DNA of 64,000 bases, from positions 1,216,001-1,280,000 of the forward strand of contig JBKBWQ010000001.1 of the NCBI GenBank assembly GCA_046314355.1, read 5' to 3'. The notes under the pieces are model-generated. The model was given only the letters and a program-made list of their open reading frames with translations, was not told the DNA's origin and made no database searches. Below, piece by piece: positions 1 to 64,000 of this stretch. Source of the DNA: Candidatus Altimarinota bacterium (GTDB taxonomy: Bacteria > Patescibacteriota > Gracilibacteria > 1-14-2-50-48-13). Made by a program: the position numbers and the translations under genes. The first letter of the stretch is position 1; each line of letters opens with the position of its first letter.

Positions 1-3000
1 AAACGGCTTCTCATGGATGCTAGAGATAAGTCTATTGAAGCTAGTATGAGACAGATCAACTATCTTCCTCCAGATAGGCTTAAGATAGGAGATAAATTTG
101 TGCTTCGTGCATGGGTATCTTCAGCAAATAATGCTGATCAGGATGCTCAGGTGCGGCTTAGTCTTCTTCATAATTCTTGTAATACGTGTTTTGGATATAC
201 AGCAGGTGGTAATACATATGCTAATTATGCCGAAGCTGTACAGAGCGGTAGTCCATATTTACCAGTGGCAGGTGGTGCTGCACGTATGATTACTACTTCC
301 GTGATGACAGTTACAAAGGAAGAGGTCATGAGTTTTGACGGAACTAAGATGGTACCAGATGTTGCCAAAATCGGAACTGGTACTGTAACTCCTGAGGGGT
401 ATACTGTAGGACTAGAAGGAAATATGCTAGCCTATATTGCAGTAAAACCAGGTCATGCGGCATTTGTGGACCGTATTGAGGTAGTAAAAGTAAGCAGTGA
501 GGACAGTAAAATTTTAGCTAACGGAGATTTCCCTGCGGATAATACTGGGTATGTACGAACAATCCAGCCTAATCTAGCAGCTGGTGCTCCTAAGTACCTT
601 CCTGCAGGATGGTCTTCTCAGCCATTTACAAACAGCATGCTTAGCTGTGGAAATGGTTCTACTGCTATTACAAATACTGGCGCAGGAATCAGAATTGATT
701 CTGGTGCAAATGACGGATGTATTTATCAGTACAAAGTTCAGGGAGACTGGAATTTCGGACTTGGAAAATATGTGAGTGATGTAAAAGTAGGTGATGAATA
801 TGTAGCAAAAGCTACAGTACAAGGTATAGATAATGATGCATATCTAAGTATTTCTGCTAGTCATATTACTGAGCCTGATCTAGCAAAAATGACAAATTAT
901 GACTTTGATCATGTAAAGGTATGGGGAACTGCAAAAAAGGACACTCCAACTGTCCTTACTACTACTCCTCTTCGAGTTACATCTGAAGATGCAACCGGAC
1001 TTCATGTGTTAGGAACTTCTATTAGTGTGTACGGACCATCTAAGAGTGCTCTTGTCACAAAGGTCGAGATGATCAAGTGTACAAAGGATGCCAATGGTGA
1101 TTATCAGCAGGCAGACTGTAAGTCCAACTCAGGAACTACTACGGTCATGAATGCAGGTATGAAAATTGATCAAGGAATTACTTACAATAGTGGGCCAGTT
1201 TACAATAAGATTGCAGCGGATGGCAATCCAGATTCATGGAATATTGGTTGTAAAAAATCAGATGCTACAACAGATGCAAATCCTACTGCTGCTATTAATA
1301 TCACAGCTGAAGGAGCAACGGTTCAGCTGCCTGACGATGCGAGTTACTGTGATGTATACCAGATGCTCACTACTCCGATGGTAAAAGATGATACATATGT
1401 TAGTGTTACACGAGTAAAAGTTGCTGCTGATCAAGCTATAAGCAGCAATGCTTATACTCAGCTAGGACATAATAGTCCGTGGACTGCATCAGATAGAAGT
1501 AACTTTGAATTTACACCGCAAAGTGGCAATACAGAGATTGATCTTGGAAATGGTCTATATGAGTTTGTAAGTAAACGTCTTCATATTTCAAAGCCAAATC
1601 TTGGACCTGGACAGCATCCAGTATGGCCTTACAGAACATCTATCGTATATAGAGTAGCTAGAACTACTGCATATGGAGTACCTACACCTCCAGTGACTAT
1701 CGTAAATATGGATATAGTCCAGTGTGGTACATTAGATAAATCATCTGATAAATTTAAAAACTATTGTGTACAGGATATTCTTCCAGCAGGAACAAGAGTT
1801 TCTACAAATGGAGATCTTCTAGATAGTATCGGACTTCTTGTAAATGCAATTGCAGGTGACTTAGTGCCTGATGGATGGACTGCTGCACGAGTGACTCCTG
1901 AGCTTAAAGATAATATAAAATATGTGAAGCCAACACACACTATTAACGCATTTCAGCTTTCAAATAAAGATATTCCGACGAATGTTTTACTATATCTTAC
2001 GCAGGCAATAAAGACAGATACTACAAACAAGAAGTATATGGCGGTGGCACAGCTGCAGTCTGCAGACGCTGCCCCTATAGCTGCACGTTTTCTACTTTCT
2101 CATAATCTTTTCAAGGGAGCTGCCGGCGGAGAACAAACTGTAGATCGTGCTCTCACAGTAGATGAGGGAATTTCTGGAGTTGGAGCCAATCCTGATGCAC
2201 ATCTATATCCGAACTTGAAGATGTACACTACACCTATTCTTAGTGTAACTACCCCTACTAAAGCAGGCTCTAATGATCTTGATCTTGTTATTCATCCAGC
2301 ACAGAATGCTACTCTTAATATTCAGAGAGCAAAGGTGGTTGAAGTAGCAGATAGTGATCTTGAGACTATACGTAATACTCTTCAGCTTAAGCCTACTTTA
2401 AATGGATCCTTTGAAAAGGATAATGGTACTGACTATGGTTATACTACGGTAGATACTCTTGCCAATAACTCTACACCTGATGGATGGGGTAGAAGCGGAT
2501 GTGCTGCTGATACTGGTGTCACTGCAGAAGATAAGACTGAAGGAACTAATAGCTTGAGACTTACCCAGGCTGGTACAGGACTCTGTATGTTCCAACAGCC
2601 GAGTACAGCACCTATTAAACAAGGTGACTTGTATGTTCTTTCTGCTAAAGTAAAAAATATTGGTACTCGAGATGGTGTCTTCCAGATGAGATGGGTACAT
2701 AACTTCTTTGATGCTGACCTACAAGAAGGACATCCTACTGAAAGATATACAGGTAAAGTAATCGCTAAAGGTGGAAACTGGGAAACTGTAAAGTACGCTA
2801 CTAAGATTAGAATAAAGAATGCCGACGCAGCTACAGACTTTACTTCTATGACAGAGCTCTTTAATGTAACGAATTCATCTGGACTTCTCACTCCAGGAAC
2901 GGATAATGTTCCACTTCTCGTGGATGATGTGAAGCTTACAAACTGTACTCAGAATCCTACTGCTCCTGAGTGTGTAAATACTCCAGATGAAAGCCTCGCT

Positions 3001-6000
3001 CCTACTAATCAGCTACTCTACAATCCAACTTTTGAAATTGATAACGGAAAATTGCCATTTAATGAAAAAGAGAAATTGATTGTAGGCAATAATAATGTTG
3101 AAAATGACAGCCTGCCTGATGGATGGTTCGTCGATGGTTGGGCAGGACCAAATGCTGCAGTAAAGGTGGGATATGAAGATGTCCTGGATATTGACTTCTC
3201 AAATGGTAGTACATCAACAAACAGGTATTTTAAGATTGATACCACAGCTGTACCAAGCTCTCAGACACCTCTTACACTCTTTATTCAGACACGGTACATA
3301 CCAACTCAGAAAGGAGAGAAATATAGAGCTGTTGCTATGGTACGTACAGCTAGTGAGAATAACACTCCTGTACGAGTTGCTATGAATCTTGAACATAATC
3401 CTTACCAAGTACCACGTCCAGCTGAAGATTTTGCTCATGGTTCTGTTGTTGCAGGAAATGCACTGACAAGACTTGAAACGGGTATTTTGACTATTAGTAC
3501 AGATGATAAGGTCCCAGAAGTAAATATGTGGGATCGAGGAAACTTAGGAGTAGGTATTTACCTTGAACGAAATCAGAAGGTACTTATCGATAGTGTTTAC
3601 CTTTATAAAGTACCAAGTGACTTCACTGAGCTTGTAGCTAATAAAAATGCAACAAGAGATGATGGAAGTGTTTATACTTTTGGTGAAATCTCTGCAAATA
3701 AAACAGCAGGAGATAAAATCCCTGATGGATGGAGATCTTATTGTAAGGACGGTGCAACAGCAAAGGAATCTTTGAATAGTTCACAATTCTTTACAAATGG
3801 ACAGAAGTATTACTTCCAGGAGAATGTGTATATTACAGCATTCCCAACAGCAGCTGAGGAAATCGGAGCAGGTAAAAAGTATACTACTGCACTTTCACAC
3901 TATAATGCTGTAGGAAAAGCAGGAGGGTATCTAGATAAACCTGAATATGCAGCAGCTATACAGCAGCTTGCGCCAGGTTATAACGAAGATGCATACTTAC
4001 TTGCATTCCCTGATGTTGCGAAGTCTGTAGGGCCAGGTCGAATGTTTATGTCAGGTCTAGAGCATTACATTCCTTATGGAAAGGATCAGAATGGAGATAG
4101 ACTTACTAAGACTTCATACGCAAGTGCGGTTGCAGCACTTGGTGCCTTCGATAAACCTCTCTTTACTGCAGATGCTGGATATCAGACATGTCAGATAGAG
4201 CAGGTGCAGAATACTTCGACAAAGATCGGAGATGAATATGTAGCTTATGCAAAGGTAAAGAACGTCTCTCTTACTTCAGAGTCACTTAAACTTATCCTTG
4301 CACATAACTGGTGGCATAGTGAAGCTGGTGTTACTACTGAACCTAGTGCATCTTCTATTACTCCTATGACTGCTGGCCAGGAAGTGACTATGAGAACAGG
4401 TAAACTAAAGATTGCTTACCCAGATGCGAATAACAACATGTACAGTGATACTTATAAGCTAGGTCTTATATTACAGAATCATGTACCTGCTGTAGTAGAT
4501 CAGGGAAGAAGCAAGGCATTTAAGATCCTTGATACAGGTATCGTAAACTGTACAAAGGAACCTACAAATGAATATTGTCTTCCAACACCTGACCTTAACC
4601 TTATCGGAAAAGGAAATCAGATCTTGGTTAATACAGATCTTACATCAGATAGTGGTTCTATACCTCAGGCAAACATCGGTAGAAAGATGAATAAGCTTCC
4701 AAATGATGGAATCCCTGACGGATGGAATGATGATACAAATACTGCATCTATTGTAAGTATCGCTGCAAGCGGTGCTAACGGTAGAGTCCCAGAACCAGTA
4801 GTAAAGATTGATGGTACAACTGGACTTGCGAACTTTAAGCAGGCAGTAAAGGTGAATAATACTTTAGGAAAGAAATATCAGGCGGTGTTCCAGGTACGAA
4901 CAGCAAACCCTGCAAATCTAGATGCATCATTTAATATTCAGCTCTATCATAACCCATATGCGGGGACAACAAATACTGATGCAGCAGCAGCTTCATATAA
5001 AGCTACTGGCACATTCCAGACATTTGTATCACCAGTACTTACGGTTACAAAACCAGATGTCTCTCCAGCGAGTACAAGCGGATTTGATAATTTATTCTTC
5101 AATATTTTCCCAAGTACGGGAAATATGATCTACATCCAGAAAGTGGAAGTCTTTGAACTTGTGGATGACGCAAACAGCCTTGTACAAAATGGATCATTTG
5201 AGAAGGATGATGCAACACGCTACATCTCTGTAGTAGACGGAAATGCGACAGCAGGAGATAAAATCCCTGATGGATGGCATGGATCTGCAGCTACAGGTGT
5301 AACAATGGTCACTACTCCTGTGAAATCAGGACAGAACGCAGTAAGTATTGCTTCTGAGACTCAGCAGGGTGGCAAGAGCATTATAATGTCACTTGATACT
5401 CCTACAACTGTAGGCGATAAATATGTAGCCGTTGCGAATGTATATTCTGCAGCTCCAGCAGCAGTAGGTATCAAGCTTATGCACAATGCTTCTGCTCCAA
5501 AAGCAGAACAGTCTAGCCCAGTAACAAATACTCTTACAGCTTCAGGATCTACATGGACGAAACTTATCTCTCAGAAGATGACTATTAGTAAACCAGACGT
5601 AGCAACTGGAGATAACCTTGAACTAAGCGTATCTGTTCTTAGTCCAAACTCTACTGTAATCGTAGATGATGTCTCACTTATCAATTGTACAAAGAATCCA
5701 ACTGTATCTGAATGTACTGCTGTAATCCAGCAGAATCCAATTCTTACAAATGGAAACTTTGAATTAGATAATGGTACAATCGCTATTGAAGCTCTAGGTG
5801 ACTCTACTGTAAATGGTATTCCAGATACATGGAGTAGAGACTGTATGGGTAACGGTACTATGTCTTCAGTAGCCGGAAAGACCGGTACAGGTATGATGCT
5901 TTCAAATACTGGAGCAGCACATTGTCTCTACCAGTATACAAATGTTCAGCCGATCAAAGATCATGTATATGTTGCGACAGCAGATGTGAAATCAGCTTCA

Positions 6001-8070
6001 AACAACATCTATACATTGGACTTTATCCTCTCCCATAATCCTAATGTTACTGATTTCCTAGAGACTGCTGAAAATAAGTCACAGCAGATAACTCAGAATT
6101 GGAAGACAGTAAGCAGTGGACCACTCAAGATAGTAAAGGCAGATGCACTTCCAGAAAAGATGCCTTACAATATTTTTGAGAAGTTTGGAGTGATTCTTAG
6201 AATCAACGAATCTGGAGCAAATGTGATCTTTGACAATGTTATAATCACGGACTGTACTCTTTCACCAACTGCTACTGCATGTACTCAGGCTCAGGCTAAA
6301 ATAACTGCCGTAAAGAGTACGACTATGAGCGATGGTATACTCGTGAAGGGACAAACAGCACAGAAAGTAGGAGCTCTTACTCTTACTGCTGAGAACAGTG
6401 ATACGGTAATCCATACAATGAAATTTACATTACCAAATGGAACTTCAGGATTCAGCAACTTTACTATCAAGAATGATGCTGCTATCCCAACAATAGCTTC
6501 TGGAACAACATCTTCAGGAAATGTACTATTCCAGTTCGGTGGATCTCCAGTGCCAAAGAACACGCCACTAAACTATAGTGTTTATGCGGATGTAGCTGCG
6601 AATGCTGCTGCTCCACTTAGCTCATCAGGATCAGGTATCTTGCAGCTGTCATTAGCAGAAAATGGTATCGGATTCCAGGATCAGGTATTTATAAAGCAGT
6701 TTACTTCTACTTCTCCTGCGATAAGTCTTCAGAAAATGCAGCTTAATACGACGGCACCTGCTGTTGTAGGCTCACTTGCTGTGACAAAGGCAACACAGTT
6801 TGCTGATCAGACAGTAACTAAGTCAGGTTCTAATCAGAAGATAGGAAGCTTTGCTATAAAGGCAACTGGAGAGAGCTACAAGGTGGAATCTATCGCGATG
6901 AAACTAAGTGGTATCAATGGAGTCACTAATCTCTACTTAACTTCAAGTGGTCAAACTCTTGGAACAACAGTTACATCACCAGCACTTACAAACATGTTTG
7001 CATTTGCTAATACGCCGGTATATGTAGCGAAGGATGCAACTGTAACCGTAGATGTATTTGCAACTATTGCGAGTACTTCTACTATGGCAACGCTTCAGAC
7101 AAGTCTCGATGCAAATGCTATAGCAGCTAAGAGCAATACAAACGCGGTACTAACAGCTCCTGCAAATACAACATTGCTCCAGGTACTTACTCTTAATGGA
7201 ACTCTCCTACCTTCAGCACCGACAACTACATCAAAACCTGGTACTAATACAGGTGGCACATATGTTGGAGCAGGTAATACAGGATCTTCAGCAGGTCTTG
7301 GACAGTTACCTTCAGGTACTGGCGGCGGTGTAAGTACTATTGTATGCCCTCCTTCATGTGAGACAGCAGTAAATCCAAAGGATGTCTCTAGTACACACTT
7401 TGCATATAATGCAGTGAAGTATCTAAGTGCACGAGGAATTCTCAAAGGATACTCAGATAATACATTCCGAGTAGAAAATGCTATCAACAGAGCAGAGTTT
7501 GTGAAGATTGTATCAAACGGATTCAAGCTCACTACAACTGAGAAATCAGCAGCGCTTCCATTCAAGGATGTACGTTCAGCTGACTGGTTCTATAGTGTAC
7601 TTCGCACTGTATTCAAAGCAGGTCTTGTGAAAGGATATGCATCAGGTGATTTCTTACCTGCAAAAAATATCCAGCGAGACGAGGCTGTGAAGATCATGGC
7701 TCTCGCAGATGCAGCAACAGCTATCAAGCTTAAGAACAAGAATCTTACTGATACTGAAGCAACTGCCCAGGCTGAGACACTCATCACTAATCAGTGGAAT
7801 ACATGGAAGGCATCACATGCAGGATTTACATATGTACAGTTCTCTGATGCAAGTGTAAACGCATGGTATGCTAAATATCTCCTCTATGCAGTAGAAAAGG
7901 GATATATCTCTGGACGAACAGTAAATGGAGTGAAAGTATTTGCTCCAGCAGATCAGATCACTCGTGGAGAAGCAGCAGTACTTATTGCACGAATTATCGA
8001 TGCAAATAAGATCACTTATCCAGCAGAGAAGAAAGCTGATAATACATTTACAGTCAAATTCCCTGAGTAG
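1..8070 (+). CDS. Giant (>2685 aa, 5'-truncated by window) surface protein: ~10 tandem CBM4/9-like beta-sandwich modules, Ig-like S-layer domains, C-terminal SLH domains
   Basis: Frame is open from base 1. Repeated NGxFExD...PDGW modules with Cys-paired linkers (NCTxxPTxxxC). C-terminal SLH motifs GILKGYSDNTF..NRAEF, GLVKGYASGDF..QRDEA, GYISG..TRGEA. Confidence 0.85.
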   Translation, partial: KRLLMDARDKSIEASMRQINYLPPDRLKIGDKFVLRAWVSSANNADQDAQVRLSLLHNSCNTCFGYTAGGNTYANYAEAVQSGSPYLPVAGGAARMITTSVMTVTKEEVMSFDGTKMVPDVAKIGTGTVTPEGYTVGLEGNMLAYIAVKPGHAAFVDRIEVVKVSSEDSKILANGDFPADNTGYVRTIQPNLAAGAPKYLPAGWSSQPFTNSMLSCGNGSTAITNTGAGIRIDSGANDGCIYQYKVQGDWNFGLGKYVSDVKVGDEYVAKATVQGIDNDAYLSISASHITEPDLAKMTNYDFDHVKVWGTAKKDTPTVLTTTPLRVTSEDATGLHVLGTSISVYGPSKSALVTKVEMIKCTKDANGDYQQADCKSNSGTTTVMNAGMKIDQGITYNSGPVYNKIAADGNPDSWNIGCKKSDATTDANPTAAINITAEGATVQLPDDASYCDVYQMLTTPMVKDDTYVSVTRVKVAADQAISSNAYTQLGHNSPWTASDRSNFEFTPQSGNTEIDLGNGLYEFVSKRLHISKPNLGPGQHPVWPYRTSIVYRVARTTAYGVPTPPVTIVNMDIVQCGTLDKSSDKFKNYCVQDILPAGTRVSTNGDLLDSIGLLVNAIAGDLVPDGWTAARVTPELKDNIKYVKPTHTINAFQLSNKDIPTNVLLYLTQAIKTDTTNKKYMAVAQLQSADAAPIAARFLLSHNLFKGAAGGEQTVDRALTVDEGISGVGANPDAHLYPNLKMYTTPILSVTTPTKAGSNDLDLVIHPAQNATLNIQRAKVVEVADSDLETIRNTLQLKPTLNGSFEKDNGTDYGYTTVDTLANNSTPDGWGRSGCAADTGVTAEDKTEGTNSLRLTQAGTGLCMFQQPSTAPIKQGDLYVLSAKVKNIGTRDGVFQMRWVHNFFDADLQEGHPTERYTGKVIAKGGNWETVKYATKIRIKNADAATDFTSMTELFNVTNSSGLLTPGTDNVPLLVDDVKLTNCTQNPTAPECVNTPDESLAPTNQLLYNPTFEIDNGKLPFNEKEKLIVGNNNVENDSLPDGWFVDGWAGPNAAVKVGYEDVLDIDFSNGSTSTNRYFKIDTTAVPSSQTPLTLFIQTRYIPTQKGEKYRAVAMVRTASENNTPVRVAMNLEHNPYQVPRPAEDFAHGSVVAGNALTRLETGILTISTDDKVPEVNMWDRGNLGVGIYLERNQKVLIDSVYLYKVPSDFTELVANKNATRDDGSVYTFGEISANKTAGDKIPDGWRSYCKDGATAKESLNSSQFFTNGQKYYFQENVYITAFPTAAEEIGAGKKYTTALSHYNAVGKAGGYLDKPEYAAAIQQLAPGYNEDAYLLAFPDVAKSVGPGRMFMSGLEHYIPYGKDQNGDRLTKTSYASAVAALGAFDKPLFTADAGYQTCQIEQVQNTSTKIGDEYVAYAKVKNVSLTSESLKLILAHNWWHSEAGVTTEPSASSITPMTAGQEVTMRTGKLKIAYPDANNNMYSDTYKLGLILQNHVPAVVDQGRSKAFKILDTGIVNCTKEPTNEYCLPTPDLNLIGKGNQILVNTDLTSDSGSIPQANIGRKMNKLPNDGIPDGWNDDTNTASIVSIAASGANGRVPEPVVKIDGTTGLANFKQAVKVNNTLGKKYQAVFQVRTANPANLDASFNIQLYHNPYAGTTNTDAAAASYKATGTFQTFVSPVLTVTKPDVSPASTSGFDNLFFNIFPSTGNMIYIQKVEVFELVDDANSLVQNGSFEKDDATRYISVVDGNATAGDKIPDGWHGSAATGVTMVTTPVKSGQNAVSIASETQQGGKSIIMSLDTPTTVGDKYVAVANVYSAAPAAVGIKLMHNASAPKAEQSSPVTNTLTASGSTWTKLISQKMTISKPDVATGDNLELSVSVLSPNSTVIVDDVSLINCTKNPTVSECTAVIQQNPILTNGNFELDNGTIAIEALGDSTVNGIPDTWSRDCMGNGTMSSVAGKTGTGMMLSNTGAAHCLYQYTNVQPIKDHVYVATADVKSASNNIYTLDFILSHNPNVTDFLETAENKSQQITQNWKTVSSGPLKIVKADALPEKMPYNIFEKFGVILRINESGANVIFDNVIITDCTLSPTATACTQAQAKITAVKSTTMSDGILVKGQTAQKVGALTLTAENSDTVIHTMKFTLPNGTSGFSNFTIKNDAAIPTIASGTTSSGNVLFQFGGSPVPKNTPLNYSVYADVAANAAAPLSSSGSGILQLSLAENGIGFQDQVFIKQFTSTSPAISLQKMQLNTTAPAVVGSLAVTKATQFADQTVTKSGSNQKIGSFAIKATGESYKVESIAMKLSGINGVTNLYLTSSGQTLGTTVTSPALTNMFAFANTPVYVAKDATVTVDVFATIASTSTMATLQTSLDANAIAAKSNTNAVLTAPANTTLLQVLTLNGTLLPSAPTTTSKPGTNTGGTYVGAGNTGSSAGLGQLPSGTGGGVSTIVCPPSCETAVNPKDVSSTHFAYNAVKYLSARGILKGYSDNTFRVENAINRAEFVKIVSNGFKLTTTEKSAALPFKDVRSADWFYSVLRTVFKAGLVKGYASGDFLPAKNIQRDEAVKIMALADAATAIKLKNKNLTDTEATAQAETLITNQWNTWKASHAGFTYVQFSDASVNAWYAKYLLYAVEKGYISGRTVNGVKVFAPADQITRGEAAVLIARIIDANKITYPAEKKADNTFTVKFPE

Positions 8071-8090
8071 TGTATAAGGCAAGGAATAAA

Positions 8091-8130
8091 AAAACTCCTC
8101 CACCGTTCCAACGCGGTGGGGAGTTTTTTT
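8091..8130 (+). terminator. Rho-independent terminator
   Basis: AAAACTCCTCCACCG...CGGTGGGGAGTTTTTTT hairpin plus T-tract after the giant gene. Confidence 0.8.
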
Positions 8131-8135
8131 AGTAA

Positions 8136-8224
8136 GGGGCTCGGTAATTGGGCGCACATTATTGGGCTCTAATAATTGAGCTCAATAATTGCAGCCCAAT
8201 TATAGGAGTCTAATTATTGAGCCC
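8136..8224. repeat. 14-bp modular palindromic repeat, copy A
   Basis: TAATT-spaced GGGCxCxxx modules arranged symmetrically about GAGCTC; related copies at 12146-12262 and 44569-44696. Confidence 0.85.
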
Positions 8225-8251
8225 GTCCTCCCTCCCTTTCCTAATTTTATC

Positions 8252-8279
8252 TTGCAATTTACTTTGTGCCTGATATATT
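8252..8279 (+). promoter_or_regulatory. Putative sigma70 promoter of tRNA-Ile
   Basis: TTGCAA-16 bp-TATATT about 30 nt upstream of the tRNA. Confidence 0.55.
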
Positions 8280-8309
8280 CAAAAAGCCTTAAAACAGGCA
8301 GGTATATGC

Positions 8310-8386
8310 GGGTGTATAGCTCAGTTGGTTAGAGCGCGGCACTGATAATGCCGAGGTCGAAGGTTCAACTCCTTCTATACCCACCA
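8310..8386 (+). tRNA. tRNA-Ile(GAT)
   Basis: Acceptor GGGTGTA/TATACCC, D-arm AGCTCAGTTGGTTAGAGC, anticodon arm CGGCA-CTGATAA-TGCCG, T-loop GGTTCAACTCC, encoded CCA. Confidence 0.97.
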
Positions 8387-8612
8387 TGAATTTTCTGCGA
8401 AAATTCGAGTGATTAGTCTTTAGTACTTGGTACTTAGAGGGCTATTTTTTGTTATACTGTAAAAAGAATCCCTCTTGTCCTCATCCATATAGTGACCTTA
8501 GATTTAATTACTTTCTTACTCTCTTACTAAATTACTTGAGCCCCCATTGACCATTTATTTCATAGGGGTACTATAAAGTATTACAATGCTTTATTTTTTC
8601 AGCTTTAAGATT

Positions 8613-9380
8613 ATGAATACTACAAATAAATCTATTATATATATCATCATGGCTTTGGTGGTTTTGATGATAGTGTTTTTTATCGGTACTATGTTTACTA
8701 GAGTTCAGGATGACGACATTGCGAGTAATGCGAATGCAGTAATGAACACAAATATAAACTCTCCAAATCTCAATGGAGTCCTAGATGTAAATGCTAATAC
8801 AAGTACTGTGGTTCCTGTTGAGAATCTCAATATGAATATGACGGGCAATCAGAATATAAATTCTGAGGATGCTCTCCAGACTTATGAAAATAGAGATGTA
8901 AAACTTTCTCTTAAACATCCAGACACAATGAATCCAGAGAGTAATTTTATGAATACCTATCTGCTACCTGATACTTGGAATGCTCTATCGCCTCAAAGTA
9001 CTACTGGAAATAAGCTTGTGGCATTTAAGATCCCTGGATCGAATGATATTACAAGTGCGGGAATCAGGATCAGTACTAGTAAAAATTCTGTTGATATAGC
9101 TGCATGTACCACTACTCCTTCAAATGCTTCATTTGAAAAGACCACTAGGGTTATTAACGGAAATACGTATACCGTTTTAGCACTTAGCGAGGGTGCTATG
9201 AATCATTATAGTACTATCAATAGCTACAGACTTGTAAAGAATAATCTATGCTATGTCATTGATACATACGTGACAGGTACTAATCCGGAAGTGTATGATC
9301 CAAAACCAACACCTCCATTCACAAAAGATTCAGCTTTCACTCGTATTGATGCGATTCTTGGAACATTGAGTATAGAGTAA
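8613..9380 (+). CDS. Membrane-anchored extracellular hypothetical protein (possibly PsbP-like fold)
   Basis: N-terminal TM helix, Asn-rich linker, globular domain with a Cys pair. Start moved to ATG 8613, downstream of TTGACC-16-TACTAT (8547-8574). Confidence 0.7.
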   Translation: MNTTNKSIIYIIMALVVLMIVFFIGTMFTRVQDDDIASNANAVMNTNINSPNLNGVLDVNANTSTVVPVENLNMNMTGNQNINSEDALQTYENRDVKLSLKHPDTMNPESNFMNTYLLPDTWNALSPQSTTGNKLVAFKIPGSNDITSAGIRISTSKNSVDIAACTTTPSNASFEKTTRVINGNTYTVLALSEGAMNHYSTINSYRLVKNNLCYVIDTYVTGTNPEVYDPKPTPPFTKDSAFTRIDAILGTLSIE

Positions 9381-9458
9381 AAAAGTGTAAACACAGGATC
9401 GAGTATTGCGCTGAGTCTATGAAATCTTAGATTCTAATGTCAAAGTGGACTTCACAAT

Positions 9459-9496
9459 AAAAAGCTCTCTGAGGTGTAAATCTCAGAGAGCTTTTT
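9459..9496 (+). terminator. Rho-independent terminator
   Basis: AAAAGCTCTCTGAG...CTCAGAGAGCTTTTT. Confidence 0.75.
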
Positions 9497-9665
9497 GTGA
9501 TATAAAAATATAAATTAATAATATGTATATAATCTGTAAATCATGCTTAAATACTAGAACTGACGGATGCTCATAGGAGAAATTGAAACTGCAGTTACTT
9601 GACTCTTTGTGTCTCGCTCTTCATAATTCTAGATTCTCATAATTTACATCTTAAATTCTTGTCTT

Positions 9666-10226
9666 ATGGTTAAAGGACATGATGTTATCGGGAAGTCAGT
9701 TATCGCATATGATTCAGGAACAATACTTACAAAAGTAAAAGATATACTTTTTAACGCTCAGGAAAATATTATTCTAGGATTCCAAGTAAGCAATGGTAGT
9801 CCGTTTTCAGAAGCAAAGGCGATTCCTTTCCGCTATATTAAAGCAATAGGTCCGAATGCAATTACTGTTGAAAGTGATTCTGTAATTGTGCCTTCAAGTG
9901 AGGATAGGCAAATAAAAGAGTCCTTGGAAAATAATAGTGTAAAAGGTAAGAAGGTGATGACCGAAGACGGTAAGGATCTAGGTGTTATAGCAGATATTTA
10001 CTTTCGAGAAGATACAGGAACTATAGAAGGATATGAAGTAAGTGGAGGGATCTTTTCTGACGCTGATACAGGGATATCTTTTCTTCCAGCACCGGCAGAA
10101 TTTTCCATCGGTGAAGATGTCGCTTTTGTCCCATCTGCGATGGTGGAAATTATGAGGAATCCTGTTCATCAAGGTGAGCAAACAAACGTACCTCAGATGT
10201 CGAATAATACTTTTCTACAGCATTAA
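9666..10226 (+). CDS. Tandem PRC-barrel domain protein (YrrD-like)
   Basis: Two repeats: GKSVIAYDSG..VKDILF..ILGFQVS and GKKVMTEDGKDLGVIADIYF..IEGYEVS. Confidence 0.85.
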   Translation: MVKGHDVIGKSVIAYDSGTILTKVKDILFNAQENIILGFQVSNGSPFSEAKAIPFRYIKAIGPNAITVESDSVIVPSSEDRQIKESLENNSVKGKKVMTEDGKDLGVIADIYFREDTGTIEGYEVSGGIFSDADTGISFLPAPAEFSIGEDVAFVPSAMVEIMRNPVHQGEQTNVPQMSNNTFLQH

Positions 10227-10255
10227 TAGTGTCTATATCATAAACTTCTACTACT

Positions 10256-10912
10256 ATGGATGAGATTAATAACAATGATAACAATGTACGTTTCGTAGGA
10301 AAAAAACCTATCTGGCCCTTTATTCTTTTGGCACTTCTCCTTCTTGGATTAATCGGACTTCTAGTGCCGTATCTTTTAGGAAAAGCAGTACAAAATGCCA
10401 ATACCAATGATACAGCAAATGCAAACATGAATCAGATGAATATGAATGCAGCGAGTGTAGCGCTTCCTATGAATGAAAATGCTACGTTTGCTCCTTCGTT
10501 AAATATCAATAGTAATTTTGGATTTACGAACCAAAATACGCTTACTCCCGGCACCTCTGGAGCAACGATTATTATTAGTCTTAATGAACTAAAAGAAACT
10601 TCTGCTGCTTCCGGAAGAACTGCGAATATTATGGATCTCACGGTAGAAAATGTACTTGAAGATAGAGTATTCCTTATAAGAGATGCTCAGAATAACTATG
10701 CAGCTGCCTATCTGGATACGGTCCTTGATGCAGGCACTACGGAGGAAAGAATAGTTGTCAAAAATGGACAAACAGTAAATCTAAGCGGTACTGTTGCGGC
10801 ACTGCCAAGTGAAGATATGCTAAAGACACAGTGGGGGTTAACAACGGAAAATATAGCTGCAATGAAAGGCGGTACTTCTTATATACGTGTCACAAATATT
10901 ACTTTTAAATAA
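10256..10912 (+). CDS. Membrane-anchored hypothetical protein
   Basis: Single TM (IWPFILLALLLLGLIGLLV), Asn-rich linker, OB-like C-terminal domain; 29 nt downstream of the PRC gene. Confidence 0.7.
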   Translation: MDEINNNDNNVRFVGKKPIWPFILLALLLLGLIGLLVPYLLGKAVQNANTNDTANANMNQMNMNAASVALPMNENATFAPSLNINSNFGFTNQNTLTPGTSGATIIISLNELKETSAASGRTANIMDLTVENVLEDRVFLIRDAQNNYAAAYLDTVLDAGTTEERIVVKNGQTVNLSGTVAALPSEDMLKTQWGLTTENIAAMKGGTSYIRVTNITFK

Positions 10913-10924
10913 TTTTATGTTCTA

Positions 10925-10960
10925 AAAAGCCACTCTTCAGTATGTGAGAGTGGCTTTTTT
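10925..10960. terminator. Bidirectional terminator
   Basis: AAAAAGCCACTCT...AGAGTGGCTTTTTT between convergent genes. Confidence 0.8.
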
Positions 10961-12073
10961 CTATCTTATGCTTTCGTATCCGCCTTGTACTCCTTTCTTT
11001 GAAAAGACAATCTGCCACAGCTGATTATTTCTGCTTCTGAAGGTAGCAGCGCAGGAGAGAAGGTAAAATCTCCACATGCGGTAAAAACGTTCATCATACT
11101 TATTTGAGAGCTTATTCCAGTGTTTTCTAAAATTGCTTTCCCATGCCATAAGGGTCTTATCATAATTTGTGCCAAAGTTGTGCCAGTCTTCCATTACAAA
11201 AAGTCCTTCACTGGCTGCTGCTATTTGTTTTACTGAAGGAAGCATGCTGTTTGGAAATATATACTTTTCAATCCAAGGATCAGTGTGCGTTGTAGAGACA
11301 TTTCCCCCAATCGTATGTAAAAGAAAAAGTCCATCATCTGCCAGGAGCCTTTGAGCAACTTTCATATAGGTCCTGTAGTTTTTGAATCCCACATGCTCAA
11401 ACATCCCCAGAGAAATAATATGATCAAAGGATCCCTGCATCTCTCTATAATCCATCAGTTGAATATCCACATCCAGCCCTTTACACCGTTCTCTCGCGAG
11501 TTTGACCTGCTCTTTTGCTATAGTGATTCCTGTCACATGTACTTTATACTTTTCTGAAGCAAATTTCGCGAAACTACCCCATCCGCAGCCTATATCCAGT
11601 ATTTTTTGTCCTTCTTTTAGACCTATTTTTTTACAAACAAGGTCAAGTTTTGCTTCCTGTGCGGTATCAAGATCTGTTGCATCTTTCCAGTATCCGCAGG
11701 TATAGACCATATTTTTATCAAGCATTGCTTCATAAAGATCATTTCCAAGATCGTAGTGTACTTCACCGACTTTCAATGCACGCTGCTTTGTCTGTCTATT
11801 TGAAAGTATAGCCAGTGCGGAGTGAAACAGAAACAGAGGAGATCCGATCTGATCGTGCAGATTTGCACAAAGCAGTTTGGTGATCAGTGTATCAATCTCT
11901 TCCGCATCCCACCATCCATCCATATAGGATTCCCCAAAAGCAAGCGTTCCGCCTTTGAGGACGCGTGCATAAAGATTCTCATTATGTACCTGTATATCCC
12001 ACGGATGTGATCCATTGATTTCAACTCCCGCTGAAGAGAGTAACTTTTCCACAAGCTGTTTCGCACTTTCCAT
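10961..12073 (-). CDS. cfa: Cyclopropane-fatty-acyl-phospholipid synthase
   Basis: GESYMDGWW, HYDLGND, YTCGYW, LDIGCGWG SAM motif, GMFEHVG, WIEKYIFP. Confidence 0.95.
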   Translation of the reverse strand: MESAKQLVEKLLSSAGVEINGSHPWDIQVHNENLYARVLKGGTLAFGESYMDGWWDAEEIDTLITKLLCANLHDQIGSPLFLFHSALAILSNRQTKQRALKVGEVHYDLGNDLYEAMLDKNMVYTCGYWKDATDLDTAQEAKLDLVCKKIGLKEGQKILDIGCGWGSFAKFASEKYKVHVTGITIAKEQVKLARERCKGLDVDIQLMDYREMQGSFDHIISLGMFEHVGFKNYRTYMKVAQRLLADDGLFLLHTIGGNVSTTHTDPWIEKYIFPNSMLPSVKQIAAASEGLFVMEDWHNFGTNYDKTLMAWESNFRKHWNKLSNKYDERFYRMWRFYLLSCAATFRSRNNQLWQIVFSKKGVQGGYESIR

Positions 12074-12145
12074 AAAAAAATGAAAAAAATGTATACTTGC
12101 CATTTATAGTATCCCTCTCACAGAAAAAGTAAAAGGAAAGTGGGA

Positions 12146-12262
12146 GGGCGCAGTAATTAGGCTCGATAATTGGGCTCCTATCATTGGGCGCACATTATTG
12201 AGCTCAATTATTGCAGCCTAATTATGTGCGCCCAATTACCGAGCCCCAAATTACTCAATTAC
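12146..12262. repeat. 14-bp modular palindromic repeat, copy B
   Basis: GGGCGCAG TAATT AGGCTCGA TAATT GGGCTCCTA TCATT GGGCGCACA TTATT GAGCTC AATTA TTGCAGCCT AATTA TGTGCGCCC AATTA CCGAGCCCC. Confidence 0.85.
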
Positions 12263-12345
12263 TTTCTTACTCCCTTACTCGAGCCCTTTACTCCTTCCTC
12301 ATTTTTCTGTACCATGCAGATACTTTGTCTATTTATTCTGCATAT

Positions 12346-12606
12346 ATGAATCCTATTACGATTAACCCTGAAGTTTCCACTGGAACTATGCTTACAGCTC
12401 CTACAGGAGAGGCTTATACTACTCCTGTTCCTTTAGATGCCCGTGCACTCTACTCTTCTGAAGTGAATAACACGGATATAAAAAATGAAATGAATATGTT
12501 TGATGCTGTGATCGGAGCAGCAATGCTTGTAATCATAGGACTTATCATCCTTCTTGTTGCGACTAGCAATAAAACACCAAAGGAAGAAAAGAAGATGAAG
12601 AAATAA
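12346..12606 (+). CDS. Small membrane protein with C-terminal TM anchor
   Basis: ATG 12346 (MNPITINPE...), hydrophobic helix followed by a Lys-rich tail; the longer ORF call runs into the repeat. Confidence 0.65.
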   Translation: MNPITINPEVSTGTMLTAPTGEAYTTPVPLDARALYSSEVNNTDIKNEMNMFDAVIGAAMLVIIGLIILLVATSNKTPKEEKKMKK

Positions 12607-12638
12607 TATACAACAGATCTATTACTTACCCCAGGTTC

Positions 12639-13898
12639 ATGTCACATAAATTTTCCCTTCAGCTTTCAGAAAATGATATTGAAATGTCTAGACTTATAGA
12701 TGGTGAACTTGGAAGAATCCGGGATACACTGCAGCTTATACCTTCGGAGAACTTTGCAAGCCGTGCGGTAATGGAAGTGACAGGCTCTATTTTGACAAAT
12801 AAGTATGCAGAAGGATATCCGTATAAGCGGTATTATGAGGGAAATGAGTTTGTGGATCAGATTGAGAGTCTTGCTATTGAGCGTGCAAAAACACTTTTTG
12901 GAGCTGAGTATGCAAATGTGCAGCCTCTTTCTGGAGGACCTGCAAATATGTGCGCCTATGAAGCAATCCTTCAGGATGGAGATACAGTGCTTTCTTTAAA
13001 CCTTGCTCAGGGTGGACACCTTACTCATGGAGCCACAGTAAATTTTTCAGGAAAGAAGTATCACTTTGTGCACTATAATCTTGATCCAGTGACTCATCTG
13101 ATCAACTTTGATGAGGTAAGAGCACTTGCTCAGAAGGAAAAGCCAAAGCTTATTCTAGCAGGGTATACTGCCTATCCGAGAATGGTAGACTTTACACAGT
13201 TTAAAACCATAGCAGATGAAGTAGGAGCACTCTTCATGGCTGATATTTCTCATATTGCAGGACTTATCGTAGGCGGAGTTCATCAAAGTGCAGTACCGTA
13301 TGCAGATATTGTTACAAGTACGACACATAAGACACTTCGAGGTCCTCGGGGAGCTCTGATCCTTGCAAAGGCAGAACTTGGAGATGCTATTAATAAAGCA
13401 GTATTCCCGAGAATACAGGCCGGACCGCATATGCATAGTATCGCAGCAAAAGCTGTAGCGTTTCATGAAGCAATGCAGCCGGACTTTAAAGAATATGCAG
13501 CTCAGATCCTGAAGAATGCAAAGGTTCTTTCAGAAGAGCTTATGAATCTTGGCTACGATCTTGTTTCAGGAGGTACGGATACACATCTCATGATCGTAGA
13601 TTTGAGAAAAAAAGGAATTACAGGAAAAGCTGCTGCAACAGCTCTTGATGAAGCGGGTATTGTAGCAAACAAAAATCTTGTACCGTATGACACTGCTTCA
13701 CCTTTTGTGACAAGTGGTGTACGCCTAGGTACTCCTGCTATGACTACAAGAGGACTAAAGGAAAAGGATATGCTTCAAGTAGCTGCGTGGATGGATAGAG
13801 TAATGAGAAGTGTAGAAAATACTGAAGAGAAAATGAAGGTGAGAGGGGAGATTAAGGAGTATTTGAAGGCATTTCCGCTGTATGACTATTTAGGGTAG
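12639..13898 (+). CDS. glyA: Serine hydroxymethyltransferase
   Basis: LIPSENF, NKYAEGYP, GGHLTHG, TTHKTLRGPRG PLP-lysine motif. Confidence 0.98.
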   Translation: MSHKFSLQLSENDIEMSRLIDGELGRIRDTLQLIPSENFASRAVMEVTGSILTNKYAEGYPYKRYYEGNEFVDQIESLAIERAKTLFGAEYANVQPLSGGPANMCAYEAILQDGDTVLSLNLAQGGHLTHGATVNFSGKKYHFVHYNLDPVTHLINFDEVRALAQKEKPKLILAGYTAYPRMVDFTQFKTIADEVGALFMADISHIAGLIVGGVHQSAVPYADIVTSTTHKTLRGPRGALILAKAELGDAINKAVFPRIQAGPHMHSIAAKAVAFHEAMQPDFKEYAAQILKNAKVLSEELMNLGYDLVSGGTDTHLMIVDLRKKGITGKAAATALDEAGIVANKNLVPYDTASPFVTSGVRLGTPAMTTRGLKEKDMLQVAAWMDRVMRSVENTEEKMKVRGEIKEYLKAFPLYDYLG

Positions 13899-13914
13899 GA
13901 AGGTATTTCTTCTA

Positions 13915-13965
13915 AAAAAGGTAATGACTCTTTTGTCTCATTGATGAAAGAGTCATTACCTTTTT
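13915..13965 (+). terminator. Rho-independent terminator
   Basis: AAAAAGGTAATGACTCTTT...AAAGAGTCATTACCTTTTT. Confidence 0.8.
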
Positions 13966-14053
13966 ATTAATACTTCTTCTCTATTTTCTGATTATTTAGA
14001 AAATAAAGGACATGGTGACATAAATAAAATATATTATAAAATATAATATATTT

Positions 14054-14081
14054 TTGACAAATTATAGATTTTAATTATAAT
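14054..14081 (+). promoter_or_regulatory. Consensus sigma70 promoter
   Basis: TTGACA-16 bp-TATAAT upstream of the 14171 gene. Confidence 0.75.
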
Positions 14082-14170
14082 CCGGCAGTTCGATGAAGTA
14101 GGTGAGAATCTTATTACATTGAATAACAAAGAAAATAAACTAGCGCCTATATGGCAGAAGGAGAGAAAGT

Positions 14171-14701
14171 ATGAAAAGATTTTTTGTGACCGTATTAATG
14201 TCAGGTATCCTAAGTTCTTGTGCAAGTGCGAGTATGACAACTGTTAAACTATTGGACAGTCAAACTCTGCTTGTCTCCGTTACGGAGGTCGATAGCGCAA
14301 AAATTGGATTGGAAGTCTATAATGGTACAAAAGGGAAAATTAAAATTCCTGAGATTGTATTACAGAATAGAGGAACATCTGCTGACGCACATATTGGTAA
14401 AGTATCAGTATTTGTTGGGAATAAGATGTATGGTGCTCCTGTTACTTTCAAAAATGGTATAGCAAGTACCATAGGTGAGAAAGATGCATTGTCTATCCTA
14501 CCTGAGGAAATGGTTCGGCTAAGAATTGAAGTAGGATTTAATTCTGACCAGCCAATGCCTAGTACATTTTCTGCTGAAATTCCGGCTAACGGAATTAAGG
14601 TAAAAGATGAAACTGGTAACGATCTAAATATATCAGGTCTTCCAATAAAAACTCAAAAATTCAATCTTGTACGGGGCAAGACAGATAATCCCGCAAACTA
14701 A
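14171..14701 (+). CDS. Putative lipoprotein with an S-layer-type Ig-like domain
   Basis: Lipobox-like ILSSC; beta-rich domain resembling the C-terminal Ig domains of the giant protein; SD GAAGGAG upstream. Confidence 0.65.
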   Translation: MKRFFVTVLMSGILSSCASASMTTVKLLDSQTLLVSVTEVDSAKIGLEVYNGTKGKIKIPEIVLQNRGTSADAHIGKVSVFVGNKMYGAPVTFKNGIASTIGEKDALSILPEEMVRLRIEVGFNSDQPMPSTFSAEIPANGIKVKDETGNDLNISGLPIKTQKFNLVRGKTDNPAN

Positions 14702-14924
14702 ATAAAAATTATTAAACATCTACCCAGCTGAGCGCTGGGTTTTTTTGTTCTTGAGCACTATCTTAGTGTAACTTCACATTCTCAAGACAGAATCATCTAA
14801 TATTGCAATATAATTTATATGAGATACAATACACTGGACTTTTTGTATTTACTTATTGTTTGTGTCTAAGTATTCCCAGATTCAAATACGGGAATAGAAG
14901 CTAGACCGAATCATTTACCTCTCT

Positions 14925-17108
14925 ATGACATTTCTCACGCAGTTTCTAAACTTCTTTTTTCTCAATTCCTTTGTTTTCCTCTCATCCGTACTGCTTGCGA
15001 TCTATTTAAGTAACTACCGTATCAAGGACTGGGCAAAAGTACTGATCACTGTCTCTGTGATCTTCTATTCGCTCATTACTTTCTCCTCAGTGCTCCTTGG
15101 AATGTTCAAGGTGCTTTTTTTCTGGCCGCAGATGATTTTTCATTCTTTGCTCCTGATCACACTGCTTGCTACGGTAGGAAGAAGAATGCTCAAGGAATGG
15201 CATAGAATGGATATTTCTCCAGAAAGTAAACCTATAGACTGGTTTCTTTTTGCCGCGATATTTACACCGTTTCTCATTCTCGCATTTACGAGATTTTTCA
15301 ATGCGCTGTATCAGGTGCCTATTGAGTATGATAATCTTGCCTATCATCTGCCTTTTATGGTGGACTGGCTTCAAAATGGAAATCTTTGGAAAGTATATTA
15401 CAGTGCCTTTGCTGGACCTCTCGGATACTATCCAAGCAACTTTGAACTCCTTGATCTCTGGATTGCGCTTCCATTTCATAGTGATTTGATGATCAATCTC
15501 ATCAATATCCCTATATTTGTACTTTTGCCGCTGGTACTTTACAAAGTAGCACGTAATTTTGGTATTACAGGACATGGCTCACTTCTTGTGGTGATTCTCT
15601 TTCTGATGATGCCTGTAACTATGCGTCAGCTTGGTGTTCCGCTTGTGGACATCTATTTCTGTCTTACATTTCTCTGGGGACTTTATTACCTTCAGGAGTT
15701 CAGAAAGACTGGGCATCTCAATGAAGTATTTATTGCAGGACTAGCTCTTGGACTCTTTGCCGGTACAAAGTATCTGGGTATTGTGTATATAGTGCCTCTG
15801 GTGCTTATCTTCATGATTTTCCTTTTTTTCAGTTCAAAGAAAAAATTCAAAAGCCTTTGGTGGGGAAGCTTTATTCTTATCTCTGCGATGTTCCTAACAG
15901 GAAGCTTCTGGTATCTCCGTAACTGGATAGACACTGGCAATCCATTATTTCCTACAGATGTGGTGATTGGCGGACAGACTATTTTTAAAGGATATCTTGG
16001 TATTACGGATAATCTAGTACAGACCTCTCTTGTAAGTAATATTCCGTTGGGCTATTCCTTTGACTACTTCGCAGACCGCTTCTTTGTGATGGTAGGAGGG
16101 CAGTCATTTCTGTTCCTTGCGTGTTTTGTACTGCTTCTGATGATTATTATAGTAAAAGGAGTGTTTTCTCTTATCGCAAAGGATCTTGAGAAGAAAAAGA
16201 GAGATAGAATGAGATTTATTGCGTATGTGCTCGTAGTAGGTGCTATCCTCACCTACTTGATCGGATATTGGTTCTCTCCATACTCATTCAAAGATCTGAT
16301 CCCGAATGTGAGGTATGCGTTCATGTTTCTACTGCTTGCCTGTATTATGGTGGGTATTGTGGTGTCTGAGATACGGTTTCTGAGACCCTTTGTCTATCTT
16401 GCGGGCTTTGGTGTAGTGCTCTACAACTTTATCTACCTCATTCTCTTTCCGCCTCCATCTATTCTTACAAATGAAAAACTGCTTTTGGATTTTATGCAGT
16501 TAAAGGATTATCTGGCATATGTTATTGTCTTCATTCTTCTTCTCGCAGGTATTGGAGCATTCTTCACATTTCTTAGATTTACGCTTCGGGATAAAAAACT
16601 CCTCATTGTATGTGTTCTTCTTGGACTCAACACTGGAGCTCTTTCTTACATACTCTTTTTTAATACCGGGCAGATAAGAGAACAGGTAAGGACAAATCTT
16701 TACTACTCTTGGTATAATCAGAATCAGGAGTGGCTGAACCTTCTTGAGTCAGCGGAGTGGTTTAATAAAAATGCTCCGAAGGCAAATATTGCATACACAG
16801 GATTCAATTTTCACTACCCGCTTTTCGGTAGAAAGCTTGATAGAAAAGTAGATTATATTAATGTCAATGACTGTTCTGAGTGTACCTATAAGGATTTTAA
16901 AACAAGCACCACTTCTATTCGTTCGGATGCGGCATATCCAGCATGGGAGAGTAATCTAAGAAAATTCAATAAAGAGTACATTGTCGTGAAAAAGGGACAT
17001 CTTACTGACTCTATGGAAATGACATGGATACTCGGACAACCGAATGTATTTAAGGAGGTATTTAAAATAAATGATGTGATTATTTACAAGATAGAAAAGG
17101 GTGTGTAG
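14925..17108 (+). CDS. Polytopic GT-C-type glycosyltransferase (ArnT/PMT-like)
   Basis: Many TM helices; DNLAYHLP loop, GTKY, WYLRNWIDTGNPLFP, RY motif; soluble C-terminal domain. Confidence 0.75.
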   Translation: MTFLTQFLNFFFLNSFVFLSSVLLAIYLSNYRIKDWAKVLITVSVIFYSLITFSSVLLGMFKVLFFWPQMIFHSLLLITLLATVGRRMLKEWHRMDISPESKPIDWFLFAAIFTPFLILAFTRFFNALYQVPIEYDNLAYHLPFMVDWLQNGNLWKVYYSAFAGPLGYYPSNFELLDLWIALPFHSDLMINLINIPIFVLLPLVLYKVARNFGITGHGSLLVVILFLMMPVTMRQLGVPLVDIYFCLTFLWGLYYLQEFRKTGHLNEVFIAGLALGLFAGTKYLGIVYIVPLVLIFMIFLFFSSKKKFKSLWWGSFILISAMFLTGSFWYLRNWIDTGNPLFPTDVVIGGQTIFKGYLGITDNLVQTSLVSNIPLGYSFDYFADRFFVMVGGQSFLFLACFVLLLMIIIVKGVFSLIAKDLEKKKRDRMRFIAYVLVVGAILTYLIGYWFSPYSFKDLIPNVRYAFMFLLLACIMVGIVVSEIRFLRPFVYLAGFGVVLYNFIYLILFPPPSILTNEKLLLDFMQLKDYLAYVIVFILLLAGIGAFFTFLRFTLRDKKLLIVCVLLGLNTGALSYILFFNTGQIREQVRTNLYYSWYNQNQEWLNLLESAEWFNKNAPKANIAYTGFNFHYPLFGRKLDRKVDYINVNDCSECTYKDFKTSTTSIRSDAAYPAWESNLRKFNKEYIVVKKGHLTDSMEMTWILGQPNVFKEVFKINDVIIYKIEKGV

Positions 17109-17177
17109 TAATATTGACAAATATTATTTTAATGATAAATTATCGTTAAACTATAAAATTACTCCCATACTCTTATT

Positions 17178-18422
17178 ATGTCTTCACTTCCAAGTACTAC
17201 TACAATTACCTTCCCGTATGCACAAAAAGCAGCATGGGAGTTTCTCAGAGTTCATTGGTTACAATTACTACTTCTTGTAGTATCTCTCTTTATATTGAGT
17301 GTTATAGCTGGAATTCTCTTAGCACTTATTGTAGGAGGTATGGTTTTCGCTTTCTCTGCGGGCAAACTAACAGTAGGGACATATCTTTTTTCCGTGATCG
17401 GAGGGATGATAACAGCCTGGATACTCTTCACATATATAATTGGTACCTGGTTTGCAGTTTCTTTCAGTGAGTATGTGGCAAACAATTACCGCGGTAATAA
17501 GATTAATTTTTGGTCAGCAATAAAAAAAGGATGGCAAATTCTGGCTAAATCCTTTGGAACAATGCTGATCCATTTCTTGTGTCTGGGAGCATGTTTTGTT
17601 AGTATGCTTCTAGTTTCTGCAGTACTTTACTCTTTTGTTTCTTTCTACATTGCGCTCAGTAATTCAGCCAATCTGGTACTGGTATATATACTGAATTCCT
17701 TATTTCTCCTTATCCCATTTCTGGGCACATGGATGCTTGCTCTCTATCTCAGTTTTACCATGTATGCTGTAGTGACACCGGGAAAATATTATTTCCCTGC
17801 AGTATTTTATAGTATCTCTCTCATCAAAGGAAAATGGTGGAAACTCTTTGGATACCATATGTTCTATACGGTCATCACATTACTAATAGTTGCTGCATAT
17901 TATTTGCTGATGGCGGTCACTAAGGAATCAGCTGTATTAACAATACTGATAACTCTTCTCTACTACATAATCACGCTGGTTATCTCACTTAGTTATGCAG
18001 TCTGTATGAATATAGTATTTCTACATTTTTCAGGACAAAATACGCCAGTTGGTATAATAGATACTGAATCACAAGATAAGAAATCATCCCATTTCGTACG
18101 TATGAGCGTTATCTGCCTGCTGCTTATAGCTTTAGCAGGTGTAGGGACATACTCTGCAGCTGACACACTACAGCCACTACTAAACAACTTTACTAAACTG
18201 ATACAAACCCGAGAAGGAAGTACCTCAGGATCAGTACTTACTGGTGGTCTCACAACAGGAGATACACAAGGTAATGGCGTATGTATGGAAGGATATGAGG
18301 AATACTGTAAAAGTATGAATAGTCAGACTTCACGAATTAATAGCTTCGGGACGAATGCACAGATAAATAGTAATCAAAATCAGGAGTATCATCCTAATAG
18401 AATCTATCACGATAAGGAATAA
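17178..18422 (+). CDS. Integral membrane protein (YciC/GPDPase membrane-domain-like) with extracellular tail
   Basis: Multiple TMs, SISLIKGKWWKLFG motif; paralogue of 19644-20564. Confidence 0.7.
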   Translation: MSSLPSTTTITFPYAQKAAWEFLRVHWLQLLLLVVSLFILSVIAGILLALIVGGMVFAFSAGKLTVGTYLFSVIGGMITAWILFTYIIGTWFAVSFSEYVANNYRGNKINFWSAIKKGWQILAKSFGTMLIHFLCLGACFVSMLLVSAVLYSFVSFYIALSNSANLVLVYILNSLFLLIPFLGTWMLALYLSFTMYAVVTPGKYYFPAVFYSISLIKGKWWKLFGYHMFYTVITLLIVAAYYLLMAVTKESAVLTILITLLYYIITLVISLSYAVCMNIVFLHFSGQNTPVGIIDTESQDKKSSHFVRMSVICLLLIALAGVGTYSAADTLQPLLNNFTKLIQTREGSTSGSVLTGGLTTGDTQGNGVCMEGYEEYCKSMNSQTSRINSFGTNAQINSNQNQEYHPNRIYHDKE

Positions 18423-18513
18423 ATATATCTTCGTGACAGTACTGAATTAACAAATTTTCTGTATAAAAAACCTGGACTATATATAGTCCAGGTTTTTTTA
18501 GTGATAAAAGTAT

Positions 18514-19509
18514 CTAAAGAGTGAAGTTATCTGTAGTAACTCGGTTCATACCCGCATCTGCAAATCTCTCATATGCCCTCTCAGCATCATCCGTAAAGTC
18601 CACGACTCCTGGAATAACTACCGCAGAAGAGCAGTCATCAAGGAGGTAGACTTTTTCTGCAAGCAGAGGATCTCTGGTTCTTATCTCGGATAAGAGATCA
18701 TCTATGGTCCAAGCGACACAGTGAGACTTTGCCTGACCTGCTATAATGATTTTGTCATAAGTGAGGAGTGTTTCCACAAAGGCAGTGTTTTTTGTTGCTA
18801 TAGTTTTTCCGTTGTGATCATCACGTACTTCTGGTGCGAGCACGGAGTAGTTTTCTGTCAAAAAATTATCTCCTTTTATCTCCATGTGTACTTTACTGGA
18901 TCTTGCGATGCTATGAAAGAAGATCGCCTCTTCTACTGATGATACTAATGCATGACCAATTCCGCCCTGCATTGCGTGGTATGGCCAGATGATAAGCGGG
19001 TATTTCTCATCCTTCGCGAGCTTTTCTACATAATGAAGTGCGTATTTTGAAAGCTCTTCATGAGAGATATCCTTTGTTGTTGCACGGGGGCTTACTTTCC
19101 ATTTGCCTGTTCGTACTTCGTTTGCTTGGATTATTGTAGAAGGAGTTGGATGATGTCCTTCCGCGTCTACCCAGAAAAGAGGATGGAATATCTGAAGTGC
19201 TGCATGGGTATCTAAAGTAGGGAAGATAGAAGTAATTTTTCCTAGATTTTTATAGATAAATTCACATAGACGTACATTGTCTTCAATAGCGCCTCTTCCT
19301 GATCTGCCACCAACGTAGAGCTCAAACTCTGGAAGACAAAAGGTGTTTTGAACATCAATAAGCAGCAAGGCTACTTTCTCTTTATCAGTACTGCTTGGGG
19401 TAATATCATATTTTTCTTTCCATTCACGAGCATCTTCTGCTCTTTCTAAGTAAGGTACACGGTAGAAAGTCTCAAGTTTCTTTGTATTAAAGTATGGAGG
19501 TATATTCAT
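18514..19509 (-). CDS. Isochorismatase/nicotinamidase-family cysteine hydrolase
   Basis: LLIDVQNTFC, TLDTH, WPYH, KG, AGQAKSHCV catalytic motifs. Confidence 0.9.
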   Translation of the reverse strand: MNIPPYFNTKKLETFYRVPYLERAEDAREWKEKYDITPSSTDKEKVALLLIDVQNTFCLPEFELYVGGRSGRGAIEDNVRLCEFIYKNLGKITSIFPTLDTHAALQIFHPLFWVDAEGHHPTPSTIIQANEVRTGKWKVSPRATTKDISHEELSKYALHYVEKLAKDEKYPLIIWPYHAMQGGIGHALVSSVEEAIFFHSIARSSKVHMEIKGDNFLTENYSVLAPEVRDDHNGKTIATKNTAFVETLLTYDKIIIAGQAKSHCVAWTIDDLLSEIRTRDPLLAEKVYLLDDCSSAVVIPGVVDFTDDAERAYERFADAGMNRVTTDNFTL

Positions 19510-19643
19510 AAAAGCGGGGTTATTGAATGCGAAATGATATTATCACGAAGGATTTATCAAACACAAGCAGGAGATATACATGCTAATTTACAAAGATGCG
19601 TAGGCACAGTATAATGTATGCATATTCTATTTTTACACCTTCT

Positions 19644-20564
19644 ATGTCTACTCAAACTCTAGATCCGAATCTTAGCTTCACTGACTATTATTCTCTTGCC
19701 TGGAAATTTTTTGCCACGAATTTTAAAGATATTGCGATACTAGCGCTTATCTTTCTTCTGCCGGGGCTTATACTTGGACTGATCGCAGCAAGTGGTGTGA
19801 TCTTTGGAGCTTCAAACGCTTTATTCTCACAAGATATCTTAGGAAGTATCACTACATTTTTGATACCCACTATTCTTATTGGTGTGGTATTTCAATTTGT
19901 GATTAGTATCTGGATGGTGCTTACGTTTACAAATTATGTAACGGAAGTCTATCAGGGAGCTCAGATGACATGGAAGCAGGCACTTGCAGAAGGATGGAAA
20001 ATGTTTAAACGAGGATGGAGTACCTACTTGATACTAGCAGCCATTTTTCTTGCTGTATTTATTATTGCCGGTATCATCGCAGGATTTATCATGGGAGCTA
20101 CGGGCATGTTTGATCAGGTGAGTAGTGTGTCTGCCGATGCAACTTTTGATATTCTCTCACTACTTCCATATATGTTGAATATGGCAGTGATAGTATTCTT
20201 TGCAGCTATTCCACTTATTATTCTTGGTATATACTGGATGTTTGTAAGTAACGCTATTGTAGTCTTTGATAAGAGAAATATGGAGGCATTAAATTTCAGT
20301 AAGAGTCTTGTAAAAGGAAGATGGCTGCGCATGTTTGGATATGCTGTTGCGTGGGCATGTGTTTCCATCTTTGTTAGCTTGCTCATGGGATTGGTGATTG
20401 GTATTCTTGGAAAGATTATCCCTGAAGAAATCACATCACTTATTAATTCATACTATACTTTAGTCCTACAGGCTTTTGGTATGGTCTATTTTACGATAGT
20501 GTTTCTTCATATTGCTCCGAAGACAGGTAAAAATAAAGTAATCGGGGAAGCCACTGCTGAGTAA
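19644..20564 (+). CDS. Integral membrane protein (YciC/GPDPase membrane-domain-like)
   Basis: Multiple TMs, SKSLVKGRWLRMFG motif; TTTACA-17-TATAAT upstream. Confidence 0.7.
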   Translation: MSTQTLDPNLSFTDYYSLAWKFFATNFKDIAILALIFLLPGLILGLIAASGVIFGASNALFSQDILGSITTFLIPTILIGVVFQFVISIWMVLTFTNYVTEVYQGAQMTWKQALAEGWKMFKRGWSTYLILAAIFLAVFIIAGIIAGFIMGATGMFDQVSSVSADATFDILSLLPYMLNMAVIVFFAAIPLIILGIYWMFVSNAIVVFDKRNMEALNFSKSLVKGRWLRMFGYAVAWACVSIFVSLLMGLVIGILGKIIPEEITSLINSYYTLVLQAFGMVYFTIVFLHIAPKTGKNKVIGEATAE

Positions 20565-20888
20565 GACAGCACCAAAATAGAGAGATGAGATAGTATGTAT
20601 AAATATAATTTTCATATATTGTGCATAAGATTATCTCATCTCTTTTTTTATACAGTGCCTTTCAAGTTCGTCGAAAGTATATCAACAGACGCTTGAGGTA
20701 AGCACAAAATCACTTAAAGAAAATAATAATATTATTGAAAGTGAAGGCCAGGCAAATACAAATAGCAGCTATTCTTTCTCAAATAACGGGAATGCTTATC
20801 AGACTTACGGTTAAGTATATTAATTCTTTGACACTGCAGAAACTTTACGTAGAGTAAAGACATATTTTATAGAATTTATCTACTATTT

Positions 20889-21359
20889 ATGGAACACGAA
20901 AGAACACTCATTATTATCAAACCAGATGCGATCCAGCGAGGACTTGTAGGTGAGGTAATCGGACGATTTGAGAAAAAGGGACTTAAAATCATGGGTATGA
21001 AGATGATGAGTTTAAATGATGCTATGCTTAGAGATCATTACTCTCATATTGCTGATAAGCCTTTTTTCCCAGGTATCTCTAACTTTATGCAGAGCTCTCC
21101 TGTAATCGTTATGTGTATTGAAGGTCTTGAGGTAGTGGAGGCAGTACGAATCCTTTGTGGAATTACAAAGGCTCGAACAGCTGAGGCTGGTTCTATCCGG
21201 GGAGATCTTGCGATGAGCATTCAGTGCAATGTAGTACATGCATCTGACTCAGTAGAAAACGGTCAGGCAGAGGTAGCTAGATTCTTTGGTGAAGAGGAGC
21301 TCTTCAAGTATGACAAATCAGAGTATCTTCATGTATATGCAAACGACGAGCGAGCATAA
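20889..21359 (+). CDS. ndk: Nucleoside diphosphate kinase
   Basis: ERTLIIIKPDAIQRGLVGE, GSIRGD, NVVHASDS. Confidence 0.98.
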   Translation: MEHERTLIIIKPDAIQRGLVGEVIGRFEKKGLKIMGMKMMSLNDAMLRDHYSHIADKPFFPGISNFMQSSPVIVMCIEGLEVVEAVRILCGITKARTAEAGSIRGDLAMSIQCNVVHASDSVENGQAEVARFFGEEELFKYDKSEYLHVYANDERA

Positions 21360-21370
21360 GGTATAAGTTT

Positions 21371-21407
21371 AAAAAAGCACTCCTAGCAAATAGGGAGTGC
21401 TTTTTTT
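21371..21407. terminator. Bidirectional terminator
   Basis: AAAAAAGCACTCC...GGAGTGCTTTTTTT. Confidence 0.8.
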
Positions 21408-21416
21408 ATAAAATAT

Positions 21417-22256
21417 TTAATGAGAGCTATTGGTAGATTTGATTTTAAGATCCTGCATTGCTTTTATATATTCCTTCATAGAAGCTTCATAAGGATTCTG
21501 GTCAGCGGTTTTCTTGACTATGATAGGTTCACCAATCATAAGCTTCCATTTATCATCTTGCTTGGAAACGTAGCAAGGTATGATCGGAGAAGATGTTAAA
21601 GCTGCAATCTGAAAAACCCCTACTTTTAAGCTATTTCTCCATATCTCAAAAGCATCCTTATCTTTGCTGGATTTGTGTTGGGCATGTTTTGGAATAATAT
21701 GCTCATCAGTAAACTCCTGTGAATTTTTCTCATACCAATTTCCGTAAGGATACATTGTGACATTTGTATTGTCAGTTTTTTGAGTATTTTCAGAATCTGG
21801 AGAAAGTACATCTATGATATCTTGAATGTTGTCTTTATTCTCTTTTCTTATTAATTGAGGTTCATGCACATTGATATTTACTGGTAAGGCATTTACAGCT
21901 TTTTTTGCTAAAAGACTAAAAACTTTCTGATGTGTTTTATATGCTAAATACTTTATTTTACTTTCTCCAATTTCAAGATCCATATCACCTCGTGCTACAG
22001 GGCGGTTTTTTTGTATTCCGTAACTTTTAAGCAGCTTTTGAAGAGCAGGAAAGTCATCGGCAAGTGCAAACTGCTGCCGCATTTTACTGTCTGGCATTAT
22101 GTGATTAGGTGCAATAATTGCATGTTTTCCTAAGAGATTTAAAGTCTTTATATATTCTAGATTTTTAAGGGTTTCCTTATCTAACTCAAGCCATTCTTTT
22201 GGATGACCAGATTCTTTTTCTAGCTTTCGAAATACATTTAAAATCTTTGACGGCAT
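21417..22256 (-). CDS. Divergent lysophospholipid acyltransferase (PlsC-like)
   Basis: IIAPNH block I, YPYG (FPEG-like), GVFQIAALTSSPIIPCYV, IGEPI. Confidence 0.55.
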   Translation of the reverse strand: MPSKILNVFRKLEKESGHPKEWLELDKETLKNLEYIKTLNLLGKHAIIAPNHIMPDSKMRQQFALADDFPALQKLLKSYGIQKNRPVARGDMDLEIGESKIKYLAYKTHQKVFSLLAKKAVNALPVNINVHEPQLIRKENKDNIQDIIDVLSPDSENTQKTDNTNVTMYPYGNWYEKNSQEFTDEHIIPKHAQHKSSKDKDAFEIWRNSLKVGVFQIAALTSSPIIPCYVSKQDDKWKLMIGEPIIVKKTADQNPYEASMKEYIKAMQDLKIKSTNSSH

Positions 22257-22317
22257 AATATAAAAAAGAGGTATATAACAAGTATACACCTCCTCTTATG
22301 TCTTGAACAATTATCTA

Positions 22318-22572
22318 TTATTCTTGTTTCTGCTTCTCAAAATCAAGTACCGCATTCTGGAATGCACTCAAGAAACTTCGCGCAACTTCCGGCGTCATAA
22401 TGATTCTCTCCACGAGCTCACCTGTTGGTGGATTCTGCGCTGGAAGCATGAATGCAAAGTCTACGATGACTTCATTTTTTCCAATAGTGATTGATACGAG
22501 GTTTGTGTAAGCGCCTGCAAGCTTATGCGGAGGTATATTAATAGTGATATCTGTAGGTTTATTATCAGCCAT
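22318..22572 (-). CDS. DUF3467-family small protein
   Basis: GAYTNLVSI..NEVIVDFA..RIIMTPEVARSFL pattern. Confidence 0.8.
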   Translation of the reverse strand: MADNKPTDITINIPPHKLAGAYTNLVSITIGKNEVIVDFAFMLPAQNPPTGELVERIIMTPEVARSFLSAFQNAVLDFEKQKQE

Positions 22573-22635
22573 AGTAGTATTTGTTAGTGATGACGGGAGT
22601 AAGTATAGCAGAGAATATATCTGCAGTCATCTTGT

Positions 22636-23694
22636 TTATGCAGTTGCCTCCGCCTCTTTCTTATCCTTTGCCGCAAGCTGTCCGCATGCCGCATCGATAT
22701 CCTGTCCAAGTGTTACTCGTACTGTAGTTGGGATATTGTGCATTTTGAGTATATTCTGGAATCTGATGATTTCAGGTCTTGGTGTACACGTAAGATTCTC
22801 GATAGAACCTCCTGGATTGAAAGGAATCAGATTTACATGTGCATGCTGATCTTTGAGAAGGTTTGCAAGCTGTCCTGCATGCTCAAGTTTATCATTTACC
22901 CCACGAAGCATGACATACTCGTAGAAGATACGTTTATCGAGAGTCTCGGAATACTCTTTTAAGATTGCCATGAGACTTTCTAGATTATATGCATTGTTGA
23001 TAGGCATCAGTTTTGTACGAAGCTCATCGTTCGGTGCGTGAAGGGAGACTGCAAGATTTACAGGGACATTATCAGTCATGAGCTGCTTGATCTTCGGTAC
23101 GATACCAGAAGTAGAGATCGTAATGTGTCTTACTCCGATACCTACTTTTTTCTGATCATTCAAAATAGCAATGGCCTTGATCACTTCATCATAATTCAAA
23201 AGGGGCTCTCCCATTCCCATGAATACAATATTACGTACCCGGGCATCCTCAGCTTTCAGTTTCTGATTGAAGAACACTACCTGACCAGCGATCTCTGAAG
23301 CAGTAAGATTTCTACCAAATCCCATAGTTCCAGTAGAGCAGAATACGCATTTTACAGGGCATCCTACCATGGAAGAAATACAAAGTGTTGTTCTATTTTC
23401 ATGACGCATCAGTACACTTTCGATGGGTCGACCGTCAAAGGTATGGAAAAGTACTTTATTTGTACCGTCTTTGGAAAGAAGATCTCGTTCAACGGTAAGA
23501 GGAAGTACTTCAAATTGCTCTTTGAGCTGATCTCTTAGTCCTGCTGGAAGCGTAGTAATCTCATCGATAGAAGCTGCGCAATCTCTAAAAATAGCCTGCT
23601 CGATCTGGCCAATGCGATATTTTTTCTCGCCTATTGATGTGAGAAATTCTAAGAGTTTATCTGTATCTAAGAGTGAGTGTTTTGTTTCGTTCAT
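22636..23694 (-). CDS. rlmN: 23S rRNA (A2503)/tRNA C2-methyltransferase, radical SAM
   Basis: CPVKCVFC, FMGMGEPL, SLHAP, DIDAACGQL. Confidence 0.97.
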   Translation of the reverse strand: MNETKHSLLDTDKLLEFLTSIGEKKYRIGQIEQAIFRDCAASIDEITTLPAGLRDQLKEQFEVLPLTVERDLLSKDGTNKVLFHTFDGRPIESVLMRHENRTTLCISSMVGCPVKCVFCSTGTMGFGRNLTASEIAGQVVFFNQKLKAEDARVRNIVFMGMGEPLLNYDEVIKAIAILNDQKKVGIGVRHITISTSGIVPKIKQLMTDNVPVNLAVSLHAPNDELRTKLMPINNAYNLESLMAILKEYSETLDKRIFYEYVMLRGVNDKLEHAGQLANLLKDQHAHVNLIPFNPGGSIENLTCTPRPEIIRFQNILKMHNIPTTVRVTLGQDIDAACGQLAAKDKKEAEATA

Positions 23695-23923
23695 TGCAAA
23701 AGTGATGGCTTAAGTACGGATACTATACTGGAAAATTTAATAAAGGCAAGAGAGCACAATACGTCGAGTTAAATAGTAACTTATATCGAATACTACATTG
23801 ATAGCCAACGTATAATCTATATTAGAAACAAAAGCATAAATATTTTAATTCTTTTTGACATTTTTCGAAACAAAATTAGAATCCTTCAAGTACAATTTTT
23901 GAAAATAGAAAGGTTATTCATAC

Positions 23924-24256
23924 GTGAATAATGAACAAACAAAAAAGTTGACAGCTTTGGTTGATGCAGTTGCTCTGAATGGTTGCGACGAACATGGATT
24001 AGGGTTAAGTTCATCTGAGTTCCTTGATTTGATCCAAAGTAATTCAGAGAAAGTAGTTCCTTTTCTTTCGGAAGATCAAGTGAAAGAACTATGTAAAGTT
24101 CTTAAACTGGAGTTTGAAGAATATACTTTCTTATATCAGGCTATACGAGACAAAGGGCGTCATAAAGACAAAAAAACTGAAGAAGACTCTTCAAATATAA
24201 TACAAATATCGAACATTAAGGGCATCACTAAGAAGGAGTTAAAAACGATGCATTAA
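23924..24256 (+). CDS. Orphan protein, degenerate XRE-like helix-turn-helix
   Basis: GLSSSEFLDLI..PFLSEDQVKELCKVLKL resembles XRE helices 3-5. Own promoter TTGACA-16-TAGAAT (23855-23882), AAAGG SD, GTG start, terminator 24268-24300. Confidence 0.55.
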   Translation: MNNEQTKKLTALVDAVALNGCDEHGLGLSSSEFLDLIQSNSEKVVPFLSEDQVKELCKVLKLEFEEYTFLYQAIRDKGRHKDKKTEEDSSNIIQISNIKGITKKELKTMH

Positions 24257-24338
24257 ATAAATTACATTGAAGAGGGTAGACAACTTTTACCCTCTTTTTT
24301 CTTGATAGAAAAAAATCTCATGTTCTTATGAAAAAACG

Positions 24339-24420
24339 TTGCAAACACTACTCTTTTACTGCATAATACCCGCGGTTCTCTTTCCCGGAAGGATTGGCCT
24401 TACCAGAGAAAGAATCTTTT
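24339..24420 (+). promoter_or_regulatory. rpsF operon promoter and structured leader (possible S6:S18 autoregulatory site)
   Basis: TTGCAA-17-CATAAT, then hairpin GGTTCTCTTTCCC..GAGAAAGAATC containing CCG. Confidence 0.5.
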
Positions 24421-24444
24421 TTTATTTCCATAGGACCGAATATT

Positions 24445-24933
24445 ATGGCTACAGTAGCGAAAAAAACGCACTACGAGCTCATGATTATCCTTAAGGATAG
24501 TTTGAGTGAGAAGGCAACAAAAGAGGCTCTCGAGGCAATTCGAGGTCATATTAGTGATGCTAAAGGGACAATCACTTTTGAAGATCTTTGGGGAACAAAG
24601 GTATTTGTTTATCCAATCAAGGACTTTACACAAGGATACTACGCAATTTTCTACTTCGATCTTGCAAAAGAACAGGTAGCTGAGCTTAAAAAAGAGCTTG
24701 ATCTTGAGCAGACTATTCTTCGAAAACTTATGATGACACTTCCTCCAACTATGAATGTGAAGGAATTCATCGAGGAAGAGAAGAAAAGAACTCAGGCTGA
24801 AGACGAAAGACTAGAGGCTGAAAGAGAAAAGAAGAAATCTGAGCAGGCAGCAAAGAAGCCGTCTGTACGCGCTCCAAAACCAGAGGAGGCTACATCAGAG
24901 ACAACTGAAGCAAAGCCTGAGAGTGAAGCTTAA
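24445..24933 (+). CDS. rpsF: 30S ribosomal protein S6
   Basis: YELMIIL, LWG.K.F.YPI, GYY; rpsF-ssb-rpsR synteny. Confidence 0.95.
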   Translation: MATVAKKTHYELMIILKDSLSEKATKEALEAIRGHISDAKGTITFEDLWGTKVFVYPIKDFTQGYYAIFYFDLAKEQVAELKKELDLEQTILRKLMMTLPPTMNVKEFIEEEKKRTQAEDERLEAEREKKKSEQAAKKPSVRAPKPEEATSETTEAKPESEA

Positions 24934-24968
24934 AGCTTTCCTGTTTTAATTTTTTTAAACGTGAATTT

Positions 24969-25427
24969 ATGAGAAGTGTAAACAAGGTGATCCTCATCGG
25001 TAACCTTACACGCGACCCGGTGCTGAAGCAGACAGAGAATGGACAGCCAGTATGTACATTCGGTATTGCAACAAACCGTGAGTGGACGACACGCGATGGT
25101 GACCGAAAAAGTCTCGCTGAATTTCACAATGTAGTAGCTTGGTCAGGGCTCGCAGAAAAATGTTTCAAATATCTCAAGAAAGGAAAACTTGTCTATGTTG
25201 AAGGTTACCTCAAGACTCGTGTATTCCAGAATGATGATGGAACAAAGAGCTTTAGAACAGAAATCGTTATATACGATATGATCATGCTCGATAAGAGAAT
25301 GGCAGGTGAAGGTGATATGATCGAAGAATCATACAATGAAGCAATGAATGAAGCCATGGCTCATGATGAACATCATTCAATGAATCATGACATCTCTTCT
25401 ATTGAACGCTCTATAGACACTCTTTAA
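24969..25427 (+). CDS. ssb: Single-stranded DNA-binding protein
   Basis: NKVILIGNLTRDP, EFHNVVAW, KGKLVYVEG. Confidence 0.97.
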   Translation: MRSVNKVILIGNLTRDPVLKQTENGQPVCTFGIATNREWTTRDGDRKSLAEFHNVVAWSGLAEKCFKYLKKGKLVYVEGYLKTRVFQNDDGTKSFRTEIVIYDMIMLDKRMAGEGDMIEESYNEAMNEAMAHDEHHSMNHDISSIERSIDTL

Positions 25428-25445
25428 TTTTTATTTAATTTCACA

Positions 25446-25652
25446 ATGGCAACACAGAAACTATGCAAATTCTGCGGGCAGCGAATTCAGTGGATTGACT
25501 ACAAGAACGTCAAGACTATGCGCCCTTTCCTTGACCGTTTCGGACGAATCAAGGCTAAATACTATACAGGAACATGTCTTCAGCATCAGAAGCAGCTCTC
25601 TGTAGCAGTAAAAAGATCTAGAATCATGGCTCTTCTTCCTTTCTCTAAGTAA
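25446..25652 (+). CDS. rpsR: 30S ribosomal protein S18
   Basis: CKFC, IDYKN, TGTCLQHQKQL..AVKRSRIMALLPF. Confidence 0.97.
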   Translation: MATQKLCKFCGQRIQWIDYKNVKTMRPFLDRFGRIKAKYYTGTCLQHQKQLSVAVKRSRIMALLPFSK

Positions 25653-25745
25653 GTATTGTCCCGCGAACCACTGTAGTGATAGCGAAAGTGGAGAGAGGAA
25701 GACAATACTTATCCTGATGAAAATCAGGATTCAGGAAGTAACAAT

Positions 25746-25784
25746 AAAAATACTCCGCTGCATCAAAGCCAGTGGAGTATTTTT
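25746..25784 (+). terminator. Rho-independent terminator of rpsF-ssb-rpsR
   Basis: AAAAATACTCCGCTG...CAGTGGAGTATTTTT. Confidence 0.75.
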
Positions 25785-25841
25785 ATTATATATTTGACGA
25801 TAGTTTTTTGTCTGGTAAAGTATCGCAGTTATTCATTTAAA

Positions 25842-26321
25842 ATGTACTCTATGTACGGTAAACCTAAGCATACTTTTACTGTTCCTGCTAAAAGAAATAT
25901 CAGCAAAGTTAAAGAACTGAGCGTTGCGCAAAAGCTTAACATGGAGCAAATTATTGAAACCATAGGTCTTGATGCTATAAGCTCAGAAACATTTACTAAT
26001 GTGGAGATGTTGAGAGACAAAGATGATAATTACAATGGAATTATTTTAGAGGCAGGTGATAAAGCTCTGTCTTTTCAGACTTCACGAACAGCAAATGTAT
26101 TCAATGTAGAATTTATATCTGCGAGTACCAGAGAAGTGATCGGTAGAATACCCGAGAGTATTGCCGGATTGCAGGCAGTAGCAGGTGCGCAGGGACTCTA
26201 CTCTGTAGATGCAAAAGAATATGCACAGGTAATGAAGTGGTTTGAAGATATGTGTATATATGAAATGTCAGATACGGTGAAAGAACGGATTCAGCATAAT
26301 GTCTCATCAATCGTAAAGTAA
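25842..26321 (+). CDS. Hypothetical protein
   Basis: 160-codon ORF behind promoter TTGACG-16-TAAAGT (25794-25821); no family recognised. Confidence 0.65.
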   Translation: MYSMYGKPKHTFTVPAKRNISKVKELSVAQKLNMEQIIETIGLDAISSETFTNVEMLRDKDDNYNGIILEAGDKALSFQTSRTANVFNVEFISASTREVIGRIPESIAGLQAVAGAQGLYSVDAKEYAQVMKWFEDMCIYEMSDTVKERIQHNVSSIVK

Positions 26322-26504
26322 TAGAATAAGAGTAGCCGGAGAGACTGTAGACGTGTCTCTTTTTAAAAAGAATGTATCTACTATAGTCCATACTTGGCTG
26401 AATGCTAAAAAATGCTTACTAAAGGTAAGCATTTTTTATTTTTACTTGTTATTTTCTTTATCAATAATTATTATTAATAAGTAAAAGCTTACTAATATAT
26501 ATTT

Positions 26505-27752
26505 ATGAATAAATCATTTTTTGAGAATTATCTTACTCTTCTGCAAAATGCCGCTGAGTATTTAAAGCTCGATGAAACTACTATTAAAGCCCTTTCAACA
26601 CCGCAAAATGTGTTTTCAAAGGAAGTGCCTGTGACGTTAGAAAATGGCAAAGAGCAAACCTTTGAGATGTACCGTGTACAATTCAATAATGCGCGGGGTG
26701 CATATAAAGGGGGAATACGTTTTCATCCGCATACAGACCTGGAAGAGGTAAAGGCTCTTTCTGCACTGATGGCAATTAAGTGTGCTGTAGTGAATGTGCC
26801 TTTTGGAGGAGGAAAAGGGGGTATTACTGTAGACCCGAAGAATCTTTCTGAAAAGGATCTTGAGCTGCTCTCTCGGGCGTACATGAGATCTCTCGCTGAC
26901 ATTGTAGGACCAGATCAGGATATCCCAGCTCCGGATGTAAATACTACAGGTCAAATAATGGCATGGATGATGGATGAGTATGAGAAGATTACAAAGAAAT
27001 CTGCACCGGCAGTGATCACTGGAAAGCCGCTTTCACTTGGGGGATCAAAGGGAAGAGATATTGCTACTTCACTTGGCGGTGTGTACGTACTTCAGGAGCT
27101 CTTGAGTTCTCAGAAAAAGGACGGCAAAGGAATGACAGTAGCGATTGAAGGTTTTGGAAATGCTGGAATGAATGCTGCCAAGATTCTGCATGATCGTGGA
27201 TTTAAGATAGTGGCTGTATCTGATTCAAAAGGGGCAATTTATTCTGAAACCGGAGTAGATCCATATGAAGTAGAGAAGGTAAAAGAAGCAACGGGATCAG
27301 TTACGGCATATTCAAATAGTGATAGTAAACAGATTTCGAATAAGGAACTCTTTACTCTAGAAGTAGATATTCTAGTTCCTGCCGCACTTGAGAAACAAAT
27401 CACTGAGGAGAATGCAGATCAGATAAAAGCTCCTATTGTCCTTGAACTAGCGAATGGACCAACCACTCCGGAGGCTGATGTGATCTTAGATAAAAAAGGA
27501 ATTATTGTAATTCCAGATGTACTTGCGAATGCAGGAGGTGTTACTGTTAGCTACTTTGAATGGGTGCAGAATAGAGGAGGATATTATTGGGAAAAGGAGG
27601 AAGTATTTGAGAAACTTGAAAAGATCATGAAAACGGCTTTTAAGGACGTCCATGAGATGAGTGAAGGTAAGAAGGTCTCTTTGAGAAAGGGAGCGTTCCT
27701 ACTGGGTATAGAGAGGATTGTGGAGGCAATGAAGATGAGAGGGAGAGTATAG
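26505..27752 (+). CDS. gdhA: Glu/Leu/Phe/Val dehydrogenase (glutamate dehydrogenase)
   Basis: KGGIRFHP, GGGKGG, DIPAPDVNT, GFGNAG, ELANGP, PDVLANAGGVTVSYFEW. Confidence 0.95.
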   Translation: MNKSFFENYLTLLQNAAEYLKLDETTIKALSTPQNVFSKEVPVTLENGKEQTFEMYRVQFNNARGAYKGGIRFHPHTDLEEVKALSALMAIKCAVVNVPFGGGKGGITVDPKNLSEKDLELLSRAYMRSLADIVGPDQDIPAPDVNTTGQIMAWMMDEYEKITKKSAPAVITGKPLSLGGSKGRDIATSLGGVYVLQELLSSQKKDGKGMTVAIEGFGNAGMNAAKILHDRGFKIVAVSDSKGAIYSETGVDPYEVEKVKEATGSVTAYSNSDSKQISNKELFTLEVDILVPAALEKQITEENADQIKAPIVLELANGPTTPEADVILDKKGIIVIPDVLANAGGVTVSYFEWVQNRGGYYWEKEEVFEKLEKIMKTAFKDVHEMSEGKKVSLRKGAFLLGIERIVEAMKMRGRV

Positions 27753-27759
27753 GAAGTAA

Positions 27760-27792
27760 TAAAAAAGCTCTGATGAATGTCAGAGCTTTTTT
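27760..27792. terminator. Bidirectional terminator
   Basis: AAAAAAGCTCTGA...TCAGAGCTTTTTT. Confidence 0.8.
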
Positions 27793-27793
27793 A

Positions 27794-28153
27794 TTACCAT
27801 ATGATTTTTATCATTTCTCCTGCTCCGATAGATGCTGCATTACAAAGTAATGATAAAAGGATACATTTCCAAAGAGGAATACGCAGAAATGCATAATAGA
27901 AAAATCCTTCGATCAGCCAGATACAGATTTCTCCTATGATTGCATAGGTTAAAAAATCAGTGATAAATGCAGGAAGAATGAACCAGAAATACGGCAAGGT
28001 AAGGGCGGAAGCTATGAAGCCAGCGATAATACCATTACCGGTCTTTACTTCATGATGTTTTAAAACAAATCGTAAAAGTAGAAGCAGTGTTAATGTTTCG
28101 ACACTTATAGTAACGATCAATGCATGAAGAAACTGTAGTTCGTAGGTGATCAT
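27794..28153 (-). CDS. Small 4-TM membrane protein
   Basis: Hydrophobic; TISVE, TLPYFW, E..IWLIE and N..S motifs; starts 2 nt after the SLH gene stop. Confidence 0.75.
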   Translation of the reverse strand: MITYELQFLHALIVTISVETLTLLLLLRFVLKHHEVKTGNGIIAGFIASALTLPYFWFILPAFITDFLTYAIIGEICIWLIEGFFYYAFLRIPLWKCILLSLLCNAASIGAGEMIKIIW

Positions 28154-28155
28154 TT

Positions 28156-30087
28156 CTAGTCTATGAAAATAATAGCTTGGGTCTCTTTGATAAGCCTATA
28201 AGTAAGCTCCGCCATGTATCCTCGTCTGACTGATGCGGAGACGTCATTCTTTGTATAATCAGCATTGAATAGGCCGTACTGTTCTCCCTTATCAAGATAG
28301 ACCTGATACCATGCTCCGGAAGAATACTCTATTGCCTGAATATGGAATGATAAGAGAGATATTTTCAAAGCCTCTGGAAGTATGATGGTTTTTTCTCCGT
28401 GAAAGAGTCCATCAGAATATCCTTTAATAATTTCTTCTTCAACCGCACTGCATACATATTTTGCATACCAGGCATTGATATTTACATCGGGGAAGTACAC
28501 ATAGCTCCATCCGCGTTGTTTCTTGTCTGAAAGACAGCTCTCAACACCATTTTGATTTTCCTTGGAGGCTGATACAATAATCTTCAAAAATTCTGCACGG
28601 TTCAGAGAACTAAATGGCTTGAATGATCCGTCGCTATAACCGCTGAGGATATCGCGTTCTTTAAGATCATTTATAGACTGATAATACATATTTTCTTGAG
28701 TAACATCAGGAAAAGAGGTAATGCTTCGAATAGTGCCTGGGATTGCCTGCAGCTGCTCAACTCGTGTTTTGATCCCTGCATTTTGTGTGAGTATTCCAAC
28801 ATACTCTTTTAAAATATCCATAGTACGTGAATCATTCATTTCTAACCGGACATCATGTAGTGCATACCAGTTAGAGGTACCGGATGAATTTATTGTCAAT
28901 TTTTTATTCTCCAAAAAAGCACCAAATTCTGTAGGAGCTGCCCGCACCACATTCCCGATTGTGTTCCATTGGAAGTTGTATTGGAGAGGCGTATCAATAT
29001 ATCCTATAAGATTTTTTTCTTTAATATAAAAAACAATCTGATATCCGATAGCATTGCCTTCCTGCGTTAACTTATTGTAGTACCATCCAAATGCATCAAC
29101 TGCGGTATTCCCGGTATTAATTTTATGCGGCAATAGGTAGAAAGCACCATTGATCTGAGTATAAGGATTTTCTGCTCGTAGTACTTTGACTGGATGAGCT
29201 TGAAGATTCGTCTCTGTCAGTTCCTTTTCTCCATTAAAAAAACGTAAGGCATTCGTGACATGAGATACTGTTTCACTATTGTTTTTCCAGACTGCTTCTC
29301 TCTTTAGTAGAGGAGCGTAATCAAAGATCTGGATATCTACAGGATTTTTTGTGCCACTTAGTGCTGTTGTATTTGCCCTGAAAGAGGCTTGGAATAAATC
29401 TCCATTCATTACCATATCCCCGCAAACTTTATCTATAGAAAGATTTCCTACGATGAAGTCTCCATTTTTATTCATGAGTGCACAGCTGCTCCGTTGATTT
29501 GAGAGCTTCATATCTTGGGATAACTTGAAAGCATATCCGTTGGAGTAGATATTGTCACTAGGAGTTATAGAGTCCATGAGGTCATGAATCTCATTCACTT
29601 CTACTTCGAAAATCTTAACGATTTGCAGTGATTCATCTTTAAATTCAACAATCTTGTAGGATGTGATTACGCTTGTAAACGATTTTGGTTCAGTGGAATA
29701 ACCAGTGTAAGAAACCGGAGTAATGGAGAGTGGTATGAATTTCTGCCTATCATCAAAGGAAATAGTATCAGGTTCTTTTATGTTGAGAGAATCAAATGTA
29801 CCTTTTTGAGTGATATATATGCTAAATGGATTAAATTTATAACCATATTTTGAGATACATTCATTATCTTTGATGACTTGGACATCTAGTATATCTGTCT
29901 CACTCATAGACCTAGTCACGCCTAAGAGTACAAATTTCGTTCCAGATCCTGTAAACTCATTAACATTGATGATCTTTTCGCAGTAATCTATTGCCTGAGA
30001 ATTCTCAGGGATCACGTCTGCTTTCGCAAAAGGTGTACTAAGGAATACTGAAAAGAGAAGTGAGGCAAAAATGAGATGTTTTTTCAT
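28156..30087 (-). CDS. Secreted SLH-domain protein
   Basis: Signal peptide MKKHLIF..AKA; SLH motifs ILSGYSDGSF..NRAEF and IIKGYSDGLF. Confidence 0.85.
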   Translation of the reverse strand: MKKHLIFASLLFSVFLSTPFAKADVIPENSQAIDYCEKIINVNEFTGSGTKFVLLGVTRSMSETDILDVQVIKDNECISKYGYKFNPFSIYITQKGTFDSLNIKEPDTISFDDRQKFIPLSITPVSYTGYSTEPKSFTSVITSYKIVEFKDESLQIVKIFEVEVNEIHDLMDSITPSDNIYSNGYAFKLSQDMKLSNQRSSCALMNKNGDFIVGNLSIDKVCGDMVMNGDLFQASFRANTTALSGTKNPVDIQIFDYAPLLKREAVWKNNSETVSHVTNALRFFNGEKELTETNLQAHPVKVLRAENPYTQINGAFYLLPHKINTGNTAVDAFGWYYNKLTQEGNAIGYQIVFYIKEKNLIGYIDTPLQYNFQWNTIGNVVRAAPTEFGAFLENKKLTINSSGTSNWYALHDVRLEMNDSRTMDILKEYVGILTQNAGIKTRVEQLQAIPGTIRSITSFPDVTQENMYYQSINDLKERDILSGYSDGSFKPFSSLNRAEFLKIIVSASKENQNGVESCLSDKKQRGWSYVYFPDVNINAWYAKYVCSAVEEEIIKGYSDGLFHGEKTIILPEALKISLLSFHIQAIEYSSGAWYQVYLDKGEQYGLFNADYTKNDVSASVRRGYMAELTYRLIKETQAIIFID

Positions 30088-30213
30088 AGGGGAAGGTAGA
30101 AATATTGAGAGGATCTTAGCATAGGGGAGTGTAGATGACAATGAGAGGTTTCTTCTTGTGCTTTTTGCTGAATTTGATACAACTTAGAAAAATAAAAATT
30201 AGAGGAGATAAAA

Positions 30214-30591
30214 ATGACAGAGAGTATATCTATCTTTCCGTTTGGAAAAGGTACAAACAAAACAAAGATCTTTCTTCTCAAAACCAATGACGGTATGTGG
30301 TCTCCACTTATTGTCGAGTTTAAAGAGAAACAGCTAAGTGTGATCCAGAGAAAGGTGTATGAAGTTTTTGAATATGCTATTCAAACTGCGTTCATAGAAA
30401 ATAGTAACTTTCCTAACATTGGAAAATATCGATGTTACGAAATAGAAATCCCTTTGACTCAACACTCAAGGCTGGAAGGTGAATGGTTCGATAAAGATGA
30501 AATTATGAATCTTGACCTTGCATTGCCTTGGGCTGAATGGTGGAGAGAAAGAGCATTTCTTGAGCTTCAGGAAATACAAATGAAGAAGTAA
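30214..30591 (+). CDS. Orphan protein, possibly a degenerate Nudix fold
   Basis: KIFLLK..GMW..RKVYE..EGEWF pattern; strong SD GAGGAG; terminator 30600-30627. Confidence 0.55.
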   Translation: MTESISIFPFGKGTNKTKIFLLKTNDGMWSPLIVEFKEKQLSVIQRKVYEVFEYAIQTAFIENSNFPNIGKYRCYEIEIPLTQHSRLEGEWFDKDEIMNLDLALPWAEWWRERAFLELQEIQMKK

Positions 30592-30656
30592 ATAAAAAAT
30601 AAACCCCAGAGAATATCTGGGGTTATTTCTATTGTAAGTATACTTAGTTTAGAGCT

Positions 30657-33062
30657 TTACTTTAAAATTTCACATTGTAATTCAGTTCCAGAGATAATAC
30701 TAAACTCTGCACTTTTCACGACACTCTTAAGATCATCAGCAAATTTTTCCATTTCTGCTATCTGATCATCGCTACATGCCACAGTCAGCTTCTGAATATC
30801 AGCTCCAAGTCCGATACCTTGAGCGGCTTTTTCTTTTCTTGCTATGGATACAATCTCAAGCAGGAGTAAACCACTCTTTAGACTCTCTTCACTATTTACT
30901 CGAGTTTCCTTAGGATACTCAGTGATATGTATACTTTCAGCATTCTGGTATTTTTTAAAGTATGCCTGATAAATCTCCTCTGTGATATGAGGCATAAATG
31001 GTGCAAAGAGCTTCGTAAGCATGTCGAGAGCTATGTAGACAGTATACTGCGCAGACTTTCTCTTCTCAGTTCCATTCTCAAAACTTTCAGGTTTGTAGAG
31101 ACGTCCTTTGATAAGTTCGAGATAGTTATCACAGAAATCATTCCAGAAGAATTTTTCAAATTCTGACCTTGCAGGTCCAAACTCAAAAGCTTCAAGATAT
31201 GCTGTCATTTTCTTTGAAAGATCTGTGAGCCGTGCAAGCATCCATTTGTCTGTTTCATAAAGTTCAGGTACATATGCAGGATCAAAATCTTCAAGATGCA
31301 TAGTCATGAATTGTGCCACATTCCATAACTTATTTACTATTTTTTTTCCACTCATCATCTCTTTCTCATCAAGTGTAATGTCCTTTCCAAGTGAAGCTCC
31401 GCAAGCCCAGAATCGTACAGCATCAGCTCCGTATATCTTGAGAAGTTCCTCAGGACTTTTTCCTGCGTTGTTTTTAGATTTGGAAATCTTCTCACCTTTC
31501 TTGGCGAGTACATGTCCAGACATCATGATATTTTTCCAAGGGATCTGCTCAAAATGAAGCTCACTCTTGATGATCGTGTAGAGTGCCCATGTCCGGATAA
31601 TGTCATGTGCCTGAGGTCTGAGGTCCATTGGTCTAAGATATGGTCGCTCATCTTCTTCACCCCATCTGCTGTTGATCTCAGGAGTTGATGACGAAGTTGC
31701 CCAGGTGTCTAGAACATCTTTCTCAGGAATCATATCTTCATAAGTATGACCTTCCGGAAGGTAAGGGGGTTTGCTTTTTTGCGGGTTTACAGGGAGATCT
31801 TTTGGATCAGCGAGCACTATTTCCCCTGTCTTTGCTGAGGTCCACGCCGGGATAGGTATTCCAAAGAATCTCTCCCGTGAAATACACCAGTCCCATTTTA
31901 GATTTTCTACCCACTGATCATAGCGTTTTTTCATGTGATCCGGGTACCAGTTTACTTCATTTGCACGTTCAAGGAGCTTGTCTTTGATATCTATAATCTT
32001 TATAAACCACTGAGGTACAGGCAGGATTTCTATAGAAGTACCACATCTCTCATGGACGCCTTTCTCATGTGTATGAGATTTTTCAGCAAGAACATATCCA
32101 CCTGGACGGATCATTTCTATGATTACTCCGCGGGCTTTCTTGATATAAAGACCGTCAATTTCAGGCATGTCTGGAAAGTTAATATGCCCGTTTTTCGTAA
32201 TAAGAATTTTTTCCGGTAAATTATGTTTTTTAACCCAATACATATCTGTCTCATCTCCATATGTACAGCACATAACTGCTCCTGTCCCTTTATCTATCTG
32301 GACTTTATCATCTGCCATTAATGGTACAGTATCTCCAAGCGGAGTAGTCACTGTTTTACCAATAAGATCTGTATACCGGGCATCATCAGGATGTACAAAT
32401 ACAGCCACACATGCAGGTAAGTATTCAGGGCGGGTTGTGGCAATAGTAAGATCTTTGCCTTCTACTGAAAACTTGAGATCATAAAATATCGTTTCAAATT
32501 CTTTATCTTCCACTTCTGCCTGTGCTACTGCAGTCTGACATTCAATACACCAAAGAGCGGGAGCGAATCTTTTTTCTATTCGTCCTTTTTTAAAGAGCTC
32601 AATAAATGATCGTTGTGATACGCGCTGTGCCAAAGGATCAATACTAGAGTATTCAAGATTCCAATCAGAGCTCAACCCCACTGACTGCCAGAGAGACTGA
32701 AATTCTTTTCTGTACTTTTTCGTGACGTCTAGACAAAGTGCCACAAACTCATCACGATCCATTTCAGAACCTTTTACCCCAGTCTCTTTCTCTACAAGAC
32801 GCTCTGTGGGAAGTCCATTGTCATCAAAACCAAATGGATAGAAGACATTATATCCCTGCATACGTTTGAATCGGGCGATCACTTCAGCCTGAGTATAAGA
32901 AAAGATATGTCCAATATGAATTGTGCCGGAAACAGTAGGAGGAGGTGTGTCTATTGAGTAGAGAGGTTTTTCAGATTTTGGATCAAAATGATAAGTGCCT
33001 GCTGTCTGCCAGTAGTCCTGCCATTTTTTCTCAGAGATTTGCGGATCGTAAGGAGTTGCCAT
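30657..33062 (-). CDS. valS: Valyl-tRNA synthetase, type 2 (archaeal-like)
   Basis: DTPPPTVSG, HIGH, WDWCISR, RPQAHDIIRTW, KISKS; no long C-terminal coiled coil. Confidence 0.96.
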   Translation of the reverse strand: MATPYDPQISEKKWQDYWQTAGTYHFDPKSEKPLYSIDTPPPTVSGTIHIGHIFSYTQAEVIARFKRMQGYNVFYPFGFDDNGLPTERLVEKETGVKGSEMDRDEFVALCLDVTKKYRKEFQSLWQSVGLSSDWNLEYSSIDPLAQRVSQRSFIELFKKGRIEKRFAPALWCIECQTAVAQAEVEDKEFETIFYDLKFSVEGKDLTIATTRPEYLPACVAVFVHPDDARYTDLIGKTVTTPLGDTVPLMADDKVQIDKGTGAVMCCTYGDETDMYWVKKHNLPEKILITKNGHINFPDMPEIDGLYIKKARGVIIEMIRPGGYVLAEKSHTHEKGVHERCGTSIEILPVPQWFIKIIDIKDKLLERANEVNWYPDHMKKRYDQWVENLKWDWCISRERFFGIPIPAWTSAKTGEIVLADPKDLPVNPQKSKPPYLPEGHTYEDMIPEKDVLDTWATSSSTPEINSRWGEEDERPYLRPMDLRPQAHDIIRTWALYTIIKSELHFEQIPWKNIMMSGHVLAKKGEKISKSKNNAGKSPEELLKIYGADAVRFWACGASLGKDITLDEKEMMSGKKIVNKLWNVAQFMTMHLEDFDPAYVPELYETDKWMLARLTDLSKKMTAYLEAFEFGPARSEFEKFFWNDFCDNYLELIKGRLYKPESFENGTEKRKSAQYTVYIALDMLTKLFAPFMPHITEEIYQAYFKKYQNAESIHITEYPKETRVNSEESLKSGLLLLEIVSIARKEKAAQGIGLGADIQKLTVACSDDQIAEMEKFADDLKSVVKSAEFSIISGTELQCEILK

Positions 33063-33211
33063 TGTTCAAAAAAGTTACAAATTACAGCTATCATACGCAG
33101 GTTTCCAGCAGCCTACAAACTGTAATGTTTGAGTTTTGTTGACCTGTTATATTTTTATTTCATAAAATATAAAGTAAAAAGACCCTCATCATTGAAAGTC
33201 TTTGTAGTTTT

Positions 33212-33652
33212 TCATACCGCTGTTCTACTTTCCAGCAGTTCATTTATGTATTTGCAAAGTGTTGGCAGTTCAACCACACCTTTTTGGATGAATGTCATAT
33301 TGTTTTTATTTAACCACTCATCCAAGCTTTTCTTTGCACTACCGCTATAGACAATTACTTGGTAACCTTTCTTTAAAAGATTTTTAATACTTGTCTCTGT
33401 CGTATAGTGAAAGTGTTGATCCTGTAACAGATCTGATATATCCCAATCATGCAGAACCAGCAGAGGTTTCCCTGTAGCATTATGCACAGCATCCCACATC
33501 TCTTTCGTGACTGCTGATATAACGCTCAGCTCATTTTTAAAAGCTAGATTTATCGTTTTTTCGATAATTCTCCGGGCACTTCCTAGATTGTCATAATGAG
33601 AACTATCATCCATGAGAACAATTTCGTTCCCCTTGAATTCTATTTTGGTCAT
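33212..33652 (-). CDS. Stand-alone response-regulator receiver (CheY-like) domain protein
   Basis: IVLMDD acidic pocket, LVLHDWD phosphoacceptor, VIVYSG, FIQKG Lys; SD AGAGGT; TGA stop. Confidence 0.7.
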   Translation of the reverse strand: MTKIEFKGNEIVLMDDSSHYDNLGSARRIIEKTINLAFKNELSVISAVTKEMWDAVHNATGKPLLVLHDWDISDLLQDQHFHYTTETSIKNLLKKGYQVIVYSGSAKKSLDEWLNKNNMTFIQKGVVELPTLCKYINELLESRTAV

Positions 33653-33828
33653 TTCTGTTTTTACCTCTATACCTATATGTGTTTGCTCACTTATAATCGA
33701 AATGTGTAAAATGATCGTTAAAAAATGATCTATTCTTATCAGAGATGCTTATTCAGATAAAACTTCCATATATTGCATATCATGAAAAATACTTGTACCA
33801 TGGGTAAAATATCCTTACATATTCTTCA

Positions 33829-35136
33829 ATGAAAAAGACGTTTACCTTACTCCTTCTTTTTGTTTTTCTTGGAAATACATCTGTAGCTTTGAATGCAAAT
33901 GCTTTTACTGAACTCCAGAAAGTAAGGGATTGGAATCAGAATTTTTCAGACATTGAAGGACATTGGGCAGAGAGAGAAATAAAGAATTTTTACGAATCTG
34001 GGATAGTAAGTGGTGATCAGGGTACTTTTTCTCCAGATCGGCCTATTACGAGAGCTGAGTTTGTAAAGCTCTTAACACTTTCTCTGAGAAATCATATCAA
34101 TCTTGTGCCGATTATCTCAGAAAAATCTGTAGAGTTCTTTGATGTCCTACCAAATGCCTGGTATGAGTACTCCCTGAAAGTATTAGTTCCTAGAAATATA
34201 ATAAAAGGGTATGAGGATGGTACATTTCGTCCAGAAGCATATGTGAATAGAGCTGAGGCTACCAAAGCTCTGGTCTTAGCATATGGAATATCAGAGGAAC
34301 AAATACAGGCTGATAAGATGTTAAAGAGTGGAATGGTCTTATTGAAGGATATCCAAACAACTGCGTGGTATGCTAAATACATTAATACTGCAATGAAGCT
34401 GAGCTTAATGTCTGGAAAAAATGATGCATTCTTTGGAGTAAGTGAGTATTTGACGAGAGCTGAAGCTGTCAGTATGCTGTATACTGCTACTTATCAAACT
34501 ATTTTCTTTTCAGATGATGATGTAAAGGACATGTCATTAGGCTATACGAGAGAACCAATAGAGCCCACAATAGTAGAACTTCAAGACAACACTTCTCCTG
34601 CTGGTCTGCATGTTGCTGGAAATGCTGATGCACCTTTCACCATGACTGTATTTACGGACTTTGAGTGTCCAGGCTGTACGTATTTCTATTTTGATGTGAC
34701 TAAGAATCTAAAAAAGGAATTTTTAGATACAGGTATTTTGAAACTCGTATATAAAGATTTTCCACTGATAAGTATGCATGAGCGTGCATTTGCTGCTGCT
34801 AATGCGCTTCATTGTGCAGATGGACAGGGAAATGCATCTGGAATGTATCAGTTGTTATATGAAAAAAATGCGAACTGGAAATATAATAATAATATGGCTG
34901 TAGCATTATTTGGATTTGCAGAGCAACTGGAGCTTGATAAAGAAGTGTTTAAAAAATGTGTACTAGGGGCAGAGGAAAGAGAAGCTGTCTTTGCTAATAT
35001 GCAAGATGGATATGCTCTGGAAATATCAGGAACACCTACAATCTTTCTATCAAAGACTGGTACGGGTATAACAATGGAAGATAAGGTAGGAATGCAATAT
35101 GATGCAATTCGAGAGAAGCTTCTGAATTATGAATAG
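33829..35136 (+). CDS. SLH-anchored DsbA/thioredoxin-family oxidoreductase
   Basis: Signal peptide; three SLH repeats (TRAEF, NRAEA, TRAEA); FTDFECPGC, YKDFPL, GTPT cis-Pro. Confidence 0.9.
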   Translation: MKKTFTLLLLFVFLGNTSVALNANAFTELQKVRDWNQNFSDIEGHWAEREIKNFYESGIVSGDQGTFSPDRPITRAEFVKLLTLSLRNHINLVPIISEKSVEFFDVLPNAWYEYSLKVLVPRNIIKGYEDGTFRPEAYVNRAEATKALVLAYGISEEQIQADKMLKSGMVLLKDIQTTAWYAKYINTAMKLSLMSGKNDAFFGVSEYLTRAEAVSMLYTATYQTIFFSDDDVKDMSLGYTREPIEPTIVELQDNTSPAGLHVAGNADAPFTMTVFTDFECPGCTYFYFDVTKNLKKEFLDTGILKLVYKDFPLISMHERAFAAANALHCADGQGNASGMYQLLYEKNANWKYNNNMAVALFGFAEQLELDKEVFKKCVLGAEEREAVFANMQDGYALEISGTPTIFLSKTGTGITMEDKVGMQYDAIREKLLNYE

Positions 35137-35188
35137 AGATGTGAATAGAAGGCTATTTCTTAGAAATAGCCTTCTGAGGTGAGAAAAA

Positions 35189-35371
35189 TTAAAGGTAGAT
35201 TCCAACTGGTTCGTCAGGATCAATAGGTGCTGGAGGATTTTTTGTATTTGTTACAAATCGTTCCATGCTTTCCAAGATGATAGCACGATTATCATCTGAA
35301 TTTTCCTTTTTTTCAAAAATTTCTCTCATGTTTTTATATGCTGCCTCTAAGCGATCGAGGTGTTGACACAT
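35189..35371 (-). CDS. Small orphan protein (60 aa)
   Basis: TTGAAAATAAAAGGAG-N8-ATG start; shares terminator 35147-35175. Confidence 0.55.
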   Translation of the reverse strand: MCQHLDRLEAAYKNMREIFEKKENSDDNRAIILESMERFVTNTKNPPAPIDPDEPVGIYL

Positions 35372-35460
35372 ACTGTTAACTCCTTTTATTTTCAATAATA
35401 ATTTTGTTTGTTCTGATTATAGGTAAATGTGGGGAAAGTCAAGGGGGCTGTGTATTGTTT

Positions 35461-35712
35461 TCACCTGCCGGTGAGGGCTTTTTCTTTTGTAACCAAAAGA
35501 AACAAAAGTTTTGGGGGAGGAGAAAAGCGTCTGGCAGGGTGGGGCGGCTTCGAGAAGTGATCAGACGCTTCTCCTCCCCCAAACCCCCAGGGACGGTGCA
35601 GTTTAGGTGAGGGCTCAAGTAACTAGTAACTAGTGACCGTCACTAGTTACTAGTCACTGCGCAGTCAGGCGATGTACCTGCGGTACATGTCATTGGCTCG
35701 AAGGGGAGAGGG
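35461..35712 (+). repeat. ~250-nt structured dispersed repeat, copy 1
   Basis: Highly similar to 61472-61720 and 53700-53855; multiple hairpins. Confidence 0.9.
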
Positions 35713-35863
35713 CACAGGCGCGTCATCCTGCAGGGTGATTCTTTATCTTCAGTCTCTACATTTAGAACTGTGGGAGGGGTCTCCAAACACAGGCTTAGGA
35801 GTAACTATCACACGAGCCTTTTACTCCTTTTGAAAATTGAACTATAAAACTTAGACAAATAAC

Positions 35864-36496
35864 TTAATTTGCCGGTGGATAATATTTCTCCAATCCCTTA
35901 GGGAATACAGGTATAAAAGGTGTGTCTAGGAGTGTCTGTATTTCCTTACAAACATAGGGGTCCTTTGCGAGTTTTATATATTCCTGTGCACTCATTAGAC
36001 CTACATATTCCTGTCCTAAGAATTCATATGCTTCAAGCATTTCACAGTCATATGGTGCTAAGATAGGAATTTTATCAATTGGTGTTACTTCTTTTGTAGA
36101 GATATATTCTACTCCTTTCTCCCATTTGCCGATTTCCCAGTCTTCTCGCTCAATGCGGTAAAAATCTTGTCCTAAAAAGACGTAGATAAATCCTTTCAAC
36201 TTTGCCCCAAGTAAGATGTGACGGTTTTTATAGTATAATCTGTGGAATACAAAACGGTATTTCTCTTTGTATGATTGGTACTGTTCTGTAGGTTCATAGC
36301 AAAACATGCCTGAAGGAGTGGTGTGCCCAAACACTACAGGTTCTCCGAATTCATAATTTCCATTCTCAGTTGGTTTATGGAATGCGGGACTTAGTGTAGA
36401 AAAATCTTTTCCGGAGCCATGAAAAACATATTTTTCTGTACAAGGCTGTACATCGAGAATATGCATTTGTGATGAATCATATGGCGTGAAAAGCAT
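35864..36496 (-). CDS. Hypothetical protein
   Basis: YVFHGS..LSP..VFG..GFIYV..EYIS..VTP pattern, loosely ADP-ribosyltransferase-like; start uncertain (36496 or 36466). Confidence 0.6.
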   Translation of the reverse strand: MLFTPYDSSQMHILDVQPCTEKYVFHGSGKDFSTLSPAFHKPTENGNYEFGEPVVFGHTTPSGMFCYEPTEQYQSYKEKYRFVFHRLYYKNRHILLGAKLKGFIYVFLGQDFYRIEREDWEIGKWEKGVEYISTKEVTPIDKIPILAPYDCEMLEAYEFLGQEYVGLMSAQEYIKLAKDPYVCKEIQTLLDTPFIPVFPKGLEKYYPPAN

Positions 36497-36520
36497 AAGT
36501 ATTCTTATAATTTTGAATGA

Positions 36521-36576
36521 TGGTTTCCGTTGGGCAGACTTCTTCGGCTTCGTTATAATCATCGAACGGAATGACA
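36521..36576 (-). repeat. TGTCATTCC-type REP-like palindrome (variant)
   Basis: Minus strand reads TGTCATTCCGTT-N33-AACGGAAACCA. Confidence 0.5.
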
Positions 36577-36603
36577 GGCTCTAGCCCTCCTTACAGTTCT
36601 TAT

Positions 36604-39237
36604 TTATCCGCTTATTCCTATTCTCGCCTCAATCTCCTGATCTACGAATACTCTTTTTCTTCCATACTTCAGACTTGAATATTTCTTCAAGATAGCTGCT
36701 ACTTTTTCGTTTCTGTCACGTTCATCATTTACTGTCTCGAGGGAGAATGGTCTTGAAGTGGTGTTGTGGATATTGAGTTTTATATAGGCTTTGTAGTTGG
36801 CGATATTTACGATATCCTGATCTGATAGGGTAGGTGCGTATTCTTTTGCTAAATATTCCGCATCTTCTGCACCTACTTTAAAGCTCATCATAGTACCTAC
36901 GTTACCGAAGATGGCATCTCGTACCTGTGTGCTTTGTTTACCGTTGGCGCTCACGACCAGCTGGCTGATATACTGATGGGCCATGATAAGGGCGAGGCGG
37001 TACTTTCTGGCCTCGGAGAGGATGCTGGCAAAAGTATCTGTGGCAAAGTTCTGGAACTCATCCACATAAAGGAAGAAGTCTTTACGGTCCTTAGACGGAA
37101 TGTCTACACGGCTCATGGCTGCCATTGAGATTTTATTTACAAGGATCAGTCCTAGCAGCTGTGCATTAAGTCCTCCGATTTTACCCTTTGAAAGGTTTAC
37201 GAGGAGGATCTTCTGCTGATCCATACATTCCCGGATATTAAAGGCACTCTTTGATTGTCCGATGACATTTCGGATCGTAGTATTTGTAATAAACGGTCCA
37301 AATTTGGCAGAAAAGTAAGGGATCATCTCCTCACGTTCTCTTGCTCCTGTATGGGCATATTCATGCTCCCAGAAGGATCTTACCACTGAGTTTTTAATCT
37401 TCGCTACCTTGTATTTCATGAACTCTTCATCCGTAAACATACGGGGAATATCAATTAGTGTAGCGCCGTCATCCTCATCGTCCATAAGTGTCAGACACGC
37501 ATTTCGGAAATAATGCTGGATTCGAGGACCGAAGATTTCATCTCCATAGAGTTTAATAAAGATTTCTGTGGCGTCGAGACTGGCTCTGTCTTTTTCTTCC
37601 TCTGTCTTTGCCTCTAGGATATTTAGTCCCATCGGGCGATCCTTGTCAGAAGGGTCAAACACTATCACGTCCCGTGCACGTTCCTTTGGAACATAACAAA
37701 GAATATCTTCAATCAAGTCTCCATGAGGATCGATCACACCTACTCCATCGCCGTTCCAGATATCCTGACGTGCCATATACTGTAGAAATACCGACTTACC
37801 AGAACCGGATTTTCCGATCACGTAATGATGTCTTGTACGGTCATCTCTAAGTATGCGGACAAGTTTTTTTACGCCGCGGTAACGGCTATATCCGAGCACA
37901 ACTCCTTCGTTTGGAAGATCTATCGGAGGAGGCAGGATCTTGTAAGACTGCCAGAAGATTACTGGAGATTTATTATAGATGCTATTTGGGAAATGGTAGA
38001 CTGTGGCGAGCTCATCCGGAGTAAGTAGACATGTTTTTACAGCAAATCCGTAGAGACGTTTCTCATAGCCGTAATAGATAAGTGGTGTACTGATAAAGTC
38101 CAAGGGGACTACTCGTCTGTTTTGAAAAAGATTTCCTTTACCGTCACTAAAGATGCTAAAACCTACAACCATATTGTTGAGGATGTCATCAACTCTGTTA
38201 TTTCCTTCTTTTGATGCTGCAACGATTCTGAAAGTTACATTAAATCCGCCGCTCTGAGCTGCCTTTTCACCTACGCGTTTTGCAAACTCTTCATCTGTCT
38301 GAAGCATACGTACATATGAGTCACCTCCTGAGGCACCAGGTGCATTCGTTTTTCCTGAAGGCAAAAATGAGTTATTATTCCATAAGAATCCTAGAAAGCC
38401 AAAAATAGGTCCTATAATAGGGATCTTACCAAAGAAAGACTGATGAATCTTTTTACCTTTAAAGAGAAGGGTACCTTTGGCCTCTGCCTCACGTCGCCAT
38501 TTATTGCTGCTGGGACGAATGATCATCTGGATAGCTGCGCGCTCGTCTTCTCCGAGTTTACTCATCACGTTTGTAATATCATTGAGAGGGTCGTCCTCCA
38601 TTGTTTGATACGTCTTGATAGGATTCCAGAACTCTTTCTTTGTATGCATATAATATCCTTTCACATGATATCCTGTCTCATACATGACTGGAGCTTTTGT
38701 AAGCTCGATCTCGGCTTCAGGATAAAATGTTGTGATCTGCTTTTCTACGATACTTTTATAATAAGGAAGGGTAGCTACGTAAAAGTAGAGATTCTTTTTA
38801 TTGATGTGAAGCTCGAAGCAGACGATATCAGTCTTTAGGAGATAACTTCTGATCATATTCCAGAGATTGATTTCTTTGATCTCAAACAGTGCACGGTAGA
38901 GCTGCTGCATGACAATAAGTGTCTCTTTAAAGTCTTTCTTAGTTTCTTTTTCTTTATCAGATTTAGAATCAGATCTAGAAAGGACTACTTTCATAAAGAT
39001 CAGATGTTTACTTACCCACAGTGCTACAAGCCATTTGAAGAAAAGCTTAAATAGCTTCCATCCGTAGAATATAACGATGAAGGCTACCAGAGCAATAAGC
39101 CAGTATTTTTGAATGTAGGCGATAGCTATTGTGCCGTTTTTGACTGTGCTAGCTAAAAACTGCTGTAATAATAAAAAAATATTATTAGTATTGGCTGCTG
39201 CTTGTTGTGTGGTCCGTGCGACAAGCTGGATGAACAT
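36604..39237 (-). CDS. CPR-type VirD4/TraG/HerA-like ATPase with N-terminal TM
   Basis: Walker A GKSGSGKS, IDPHGD, Walker B LYVDEFQNF, SEARKY, AHQY. Confidence 0.9.
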   Translation of the reverse strand: MFIQLVARTTQQAAANTNNIFLLLQQFLASTVKNGTIAIAYIQKYWLIALVAFIVIFYGWKLFKLFFKWLVALWVSKHLIFMKVVLSRSDSKSDKEKETKKDFKETLIVMQQLYRALFEIKEINLWNMIRSYLLKTDIVCFELHINKKNLYFYVATLPYYKSIVEKQITTFYPEAEIELTKAPVMYETGYHVKGYYMHTKKEFWNPIKTYQTMEDDPLNDITNVMSKLGEDERAAIQMIIRPSSNKWRREAEAKGTLLFKGKKIHQSFFGKIPIIGPIFGFLGFLWNNNSFLPSGKTNAPGASGGDSYVRMLQTDEEFAKRVGEKAAQSGGFNVTFRIVAASKEGNNRVDDILNNMVVGFSIFSDGKGNLFQNRRVVPLDFISTPLIYYGYEKRLYGFAVKTCLLTPDELATVYHFPNSIYNKSPVIFWQSYKILPPPIDLPNEGVVLGYSRYRGVKKLVRILRDDRTRHHYVIGKSGSGKSVFLQYMARQDIWNGDGVGVIDPHGDLIEDILCYVPKERARDVIVFDPSDKDRPMGLNILEAKTEEEKDRASLDATEIFIKLYGDEIFGPRIQHYFRNACLTLMDDEDDGATLIDIPRMFTDEEFMKYKVAKIKNSVVRSFWEHEYAHTGAREREEMIPYFSAKFGPFITNTTIRNVIGQSKSAFNIRECMDQQKILLVNLSKGKIGGLNAQLLGLILVNKISMAAMSRVDIPSKDRKDFFLYVDEFQNFATDTFASILSEARKYRLALIMAHQYISQLVVSANGKQSTQVRDAIFGNVGTMMSFKVGAEDAEYLAKEYAPTLSDQDIVNIANYKAYIKLNIHNTTSRPFSLETVNDERDRNEKVAAILKKYSSLKYGRKRVFVDQEIEARIGISG

Positions 39238-39515
39238 GAGGAAAGAGAGAAATGTGAGTATCATAAAAGTATATCATACTCGTATTTGGCTATGCAAGAA
39301 TGTGGTGGTAGGAATGGGAAATTATTGAAGGGTGATATTTTTTTTGAAGTTGTTGAATATTTATCTTTCAATTCTTTTTAACGTTGACAAATTATAAATT
39401 AAGCTTATTTTATTAATAAGCTTAATCGCAACAAAGGGATACGTGACCACGTATCCCAGATCTTTAGGGTCTGGTGATTGAAGTGAATATGATATTTTGA
39501 AAATTTGGAGAAAAA

Positions 39516-40529
39516 ATGAGCAAAAAAGGTTTAAATTTACATCTACTTGATGATTTAATATTTGCAGGTCTGTATTCATGGTATACAGCACAGCTTGATA
39601 TTTATCATAAGATCGGATTTACTTCGATCCAAGATGGAAAGGTTGGAATTTTTGACCAATATGGCACTTTCAGACCGGTTCCGACTTTGGAAGAAATTCA
39701 TGCAGTAATAAATGAAAAGAAGGAAAATTTGGAACTGGAATATAAGCAATCACAAGGCTTCTCTAGATATATGCTTGTTCCTATTGGTCTTTCTAGTGAG
39801 AAGATGTACTCTACCTTAGTTGGATTGTATAGACACTATCAGAGAAAGGTTTCACTTTTTCAGGATGATAGAAAAAAGACTCCTTTGAAAATCACTCTCA
39901 CCCCTACAGGGAAAGAGAAAAAAAAGTATAACATGCATGCTTTCAGCAGATCGTTAACGATTAAAGAGGACCAAGTTTACTATTATCCAAAAGATCTTCG
40001 TCAAAACGATCCTGCATTATCGGGGGGTGTTCTAAAGGATACACTTCTTGAAAGTCAGCGCTTCCCAGGTTGGGAGATTCATATACTTCAGAAGGATACG
40101 AAGCTTCGTAGGAGAGGAACAGGAAAGACTATTAGTGATCGTCCTGAGTTAGATGGAGGTCTTAGTGCGGCGGATTGTTTAGATTTAATTAGTGACAGGA
40201 TTGAAAATCTTCCAGGAAAAGCCATTAGGGATAAAAACGGGAAACTCGTCTACCGACATGAAGTAGGAAGTACTTCAGAAGTTTGGATTGTTGAGGCTAT
40301 TATGAAACTTACTGAATACAAGAAAGTTCACGGCGATATTGAGAATAAAGATGATGCTGGATGTCTACACGTAGGAACTGCAATATTTTATCAAAATATA
40401 TATGGTAAAAATATTAATGTGACTTGTTCGCAAACGGATATTCACAGGGGTAGAATACTGTGTCTTGGTGAACATACTGAAGTGGATTATTCTGATTTAG
40501 CTCCCAGTACAACTGTAAAAGTTTGTTGA
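39516..40529 (+). CDS. Orphan protein, possible degenerate C-type-lectin (CLec/FGE-like) fold
   Basis: PTLEEI, QGFSRYMLVP, PGWEI, YRHEVGSTSEVW; own promoter TTGACA (39384), GGAG SD, TGA stop, terminator 40557-40590. Confidence 0.55.
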   Translation: MSKKGLNLHLLDDLIFAGLYSWYTAQLDIYHKIGFTSIQDGKVGIFDQYGTFRPVPTLEEIHAVINEKKENLELEYKQSQGFSRYMLVPIGLSSEKMYSTLVGLYRHYQRKVSLFQDDRKKTPLKITLTPTGKEKKKYNMHAFSRSLTIKEDQVYYYPKDLRQNDPALSGGVLKDTLLESQRFPGWEIHILQKDTKLRRRGTGKTISDRPELDGGLSAADCLDLISDRIENLPGKAIRDKNGKLVYRHEVGSTSEVWIVEAIMKLTEYKKVHGDIENKDDAGCLHVGTAIFYQNIYGKNINVTCSQTDIHRGRILCLGEHTEVDYSDLAPSTTVKVC

Positions 40530-40707
40530 TTTTTCTCCAAAAATAAAAATTGCTATGCAAAGCACTTACAGTAATGTGAGTGCTTTTTTATATGTTTAAA
40601 TATAAATACAATAAATATTTATATATATGTCAACTCTTCTCTACTGCAAAAAATAATCCAGACATGGTACAATGATATGATAAAAATTTACATAAACAAA
40701 AACATAT

Positions 40708-42906
40708 ATGGACAAAATGCCTTCGTCTCCCCAGGACGATCAGAAACAGAAGATGATAAAGAATGCATCTATAGTAGGAGGGTTTATTGCGGTTACTCTT
40801 GCAGGATCCATATTATTCAGCGGAATGAGTGGATCAGTCTTTCAAGCAAGTCTTTTAGGCAGCACTACTCCAAAGCCATTTGATGGGACAGTCCTTCCTA
40901 TTCAGAAAACGGCAAATTGGGTAAAACTTACTAGTAGTCAGTACACAAATTTTAAGAATGGTTCATTTACCTATGAACAGGCTGGGGCAGTAAATCAGCT
41001 TATTGATATACCTAAATATGATTCGGCAGCTCTCGCTAATGATCCTGCTAAACTTAGCTGGAAAGGATCAGATCTCGATATCCGGAATACTCTTTTGACA
41101 TATGTGACTGCATATATGGGAGCATATACGAGTGGATCAGCACCTGCTATCGAAAATGCAGGAAGCCATTTGGCTGTTGATATCCGTGCTCCAAAAGGAA
41201 CTCCGATCTTCTCAATTGCTAACGGAAAAGTCACTAAAGTAAAAAATGATAAAACAGACGGAGGTGTAATAGTTATCGAATATTCAAATGTTCCATCTGT
41301 AGAGGATCCAAAGGTAACTACTACCTACTATGCAAGTTATCTCCATATGGATACGGTAGCAGTATCAGAGGGGCAGGTAGTAGATAAGGGAGCTCAGATT
41401 GGTACTGTAGGAAATACAGGTATTGCCACTACATATCATCTACATCTTCAGCTCGATAGAAAGGAAGCGCCATTCCATCCATACTGGCCATATACACTTA
41501 CAGAAGCTAAGGCAGCAGGTCTTGATTTCGTTACTGGTGTAGATAATGGGCTTGGTAAGGATAAGGGTATCCAATATACGGTTAATCCATATAAATGGAT
41601 CTACTCAAATCTTAATGGAACTTCTTCCACAAGTACTGGAACAACATCTACATCCTCTGGTGTAAGAAATGCTTCTACAAATACAGCGCCTGCCTCTACA
41701 GCAGGTGCTGCTCCTACTCTCAGCAAACTCCAGGTAAGTTCGACAGATACAAGTATTACTGCAGGGAATATTGCAACTATCACTGTGACGGCTCTTGATA
41801 CGACAGAGAAGCCTATAGATACTTTTACAACACCAGTAAGTATTTCTGCTTCTCAGGGAGCGAAAGGAGTACTCTCTACCCTCTCAGCATTTCAGAAAGG
41901 AACTGCAACTTTCACGTATAAGACTTCTGATACTGAGAATGTAGCATTTACTGTTGTAAGCGGATCTGTAAGCTCCTCTATCTCACTTTCTGTGACTGAT
42001 AGAATCAAGAATCCTGTGAAGTTTGCACTTGATTATAGTTCAGCAGGAACAGTGAATACTCCGATGGATATTCAGATTAAGGCTGTAGATGAAAATAATC
42101 AGCCGACTCTTGCGGGTCTCACAGATGCTATCATAGTGGGGATGGAAGGCGGAACAGGAAATTTTTCAAAGACTATCTTAGGCTTTGCTGACTTTAAAGA
42201 TGGTGTAGCAGTGGTAACGTTTACACCAAGTTCTGCGGGAACGTATACAATCACTGCTAAGGCAGGAAATCTTGCGGGAAGCGGACCTGTGATGACTGTA
42301 CCAAGTGATGCGGTTGCTCCTACTGGAGCGTTTAGCGACGTAACGGAGGCTACTGTTCATGGTAAGGCAATCCTTTATCTTAAGCAGAAAGGAATCATCG
42401 AGGGATATTCTGATGGTACTTTTAGACCTGAAGCTGATATCAATCGTGCGGAGGGTACAAAGGTAATTCTTGCAAGTCTTGGAAGCTCACCGCTTTCACC
42501 TCTTGAGCAGACATCATTTACTGATACTGCTGCATCAGACTGGTTCAGCGGCTGGGTAGAGCTAGGTAAGTCTCTTGGAGTACTTGCTGGAAACCCTGAT
42601 GGTACCTTTACTCCTGCGAGACAGGTAAATCTTGCAGAAGCACTTAAGATAGTACTTCTTGCAAATAAGGTGGATCTCACAAATGAAACGGTATTCGAGA
42701 AACCGTACAATGATGTAGAGATTGATTCATGGTTTGCAGTGTACTTCCAGTATGCAAAGAACAAGAATCTTCTTGAGGCGGACGCGGAGGGAAATATCCG
42801 TGCAGGCCATACCCTCACACGAGGTGAAGTGGCAGAGCTCATGTACCGGTTAGTTCGAATCCAGGAAACTAATTCGGAGACTTATTCAAACGCGATAGAC
42901 GCGTAA
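40708..42906 (+). CDS. M23 peptidase + Ig-like domains + SLH domains
   Basis: HLAVD (HxxxD), YLHM, HLH Zn motifs; Ig-like repeats; SLH GIIEGYSDGTF..NRAEG, TRGEV. Confidence 0.9.
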   Translation: MDKMPSSPQDDQKQKMIKNASIVGGFIAVTLAGSILFSGMSGSVFQASLLGSTTPKPFDGTVLPIQKTANWVKLTSSQYTNFKNGSFTYEQAGAVNQLIDIPKYDSAALANDPAKLSWKGSDLDIRNTLLTYVTAYMGAYTSGSAPAIENAGSHLAVDIRAPKGTPIFSIANGKVTKVKNDKTDGGVIVIEYSNVPSVEDPKVTTTYYASYLHMDTVAVSEGQVVDKGAQIGTVGNTGIATTYHLHLQLDRKEAPFHPYWPYTLTEAKAAGLDFVTGVDNGLGKDKGIQYTVNPYKWIYSNLNGTSSTSTGTTSTSSGVRNASTNTAPASTAGAAPTLSKLQVSSTDTSITAGNIATITVTALDTTEKPIDTFTTPVSISASQGAKGVLSTLSAFQKGTATFTYKTSDTENVAFTVVSGSVSSSISLSVTDRIKNPVKFALDYSSAGTVNTPMDIQIKAVDENNQPTLAGLTDAIIVGMEGGTGNFSKTILGFADFKDGVAVVTFTPSSAGTYTITAKAGNLAGSGPVMTVPSDAVAPTGAFSDVTEATVHGKAILYLKQKGIIEGYSDGTFRPEADINRAEGTKVILASLGSSPLSPLEQTSFTDTAASDWFSGWVELGKSLGVLAGNPDGTFTPARQVNLAEALKIVLLANKVDLTNETVFEKPYNDVEIDSWFAVYFQYAKNKNLLEADAEGNIRAGHTLTRGEVAELMYRLVRIQETNSETYSNAIDA

Positions 42907-42987
42907 TCCTTTCTTTCGGAACCATAGCGGTTTACATATACAAAAATAAAAAGATCCTTTGTGTGGCTACAAGGGATTTTTTTATTG

Positions 42988-43069
42988 TGTCATTCCGGAC
43001 TTGATCCGGAATCTTCAAGGTTTAATAGACTCCAATGCTTTAAGATCCCGGGTTAAGCCCGGGATGACA
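42988..43069. repeat. REP/RPE-like double palindrome
   Basis: TGTCATTCCGGACTTGATCCGGAATC...GATCCCGGGTTAAGCCCGGGATGACA, abutting the sugar-transferase stop codon. Confidence 0.85.
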
Positions 43070-44491
43070 TTAGGAAGCATTCTCTCTTTTTAAAATAGTG
43101 AGCACTGTTTTAAGAATAACAATAATATCCTGTTTCATAGACCAGTTCTCAATATAGGAAAGCTCTACTTTGATCTCCTCTTCAAAACTAAGGGAAGATC
43201 GTCCGCTTACTTGGGCAAGTCCTGTAAGACCAGGCTTAACCGTAAGTACTCGTGAATAATGCTTGAATATTTTTTCTACCTCCGAAGGCATATGAGGTCG
43301 AGGTCCCACAAGGCTCATATCTCCCTTTAAAATATTCCAGAGCTGGGGAAGCTCATCTAGACTAGTCTTTCTAATAATCTTACCAACAGGAGTAACTCTA
43401 GGATCCTCTTTAATCTTTAAAAGTCCGCTGCGTTCACTCATACTCTCAAGAAGCTTCATATGCTCTTTTTCAGCCCCTTGTCTCATAGACTGAAACTTCA
43501 GACAGGTAAATGGTTCTCCATGAAGACCAACTCTCTTTTGTCTGAATAAGATTTGTTTAAAAGATTTCTGCTCAATCCATACTGCGATAGCAGTTCCAAG
43601 GATAAAAGGTGAAAGTAGAATGATGCCGAAGAAACTCCCCATAATATCCATGAAACGTTTCAGTACCCGCCCCCATCCGTCTAGCGGAGTGGGTTTGAGT
43701 TCGATGAGTGGAATTCCAAAATCATTATTTACGTCAATATTCAGCATTTGGACCTCCACTAGATCAGGTACAAAACGATACCGTACATGCATAATTCTGC
43801 AGAGTTCCATGACCGTATTGGCAGTACCTTCTTCTTCATTGCTGTTGGTCTGGATAATTTCATCAATATGATATTTCGTTATAGACTCCTCAAGGTCGTG
43901 TACAGTACCAAGTACTGGTAGTTTTGCTTGTTTTTCTGTAGATGCGGAAAGTACTCCTGCGATCTCGTAATGCCGTCCTTTTTTTAATTTTCTAGCAAGT
44001 TCTGCTGTGAGTTTATTATTTCCTATGAACAGTACTTTATATCTACCCACTCCGCTTCTCAAAAACATCTGTTGTACGATACGTACTAGGATACGTGCAG
44101 CAAAAATAAGAAGAGTAGCAAATATCCATCCATAGATCAGGATCAGACGTGAGAAGAAAAACTGTCTTGTGAGAAAGAATCCAACAATGACCAGCATGAC
44201 CCATGCTGTTGAAAGAAAAAGAACCTGTTTTAACTCTGATCCAAGTTTGTGAGAACTTTTGAGAGAATACATTCCATTGAAAGCGAATACCAAAGGTATT
44301 GTTGCTGCTCCTATAAATACATAATAGACAAGATAGAAATGATGATCGGGAAGCAGTCCAATATCGAGCTGAACACCTGGAATAAGATCTGTCTTTGCAC
44401 GGATAAGATACGCTGTATAAAATCCAATAGCAGCAGCCAGATAATCAAGTGGTACTTTTATAATACCGAAAAGTATTTCAGAACGTTTCAT
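43070..44491 (-). CDS. Polyprenyl-phosphate glycosylphosphotransferase (WcaJ/WbaP family)
   Basis: 4 TM, CoA-binding-like domain, KRFMDI, KFQSM, DPRVT, SLDELPQL, SLVGPRP, KPGLTG. Confidence 0.95.
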   Translation of the reverse strand: MKRSEILFGIIKVPLDYLAAAIGFYTAYLIRAKTDLIPGVQLDIGLLPDHHFYLVYYVFIGAATIPLVFAFNGMYSLKSSHKLGSELKQVLFLSTAWVMLVIVGFFLTRQFFFSRLILIYGWIFATLLIFAARILVRIVQQMFLRSGVGRYKVLFIGNNKLTAELARKLKKGRHYEIAGVLSASTEKQAKLPVLGTVHDLEESITKYHIDEIIQTNSNEEEGTANTVMELCRIMHVRYRFVPDLVEVQMLNIDVNNDFGIPLIELKPTPLDGWGRVLKRFMDIMGSFFGIILLSPFILGTAIAVWIEQKSFKQILFRQKRVGLHGEPFTCLKFQSMRQGAEKEHMKLLESMSERSGLLKIKEDPRVTPVGKIIRKTSLDELPQLWNILKGDMSLVGPRPHMPSEVEKIFKHYSRVLTVKPGLTGLAQVSGRSSLSFEEEIKVELSYIENWSMKQDIIVILKTVLTILKRENAS

Positions 44492-44568
44492 AGGAAAGGT
44501 AAAAAATGCATGCGGATGTATTATAGGGAAAAAATAGAAATGGGGAAGGAAAATGGGGAAGTGAGGGG

Positions 44569-44696
44569 TGATTAGGCTCAATCATTAGGGACTCATAATT
44601 TGGGCTCAATAATTGGGCGCACATAATTAGGCTGCAGTAATTGAGCTCAATTACTTAGTGATTGAGTCCAATTATGTGAGTCCTAATTACTGAGTG
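44569..44696. repeat. 14-bp modular palindromic repeat, copy C
   Basis: AGGCTCAA TCATT AGGGACTCA TAATT TGGGCTCAA TAATT GGGCGCACA TAATT AGGCTGCAG TAATT GAGCTC AATTA... Confidence 0.85.
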
Positions 44697-44700
44697 TAGT

Positions 44701-45203
44701 TGCCTCCCTTCTATAAGCCGAGTTCTGTACATATCTTACGACATGCGATGCGAATCTCTCTTGATCCGGATTTGCACCCGGATTCTAGCGGCTGTCTACC
44801 TTTCCTTCTCCGGAAAAAGAAACGGATTGAAGGAGGATAGCCATACAGCCTTGCAGCACACAGGGTTTGCCGGCACATCCCGATCACTCGGGAGGCAATA
44901 GTGTAGCTGATTGCTCAACACCACTATTCTTTTCACCTTTAGGAGTAAACTCCAAGTATCGTCTCTGTGGCACTTTCCCTAGTCTTCACCAAGACTACAA
45001 TTGCAAGCTTCTGGGCTTGCCAGTCGTAGCCTTGGCGAAGACTGGCGGACGTTATCCGCTGTGTTCTTTTCCATGCTGCCCGGACTTTCCCCAGTGAACC
45101 ACTCACTACGTTCAATCACACTACATCTGATAATATGAGAAAACCAGCTTGCAGTGTACCTGAGCGTAGCGAATGGTTCACTGTACGCATCCGAAGGGAA
45201 GCA
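44701..45203 (-). ncRNA. rnpB: RNase P RNA (class A-like, ~500 nt, enlarged P3 and P9)
   Basis: Minus strand has GGGGAAAGTCCGGGC (CR-I), AGTGCCACAGAGA, and ACAGAACTCGGCTTATA (CR-V). P1 is TGCTTCCCTTC pairing with GAAGGGAGGCA. Confidence 0.95.
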
Positions 45204-45342
45204 GACTTAGGATATAGGAGTCAGGTATGCTGGTCAAGGATTGTTCTTTTTGACAATTAAGAATTATATGTTTAAATGCTTGCGAAAGAAATATTATTCT
45301 TTTATTAGAAATTGTTTCGGCAGTACCGAAAAGGAGGAGTGT

Positions 45343-45915
45343 ATGATAATAAGACTTATGAGACATGGGGATGCGCCTAAAGGTCAGGATGGGGAAAGGC
45401 ATCTTTCCATAGAACATAGAGCATTACTGGAAGCAGGTGAAGTAGATGTTGGTATGAAGGGGGAGAATAAGTTTATCTTGCATTCTCATACTGTAAGGAC
45501 ATTTGAAACAGCTGAGGCACTTGCGAAAGGTTTGGCTTTAAAAGATGGATCTTCATTGAACATAGGACGTACAGCTTTTTTAGGAAGTGATGAAACCTTA
45601 GCAAAGATGGAATCTTTCGAAGGCTTTGAAGAGATCTATAAAAGATACTACAAGCCTGGAGAGAGTTTCGAAAAGTATCTCAAGGCATTAGAGTACTATC
45701 CTGCTTTGAAAGCATATTACGAAGAACTCGTAGATACTGCTGGTGAAATTATTCAGGAAACTGTTGATAGCAGCATCATAGATGCGGGAATTATTTTTGT
45801 ATTTCACAGTACTCTAATTGAAGGAGTGATATGGAAGATAACAGGTTCAATTGTAAAATGCCTACCAGGTATGGGTCATTATTCTATTGATACGAACACA
45901 AAAAAGCTCATATAA
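45343..45915 (+). CDS. Histidine phosphatase superfamily protein (SixA-like)
   Basis: IRLMRHG, HS..VRTFETA, FVFH; SD AAGGAGG; promoter TTGACA at 45250. Confidence 0.75.
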   Translation: MIIRLMRHGDAPKGQDGERHLSIEHRALLEAGEVDVGMKGENKFILHSHTVRTFETAEALAKGLALKDGSSLNIGRTAFLGSDETLAKMESFEGFEEIYKRYYKPGESFEKYLKALEYYPALKAYYEELVDTAGEIIQETVDSSIIDAGIIFVFHSTLIEGVIWKITGSIVKCLPGMGHYSIDTNTKKLI

Positions 45916-45953
45916 AAATAAGCATTAAAAGAGGAATTCATACTTCCTCTTTT

Positions 45954-46487
45954 TTATTTTTCCATTAATTTTTTCTCCACGATTTTATTTGCCCGCTCAA
46001 CTTTCTCAGGTTCTAGATAATCAGTAAAAAGCTTTCCATCCAAGTGATCGATCTCATGCTGTACTTCACGCGCATTTAAACCGCTAAGTCTAATCTTTTG
46101 TTTCTTTCCGCTGAGATCAAGAAATTCTACTTCGACTGCCTTTGATCTCCGTACATTGTCATAAAATCCTGGGATACTCAGACATCCTTCTTCTCCCATT
46201 TCCGTATCAACGGAGAAGGAAGTGATGACAGGATTAATCATCGGGAGGATCTTATCCTCTTCATATTCGATCTTTCCATCCTTTGCTATGAACTCCTTAA
46301 AAATCGTAATGAGAATCACGCGGAGATGTACTCCTACTTGAGGAGCTGCAAGACCAATGCCGCTTTCGTCAAGCATAGCTTCCTCCATCTTTTTTAGGAG
46401 ACGCTTAATATCTTTTGTTATCTGCAGCACAGGTTGAGATTTCTTTCTCAGAATGGCGTTTTCAGTACCAGTTTCTATATAGAGCAT
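45954..46487 (-). CDS. def: Peptide deformylase
   Basis: GIGLAAPQVG, EGCLS, QHEIDHLDG. Confidence 0.98.
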   Translation of the reverse strand: MLYIETGTENAILRKKSQPVLQITKDIKRLLKKMEEAMLDESGIGLAAPQVGVHLRVILITIFKEFIAKDGKIEYEEDKILPMINPVITSFSVDTEMGEEGCLSIPGFYDNVRRSKAVEVEFLDLSGKKQKIRLSGLNAREVQHEIDHLDGKLFTDYLEPEKVERANKIVEKKLMEK

Positions 46488-46664
46488 TAAATTCAAAAAA
46501 TTGTAGGATATGGATCAATAGTATTGGATTATGGCGCGGATTGCAAATATTAAAAGAGCGAAATATAAATATTTAGTTTCTATGAAAAAAGAAATATTGA
46601 TATTAAGAAATATATTTGTAATATAACAATGTGTTATTTTGAAAATTAGGAAGGAAAAACAAAA

Positions 46665-47813
46665 ATGAAGTTAGATATACTTGATAAATATCTTGCGATT
46701 TGGGAACAGTTTATCTCTCATTATGAGTGTTATTTTGAGTTAATGGAGAAATATCAAAAATCTCCTGGAATCTTTAAAAAGATTCCTGATACAAATATTG
46801 ATCAATCTGCATTAAGAGCAATTAAAGCTCTTAATGTGCGAAAATCTCTTTTTTTCGGTTCGAAGCTGATTGACTATGCGAAGAACAGTCTATCAAAGGA
46901 ATATTATACTCATTATCATGAAAAACTTGGCCTACATGGACAGGGGAAACCAGTAACAATTGTGAGACAAATATTGGATGTTGTTCCAGATGTTGCATCA
47001 TGGTTTCTTCATTCGAAGAAGGTTTATAGTCTTTCTGGGAATTTTTTTGCTTTAATGTGTCATACTGATATTAAAGACTTTTTCTTATCAGATATCGTAT
47101 TTCCATTTGATAGCTACCTTATCGCACTACCGCTTTCGGTGCAGATTATGCAGGAACAAATTGAAATAAGTCATGTTTTATTTCAAAAATATCAACTTCT
47201 TGATGAATGGAGAATCCGAGTAGTTTTGCTGGGACCAACACTTATGAAGAAGCATGATCAGATTAAAGTTTTTGAAAAACGTTTTTCAAAAAGCTTTCAA
47301 AGTAATGATCCAACGATGTATCTCACTTATCTTGGGCAATGGATCAACGATCTCAGAATTCCTATGATTGACTTTGGAGTTGAACAGAATATCCATCTGG
47401 GAGGACTATATGATCTGATTGCGAAGGATGATAAAAATAGTGCAGATGTATTTCTGTTGGCATTTAAAGTAGCTCTTTACTTTATGTCCATGGATAATAA
47501 GACAGATGAAACGATTAAAGAGAATAAGGAACCTGCTGTTTTTTCTTTGAAAAACGGATCAATAAAAAATATACTTGTTGATCTCTTTGAAATTGATACG
47601 TCATACTCTATATCGCACTTTTCATCGAGTTCTTCGGAAAGTAAGAAAGGAGCAAGTATGATGGATCCTAGGTTTCGTAGAGGATATTTTCGTAGAAAAC
47701 CAGGTGAAGGCAAAAACCCAAATGCTGCAAAGGTGGTGCAAGTAAGACCAACCATTATAAATAAACATTTGCTCTCGGAAAAATCTCTGAAGATTTCCGA
47801 GCAGAAAATATAA
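46665..47813 (+). CDS. AcrVA2/FinQ-like protein (putative)
   Basis: W...KKVYSL..TD..IVFPFDSYLI core and C-terminal PRFRRGYFR..G..VRPTIIN resemble the AcrVA2-family PHxRRGHW..G..W.P.F.N motif (recalled from memory); SD AGGAAGGA. Confidence 0.55.
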   Translation: MKLDILDKYLAIWEQFISHYECYFELMEKYQKSPGIFKKIPDTNIDQSALRAIKALNVRKSLFFGSKLIDYAKNSLSKEYYTHYHEKLGLHGQGKPVTIVRQILDVVPDVASWFLHSKKVYSLSGNFFALMCHTDIKDFFLSDIVFPFDSYLIALPLSVQIMQEQIEISHVLFQKYQLLDEWRIRVVLLGPTLMKKHDQIKVFEKRFSKSFQSNDPTMYLTYLGQWINDLRIPMIDFGVEQNIHLGGLYDLIAKDDKNSADVFLLAFKVALYFMSMDNKTDETIKENKEPAVFSLKNGSIKNILVDLFEIDTSYSISHFSSSSSESKKGASMMDPRFRRGYFRRKPGEGKNPNAAKVVQVRPTIINKHLLSEKSLKISEQKI

Positions 47814-47951
47814 ACAACGAAAGATCGACTCTAGTCGGTCTTTTTTATTCTACTTAATAAGGTTCTCCATAAAGTATTTCTATACTAACTATTCAAGCAA
47901 AAACTATTCTTTTCTGCTATAATTATACGATTTCATCATTTCAATTATTTC

Positions 47952-48737
47952 ATGAAAGATCTTACTCTTACTGACGCAATTAATATTGTAGAACGCAGAC
48001 ATGTGCAGGAACCTGAACTGCAAGCTGCAAAGGATTTTTTTGACGTACATTTAAAGGAAATTGGAGCAGAGGAGTTTGAAAAAAGAGCGGAATTTCACTA
48101 TTATTTACTGACGATTATGCTCTCTCAGCATCTGCTTTATGAAAATCTTCATGTTCGGAAGCATTATGATGAGATGATATTTAACTTTAGAAAGCAGGAA
48201 CTAATACTTCTTACTGAGTTCAAGAGTTTTAAAAATACTGATAGATCAATTATTGCGATACAGCTTCGGTCCTTGTCTAAAATTTTTGAGCATTATTGTA
48301 ACTCTCTCGAGTTGGCTTATAAAAGGCTGGGATTTAGCGAGGCAGAGGAGCGTGTCTATGTGGTAAAGATGCAGTGCCGCAAGATGCATGCATATTTTAC
48401 GAAAAATACCCGCAACTGGTTATTTTATGCTCTTTTTGAACTGACTAGTAACTTTGGTTTGAGTTTTTATCGTTGGGGATCAACTCTTATGGTAATCATC
48501 TTTTCTTTTGCGGTAAGTTTTTATGTGATCGATCTTTTCTCAGTAGAAAAGATCATTAAGGATGCTACTTCCTTCAACTTTGACTATGTCTATTATAGTG
48601 TTGTGACCTTTTGTACTCTTGGTTTTGGAGATATACTTCCTCATACTACCCTCCAGAGAGTGGTTGCATGTATAGAGGTAGTGACTGGATATACGATGCT
48701 TGGAATGTTTCTGAATCTTATTCAGAAAAGAATGTAA
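47952..48737 (+). CDS. Potassium channel-family protein (2TM/pore) with soluble N-terminal domain
   Basis: YYSVVTFCTLGFGDILP selectivity filter flanked by TM helices. Confidence 0.85.
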   Translation: MKDLTLTDAINIVERRHVQEPELQAAKDFFDVHLKEIGAEEFEKRAEFHYYLLTIMLSQHLLYENLHVRKHYDEMIFNFRKQELILLTEFKSFKNTDRSIIAIQLRSLSKIFEHYCNSLELAYKRLGFSEAEERVYVVKMQCRKMHAYFTKNTRNWLFYALFELTSNFGLSFYRWGSTLMVIIFSFAVSFYVIDLFSVEKIIKDATSFNFDYVYYSVVTFCTLGFGDILPHTTLQRVVACIEVVTGYTMLGMFLNLIQKRM

Positions 48738-49013
48738 AATTCTAAATTATATAAATCTTAGATATTCTCCATTAAAACTCGCGACACCTCCTTTTTCACT
48801 TGCAGGATCATTATCAAATCTTTTACCAAAGAGTTCTCTCTTTGTCCCCATGAAAGCATTTGATGTAGGGAGATCTATTTCTTTGCGGGATTATGAATTT
48901 TTAATATTCATAACAGGAAAAGTATATATTTTATTGTATATATACATGTTAAATTAAAATGTCAACATCTCAGATTTCTACTTCTATTAAAAGTATTACA
49001 AGATCCAACGATA

Positions 49014-50111
49014 TTATGCTTCTAATCCTCTAATCTCTGCCTGGATAAACTCATCCAAATCCCCATTTAGTACATTATCCACTTGAGCTACTTCCACACC
49101 AGTCCTATGATCCTTCACCATCTTATATGGATGAAGCACATATGATCTGATCTGCTTTCCCCAGTCTACAGAAGTGACTTCTCCTTTTATACCCTGCTTC
49201 TCCCGTGCCTGCTCTTCTTGCTGAAGCTGAAAAAGTCTTGCGCGGAGAGCCATCATTGCACGATCTTTATTCTGATGCTGAGATCTCTCTACCTGGCAGG
49301 ATACGGAGATACCTGTGGGAATATGTGTAATACGAATTGCGGAGTCGGTCTTGTTTACTTTCTGCCCTCCAGCTCCCGAAGATCTGAAAGTATCTATTCG
49401 AAGATCCTTTTCGTCGATCTCGATATCATCTTTGGAGATATTTTTGATAAGCGGCATCACATCTACCAGCGCAAAGGAGGTCTGTCTTGAATCAGCAGAT
49501 TTGAAAGGAGAAAGTCTTACCAGACGATGCACTCCTTTTTCTCCTTTAAGCATCCCGTATGGGAACTGCCCATGTACTTCTAATGTTACTTTCTTTATAC
49601 CGTTTGCTCCAGCACCTTCTGAGATATCAAAGATCTCATAGGTATACTCATTTTTATCAAAGTATAGTTTATACATACGGAGCAGCATACCTGCGAAATC
49701 TTCAGCATCATCGCCACCTACACCTGAGATAATGCTGAAGAGTATAGATTCTTTATCATATGGTCCACTGAAATAGAGAAGAAACGAGGATTTTTCATAT
49801 TGAGCAAGGATGCTCTTATACTCTTCTTCGAGCATAGAAATCTCATCTTCACTGCTTTGAGAGAGCATTTCCTTTAGAGATACAATACTGCTTTGGAGAC
49901 CTTTCCAGGTATCTAAAGAGGATTTTGCTACTTTCAGCTTTTGGATAATTTCCTGCGCATATTCTTGTTTACCCCAGAAATCAGGAGCATTCATGGCGTC
50001 TTCATATTCTCGTACTTGATCCTCAAGCACCGACATATCAATCTTTGTACACGCCTGAATGATTTGAGTCTCAAGATCTGTGACTGCCTGTTCTAGCTCG
50101 TAGCGTTCCAC
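49014..50111 (-). CDS. prfB: Peptide chain release factor 2, no programmed frameshift
   Basis: GVHRLVRLSPF (RF2 SPF), GAGGQ, QIRSYVLHPY; single continuous frame. Confidence 0.97.
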   Translation of the reverse strand: MERYELEQAVTDLETQIIQACTKIDMSVLEDQVREYEDAMNAPDFWGKQEYAQEIIQKLKVAKSSLDTWKGLQSSIVSLKEMLSQSSEDEISMLEEEYKSILAQYEKSSFLLYFSGPYDKESILFSIISGVGGDDAEDFAGMLLRMYKLYFDKNEYTYEIFDISEGAGANGIKKVTLEVHGQFPYGMLKGEKGVHRLVRLSPFKSADSRQTSFALVDVMPLIKNISKDDIEIDEKDLRIDTFRSSGAGGQKVNKTDSAIRITHIPTGISVSCQVERSQHQNKDRAMMALRARLFQLQQEEQAREKQGIKGEVTSVDWGKQIRSYVLHPYKMVKDHRTGVEVAQVDNVLNGDLDEFIQAEIRGLEA

Positions 50112-50133
50112 ATGATAGAGTAAAAAAGTAAGG

Positions 50134-52566
50134 TTACCGTTCTGGCGGAATATGATAATAGTCTATCATAAAGTCTGTAATTTCCTTAAATAAAGGTGCT
50201 GCTGTGGAGTCAGCCCATTTTGAAGATCTTGGGCGCTCAATGACTACTATAATAACATAGCGAGGTTTGTCAGCAGGGAAGAATCCGGAAAAGGATCCGT
50301 TTGTATTTCCCACTTCGTCCGGCTCATATCCTCCTCTTCCTGCTATCTGCGCAGTACCTGTCTTTCCAGCCACAAAGTAGCCGTCAGTCTTTACTACCTT
50401 TGATCCGCCGTTCTCTACCACTGACGTAAGCATAGCTGCTACAGTATCTGCTGTTTCCTTTGATATAACACGTTTGATGTACTGCACTTTACGTTTTTCT
50501 TCTTTTCCACTTGGGTGAACAATCTTATCAATAATACGCGGTGAAATGAGAATTCCACCGTTAGCCAGAGCCGAGTAGGCTTGGGCCATTTGCAGTGGTG
50601 TCACAGTGAGACCTTGTCCAAAGGCTGCATTAAAGAGTTTTGCGTCAGACCATGTATCAAAATGCGTTACAATTCCTTTTGATTCATTTGGAAGCTCTAT
50701 GTCTGTTCTGCTTCCAAATCCGAATTCTGTAATATATTTATATATGAGAGCCTTTCCAAGCTGCTTCGCGATAAAACTCATTCCGATATTACATGAGTAG
50801 TTGAGGACGTTGATCATATTCTGATATCCGAGACATTTTTCACTTACATTATGTATAGTAAACTCATCTACTTTGAGTTCGCCCTTATCCATATATCTAG
50901 TCTGAGGTGTCACTTCGCCCGCATCTATGGCTGCTGCCATGACGATAGGTTTAAAGATTGAACCAGGTTCATAGGTGCCCTGTACGGGCTTATCAAAGTA
51001 TGCCCCAGGTCCAAATTTGTTTGTATAGGCTGCCCTTTCAGCTCCTGCGGGTATAGTGCTTTTGCCGTATTCATCCACTAGGATCATCTGACCTTTATCA
51101 TCTTTATAGAACATTGGGATACCTTTCCCAGGATCGTAAGATATAGGTTCCGTCGCATAAACATCACTATAAGTATTTGGGTTGAAATTCGGATGCTGCG
51201 CCATGGCGACAATATTTCCTGTAAAAGGGTCTATGACTATGACTTGTCCTGAGTTTGCCTTAGTATCCTGCACTTTTTTCTCAAGAAGTTCCTCTACTTT
51301 TTTCTGAAGTACGCGGTCGAGCGTGAGGTAAATATCGATACCATTTTCCTTTGGCTTTAATTCATCAGCCTTAAGATCGGTAGCAATAAATCGCCCCATT
51401 GGATCACTCTTGAGCTTAAACTCTCCATCTGTACCTCGAAGCTGATTGTCAAATTCTTCTTCGATACCGTATACACCAGTCTTTTCAAAGTTCACAAATC
51501 CTATGACTGGAGATGCGAGATTCTCTTCAGGATAATATCTCCAGTTCTCAGTTTTGATACCAATTCCGTAAAAATTACGTACAGGCTTACCCTTTGTATT
51601 TGCTTTTACGTGCTGGCAGATCGGATCTGAAGGATCAGTAAGATCTTTCTGTCTTTCAGGTCTCGCATAAAAGATGGGACACTTTTGTTCTTTTATATTA
51701 AATTCTCGAATTTTTGCCGTGAGTTCAGGATGTATACGATCAACGATCTTTACATAACGGGAAAGACGCCGGGAGAGAAGAGTACCGAGCTTATCCATAG
51801 GCACATTGATGGCTTTCGCAAGTGCTTCATACTGAGGCATGATATCTCCTCCGTCTCTGCGGAGTACTTCCATAGGCTGTCCATAGATTAATCCTTCGCC
51901 TACATAAATGCCGGGCAGTTTATAATCATCAATAATCTTTTGAAGTGCAGGCTGATCCTTAGAGTAAAAAAGAGGCACAAAATTTACTTCCTTTTCCTGT
52001 AGTTTAGAGCTCATATACTCAGCAATATCCTTGATGAGGTCTTCTTTCGTTTTTTCCAGTTCTATGCTTTTAGTTTCTTTTTTCTTAACGGCAGTGGCTG
52101 CAGTCGTAGCATTTTCAAGTAATTTTGTAGTCGGTTTTCCAGTAAAATCACTGATGATCTCTACACAGGTCTTACCTTTGGCTAGTTCATAGACATGAAG
52201 TTCACAAAAATGACTGTAGAGAATGGGTGCTACATTTAGTGCCACAAACTGCTGATCGATATAGTTATCAAGTTCTTTACTATTGTATGGATTTGGATCC
52301 ACATAGAGAAGATCTAGTGGTACATTCGTAGCTACAGGTCTGTATTCTCCTGAATTATCCGCCTTTATGAAAATCTTTCCTCTCGTGGCAGGCTCTACTG
52401 TGGTGGTCACTTGCTGGTTCTCTGCAAGGGCCCTATAATATTTATAATTATTTACTTGAAGGTAAAATAAACGTATAAGTATAATAAGAGCGAATATCCC
52501 GATGAAAACTCCGATGATAAAGATACGATCTGTTGCTTTTTTTCCTCCTTTATAGTATGTCCTCAT
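50134..52566 (-). CDS. ftsI: Class B penicillin-binding protein (FtsI/SpoVD-like) with large insertions
   Basis: N-terminal TM, RGKI, RYYP, EPGSIFK (SxxK), SCN, KTGTAQ. Confidence 0.88.
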   Translation of the reverse strand: MRTYYKGGKKATDRIFIIGVFIGIFALIILIRLFYLQVNNYKYYRALAENQQVTTTVEPATRGKIFIKADNSGEYRPVATNVPLDLLYVDPNPYNSKELDNYIDQQFVALNVAPILYSHFCELHVYELAKGKTCVEIISDFTGKPTTKLLENATTAATAVKKKETKSIELEKTKEDLIKDIAEYMSSKLQEKEVNFVPLFYSKDQPALQKIIDDYKLPGIYVGEGLIYGQPMEVLRRDGGDIMPQYEALAKAINVPMDKLGTLLSRRLSRYVKIVDRIHPELTAKIREFNIKEQKCPIFYARPERQKDLTDPSDPICQHVKANTKGKPVRNFYGIGIKTENWRYYPEENLASPVIGFVNFEKTGVYGIEEEFDNQLRGTDGEFKLKSDPMGRFIATDLKADELKPKENGIDIYLTLDRVLQKKVEELLEKKVQDTKANSGQVIVIDPFTGNIVAMAQHPNFNPNTYSDVYATEPISYDPGKGIPMFYKDDKGQMILVDEYGKSTIPAGAERAAYTNKFGPGAYFDKPVQGTYEPGSIFKPIVMAAAIDAGEVTPQTRYMDKGELKVDEFTIHNVSEKCLGYQNMINVLNYSCNIGMSFIAKQLGKALIYKYITEFGFGSRTDIELPNESKGIVTHFDTWSDAKLFNAAFGQGLTVTPLQMAQAYSALANGGILISPRIIDKIVHPSGKEEKRKVQYIKRVISKETADTVAAMLTSVVENGGSKVVKTDGYFVAGKTGTAQIAGRGGYEPDEVGNTNGSFSGFFPADKPRYVIIVVIERPRSSKWADSTAAPLFKEITDFMIDYYHIPPER

Positions 52567-52645
52567 TAGGCAAAAATTGTATTAAGAGTTCATCTCCATA
52601 CTACCGGGACATAAGGATTTTTCAAACGTAATTTTCAGAATATTT

Positions 52646-53602
52646 ATGATTTCTTTTTTAAAGAGAGGAGCAGCCGTAACTTTAGCTCTTATGCTGATCA
52701 GTTCTTGCGGATCTGGACTACAGAGTAATCTGGTAGAAGATCAAATTACTCCAAAGAAGTCTCTCCAAGTCACATCATCTCCTGCTGTAACGGTATCCAG
52801 CTGTAAACCAGTGGTGATCACTTCATTTAAAAATATTAGAGATTTCATGGTAGGACCCATCTCTTACTCACTTTTAGGAGTAGAGTTTTTTGACAGCCGA
52901 CCTATCCCTCCAGAGTATATGGCGTCTCTGCAGAATGATGCTTTTTGTATCAAGGAGGATCCAGGCGTAGATGACGGACAATTTGTATATCTCATGAGTG
53001 CAGACAATAAACTTCTCAACGGAAAGATTATCCAGGATGGATTTGCGAAATCTACAAAGGATATAGATTATGTCTATAAGAGTTATTTTCAGAATCTTCA
53101 GCAAGAGGCGGATACGAATAATACTGGCTACTGGAACCCTGACTTTAAAGTGCAGAGGGCACCGCAATCAGTAAATCAAAATGTGAATGCTCCTATCACT
53201 TCAAATGGAAGTACTGATCTTTCTGTACTTACGAATACACAGAAATCTCCTCAGCAAACTGAGACTCCTGAGACATCTTCTACAAAAGCTTATAGTGTCA
53301 TCCTACCTCAGCAGGCAAAGGCGAACATAGGTGCTACTGTTGTGCTTAGGATGAAAGTAAGCTCGGTCGGACAGGGAAAGAATGTGTTTTATCTCAATTC
53401 TGATAAGGATTATGCGAGCAGCGTAAATGTGGCAGGTGTAATAGCTTTGCCTGCTAAGGATCTGACACTTCAGGATGTGGTGAAAGCTGATAAAAATCTG
53501 ATAGGAAAATATGTGGAGATGACGGGGACGATACGGAATATTGAGGGGAAGATGCAGCTGATTGTAACTGAGGGGAAGAATATACGGCTGGTACAAATGT
53601 AA
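52646..53602 (+). CDS. Lipoprotein with degenerate thermonuclease (SNase)-like and OB-fold domains
   Basis: LISSC lipobox; LLGV..FVY..LN.KII.DGFA..Y..QQEA..GYW pattern; C-terminal OB-like domain. Confidence 0.6.
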   Translation: MISFLKRGAAVTLALMLISSCGSGLQSNLVEDQITPKKSLQVTSSPAVTVSSCKPVVITSFKNIRDFMVGPISYSLLGVEFFDSRPIPPEYMASLQNDAFCIKEDPGVDDGQFVYLMSADNKLLNGKIIQDGFAKSTKDIDYVYKSYFQNLQQEADTNNTGYWNPDFKVQRAPQSVNQNVNAPITSNGSTDLSVLTNTQKSPQQTETPETSSTKAYSVILPQQAKANIGATVVLRMKVSSVGQGKNVFYLNSDKDYASSVNVAGVIALPAKDLTLQDVVKADKNLIGKYVEMTGTIRNIEGKMQLIVTEGKNIRLVQM

Positions 53603-53604
53603 TG

Positions 53605-53652
53605 TGTCATTCCCGTACTGATCTGCATCAGCATAAACTCCGGCGGGAATCC
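53605..53652 (+). repeat. TGTCATTCC-type REP-like palindrome with inserted loop
   Basis: TGTCATTCCCG-N28-CGGGAATCC. Confidence 0.65.
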
Positions 53653-53699
53653 ATTGTAAGTGTTGATTATATGGCAGTGTTTCTTAAGTGATTTGTTCT

Positions 53700-53855
53700 T
53701 CACCTGCCGGTGGGGCGTTACTTTTGTGACCAAAAGGTAACCAAAAGTCTTGGGGGAGGAGAAAAGCGTCTGGCAGAGGGGGTGCTTTCTATAGGTAATC
53801 AGACGCTTCTCCTCCCCCAAACCCCCTATGGACGGTGTGGTCTTTAGGAAGGCTC
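53700..53855 (+). repeat. ~250-nt structured repeat, truncated copy 2
   Basis: TCACCTGCCGGTGGGG...GGGGAGGAGAAAAGCGTCTG...CAGACGCTTCTCCTCCCCCAAACCCCC..GGACGGTG. Confidence 0.9.
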
Positions 53856-53913
53856 TATTAGTATGTGTCCTTTTTTATGCTATACTATTGTTAATAGAGA
53901 TAACTTATCATTT

Positions 53914-54315
53914 ATGAATTCGTCCAAACTTCCGCCTAAGGCTCCTTCTAAACAAAAAGTAGTGGTTATGATGATTGCTATTTTTGTCCTTTCAATGTTA
54001 GTGGGTATTGGTACTCATTATATGGAACATGGGACGGTGGATGTAACGACGATGTTGTTTTCGAGTATTGTTATAGGAATATTGATTGCTGTGAGTGCGG
54101 TGATAGGGTATAAGAAGAGGAAAACTATTCAGAAGGCTCAGCAATCGGGGCAATGGGCGGTGTGGCAAATATTTATTGGTGTGGGAATGCTGGTACTGAT
54201 TACGTTGAGGTCACTTATCTCAGATACGAGCTCTGTTTCGATTTATCTGCATATTTTTGGCGGCTTATTCTTTTTGATAGGCGGAGTGATGTACTTTTGG
54301 AAAAAGAAAAAGTAG
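53914..54315 (+). CDS. 4-TM membrane protein
   Basis: Four hydrophobic segments, Lys-rich ends, downstream terminator. Confidence 0.7.
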   Translation: MNSSKLPPKAPSKQKVVVMMIAIFVLSMLVGIGTHYMEHGTVDVTTMLFSSIVIGILIAVSAVIGYKKRKTIQKAQQSGQWAVWQIFIGVGMLVLITLRSLISDTSSVSIYLHIFGGLFFLIGGVMYFWKKKK

Positions 54316-54386
54316 CCTCTTTAAGACTGTAGATAAAAAAGAGTGCTCTGCGCACTCTTTTTTATCTATCAAATTTCAATAGTTTT

Positions 54387-56561
54387 TTACCCAATCTTCT
54401 CAATCGGTGCAATATTTGCTGCCAGCTTCTTTCTGCCATACAGCGGATTCTGAAAAGCAACTGTCAGCAAATCTCCCTGTACTTCAAGTACTTTTCCGAT
54501 ACCCCAGCTTGCATGTCTAATGAGGTCTCCCGGATTGTAGGTTGCTATTTCGTATGTCTCGTCTTCAAAGTCACTGCTGTAAGATGGTTCATCTATAAAC
54601 GCGCTATCGATCATTCTTTTTGCCTTCTTAGAGACGCCGTCATACTCTACAAATTCTTCTGGTATTTCTTCGATGAAGCGGGAAGAAGGGAAGTATTGAT
54701 ACTCTCCATAGAGCATTCGGCTCTTTGCGTAGCTGAGGGTAAGTTTATCTTTTGCACGTGTCATACCCACATACATAAGTCTTCTTTCTTCTTCAAGCGC
54801 CTTTGGATCAAGCTGTGATCTCGAGCTTGGGAAGATGCCTTCTTCCATTCCTACGATGTAGACATGAGGAAACTCAAGTCCTTTTGATGCATGAAGAGTC
54901 ATGAGAGTGACTGCATTATCCTGATCATCTAGAGTATCTATGTCACTCACGAGAGCTGCTTCCTCAAGAAAAGTGGCGAGGGAGATGCCTGATTCGAGTG
55001 CGTCATATTTTGATGCAACGGAGATAAGCTCCTCCACGTTTTGGAATCTTTCTTCACCTTCTAGAGTACCATCAAGGATAAATCTCTCGTAGCCTGAGAG
55101 TTTCAGTATGTGTTTCATCACTCCAGAGGCACTGAATTCCTGATTTGCTTCACGGAGAGATTTGATGAGCTCGCGGAAACTCATTAGGGCTCCTCTTGCT
55201 GCGGGAGTTAGTTCTGTAAACTCTTCTACTCTTTGTATGAGATCAAATAAAGAAATACGCAGCTCACTTGCTTTCACCTGAAGTGTCTGGATCGTTTTCA
55301 GTCCAATCTTTCTGGCTGGTACATTGATCACTCGAAGGAGACTAATATTGTCCTGAGGATTCAGAGTAAGTCGTGCGTATGCGAGGATATCCTTTACTTC
55401 TTTTCGCTCGTAGAATTTTACACCTCCGATGATTTTGTAGGGCATACCATGTCTCATCATGCCTTCCTCGAGCACTCGGCTTTGTGCATTTGTACGATAG
55501 AGAAAAGCAAACTCACTATAAGATCTATGTCCGTTTCGAATCTTTTCCTGGATCATCTGTATTATTTTCTCCACCTCGTGACGTTCATCCCGGGCTTCAA
55601 ATATATGAATCTTTTCCTCAGATTCCTTTTCTGTCCAAAGTTCTTTGTCAGTACGTTCCTGATTACATTTTATCACTGCATTAGCAGCCTTTACTATGAC
55701 CTGTGTAGATCTATAATTTTGTTCAAGCTTGATGGTCTTCGCATTTGGGTAATCCTTCTCAAAGGTAAGAATATTCTGCATATTCGCTCCTCTCCAGGAA
55801 TAAATACTCTGCCAGTCATCTCCAATCACGCAAAGATTTTTATATTTATCCGCAAGCATTTTGATCAGTCGGTACTGAGCATTATTGGTATCCTGATACT
55901 CATCGACAGAGATATACTGAAATTTTTCCTGATACTTTGCGAGGATATCCGGAAAGGTCATGAATAATTCTACTGTCTTCATGATCAGATCATCAAAGTC
56001 CAGTGCTTGAGCAGATCGAAGCTCTCTTTGGTAGATAGGGTAGAGTTCTGCTACGAGCTCATGGAAGCCGCTGGCAGCATAACGGGAAAATTTTTCTGGA
56101 GTAATAAGCTCATTTTTTGCATTGCTGATACCTCCAAGTACAGCTTTCGGATTGAACTGCTTGTCATCGATATGTCTTTCCTTAAAAATATTTTTCATGA
56201 GAGCAATTGTATCTGCACTGTCATAGATCGTGAAACTGTTTTCAAAGCCAAGATGATGAATCTCCCTCCGAAGAATACGTACACAGATGGAGTGGAAGGT
56301 TCCCATCGTGATCGTAGAATGCGGAGTATATGGGCAAAGCTGAGTTACCCGCTCTTTCATCTCATTTGCCGCCTTGTTGGTAAATGTTACGGCAAGGATC
56401 CTATCAGCAGTTACACCTTTCTCTTCCATAAGATAAGCTATTCTATGCGTCAAAGCTTTCGTCTTTCCAGAACCCGCTCCGGCTATAATCAAAAGAGGTC
56501 CTTCTGTGGTGAGGACAGCATCTTTCTGCATTTCGTTGAGACCTTCCAGGAGACGAGACAT
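54387..56561 (-). CDS. pcrA: ATP-dependent DNA helicase PcrA/UvrD
   Basis: AGAGSGKT, TFTNKAA, VDEYQD, LEQNYRS, TLHASKGLEF, EERRLMYVGMTRA, C-terminal Tudor-like domain. Confidence 0.97.
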   Translation of the reverse strand: MSRLLEGLNEMQKDAVLTTEGPLLIIAGAGSGKTKALTHRIAYLMEEKGVTADRILAVTFTNKAANEMKERVTQLCPYTPHSTITMGTFHSICVRILRREIHHLGFENSFTIYDSADTIALMKNIFKERHIDDKQFNPKAVLGGISNAKNELITPEKFSRYAASGFHELVAELYPIYQRELRSAQALDFDDLIMKTVELFMTFPDILAKYQEKFQYISVDEYQDTNNAQYRLIKMLADKYKNLCVIGDDWQSIYSWRGANMQNILTFEKDYPNAKTIKLEQNYRSTQVIVKAANAVIKCNQERTDKELWTEKESEEKIHIFEARDERHEVEKIIQMIQEKIRNGHRSYSEFAFLYRTNAQSRVLEEGMMRHGMPYKIIGGVKFYERKEVKDILAYARLTLNPQDNISLLRVINVPARKIGLKTIQTLQVKASELRISLFDLIQRVEEFTELTPAARGALMSFRELIKSLREANQEFSASGVMKHILKLSGYERFILDGTLEGEERFQNVEELISVASKYDALESGISLATFLEEAALVSDIDTLDDQDNAVTLMTLHASKGLEFPHVYIVGMEEGIFPSSRSQLDPKALEEERRLMYVGMTRAKDKLTLSYAKSRMLYGEYQYFPSSRFIEEIPEEFVEYDGVSKKAKRMIDSAFIDEPSYSSDFEDETYEIATYNPGDLIRHASWGIGKVLEVQGDLLTVAFQNPLYGRKKLAANIAPIEKIG

Positions 56562-56897
56562 GTAGGGAATAGGATTAGGGATTGGGATAAGAAGTAGTGA
56601 TGATAGTTAACCACTTTGAGAAAGGGGCAGGGGGGTTGAGCCTCTCTTAGTGTAAGTCAAAGTGCAAGTTACCAGTCACTAGTAAACTCATTTTAAGATG
56701 TACTTTATTTATAGGGGAGGTGGTGGAAAAAATCTAGGGAAAGAAAAAAAGAGGGGTAAGTGGTTCGGTAGATCCGTAGATTTGAGCTGTTAATAGTTGT
56801 TAACAACAGTTCAAACTATACATCAATAAATATTTAGAGTATTTTTGAGATATATAACAATATGTTGTAATATTTTATAAAAGTTGATACTATAAAA

Positions 56898-57254
56898 ATG
56901 AATTATTTTAGTAGAATGTCTGTTATGGCTGATAAAAGTACTTCTCATAGAGGCAGAGTAAGAAAGTTTGATAATAATCTTACTTATTTTGGTATGAAGC
57001 TTACTACTGACGAAAAAGAAAAAATTAAAAATCTTTCTCTTACTCTACATACAACGGCAACTCAGGCCGTACTTAAAGCTGTCGATATTGCCCTTGCCCA
57101 ATATGCTCATGATATTCCTACTGGCAGACGAGTTACTGCAGATGAGCTTTTATCAATGGATAAGGCGACACGAAATAAGGTGATACAGAGTCAAATGAAA
57201 TACGTTGATAAGGATGAATCTATTGAAGACGGATTTGATATTATTGATGATTAA
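56898..57254 (+). CDS. Putative antitoxin (RHH-like N-terminus)
   Basis: FGMKLTTDEKEKIK..TATQAVLKAV; acidic tail; immediately upstream of the MazF gene; start may be 56925. Confidence 0.65.
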   Translation: MNYFSRMSVMADKSTSHRGRVRKFDNNLTYFGMKLTTDEKEKIKNLSLTLHTTATQAVLKAVDIALAQYAHDIPTGRRVTADELLSMDKATRNKVIQSQMKYVDKDESIEDGFDIIDD

Positions 57255-57256
57255 TT

Positions 57257-57610
57257 ATGAAAGATATAAATCCTAAAAGAGGAGAAATATGGCTTGTCGA
57301 ATTCCAACCTAAGGTTGGAAGTGAGATTGAAAAAACTCGCCCTGCTGTGATAATAAATATTCCAGGTATTGTGAGTAGTACAAGAATAATTGTACCAATA
57401 CGTGAACAAAAAGAGCATCATAAAAAAGTATCTTTTTATGTACCGTTGGAACCTGGGAATTATAATGGTCTTAAAAAGAAAAGTACTATTGATTGCTTAC
57501 AGATAAAATCCTTTGATCTCCATAGATTTCAGAAGAGACTGGGAAAAATAACTACTGATCAGCTTGAAGAAATTACAAAGCTGATAGCTATAGAGGTTGG
57601 GTATATCTAA
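57257..57610 (+). CDS. mazF: PemK/MazF-family toxin
   Basis: PKRGEIWLVEF.P.VGSEIEKTRPAVII, IVP, GL.K.S.I...QI.S.D..RF..RLG. Confidence 0.92.
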   Translation: MKDINPKRGEIWLVEFQPKVGSEIEKTRPAVIINIPGIVSSTRIIVPIREQKEHHKKVSFYVPLEPGNYNGLKKKSTIDCLQIKSFDLHRFQKRLGKITTDQLEEITKLIAIEVGYI

Positions 57611-57613
57611 TAA

Positions 57614-58027
57614 CTACTTCTTTTCTCCATCCGGAAACAAAAACTTCACTACGATTAGACACATACCCACAATCTGCAGAAAATTCTCTCCAATCACCAG
57701 GCTTATAAATGTAGGATAGGCAGTAAAATCAATAATTCCGAAACCTATGAAAAATGTAATTACGAACTGGAAGAGAATCATTGCATAGAGTGCAATGACC
57801 AGATAGATAGACCATTTATTCCTTAGCTTAAAATATTCTTCACGTCCTTTTCTTTCAGCTTCCTTGTCTTTAATCTCTTGTTCAGAAAGCTCGCTTCTCG
57901 TGGGGAGACCTTCCAGGAGATTTTGAGAAAGACTATTCTCAGCGTGTTCCGTCACAAAATCCATCAGGCTTGAGAGGTGTTCTTTGCTTGTTTCTTCTGG
58001 TACAGGAGGAAGGATATTATCTGCCAT
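57614..58027 (-). CDS. 2-TM membrane protein coupled to the ImmA/IrrE gene
   Basis: Charged N-terminus, two TM helices, KFLFP end; start overlaps the upstream gene's stop. Confidence 0.7.
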   Translation of the reverse strand: MADNILPPVPEETSKEHLSSLMDFVTEHAENSLSQNLLEGLPTRSELSEQEIKDKEAERKGREEYFKLRNKWSIYLVIALYAMILFQFVITFFIGFGIIDFTAYPTFISLVIGENFLQIVGMCLIVVKFLFPDGEKK

Positions 58028-58511
58028 ATTCAATTTGTAAACGATAACCAATGACTTCAGGGGAGACTCCGAATATTTTTGCAATGGATGCTACATCCAG
58101 ATCCTTATAAGTATCCAGGAACTTTCTTGGGACTAAAAGATTGGCAGCAAAGGCATTTGCTTCTTTCTCAAGGGGATCTGTAGTGGATGCTCCGAGGGGT
58201 TTTCTATAGAGAATGGCATACTTATGGGGCTCATCCCCAAGCTCAGGCTGATGCAGTATCCAGTGACCGAGTTCATGAGCGATCGTAAATGCTTTTCTAT
58301 GATCCGGATCGGATTTGCTGATATACATGGTTTTGCTGCTGGGATCGATAAATCCGGCAACACTTGCATGTTCACCTATGAATTCGATCTCGACTAATGA
58401 TAGACCGTAGTTCTTGGCAATCTCAACAATATCTATGGGCGGAGTGCAGACATAGTTGTCTTCAATGATCGCCAGTGCCTTGTCTACAGCGTTTTGATAG
58501 TTTGGCTTCAT
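58017..58511 (-). CDS. ImmA/IrrE-family metallopeptidase
   Basis: PPIDI, FTIAHELGH (HExxH), EKEANAFAANLLVP, FGVS. Confidence 0.92.
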   Translation of the reverse strand: MKPNYQNAVDKALAIIEDNYVCTPPIDIVEIAKNYGLSLVEIEFIGEHASVAGFIDPSSKTMYISKSDPDHRKAFTIAHELGHWILHQPELGDEPHKYAILYRKPLGASTTDPLEKEANAFAANLLVPRKFLDTYKDLDVASIAKIFGVSPEVIGYRLQIEYGR

Positions 58512-58586
58512 AAAGGGAGGATTAATTCATCTCTATTATAAAACACCCGTGTATCATATTCAATGACTTTATTTATACTTTCAGTT

Positions 58587-59318
58587 TTATAGTACTTTCT
58601 TGATATCCGGTGTAAGCCCGAAGACAGTATTTCTAAAATTTTTGTATATATATTCCTGTTCTCCTTCTGGTGTTTCTATCACATTCATTATGTTTTTATG
58701 AGCTTCAATATATTCCATTTCTTTTTCTGCAAGTTCGAGACGTTCGATAAGTTCTTTTTTTGAAATGGGAGCTCTGTCTGTAATACGTTTTTCAAGCTTC
58801 TTAATACTTTCAGGAACAATAGCAACTATTTGAAGTCTATTTCTAAATTCAGACTTAAGAAAAACTTCAATTCCTGGAACATCCATTTCACGTAAGACAA
58901 AAGGTTTTCTCAGTTCTGTCTTTAAAATCCCATACTGTTTTCCTGCTCGTAAGGTAGGTGCAATAAACTCACCATTATCTTTACGTTCTTGAAACTCTTT
59001 TTCATCAACAAAATAGTATGTCTCTCCATTCTTTTCTCCAGGACGCATATCTCTCGTAGTCATTGAGAGGGCAAAATGTATTTTCGGCAAAAACAGCAGA
59101 CGTGTTTCATCGATAGAACAATCAGCATTATGAATCGGCTCAAATGTATCCTTATCTACAGCAACAGGCTTCTTATGGTACTTTGCAAGCTCGCCTATAT
59201 TTGTACCTTTCCCCGCTCCTGCAGGTCCCATGACAATAATGATCTTCTTTTCAGAATCATGCGGAGTTTGATCAATCTGAGTCTCAGATCCTACAAAACT
59301 GGTCTGCTTTGTATTCAT
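58587..59318 (-). CDS. gmk: Guanylate kinase
   Basis: GPAGAGKGT, SMTTRDMRPGE.NG.TYYFV, QYG, EMDV.G. Confidence 0.88.
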   Translation of the reverse strand: MNTKQTSFVGSETQIDQTPHDSEKKIIIVMGPAGAGKGTNIGELAKYHKKPVAVDKDTFEPIHNADCSIDETRLLFLPKIHFALSMTTRDMRPGEKNGETYYFVDEKEFQERKDNGEFIAPTLRAGKQYGILKTELRKPFVLREMDVPGIEVFLKSEFRNRLQIVAIVPESIKKLEKRITDRAPISKKELIERLELAEKEMEYIEAHKNIMNVIETPEGEQEYIYKNFRNTVFGLTPDIKKVL

Positions 59319-59559
59319 GTCCAAAAGAAAAAGTATATTTTTCCTATCCTACTATGTTTTAATGTAGAGTCAATAATAATCTATTCAATAGATGTGTCTC
59401 TTAGTGGAAAAGAATAAAAAGCTTAAATTGTGCTCCTCGCTAAGTTTGATCGCACTTTTTGGTTATTAGTCGTGTTAAAATAGATGTATAAAATTGACTA
59501 TTCTTATATTTATTATATATTGCTTGAAATAAAATTAAATATAACGAAGGAGAAAGAAA

Positions 59560-59922
59560 ATGTTTTATTATGCAATTTATGATAATAAAGAAAGAGAAGT
59601 GATGTGTGGTACGGTATCTGATGTACAACTCACGCAAAAAAAATCTGAAAAGTGTAAGGAATACGGTCTAGCAGATATTATCATTGTTACCTTCTCAGGA
59701 GGGGATAAGGTATTTATTCTTGATACAAACCATGCGTGTATCGGACGTGGTTCTTCTCTCGATGCTAAATTTGGACCTGTAAGTTATCAAGACATACAGT
59801 CATTCCTCTGGTTAGTTGTAAAAACTGAAATAAGACTAAAAAATATCAATATAAAAATTGACAGAGATGAAATACTTGAGGGAACCTTGGTTTTAAAATC
59901 ATTGCTCGCAAGAATAATTTAA
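59560..59922 (+). CDS. Orphan hypothetical protein
   Basis: 120-aa ORF with AAGGAG SD and upstream TTGACT; shares a terminator with nusA. Confidence 0.6.
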   Translation: MFYYAIYDNKEREVMCGTVSDVQLTQKKSEKCKEYGLADIIIVTFSGGDKVFILDTNHACIGRGSSLDAKFGPVSYQDIQSFLWLVVKTEIRLKNINIKIDRDEILEGTLVLKSLLARII

Positions 59923-59932
59923 ATAAATATTA

Positions 59933-59973
59933 AAGAGCTCCCCCGCGTCAAACGCGGCAGGGAGCTTTTCTTT
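59933..59973. terminator. Bidirectional terminator
   Basis: AAGAGCTCCCC...GGGAGCTTTTC between convergent genes. Confidence 0.7.
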
Positions 59974-59985
59974 ACCTCTACTAAA

Positions 59986-61320
59986 TTATGCTTTATCTGC
60001 TGCTGCCTTAATCTTCTCAGCACTTGCCTTACCGATACCACCGATCATAGTAAGATCCTCTACACTCATCTGCTTCACTGTACTGATATCTTTGATACCT
60101 CCACCGATAAGCTTCTTCTTTGCAGAATCTGCAATATCGAGATTGTCGATGCTATCATCAGCTCCGCCTTTTTCGATGTCCTTCTTAGGCTTCTTTGCTT
60201 CTTTCTTTGGAGCTTCTTCTCCCTCAGCAGCTTCTGTCTCTGCAGCCTCTTCCTTTGGAAGTTTGGCTTCTTTCAGTTCTGTAATATCATGAAGATTGAT
60301 CTCATATCCAGTAAGGATAGATGCGAGACGTACATTCTGTCCTGCCCGTCCGATGGCAAGTGGTCTCTGGTCTGTAGGAACATAGACATCAGCTACTCTT
60401 TTCTTCTGATCAAGCTCTATGACAGAGATCTTAGCAGGGGAAAGTGCCTGAGAAATATACTTCTCAATATCATCGCTGTAAGCCACGATATCGATCATCT
60501 CATTATTGATCTCATCCATAATTGTCTGGATACGTACACCTTTCTGTCCTACACATGCTCCGATCGGATCTACCTTTGGATCGTTACTTTTTACAGCAAC
60601 CTTAGTTCGTACTCCAGCTTCACGAGCAATTCCTTTGATCTCTACTATCTTTGTCTTTACTTCAGGGATTTCAAATTCAAAAAGTTTAGCTACGAGCTGC
60701 GGACTTTTTCGGGAGATCACGAGACGTGGTCCTTTTGTAGTCTGCTCAACAGTAGAAAGGTATACCTTGATACGCTGTCCAAGCTGGTACCGCTCAGACT
60801 GTACTCGCTCTTCACGTGGAAGTGGTATAGTGTTTCTGTCGATTTCTACATACACCATTCCTTTATCTACTCGGGATACCTGTGCAGTAAGTAACTCATC
60901 TTCTCTTTCTTTGAAAGTTTCGAACAAAATATCTCTTTCAGCTTCCTGAAGTCTCTGTAGGATTACCTGCTTTGCTGCCTGGGCTGCAATTCGTCCGAAG
61001 CCTGGAGGTGTAACGTCAATACGGATCTCGTCTCCTGCCTTTGCGTCTTTCTTGTATTTCTTTGCATCTGGTGCAAGAATCTGAAGCTCCTCAAATCCTT
61101 CTTCCTCTTCGTTATAAGTGTCTACTACCTGTCGTACTATATATACTGTAAAGAATCCTGATTCGTCGTCTACAGTGACGTCGATATTCTGATCCTTGTT
61201 TCCAAAGTCTTTTCTGTAGGCTGTCTTGATGGCATCCTGTACTGCATGCATTACCTTGTCGCGGGGGATGTTTTTTTCCACGCAGAGCTGGTTGATGGCT
61301 GAGATGAACTGTTTGTTCAT
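59986..61320 (-). CDS. nusA: Transcription termination factor NusA
   Basis: FGRIAAQAAKQ, S1 and KH domains (AREAGVRTKVAV, GACVG, AIGRAGQNVRLA), C-terminal HhH. Confidence 0.98.
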   Translation of the reverse strand: MNKQFISAINQLCVEKNIPRDKVMHAVQDAIKTAYRKDFGNKDQNIDVTVDDESGFFTVYIVRQVVDTYNEEEEGFEELQILAPDAKKYKKDAKAGDEIRIDVTPPGFGRIAAQAAKQVILQRLQEAERDILFETFKEREDELLTAQVSRVDKGMVYVEIDRNTIPLPREERVQSERYQLGQRIKVYLSTVEQTTKGPRLVISRKSPQLVAKLFEFEIPEVKTKIVEIKGIAREAGVRTKVAVKSNDPKVDPIGACVGQKGVRIQTIMDEINNEMIDIVAYSDDIEKYISQALSPAKISVIELDQKKRVADVYVPTDQRPLAIGRAGQNVRLASILTGYEINLHDITELKEAKLPKEEAAETEAAEGEEAPKKEAKKPKKDIEKGGADDSIDNLDIADSAKKKLIGGGIKDISTVKQMSVEDLTMIGGIGKASAEKIKAAADKA

Positions 61321-61471
61321 GGTATGAAGAATAATAAATAGGCTTTTTAAAAATGCGCATACTCCACATTAGGAAGTATACGTTATTTGTAGATATATAG
61401 TACACGGGAGTGGGGAGAATGTAAATAGTTTGTCAGGGTACTGGTGATTTGGGGGTGTAGGTGTGTTGTTC

Positions 61472-61720
61472 TCACCTGCCGGTGGGGCTTTTTCTTTTGT
61501 AACCAAAAGAAACAAAAGTTTTGGGGGAGGAGAAAAGCGTCTAGCAAGATTGAGTGTGATCTAGAAGTGATCAGACGCTTCTCCTCCCCCAAACCCCCAG
61601 GGACGGTGCGGTCTAGATGAGGGCTCGAGTTACTAGTGGCTAGTGACTGTCACTAGCCACTAGTAACTACGCACCCAGGCGATGTACCTGCGGTACATGT
61701 CATAGGCTCAAGGGGGGAGA
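61472..61720 (+). repeat. ~250-nt structured dispersed repeat, copy 3
   Basis: Full-length match to 35461-35712 with compensatory changes. Confidence 0.9.
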
Positions 61721-61760
61721 GCCTATCCCCTGAGAAGGGGGACACAGGGGGTTTGAGCCT
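61718..61760. repeat. 43-bp G/C-run repeat (inverted copy at 63825-63867, partial copy at 56619-56645)
   Basis: Reverse complement AGGCTCAAACCCCCTGTGTCCCCCTTCTCAGGGGATAGGCTCT. Confidence 0.8.
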
Positions 61761-61838
61761 CTAGCCCGACAGCTCTTAAGCTAGACAAACTGGGTTATCT
61801 TTACTATGGTGATAAGGTACATTTTCTCTCTGATTCTT

Positions 61839-63083
61839 ATGAAATACAAAATTTTTCTTTCGGGCTTACTTGTAGCCTTTGCGGTGGTTCTTTCTCCTGT
61901 TACTGCATATGCTGCTTCTAGTGTTGCTTGGTCACAGGTTTCTCAGACTTTAGATATCCTTCATGGAGACGAGATTGGTAGTAAAGGGGATAGTTTTTTT
62001 AATAATTTAGCTAAGAAAACGGGCACGGTAACTGTGTCTGCATTTTTTGATGCGTACCGTAGTATGGATAGTATGCTGCCTATTGATGCGCAGTCTATGC
62101 CGGCTTCTCAGATGGTCTCTCCTATGATCTCTGCGCGTGCGAGGGGTTTTATAGATACTGCTGTAAAAGGTTCTGATCTTGTGACGCCTGAGCTTTTTGC
62201 GTCTATCAGTGCAAGAGATATGATCGTACAGAAGTATAAGCCGTATATTATGAAATTTGAGCGCGGTCTTGTCCGTTCTCCTGCAGAGGTAAATGAAAAG
62301 AGTTTTTCTTCGAGAGTAGAAATAAAAGAAATCCTCGTAAGATACAATGGATATCTTTCAAGAGCGGAACTTCCAGATTGGATGAAGAAGGAGCTCGGTA
62401 ACAGAAAAAATCAGTTTATCGCACTTGATAAAGTACTAGAGCGGAAAGAGAAGGAAGCGCAGGCTCTTGTAAAAGAGGATCTTTCAAAACAGCGTGTAGA
62501 ACTTGCTGTAAAGTTTTATAAGCAGCAGAGGAATCTCTCTTGTGAGATGGCAAGTCTCCGAAGTCTCCTCTCTTTTTATGGAAAGGAAGTCGCAGAGAAG
62601 GACCTGCTTGCAACTCTTGGTGTAGATGGTCCAGTGAAAATGACAGACGGAGTATGGGGAGATCCTCAAAAAGGATTTGTAGGTAATGTGGATGGCAAAC
62701 AGGCTACTAAAACTGGGTATGGTACATATTGGCAGGCTGTGGCGCGGGTGGGTGCAAGCTATTACGATAAGATAGGATATTTTGAAGGATCATCAGTATC
62801 TTTCCTTACATCCTCGATCCTTGAAGGAAAGCCAGTGATCATATGGGGACTATTACCTGCTACTGGAGGGAATTTTGAGATTACATGGAAGACAGAGGAA
62901 GGAAAAAGTGTGACTGGGTATAATGGAGAGCACTCTTATCTTGTCTATGGGTTTGTAGGTCCGAAAGAAGCTCCTACAAAAATCCTAGTGGTAGATCCAT
63001 GGTACGGTTATAAAGAAATTGACACGGCTAAGTTTGACGGCTTCTGGTCAAAGTTTGGAAGAAGCGGAGTGCGTGTCCAATAG
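61839..63083 (+). CDS. Secreted C39-like (YvpB-type) cysteine peptidase
   Basis: Signal peptide ..AYA; QQRNLSCEMASL (Cys), GDPQKGFVG, EHSYLVYG (His), VDPW (Asp). Confidence 0.85.
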   Translation: MKYKIFLSGLLVAFAVVLSPVTAYAASSVAWSQVSQTLDILHGDEIGSKGDSFFNNLAKKTGTVTVSAFFDAYRSMDSMLPIDAQSMPASQMVSPMISARARGFIDTAVKGSDLVTPELFASISARDMIVQKYKPYIMKFERGLVRSPAEVNEKSFSSRVEIKEILVRYNGYLSRAELPDWMKKELGNRKNQFIALDKVLERKEKEAQALVKEDLSKQRVELAVKFYKQQRNLSCEMASLRSLLSFYGKEVAEKDLLATLGVDGPVKMTDGVWGDPQKGFVGNVDGKQATKTGYGTYWQAVARVGASYYDKIGYFEGSSVSFLTSSILEGKPVIIWGLLPATGGNFEITWKTEEGKSVTGYNGEHSYLVYGFVGPKEAPTKILVVDPWYGYKEIDTAKFDGFWSKFGRSGVRVQ

Positions 63084-63189
63084 GCATATCCGCAGAATGT
63101 AAATACAGAATCTATGCAAGAACAATGCGTTTACACTGATATGTGCATGTCATATAATGAATCTGTACCTTTAATTAAAAACTATATTT

Positions 63190-63816
63190 ATGTCATATTT
63201 AGTACCTACAGTTATCGAAAAGACTCCCATGGGAGAGCGCGCGTATGATATCTATTCAAGACTCCTCAAGGACCGTGTTATTTTCATGAGCGGTCAGGTG
63301 ACGGATGAGTCAGCAAGTATTGTCATTGCGCAGCTTTTATTCCTACAGAGTGAAGATCCTAAAAAAGATATCGTCATGTATATCAATTCTCCGGGCGGAT
63401 CAGTATCAGCAGGAATGGCCATCTATGATACAATGCAGTATCTGAGCTGTGACGTCTCTACCGTGTGTATTGGTCTTGCTGCAAGTATGGGGTCAGTTCT
63501 TCTCATGGCAGGAGCGAGAGGAAAAAGATTTATTCTTCCTCATGCTGAGGTCATGATCCATCAGCCGCTTATGCAGGGATTAGGTGGACAGGCATCAGAT
63601 ATTGAAATCTATGCAAAACACATCGTAAGAACAAAGGATATTCTTCATAATCTCTACGAGCTTCATACCGGTGAATCAGTAGATAAGATCGTGAAGGATA
63701 TGGACCGTGATAATTTCCTCACGGCAGAGCAGGCTATAAAATACGGTAAATTTGGTCTTGTGGATAAAATCATCGAACACAATACTACACGGCTTACATA
63801 TTTGAAAAAGAAATAG
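63190..63816 (+). CDS. clpP: ATP-dependent Clp protease proteolytic subunit
   Basis: [32 protein letters not shown]. Confidence 0.98.
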
Positions 63817-63824
63817 TCATCTAT

Positions 63825-63867
63825 AGGCTCAAACCCCCTGTATCCCCCTTGTCAGGGGGAAGGCTCT
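63825..63867. repeat. 43-bp G/C-run repeat
   Basis: AGGCTCAAACCCCCTGTATCCCCCTTGTCAGGGGGAAGGCTCT. Confidence 0.8.
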
Positions 63868-63911
63868 TGGGTCTACATTAATTCTTACTTATCAATTCTT
63901 ATCCTCAACCC

Positions 63912-64000
63912 ATGTATATCAGAGTCAATTATCTGAGGAAGAACGCAATGCATGATCTGGAAATACCCAGAGAAAAAAGTGCTGAGTTCAAGCAGGGTGA
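63912..64000 (+). CDS. 5' fragment of a CDS running off the window (possibly PSP1/RicT-like)
   Basis: ATG open to the window end: MYIRVNYLRKNAMHDLEIPREKSAEFKQG. Confidence 0.45.
   Translation, partial: MYIRVNYLRKNAMHDLEIPREKSAEFKQG

Follow-up and report, generated by a model that had tools for sequence, protein, structure and literature searches.

SD-bearing units in the window

The 64,000-nucleotide window analysed here raises the question of why a few single genes carry Shine-Dalgarno (SD) sequences among core genes that have none. An earlier note on this DNA had named nine such genes and offered two explanations, an inflow of single-gene cassettes from SD-using donors or translation by a different ribosome, for example that of a host cell after delivery. 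In all nine genes the described SD-like motif was present 6-12 nt upstream of the start (Table 1), and the remaining ~40 genes of the window had G-poor, T/C-rich upstream sequence. Five of the nine (14171, 30214, 35371(-), 46665 and 59560) were strong by our threshold of ≤ -8 kcal/mol, with values of -8.1 to -9.7 kcal/mol, and three were intermediate; the gene finder had placed the start of the ninth, 45343, at 45358. The assertion that these genes mostly have their own promoter and terminator was borne out in part: a terminator-like hairpin plus T-run lay downstream of all nine (score ≤ -10), whereas the strict promoter pattern, TTGACN-N16-18-TANNNT, preceded only four. Both TGA stops of the window indeed fell within this set (units 4 and 6). 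No integrase lay in the window; the genome's three tyrosine recombinases map to C1 at 322 kb and 1068 kb, and the search for an rve transposase was negative. A tblastn search against G002, a genome of the same family, matched none of the nine genes. The window further encodes a TrwB/VirD4-like coupling protein (36604-39237).

Table 1. The nine SD-bearing units of the window (pairing energy in kcal/mol).
Unit	Position (strand)	Signals	ORF	SD pairing	Terminator score	Product
1	14054..14701 (+)	TTGACA 14054-14059; SD GAAGGAG 14157-14163	14171-14701, 176 aa, TAA	-9.7	-12.1	lipoprotein-like N-terminus; no Pfam family
2	23924..24256 (+)	promoter pattern; weak SD AAAGG; GTG start; terminator	110 aa	-6.4 ('mid')	-15.0	sub-threshold DUF6694 only
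3	30214..30591 (+)	SD GAGGAG; terminator	125 aa	-9.2	-15.6	no Pfam family; AF2 model unusable (pLDDT 41)
4	33212..33652 (-)	SD AGAGGT; terminator	146 aa, TGA	-7.2	-10.7	low-confidence alpha/beta model (pLDDT 58)
5	35189..35371 (-)	TTGAAAAT then SD AAGGAG; terminator	60 aa	-8.8	-10.8	
6	39516..40529 (+)	promoter pattern; TTGAAAAT then SD GGAG; terminator	337 aa, TGA	-6.4	-15.8	
7	45343..45915 (+)	SD AAGGAGG	190 aa, start 45343			
8	46665..47813 (+)	TTGAAAAT then SD AGGAAGGA; terminator	382 aa			
9	59560..59922 (+)	TTGACT promoter pattern; SD AAGGAG; strong terminator	120 aa	-9.6	-22.7	no Pfam family

None of the nine products reached any Pfam cut-off, but two of the product labels proposed earlier gained support from the ESM Atlas. 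The SixA-like protein (45343), without a Pfam match at E ≤ 0.01, fell with His_Phos_1 (histidine-phosphatase) clusters (0.96, 30/30, TM 0.76), and 46665 was AcrVA2-like (0.98, 28/30), a lead that is common in viruses. A lone receiver domain, also among the earlier labels, fared less well: the model of unit 4 gave only weak CheY receiver-like matches (E ≥ 0.012). No SD-using donor taxon was found when two of the orphans, 39516 and 46665, were searched in 5.8 billion proteins. For 39516 a word-indexed search returned only the self-match, and full HMMER gave 169 distant matches, the best at 40% identity; among ten of these that were scanned, none reached the Pfam cut-off for a family covering the matched region. 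For 46665 there was one homologue at 59% identity; the gene was present in 0 of 30 relatives, and a search of viral and JGI metagenome contigs brought no relative of it to light. This gene lies within a two-gene insertion of 2.5 kb, and the G002 orthologues of the flanking genes overlap by 4 bp.

Two classes of genes in the genome

SD strength was expressed as pairing energy with the intact anti-SD and judged against control windows, using 1396 genes from a home-made, RBS-blind gene finder that picked starts without RBS information. Inspection of the 16S 3' tail showed a canonical anti-SD (...GGATCACCTCCTTTCC), with CCUCC present both here and in G002. Genome-wide, strong pairing was found in 81/1396 genes compared to 32-55 in control windows, a 1.5-2.5 fold excess, and SDs ≤ -11 in 30 genes compared to 6, 8 and 11 (3-5 fold). 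Zero pairing was likewise commoner than in controls (916 vs 374-570 genes). Because intermediate pairing was depleted (51 vs 182-302), the distribution is bimodal and not unimodal, well away from chance expectation, in agreement with the second gene class that the earlier note had postulated. SD-bearing (SD+) genes amount to ~5% of all genes, about 1 in 20, and their SD core was tightly spaced, ending 7-12 nt 5' of the ATG in 62 of 70. Core genes were purged of SD-like sequence, with 8 strong and 19 intermediate among 757, below the controls (16-28 and 96-163). Intermediate SDs were also scarce in the 598 genes classed as non-conserved (25, against 72-134 in controls), which gives two discrete SD states and no decay continuum. 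In accessory genes, the gap that separates strong from weak SDs suggests that SDs are kept by selection, beyond donor inheritance. Alternative starts with an SD did not form a hidden pool (114/2862, 4.0%, vs 185/3910, 4.7%, at internal codons).

The 72 SD+ genes of the main contig, compared with 1231 SD- genes, were scattered over the genome and had an architecture of their own. Leaders of 25-40 nt followed a near-consensus sigma-70 promoter: the TTGACN-16/18-TANNNT consensus occurred in 30/72 SD+ and 82/1231 SD- genes (28/64 vs 72/766 for leading genes only), and ATTGAC in 21/72 vs 27/766. The genome's own 16S promoter is TTGACT-N16-TAAGAT, and 4/37 tRNA genes share the strict pattern with the 82 SD-less genes. 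Intrinsic terminators followed 62/72 SD+ vs 337/1231 SD- genes; when only genes with a downstream spacer ≥ 60 nt were counted, the proportions were 49/54 vs 214/617 (OR 18, p 2e-16). SD+ genes were seldom operon-internal (5/72 vs 301/1231) and were shorter (median 175 vs 255 aa). Genome-wide, the excess of TGA stops seen in the window was weak: 9/72 SD+ vs 77/1231 SD- genes (Fisher p=0.049), with p=0.12 when the comparison was limited to SD- genes that are not conserved. No integrase, IS, shared flanking repeat or other shared flanking sequence, and no transfer origin, was found at the cassettes.

Most SD+ proteins were without a Pfam family; the 35 families found across the 72 each occurred in one protein and were accessory in type, including GNAT, HAD, NUDIX, RecX, sigma70_r4, RNAP alpha CTD and archaeal-type AdoMet synthetase. 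Several products had lipoprotein-type N-termini. There were few matches to PHROGs, in 11 families of which none is structural, and PADLOC gave three.

Conservation and composition

The earlier note had linked SDs to orphan status, and SD+ genes were indeed mostly non-conserved: 8/72 had a homologue in G002, compared to 728/1231 SD- genes (1/15 vs 221/282 in the 300-500 aa bin), although at the median identity of ~44% between this genome (G000) and G002 quickly evolving native genes would likewise count as non-conserved. Paralogues were also rarer (9/81 vs 394/1254). For 13 of 20 informative SD+ genes, G002 had fewer genes at the orthologous site, and the flanks abutted in seven. Because the SD- non-conserved genes (~500 accessory genes) gave an equal insertion profile (73/109), presence or absence does not single out the SD+ genes.

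SD+ genes were AT-richer (GC 0.359 vs 0.387). Their synonymous codon usage was the least host-like and lay closest to that of co-binned small contigs: the median LLR was -0.009, against -0.046 in SD- genes lacking conservation and -0.078 in the core set (p 9e-10), a shift that could be mere weak codon bias. The small contigs, which might not come from a phage of G000, encode portal, protease, HNH, RNR, primase and resolvase families; they are rich in SDs, with 9 strong and 9 intermediate ones among 41 genes.

rpsU and recurrence in the class

Unexpectedly, the strongest SD of the genome belongs to rpsU, the gene for bS21 (GAAAGGAGGTGA, extended and perfect, -18.7 kcal/mol). In G002, too, no SD is stronger than that of rpsU (-19.0); this genome otherwise lacks the SD+ class (strong SDs in 24 genes, compared to 54 and 43 in controls). 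Among 30 S21 loci of the class, 15 had an SD ≤ -11, mostly with the same extended motif. This class is apparently of the Gracilibacteria/Absconditabacteria/Peregrinibacteria-like CPR, with small genomes and one member in which TGA is read as sense. A non-conserved SD+ minority was also present in two of its further families. In the G019 sample 18/335 genes were SD+, and 2/18 of these were conserved compared to 139/287 SD- genes (p 0.0025); in the G024 sample it was 9/348 genes, with 0/9 vs 121/327 conserved (p 0.03). G019 has an rpsU without SD and G024 no detected S21. Across 151 class genomes the excess of AAGGAG-N5-10-ATG was low (median ratio 1.39), S21 went undetected in 102 at E ≤ 0.001, and S21 detection bore no relation to SD-motif excess (p 0.24). 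The C-terminal part of bS21 in G000 is, by count, still basic. For Flavobacterium johnsoniae, PMC7797042 and PMC9976891 show rpsU autoregulation, and PMC7797042 an effect of bS21 loss only on an extended SD of ~-20 kcal/mol.

Origin of the SD-bearing genes

We give an even chance to the following reading. The lineage itself does not depend on SDs, and the SD+ genes would be cassettes that it recently gained from a mobilome, possibly with gating by ribosomes free of bS21. Native genes of the class initiate without SD pairing on G-poor, pyrimidine-rich leaders, despite the intact 16S anti-SD. SD+ genes are autonomous units of near-consensus sigma-70 promoter, strong SD, short and usually ORFan reading frame and intrinsic terminator, and would form the youngest and least ameliorated layer of laterally gained accessory genes. 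Their source might be a mobile gene pool (phage or plasmid) relying on generic bacterial signals, from which they would have been inserted one by one between housekeeping genes, to be translated by the cell's own ribosomes via SD-anti-SD pairing. We infer the lateral origin and recency of the SD+ genes, as well as their donor pool and the actual use of their SDs. Of the inflow proposed earlier, the single-gene cassettes agree with the non-conservation, AT-richness, deviant codon usage, complete units and emptier G002 sites, the last being a profile shared with SD-less accessory genes; the SD-using donors did not emerge as a taxon.

A less probable alternative is that the SD+ genes, whatever their origin, form a native, selected regulon favoured by a subpopulation of the cell's own ribosomes. 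As in Bacteroidia, the anti-SD of complete ribosomes would be masked by bS21 together with bS18 and bS6, leaving SD mRNAs to be read by ribosomes that lack bS21, so that the cassettes would be on when bS21 is scarce, e.g. during bursts of ribosome biogenesis, stress or a life stage. The extended rpsU SDs here and in G002, which otherwise lacks the class, the parallel between half of the class S21 loci and rpsU autoregulation in F. johnsoniae (PMC7797042 and PMC9976891), the trough in accessory genes and the purged core all point this way, and through rpsU a milder form of the different-ribosome idea, the own ribosome in a bS21-free state, is a live possibility. Yet SD+ minorities also occur in G019, where rpsU has no SD, and in G024, where S21 went undetected; S21 detection is unrelated to motif excess, and the cassette SDs (-8 to -15.7) fall short of the ~-20 kcal/mol responsive in F. 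johnsoniae (PMC7797042). The bS21 C-terminus is still basic, the leaders are pyrimidine-rich where those of Bacteroidia are A-rich, and an old, well-integrated regulon would hardly be expected to have the least host-like codon usage. Expression in a host or prey cell, with DNA or RNA delivered, e.g., by the type IV coupling-protein system of the window, we regard as hardly credible. The cassettes carry generic signals missing from most of the cell's own genes, the coupling protein is at hand, and class relatives are described as episymbionts or predators. However, the SD of rpsU and the promoter pattern of the 16S, the 82 SD-less genes and the tRNA genes mark these signals as native, so that translation by host-cell ribosomes finds no support; lipoprotein-type N-termini suit the cell's own envelope, an AcrVA2-like protein is in keeping with a mobile element that acts within the same cell, and the search for a transfer origin or common flanking sequence was negative. 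It is equally improbable that chance SD-like motifs, mis-called starts or spurious ORFs produced the class. The 72 include a false ORF within the 23S rRNA gene (C1:1368571-1368738), the genes were called with a home-made finder, and for three of the nine named genes the SD is only intermediate, but enrichment and tight spacing appeared with RBS-blind starts, the class is independently distinct in promoters, terminators, conservation and codon usage, and two products (46665 and 45343) have confident fold or family leads.

Comparison with known systems

Phage morons are accessory genes made autonomous by a promoter and terminator of their own. The SD+ cassettes resemble them as single ORFs with own promoter and terminator, atypical composition, absence from relatives and often anti-defence or accessory type, but lie between chromosomal housekeeping genes, outside prophages, and neither structural genes of phages nor integrases nor attachment repeats were found beside them. 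Integron cassettes are promoterless, have attC sites and are arrayed next to an integrase. The SD+ cassettes are likewise single-gene units joined to the genome, but they are scattered, each under a promoter of its own, and a search for repeats in common was negative.

The canonical 16S tail and nearly complete lack of SDs in conserved genes recall the Bacteroidia, where the anti-SD is retained and sequestered by bS21, bS18 and bS6. Unlike Bacteroidia, our genome belongs to another phylum (a CPR-type class) and has pyrimidine-rich, G-poor instead of A-rich leaders, and class members are often without detectable S21. SD use of 2-7% in SR1 (Absconditabacteria) genomes and 7% in Peribacter riflensis is given in PMC10783764, and the low class-wide motif excess agrees with this scarcity; its table lists these groups as lacking CCUCC, which is present in G000 and G002, and a term search of its main text returned nothing on SD-keeping genes, rpsU in these groups or cassette architecture. 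In G000, G002 and roughly half of the 30 class loci the SD of rpsU is extended and nearly perfect, as in Flavobacteriales (PMC7797042 and PMC9976891). Whereas F. johnsoniae reportedly has essentially one SD gene (PMC7797042), the genome studied here has ~70 more, with SDs of moderate strength.

A discrete class of genes led by Shine-Dalgarno motifs

The Shine-Dalgarno (SD) bearing genes were confirmed as a discrete class of self-contained units of promoter, SD, open reading frame (ORF) and terminator, which make up about 5% of the genes and are nearly all non-conserved. Genes were predicted with a home-made gene finder, which scores codons by log-odds learnt from long ORFs, picks starts by coding score and start-codon type alone and is blind to ribosome binding sites (RBS). 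We scored the anti-SD duplex energy at positions -20 to -3 for 1396 genes and in three control windows, and classed pairing as strong (<= -8 kcal/mol), intermediate (-8 to -4 kcal/mol) or absent. Genes with strong pairing are called SD+ and SD-less genes SD-. Strong pairing was found for 81 of 1396 genes (32, 45 and 55 in the controls), intermediate pairing for 51 (182, 200 and 302) and no pairing for 916 (570, 467 and 374). The earlier note had taken a unimodal distribution of SD strength as evidence against a separate class; the excess of strong pairing together with the shortage of intermediate pairing shows that the distribution is bimodal, with a broad avoidance of SDs and a strong minority. 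SD motifs of at least 5 nt stood upstream of 77 genes (18 and 37 in controls), and in 62 of 70 cases the distance from the end of the SD core to the ATG was 7-12 nt. Among the other genes, strong SDs were not enriched at alternative in-frame starts relative to internal codons (4.0% vs 4.7%), so that no larger SD class is hidden by mis-called starts. We consider it unlikely that the SD+ class is an artefact.

All nine SD motifs named for lone genes of the window (hereafter window cassettes) were present, and the leaders of the other window genes were rich in T and C and poor in G. Leaders contained 40-50% T at positions -20 to -8, 58% T at -1 and 5-11% G, and pyrimidine hexamers were 3-5 fold enriched in the leaders of both this genome and G002, a genome of the same family. 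The earlier note had proposed to inspect the 3' end of the 16S rRNA gene, which is located 9 kb upstream of the window; this end (...GGATCACCTCCTTTCC) holds the canonical anti-SD, which is also kept in G002 (GGATCACCTCCTTTC). Among conserved genes, i.e. those with a tblastn homologue in G002, 8 of 757 had a strong SD. Non-conserved genes had strong SDs in 64 cases (15-27 in controls) and intermediate ones in 25 (72-134 in controls). They thus occur in two discrete SD states, which counts against a simple picture of imported genes with slowly decaying signals.

The window spans C1:1216001-1280000 of a genome assembly of 1.69 Mb in 28 contigs (38% GC, 98% complete), and the genome belongs to a class of many families with genomes of 0.7-2 Mb. 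An 801-aa class I tRNA synthetase encoded in the window had its best named relatives in Absconditabacteria (55%), Peribacteria (52%) and Patescibacteria group (51%). From these relatives and from a TGA-recoding member we infer that the class is probably of the Gracilibacteria/Absconditabacteria/Peregrinibacteria type within the CPR. Part of the class uses genetic code 25 (TGA = Gly), the hallmarks of which are in-gene TGA, a tRNA with anticodon UCA and loss of RF2. The genome studied here is not among these members and uses table 11: coding density under this table was 0.87, no tRNA(UCA) was found among 39 tRNAs, two genes with an RF-1 domain were present and TGA made up 5-6% of the stops. G024 (25% GC), a genome from another family, needs to read TGA as sense, with a coding density of 0.18 under table 11 and of 0.83 with TGA open. 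Since this genome, G002 and G019 (from a third family) use table 11, the class mixes genetic codes.

Structure of SD+ genes

On the main contig (C1) 72 of 1355 genes were SD+ and were scattered over the chromosome. One of the SD+ calls was a spurious ORF within the 23S rRNA gene (Table) and is to be taken out of the count. SD+ genes were shorter than SD- genes (median 175 aa vs 255 aa), lower in GC (0.359 vs 0.387) and in codon score, and had longer upstream spacers (172 nt vs 119 nt). They were seldom operon-internal (5/72 vs 301/1231), and paralogues were found for 9 of 81, compared with 394 of 1254 SD- genes. An N-terminal hydrophobic segment was no commoner in SD+ (16/72) than in SD- genes (295/1231). 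The link between TGA stops and SD-bearing genes that the earlier note had drawn in the window was present genome-wide as a weak enrichment and was not built upon.

TTGAC, usually as taTTGACAaatat, occurred 57-117 nt upstream of 38 of the 72 SD+ genes. The strict promoter pattern TTGACN-N16-18-TANNNT preceded 30 of 72, compared with 82 of 1231 SD- genes (28/64 vs 72/766 for leading genes), and its -10 box mostly ended 29-47 nt before the ATG. The promoter of the 16S rRNA gene (TTGACT-N16-TAAGAT) and those of 4 of 37 tRNA genes are of the same type; the kind of promoter found at the cassettes is thus native, and only its closeness to the consensus is unusual. A hairpin followed by a T-run was predicted at most about 95 nt downstream of the stop in 62 of 72 SD+ and 337 of 1231 SD- genes, and where the downstream spacer was at least 60 nt a terminator followed 49 of 54 compared with 214 of 617 (OR 18, p = 2e-16). 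The suggestion that such genes carry their own promoter and terminator thus extends, with these predicted elements, from the window to the genome. So does the reported lack of an integrase or IS nearby: the genome encodes three tyrosine recombinases and no rve, and SD+ genes were not close to integrases or IS elements.

The motif TTGAAAAT was found directly upstream of the SD in four of the nine window cassettes (Table) and recurs ahead of other SD+ genes, e.g. at C1:28039, 292709 and 1529595. Its position would suit a -10 region or an operator. The sole clear SD-led operon consisted of three successive genes, each with AGGAGG and a TAG stop, whose products include an F420-ligase-like protein and a member of the archaeal-type AdoMet synthetase family; a transfer of several genes at once is likely.

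Features in the window and elsewhere (window coordinates unless a contig is named)
Feature	Position	Strand	Remarks
Giant ORF	1-8070		window opens inside; 2832 aa in genome
TTGAAAAT site	23905-23912		upstream of cassette SD
TTGAAAAT site	35383-35390	-	upstream of cassette SD
TTGAAAAT site	39496-39503		upstream of cassette SD
TTGAAAAT site	46642-46649		upstream of cassette SD
SLH-domain envelope protein	28156-30087	-
SLH-domain envelope protein	33829-35136	+
SLH-domain envelope protein	40708-42906	+
TrwB/VirD4-like type IV coupling protein	36604-39237	-	877 aa; TrwB_AAD_bind, TraG-D_C; SD-less; tblastn match in G002
Cassette labelled AcrVA2-like	46665-47813		382 aa
PemK/MazF-type toxin	57257-57610	+	E 7e-23; SD-less; pair spans 56898-57610
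rpsU (bS21)	C1:435210-435419	-	outside window; 69 aa; S21 gene placed at C1:435255-435392
Spurious SD+ ORF	C1:1368571-1368738		55 codons; 23S rRNA gene, 87% identical in G002
SD-led operon	C1:1408036-1410913		three genes
Orphan gene of G002	G002 C3:27107-27418	+	103 aa

Conservation and origin of SD+ genes

G002 (1.27 Mb, 48% GC) was compared in full, with a median identity of shared proteins of about 44%. Homologues in this genome (tblastn E < 1e-5) were found for 8 of 72 SD+ genes and for 728 of 1231 SD- genes, and the gap held in every length bin (300-500 aa: 1/15 vs 221/282). Between the two genomes 309 of 413 adjacent orthologue pairs were still adjacent. For 20 SD+ genes with syntenic flanks G002 had fewer genes at 13 sites, and the flanks abutted at seven. 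The cassette at 46665-47813 lies within a 2.5-kb insertion, and the G002 counterparts of the flanking genes overlap by 4 bp. SD-less non-conserved genes showed an equal insertion profile (73/109), and 64 of 598 non-conserved genes were SD+, so that the SD+ genes represent a distinct tenth of a large accessory genome and not all of it. Compared with SD-less non-conserved genes they had a slightly lower GC (0.360 vs 0.375, p = 0.014) and a lower codon score (p = 0.006).

The 27 small contigs of the same bin encoded phage families (portal, head protease, HNH, RNR, primase/helicase, RuvC/RusA and Mu gp36). They were rich in SDs, with 9 strong and 9 intermediate cases among 41 genes, compared with 5.3% strong on the chromosome. 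In synonymous codon usage SD+ genes were, of all chromosomal classes, nearest to the small contigs (median LLR -0.009, compared with -0.046 for SD- non-conserved genes and -0.078 for core genes; p = 9e-10), although this shift could stem from weak codon bias alone. The data suggest that SD+ genes came from a pool of mobile genes equipped with generic signals, although the small contigs may belong to another host. No CRISPR array was detected in any contig by a crude scan for exact 22-mers in at least 3 copies at a spacing of 50-90, and thus no spacer link between chromosome and small contigs. Among sequencing runs no RNA run was found, and the one run that matched (0.98 of words) is perhaps that of the source sample.

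Predicted products

None of the nine window cassette genes reached a Pfam cut-off. For the 72 SD+ proteins and the 41 proteins of the small contigs, matches to Pfam and PHROGs were counted per family only. The SD+ proteins matched 35 Pfam families with one protein each, several of them overlapping on the same protein, which suggests that most SD+ proteins have no Pfam family. The families were accessory in type, among them archaeal-type AdoMet synthetase and F420-ligase-like (both in the SD-led operon), HAD, GNAT, NUDIX, RecX, sigma70_r4, RNAP alpha CTD and M3 peptidase. Eleven PHROGs families were found, none of them structural. PADLOC matched just three families among the 72 SD+ proteins, which rules out a defence-island signature.

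Labels proposed for window cassette products held in part. For the protein labelled AcrVA2-like an ESM Atlas feature lead (0.98; 28 of 30 matches, many viral; TM 0.58) agreed with the label and was the sole source of an assignment to this family (PF26125). A search of 5.8 billion proteins gave a single homologue of this protein (59% identity). It was absent from all 30 relatives searched, and no close relatives were found in viral or metagenome contigs. The SixA-like label of 45343 (190 aa) agreed with a histidine-phosphatase lead and found no counterpart at the Pfam cut-off. For the proposed receiver domain an AF2 model of pLDDT 58 had no Foldseek match at E <= 0.001, and the matches to CheY-like proteins had E >= 0.012; single-sequence AF2 models of two cassette proteins were poor (pLDDT 58 and 41). 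The protein encoded at 39516 (337 aa) had no word-index match and 169 distant HMMER matches (best 40% identity). Ten of these were scanned: none reached a Pfam cut-off in the query-matched region, and one had an N-terminal AAA_5 outside it. The proteins of 46665, 39516 and 45343 are real but highly divergent.

Among the other window genes, the small SD-less gene preceding the PemK/MazF-type toxin presumably encodes its antitoxin. One of the three SLH-domain proteins had a DsbA-like thioredoxin domain and one an M23 peptidase domain.

Recurrence in the class

In 151 class genomes AAGGAG-N5-10-ATG was in modest excess over a backward control (median ratio 1.39, range 0.53-3.25), and the absolute excess in the genome studied here was the third largest (237 vs 147). 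G002 had no SD+ class, with 24 strong genes compared with 54 and 43 in controls. G019 and G024 were sampled at 400 kb each, and genes were taken as conserved if they had a homologue in either of the two genomes of our family. In G019 18 of 335 genes were SD+, and 2 of 18 were conserved vs 139 of 287 SD- genes (p = 0.0025). In G024 9 of 348 were SD+, and 0 of 9 were conserved vs 121 of 327 (p = 0.03). The pattern of a non-conserved SD+ minority is therefore repeated in two other families. The SD-scarcity of SR1 and Peribacter genomes has already been tabulated (PMC10783764), and a term search of the available text of that paper did not find which genes retain an SD. The available excerpts of PMC9297842 and PMC6851277, found for Shine-Dalgarno and Gracilibacteria, do not treat the pattern described here.

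rpsU and the possible readings of the SD+ class

The gene rpsU, too short for our gene finder, has GAAAGGAGGTGAaaatATG ahead of it (-18.7 kcal/mol), which is the strongest SD of the genome, with an extended perfect SD GAAAGGAGGTGA 4 nt before the ATG. The rpsU of G002 likewise has the strongest SD of its genome (GAAAGGAGGTGAtgatATG, -19.0 kcal/mol), and 15 of 30 S21 loci in the class were at <= -11 kcal/mol, mostly with the same extended motif. A G002 orphan without a Pfam family or an orthologue in the genome studied here has an extended SD comparable to that of rpsU (TTTGAAAGGAGGTGA, -18.7 kcal/mol). In Flavobacteriales, according to the available parts of PMC7797042, PMC9976891 and PMC13000453, the anti-SD is masked by bS21, bS18 and bS6, and rpsU is translated by ribosomes that lack bS21. 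With sequestration of this type the rpsU SD would account for the retention of the anti-SD in a lineage without SDs. Our literature search found no paper joining bS21, Patescibacteria and Shine-Dalgarno.

The most likely reading, to which we give about an even chance, is that SD+ genes form a young layer of accessory genes, derived from the mobilome, in a lineage independent of SDs; the donor, the recency and the use of the SDs are inferred. The main rival, a selected gene class that depends on the state of the ribosome, can overlap with this reading and seems rather improbable to us. The extended rpsU SD raises one form of it, the possibility by analogy that cassettes may be read mainly by bS21-free ribosomes. 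Several observations argue against such a rule holding in general: G019 has an SD+ minority and an rpsU without SD, G024 has one with no S21 detected, and across the 151 class genomes S21 detection did not track SD-motif excess (p = 0.24; descriptive, kin being non-independent). Cassette SDs are moreover well below the about -20 kcal/mol needed for the bS21 response in F. johnsoniae, as given in the portions available of PMC7797042 and PMC9976891, and the leaders are pyrimidine-rich and not A-rich. The earlier note had also raised expression of the cassettes in a host cell, which we regard as unlikely.

Somewhat more doubtful still is a fuller model by analogy, in which this class would retain the anti-SD chiefly for switching: SDs would be passed over by complete ribosomes and recognised by those without bS21, and SD cassettes would form a translationally gated compartment. 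In such a model rpsU would be the conserved sensor of the switch, convergent with Bacteroidota, and strong promoters would drive the transcription of recently gained or mobile genes (anti-defence, effectors, small regulators), whose mRNAs would be translated only when the bS21-free pool rises. If true, this would be a translation-level "xenogeneic gating", which phages of these bacteria may exploit.

If the cassettes are recent imports, as in the mobilome reading, SD status would mark the youngest accessory genes of such genomes cheaply and without alignment, and would call for caution with gene callers, which fit one RBS model. Were the SDs under selection, each cell of these uncultivated bacteria would have two translation regimes, possibly set by ribosome composition.

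Comparison with known systems

SD-poor translation is well studied only in Bacteroidota. The CPR-type class shows the same hallmark as Bacteroidia, i.e. a canonical anti-SD at the 16S 3' end, a great majority of genes (including the core) without SD and an extended rpsU SD (there about -20 kcal/mol). Added here is a sharply separated SD-led minority of self-contained and nearly always non-conserved genes. Unlike in Bacteroidia, where upstream positions are A-rich and Kozak-like, leaders are pyrimidine-rich. The Bacteroidia signature comprises Tyr54 and a less basic C-terminus in bS21, Phe50/Asn56 in bS18 and a C-terminal helix in bS6; bS21 here has Tyr57-Tyr58 in a C-terminal part that stays Lys/Arg-rich. 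A PDB search with bS21 gave weak S21 matches, with no alignment assignable to F. johnsoniae.

Integron cassettes are promoterless ORFs with attC-like repeats, arranged in an array with an adjacent integrase. Unlike these, SD+ genes have their own promoters and no integrase nearby, and a repeat search at the nine window cassettes gave terminator hairpins and chance matches but no shared direct or inverted terminal repeats. Unlike phage morons, the SD+ genes are not within a prophage or beside mobility genes and are scattered on the chromosome, and their moron-like presence/absence pattern is shared by SD- accessory genes. Like morons and other autonomous acquired cassettes, they are single ORFs with their own predicted promoter and terminator, missing from relatives and atypical in GC, codon score and synonymous LLR.
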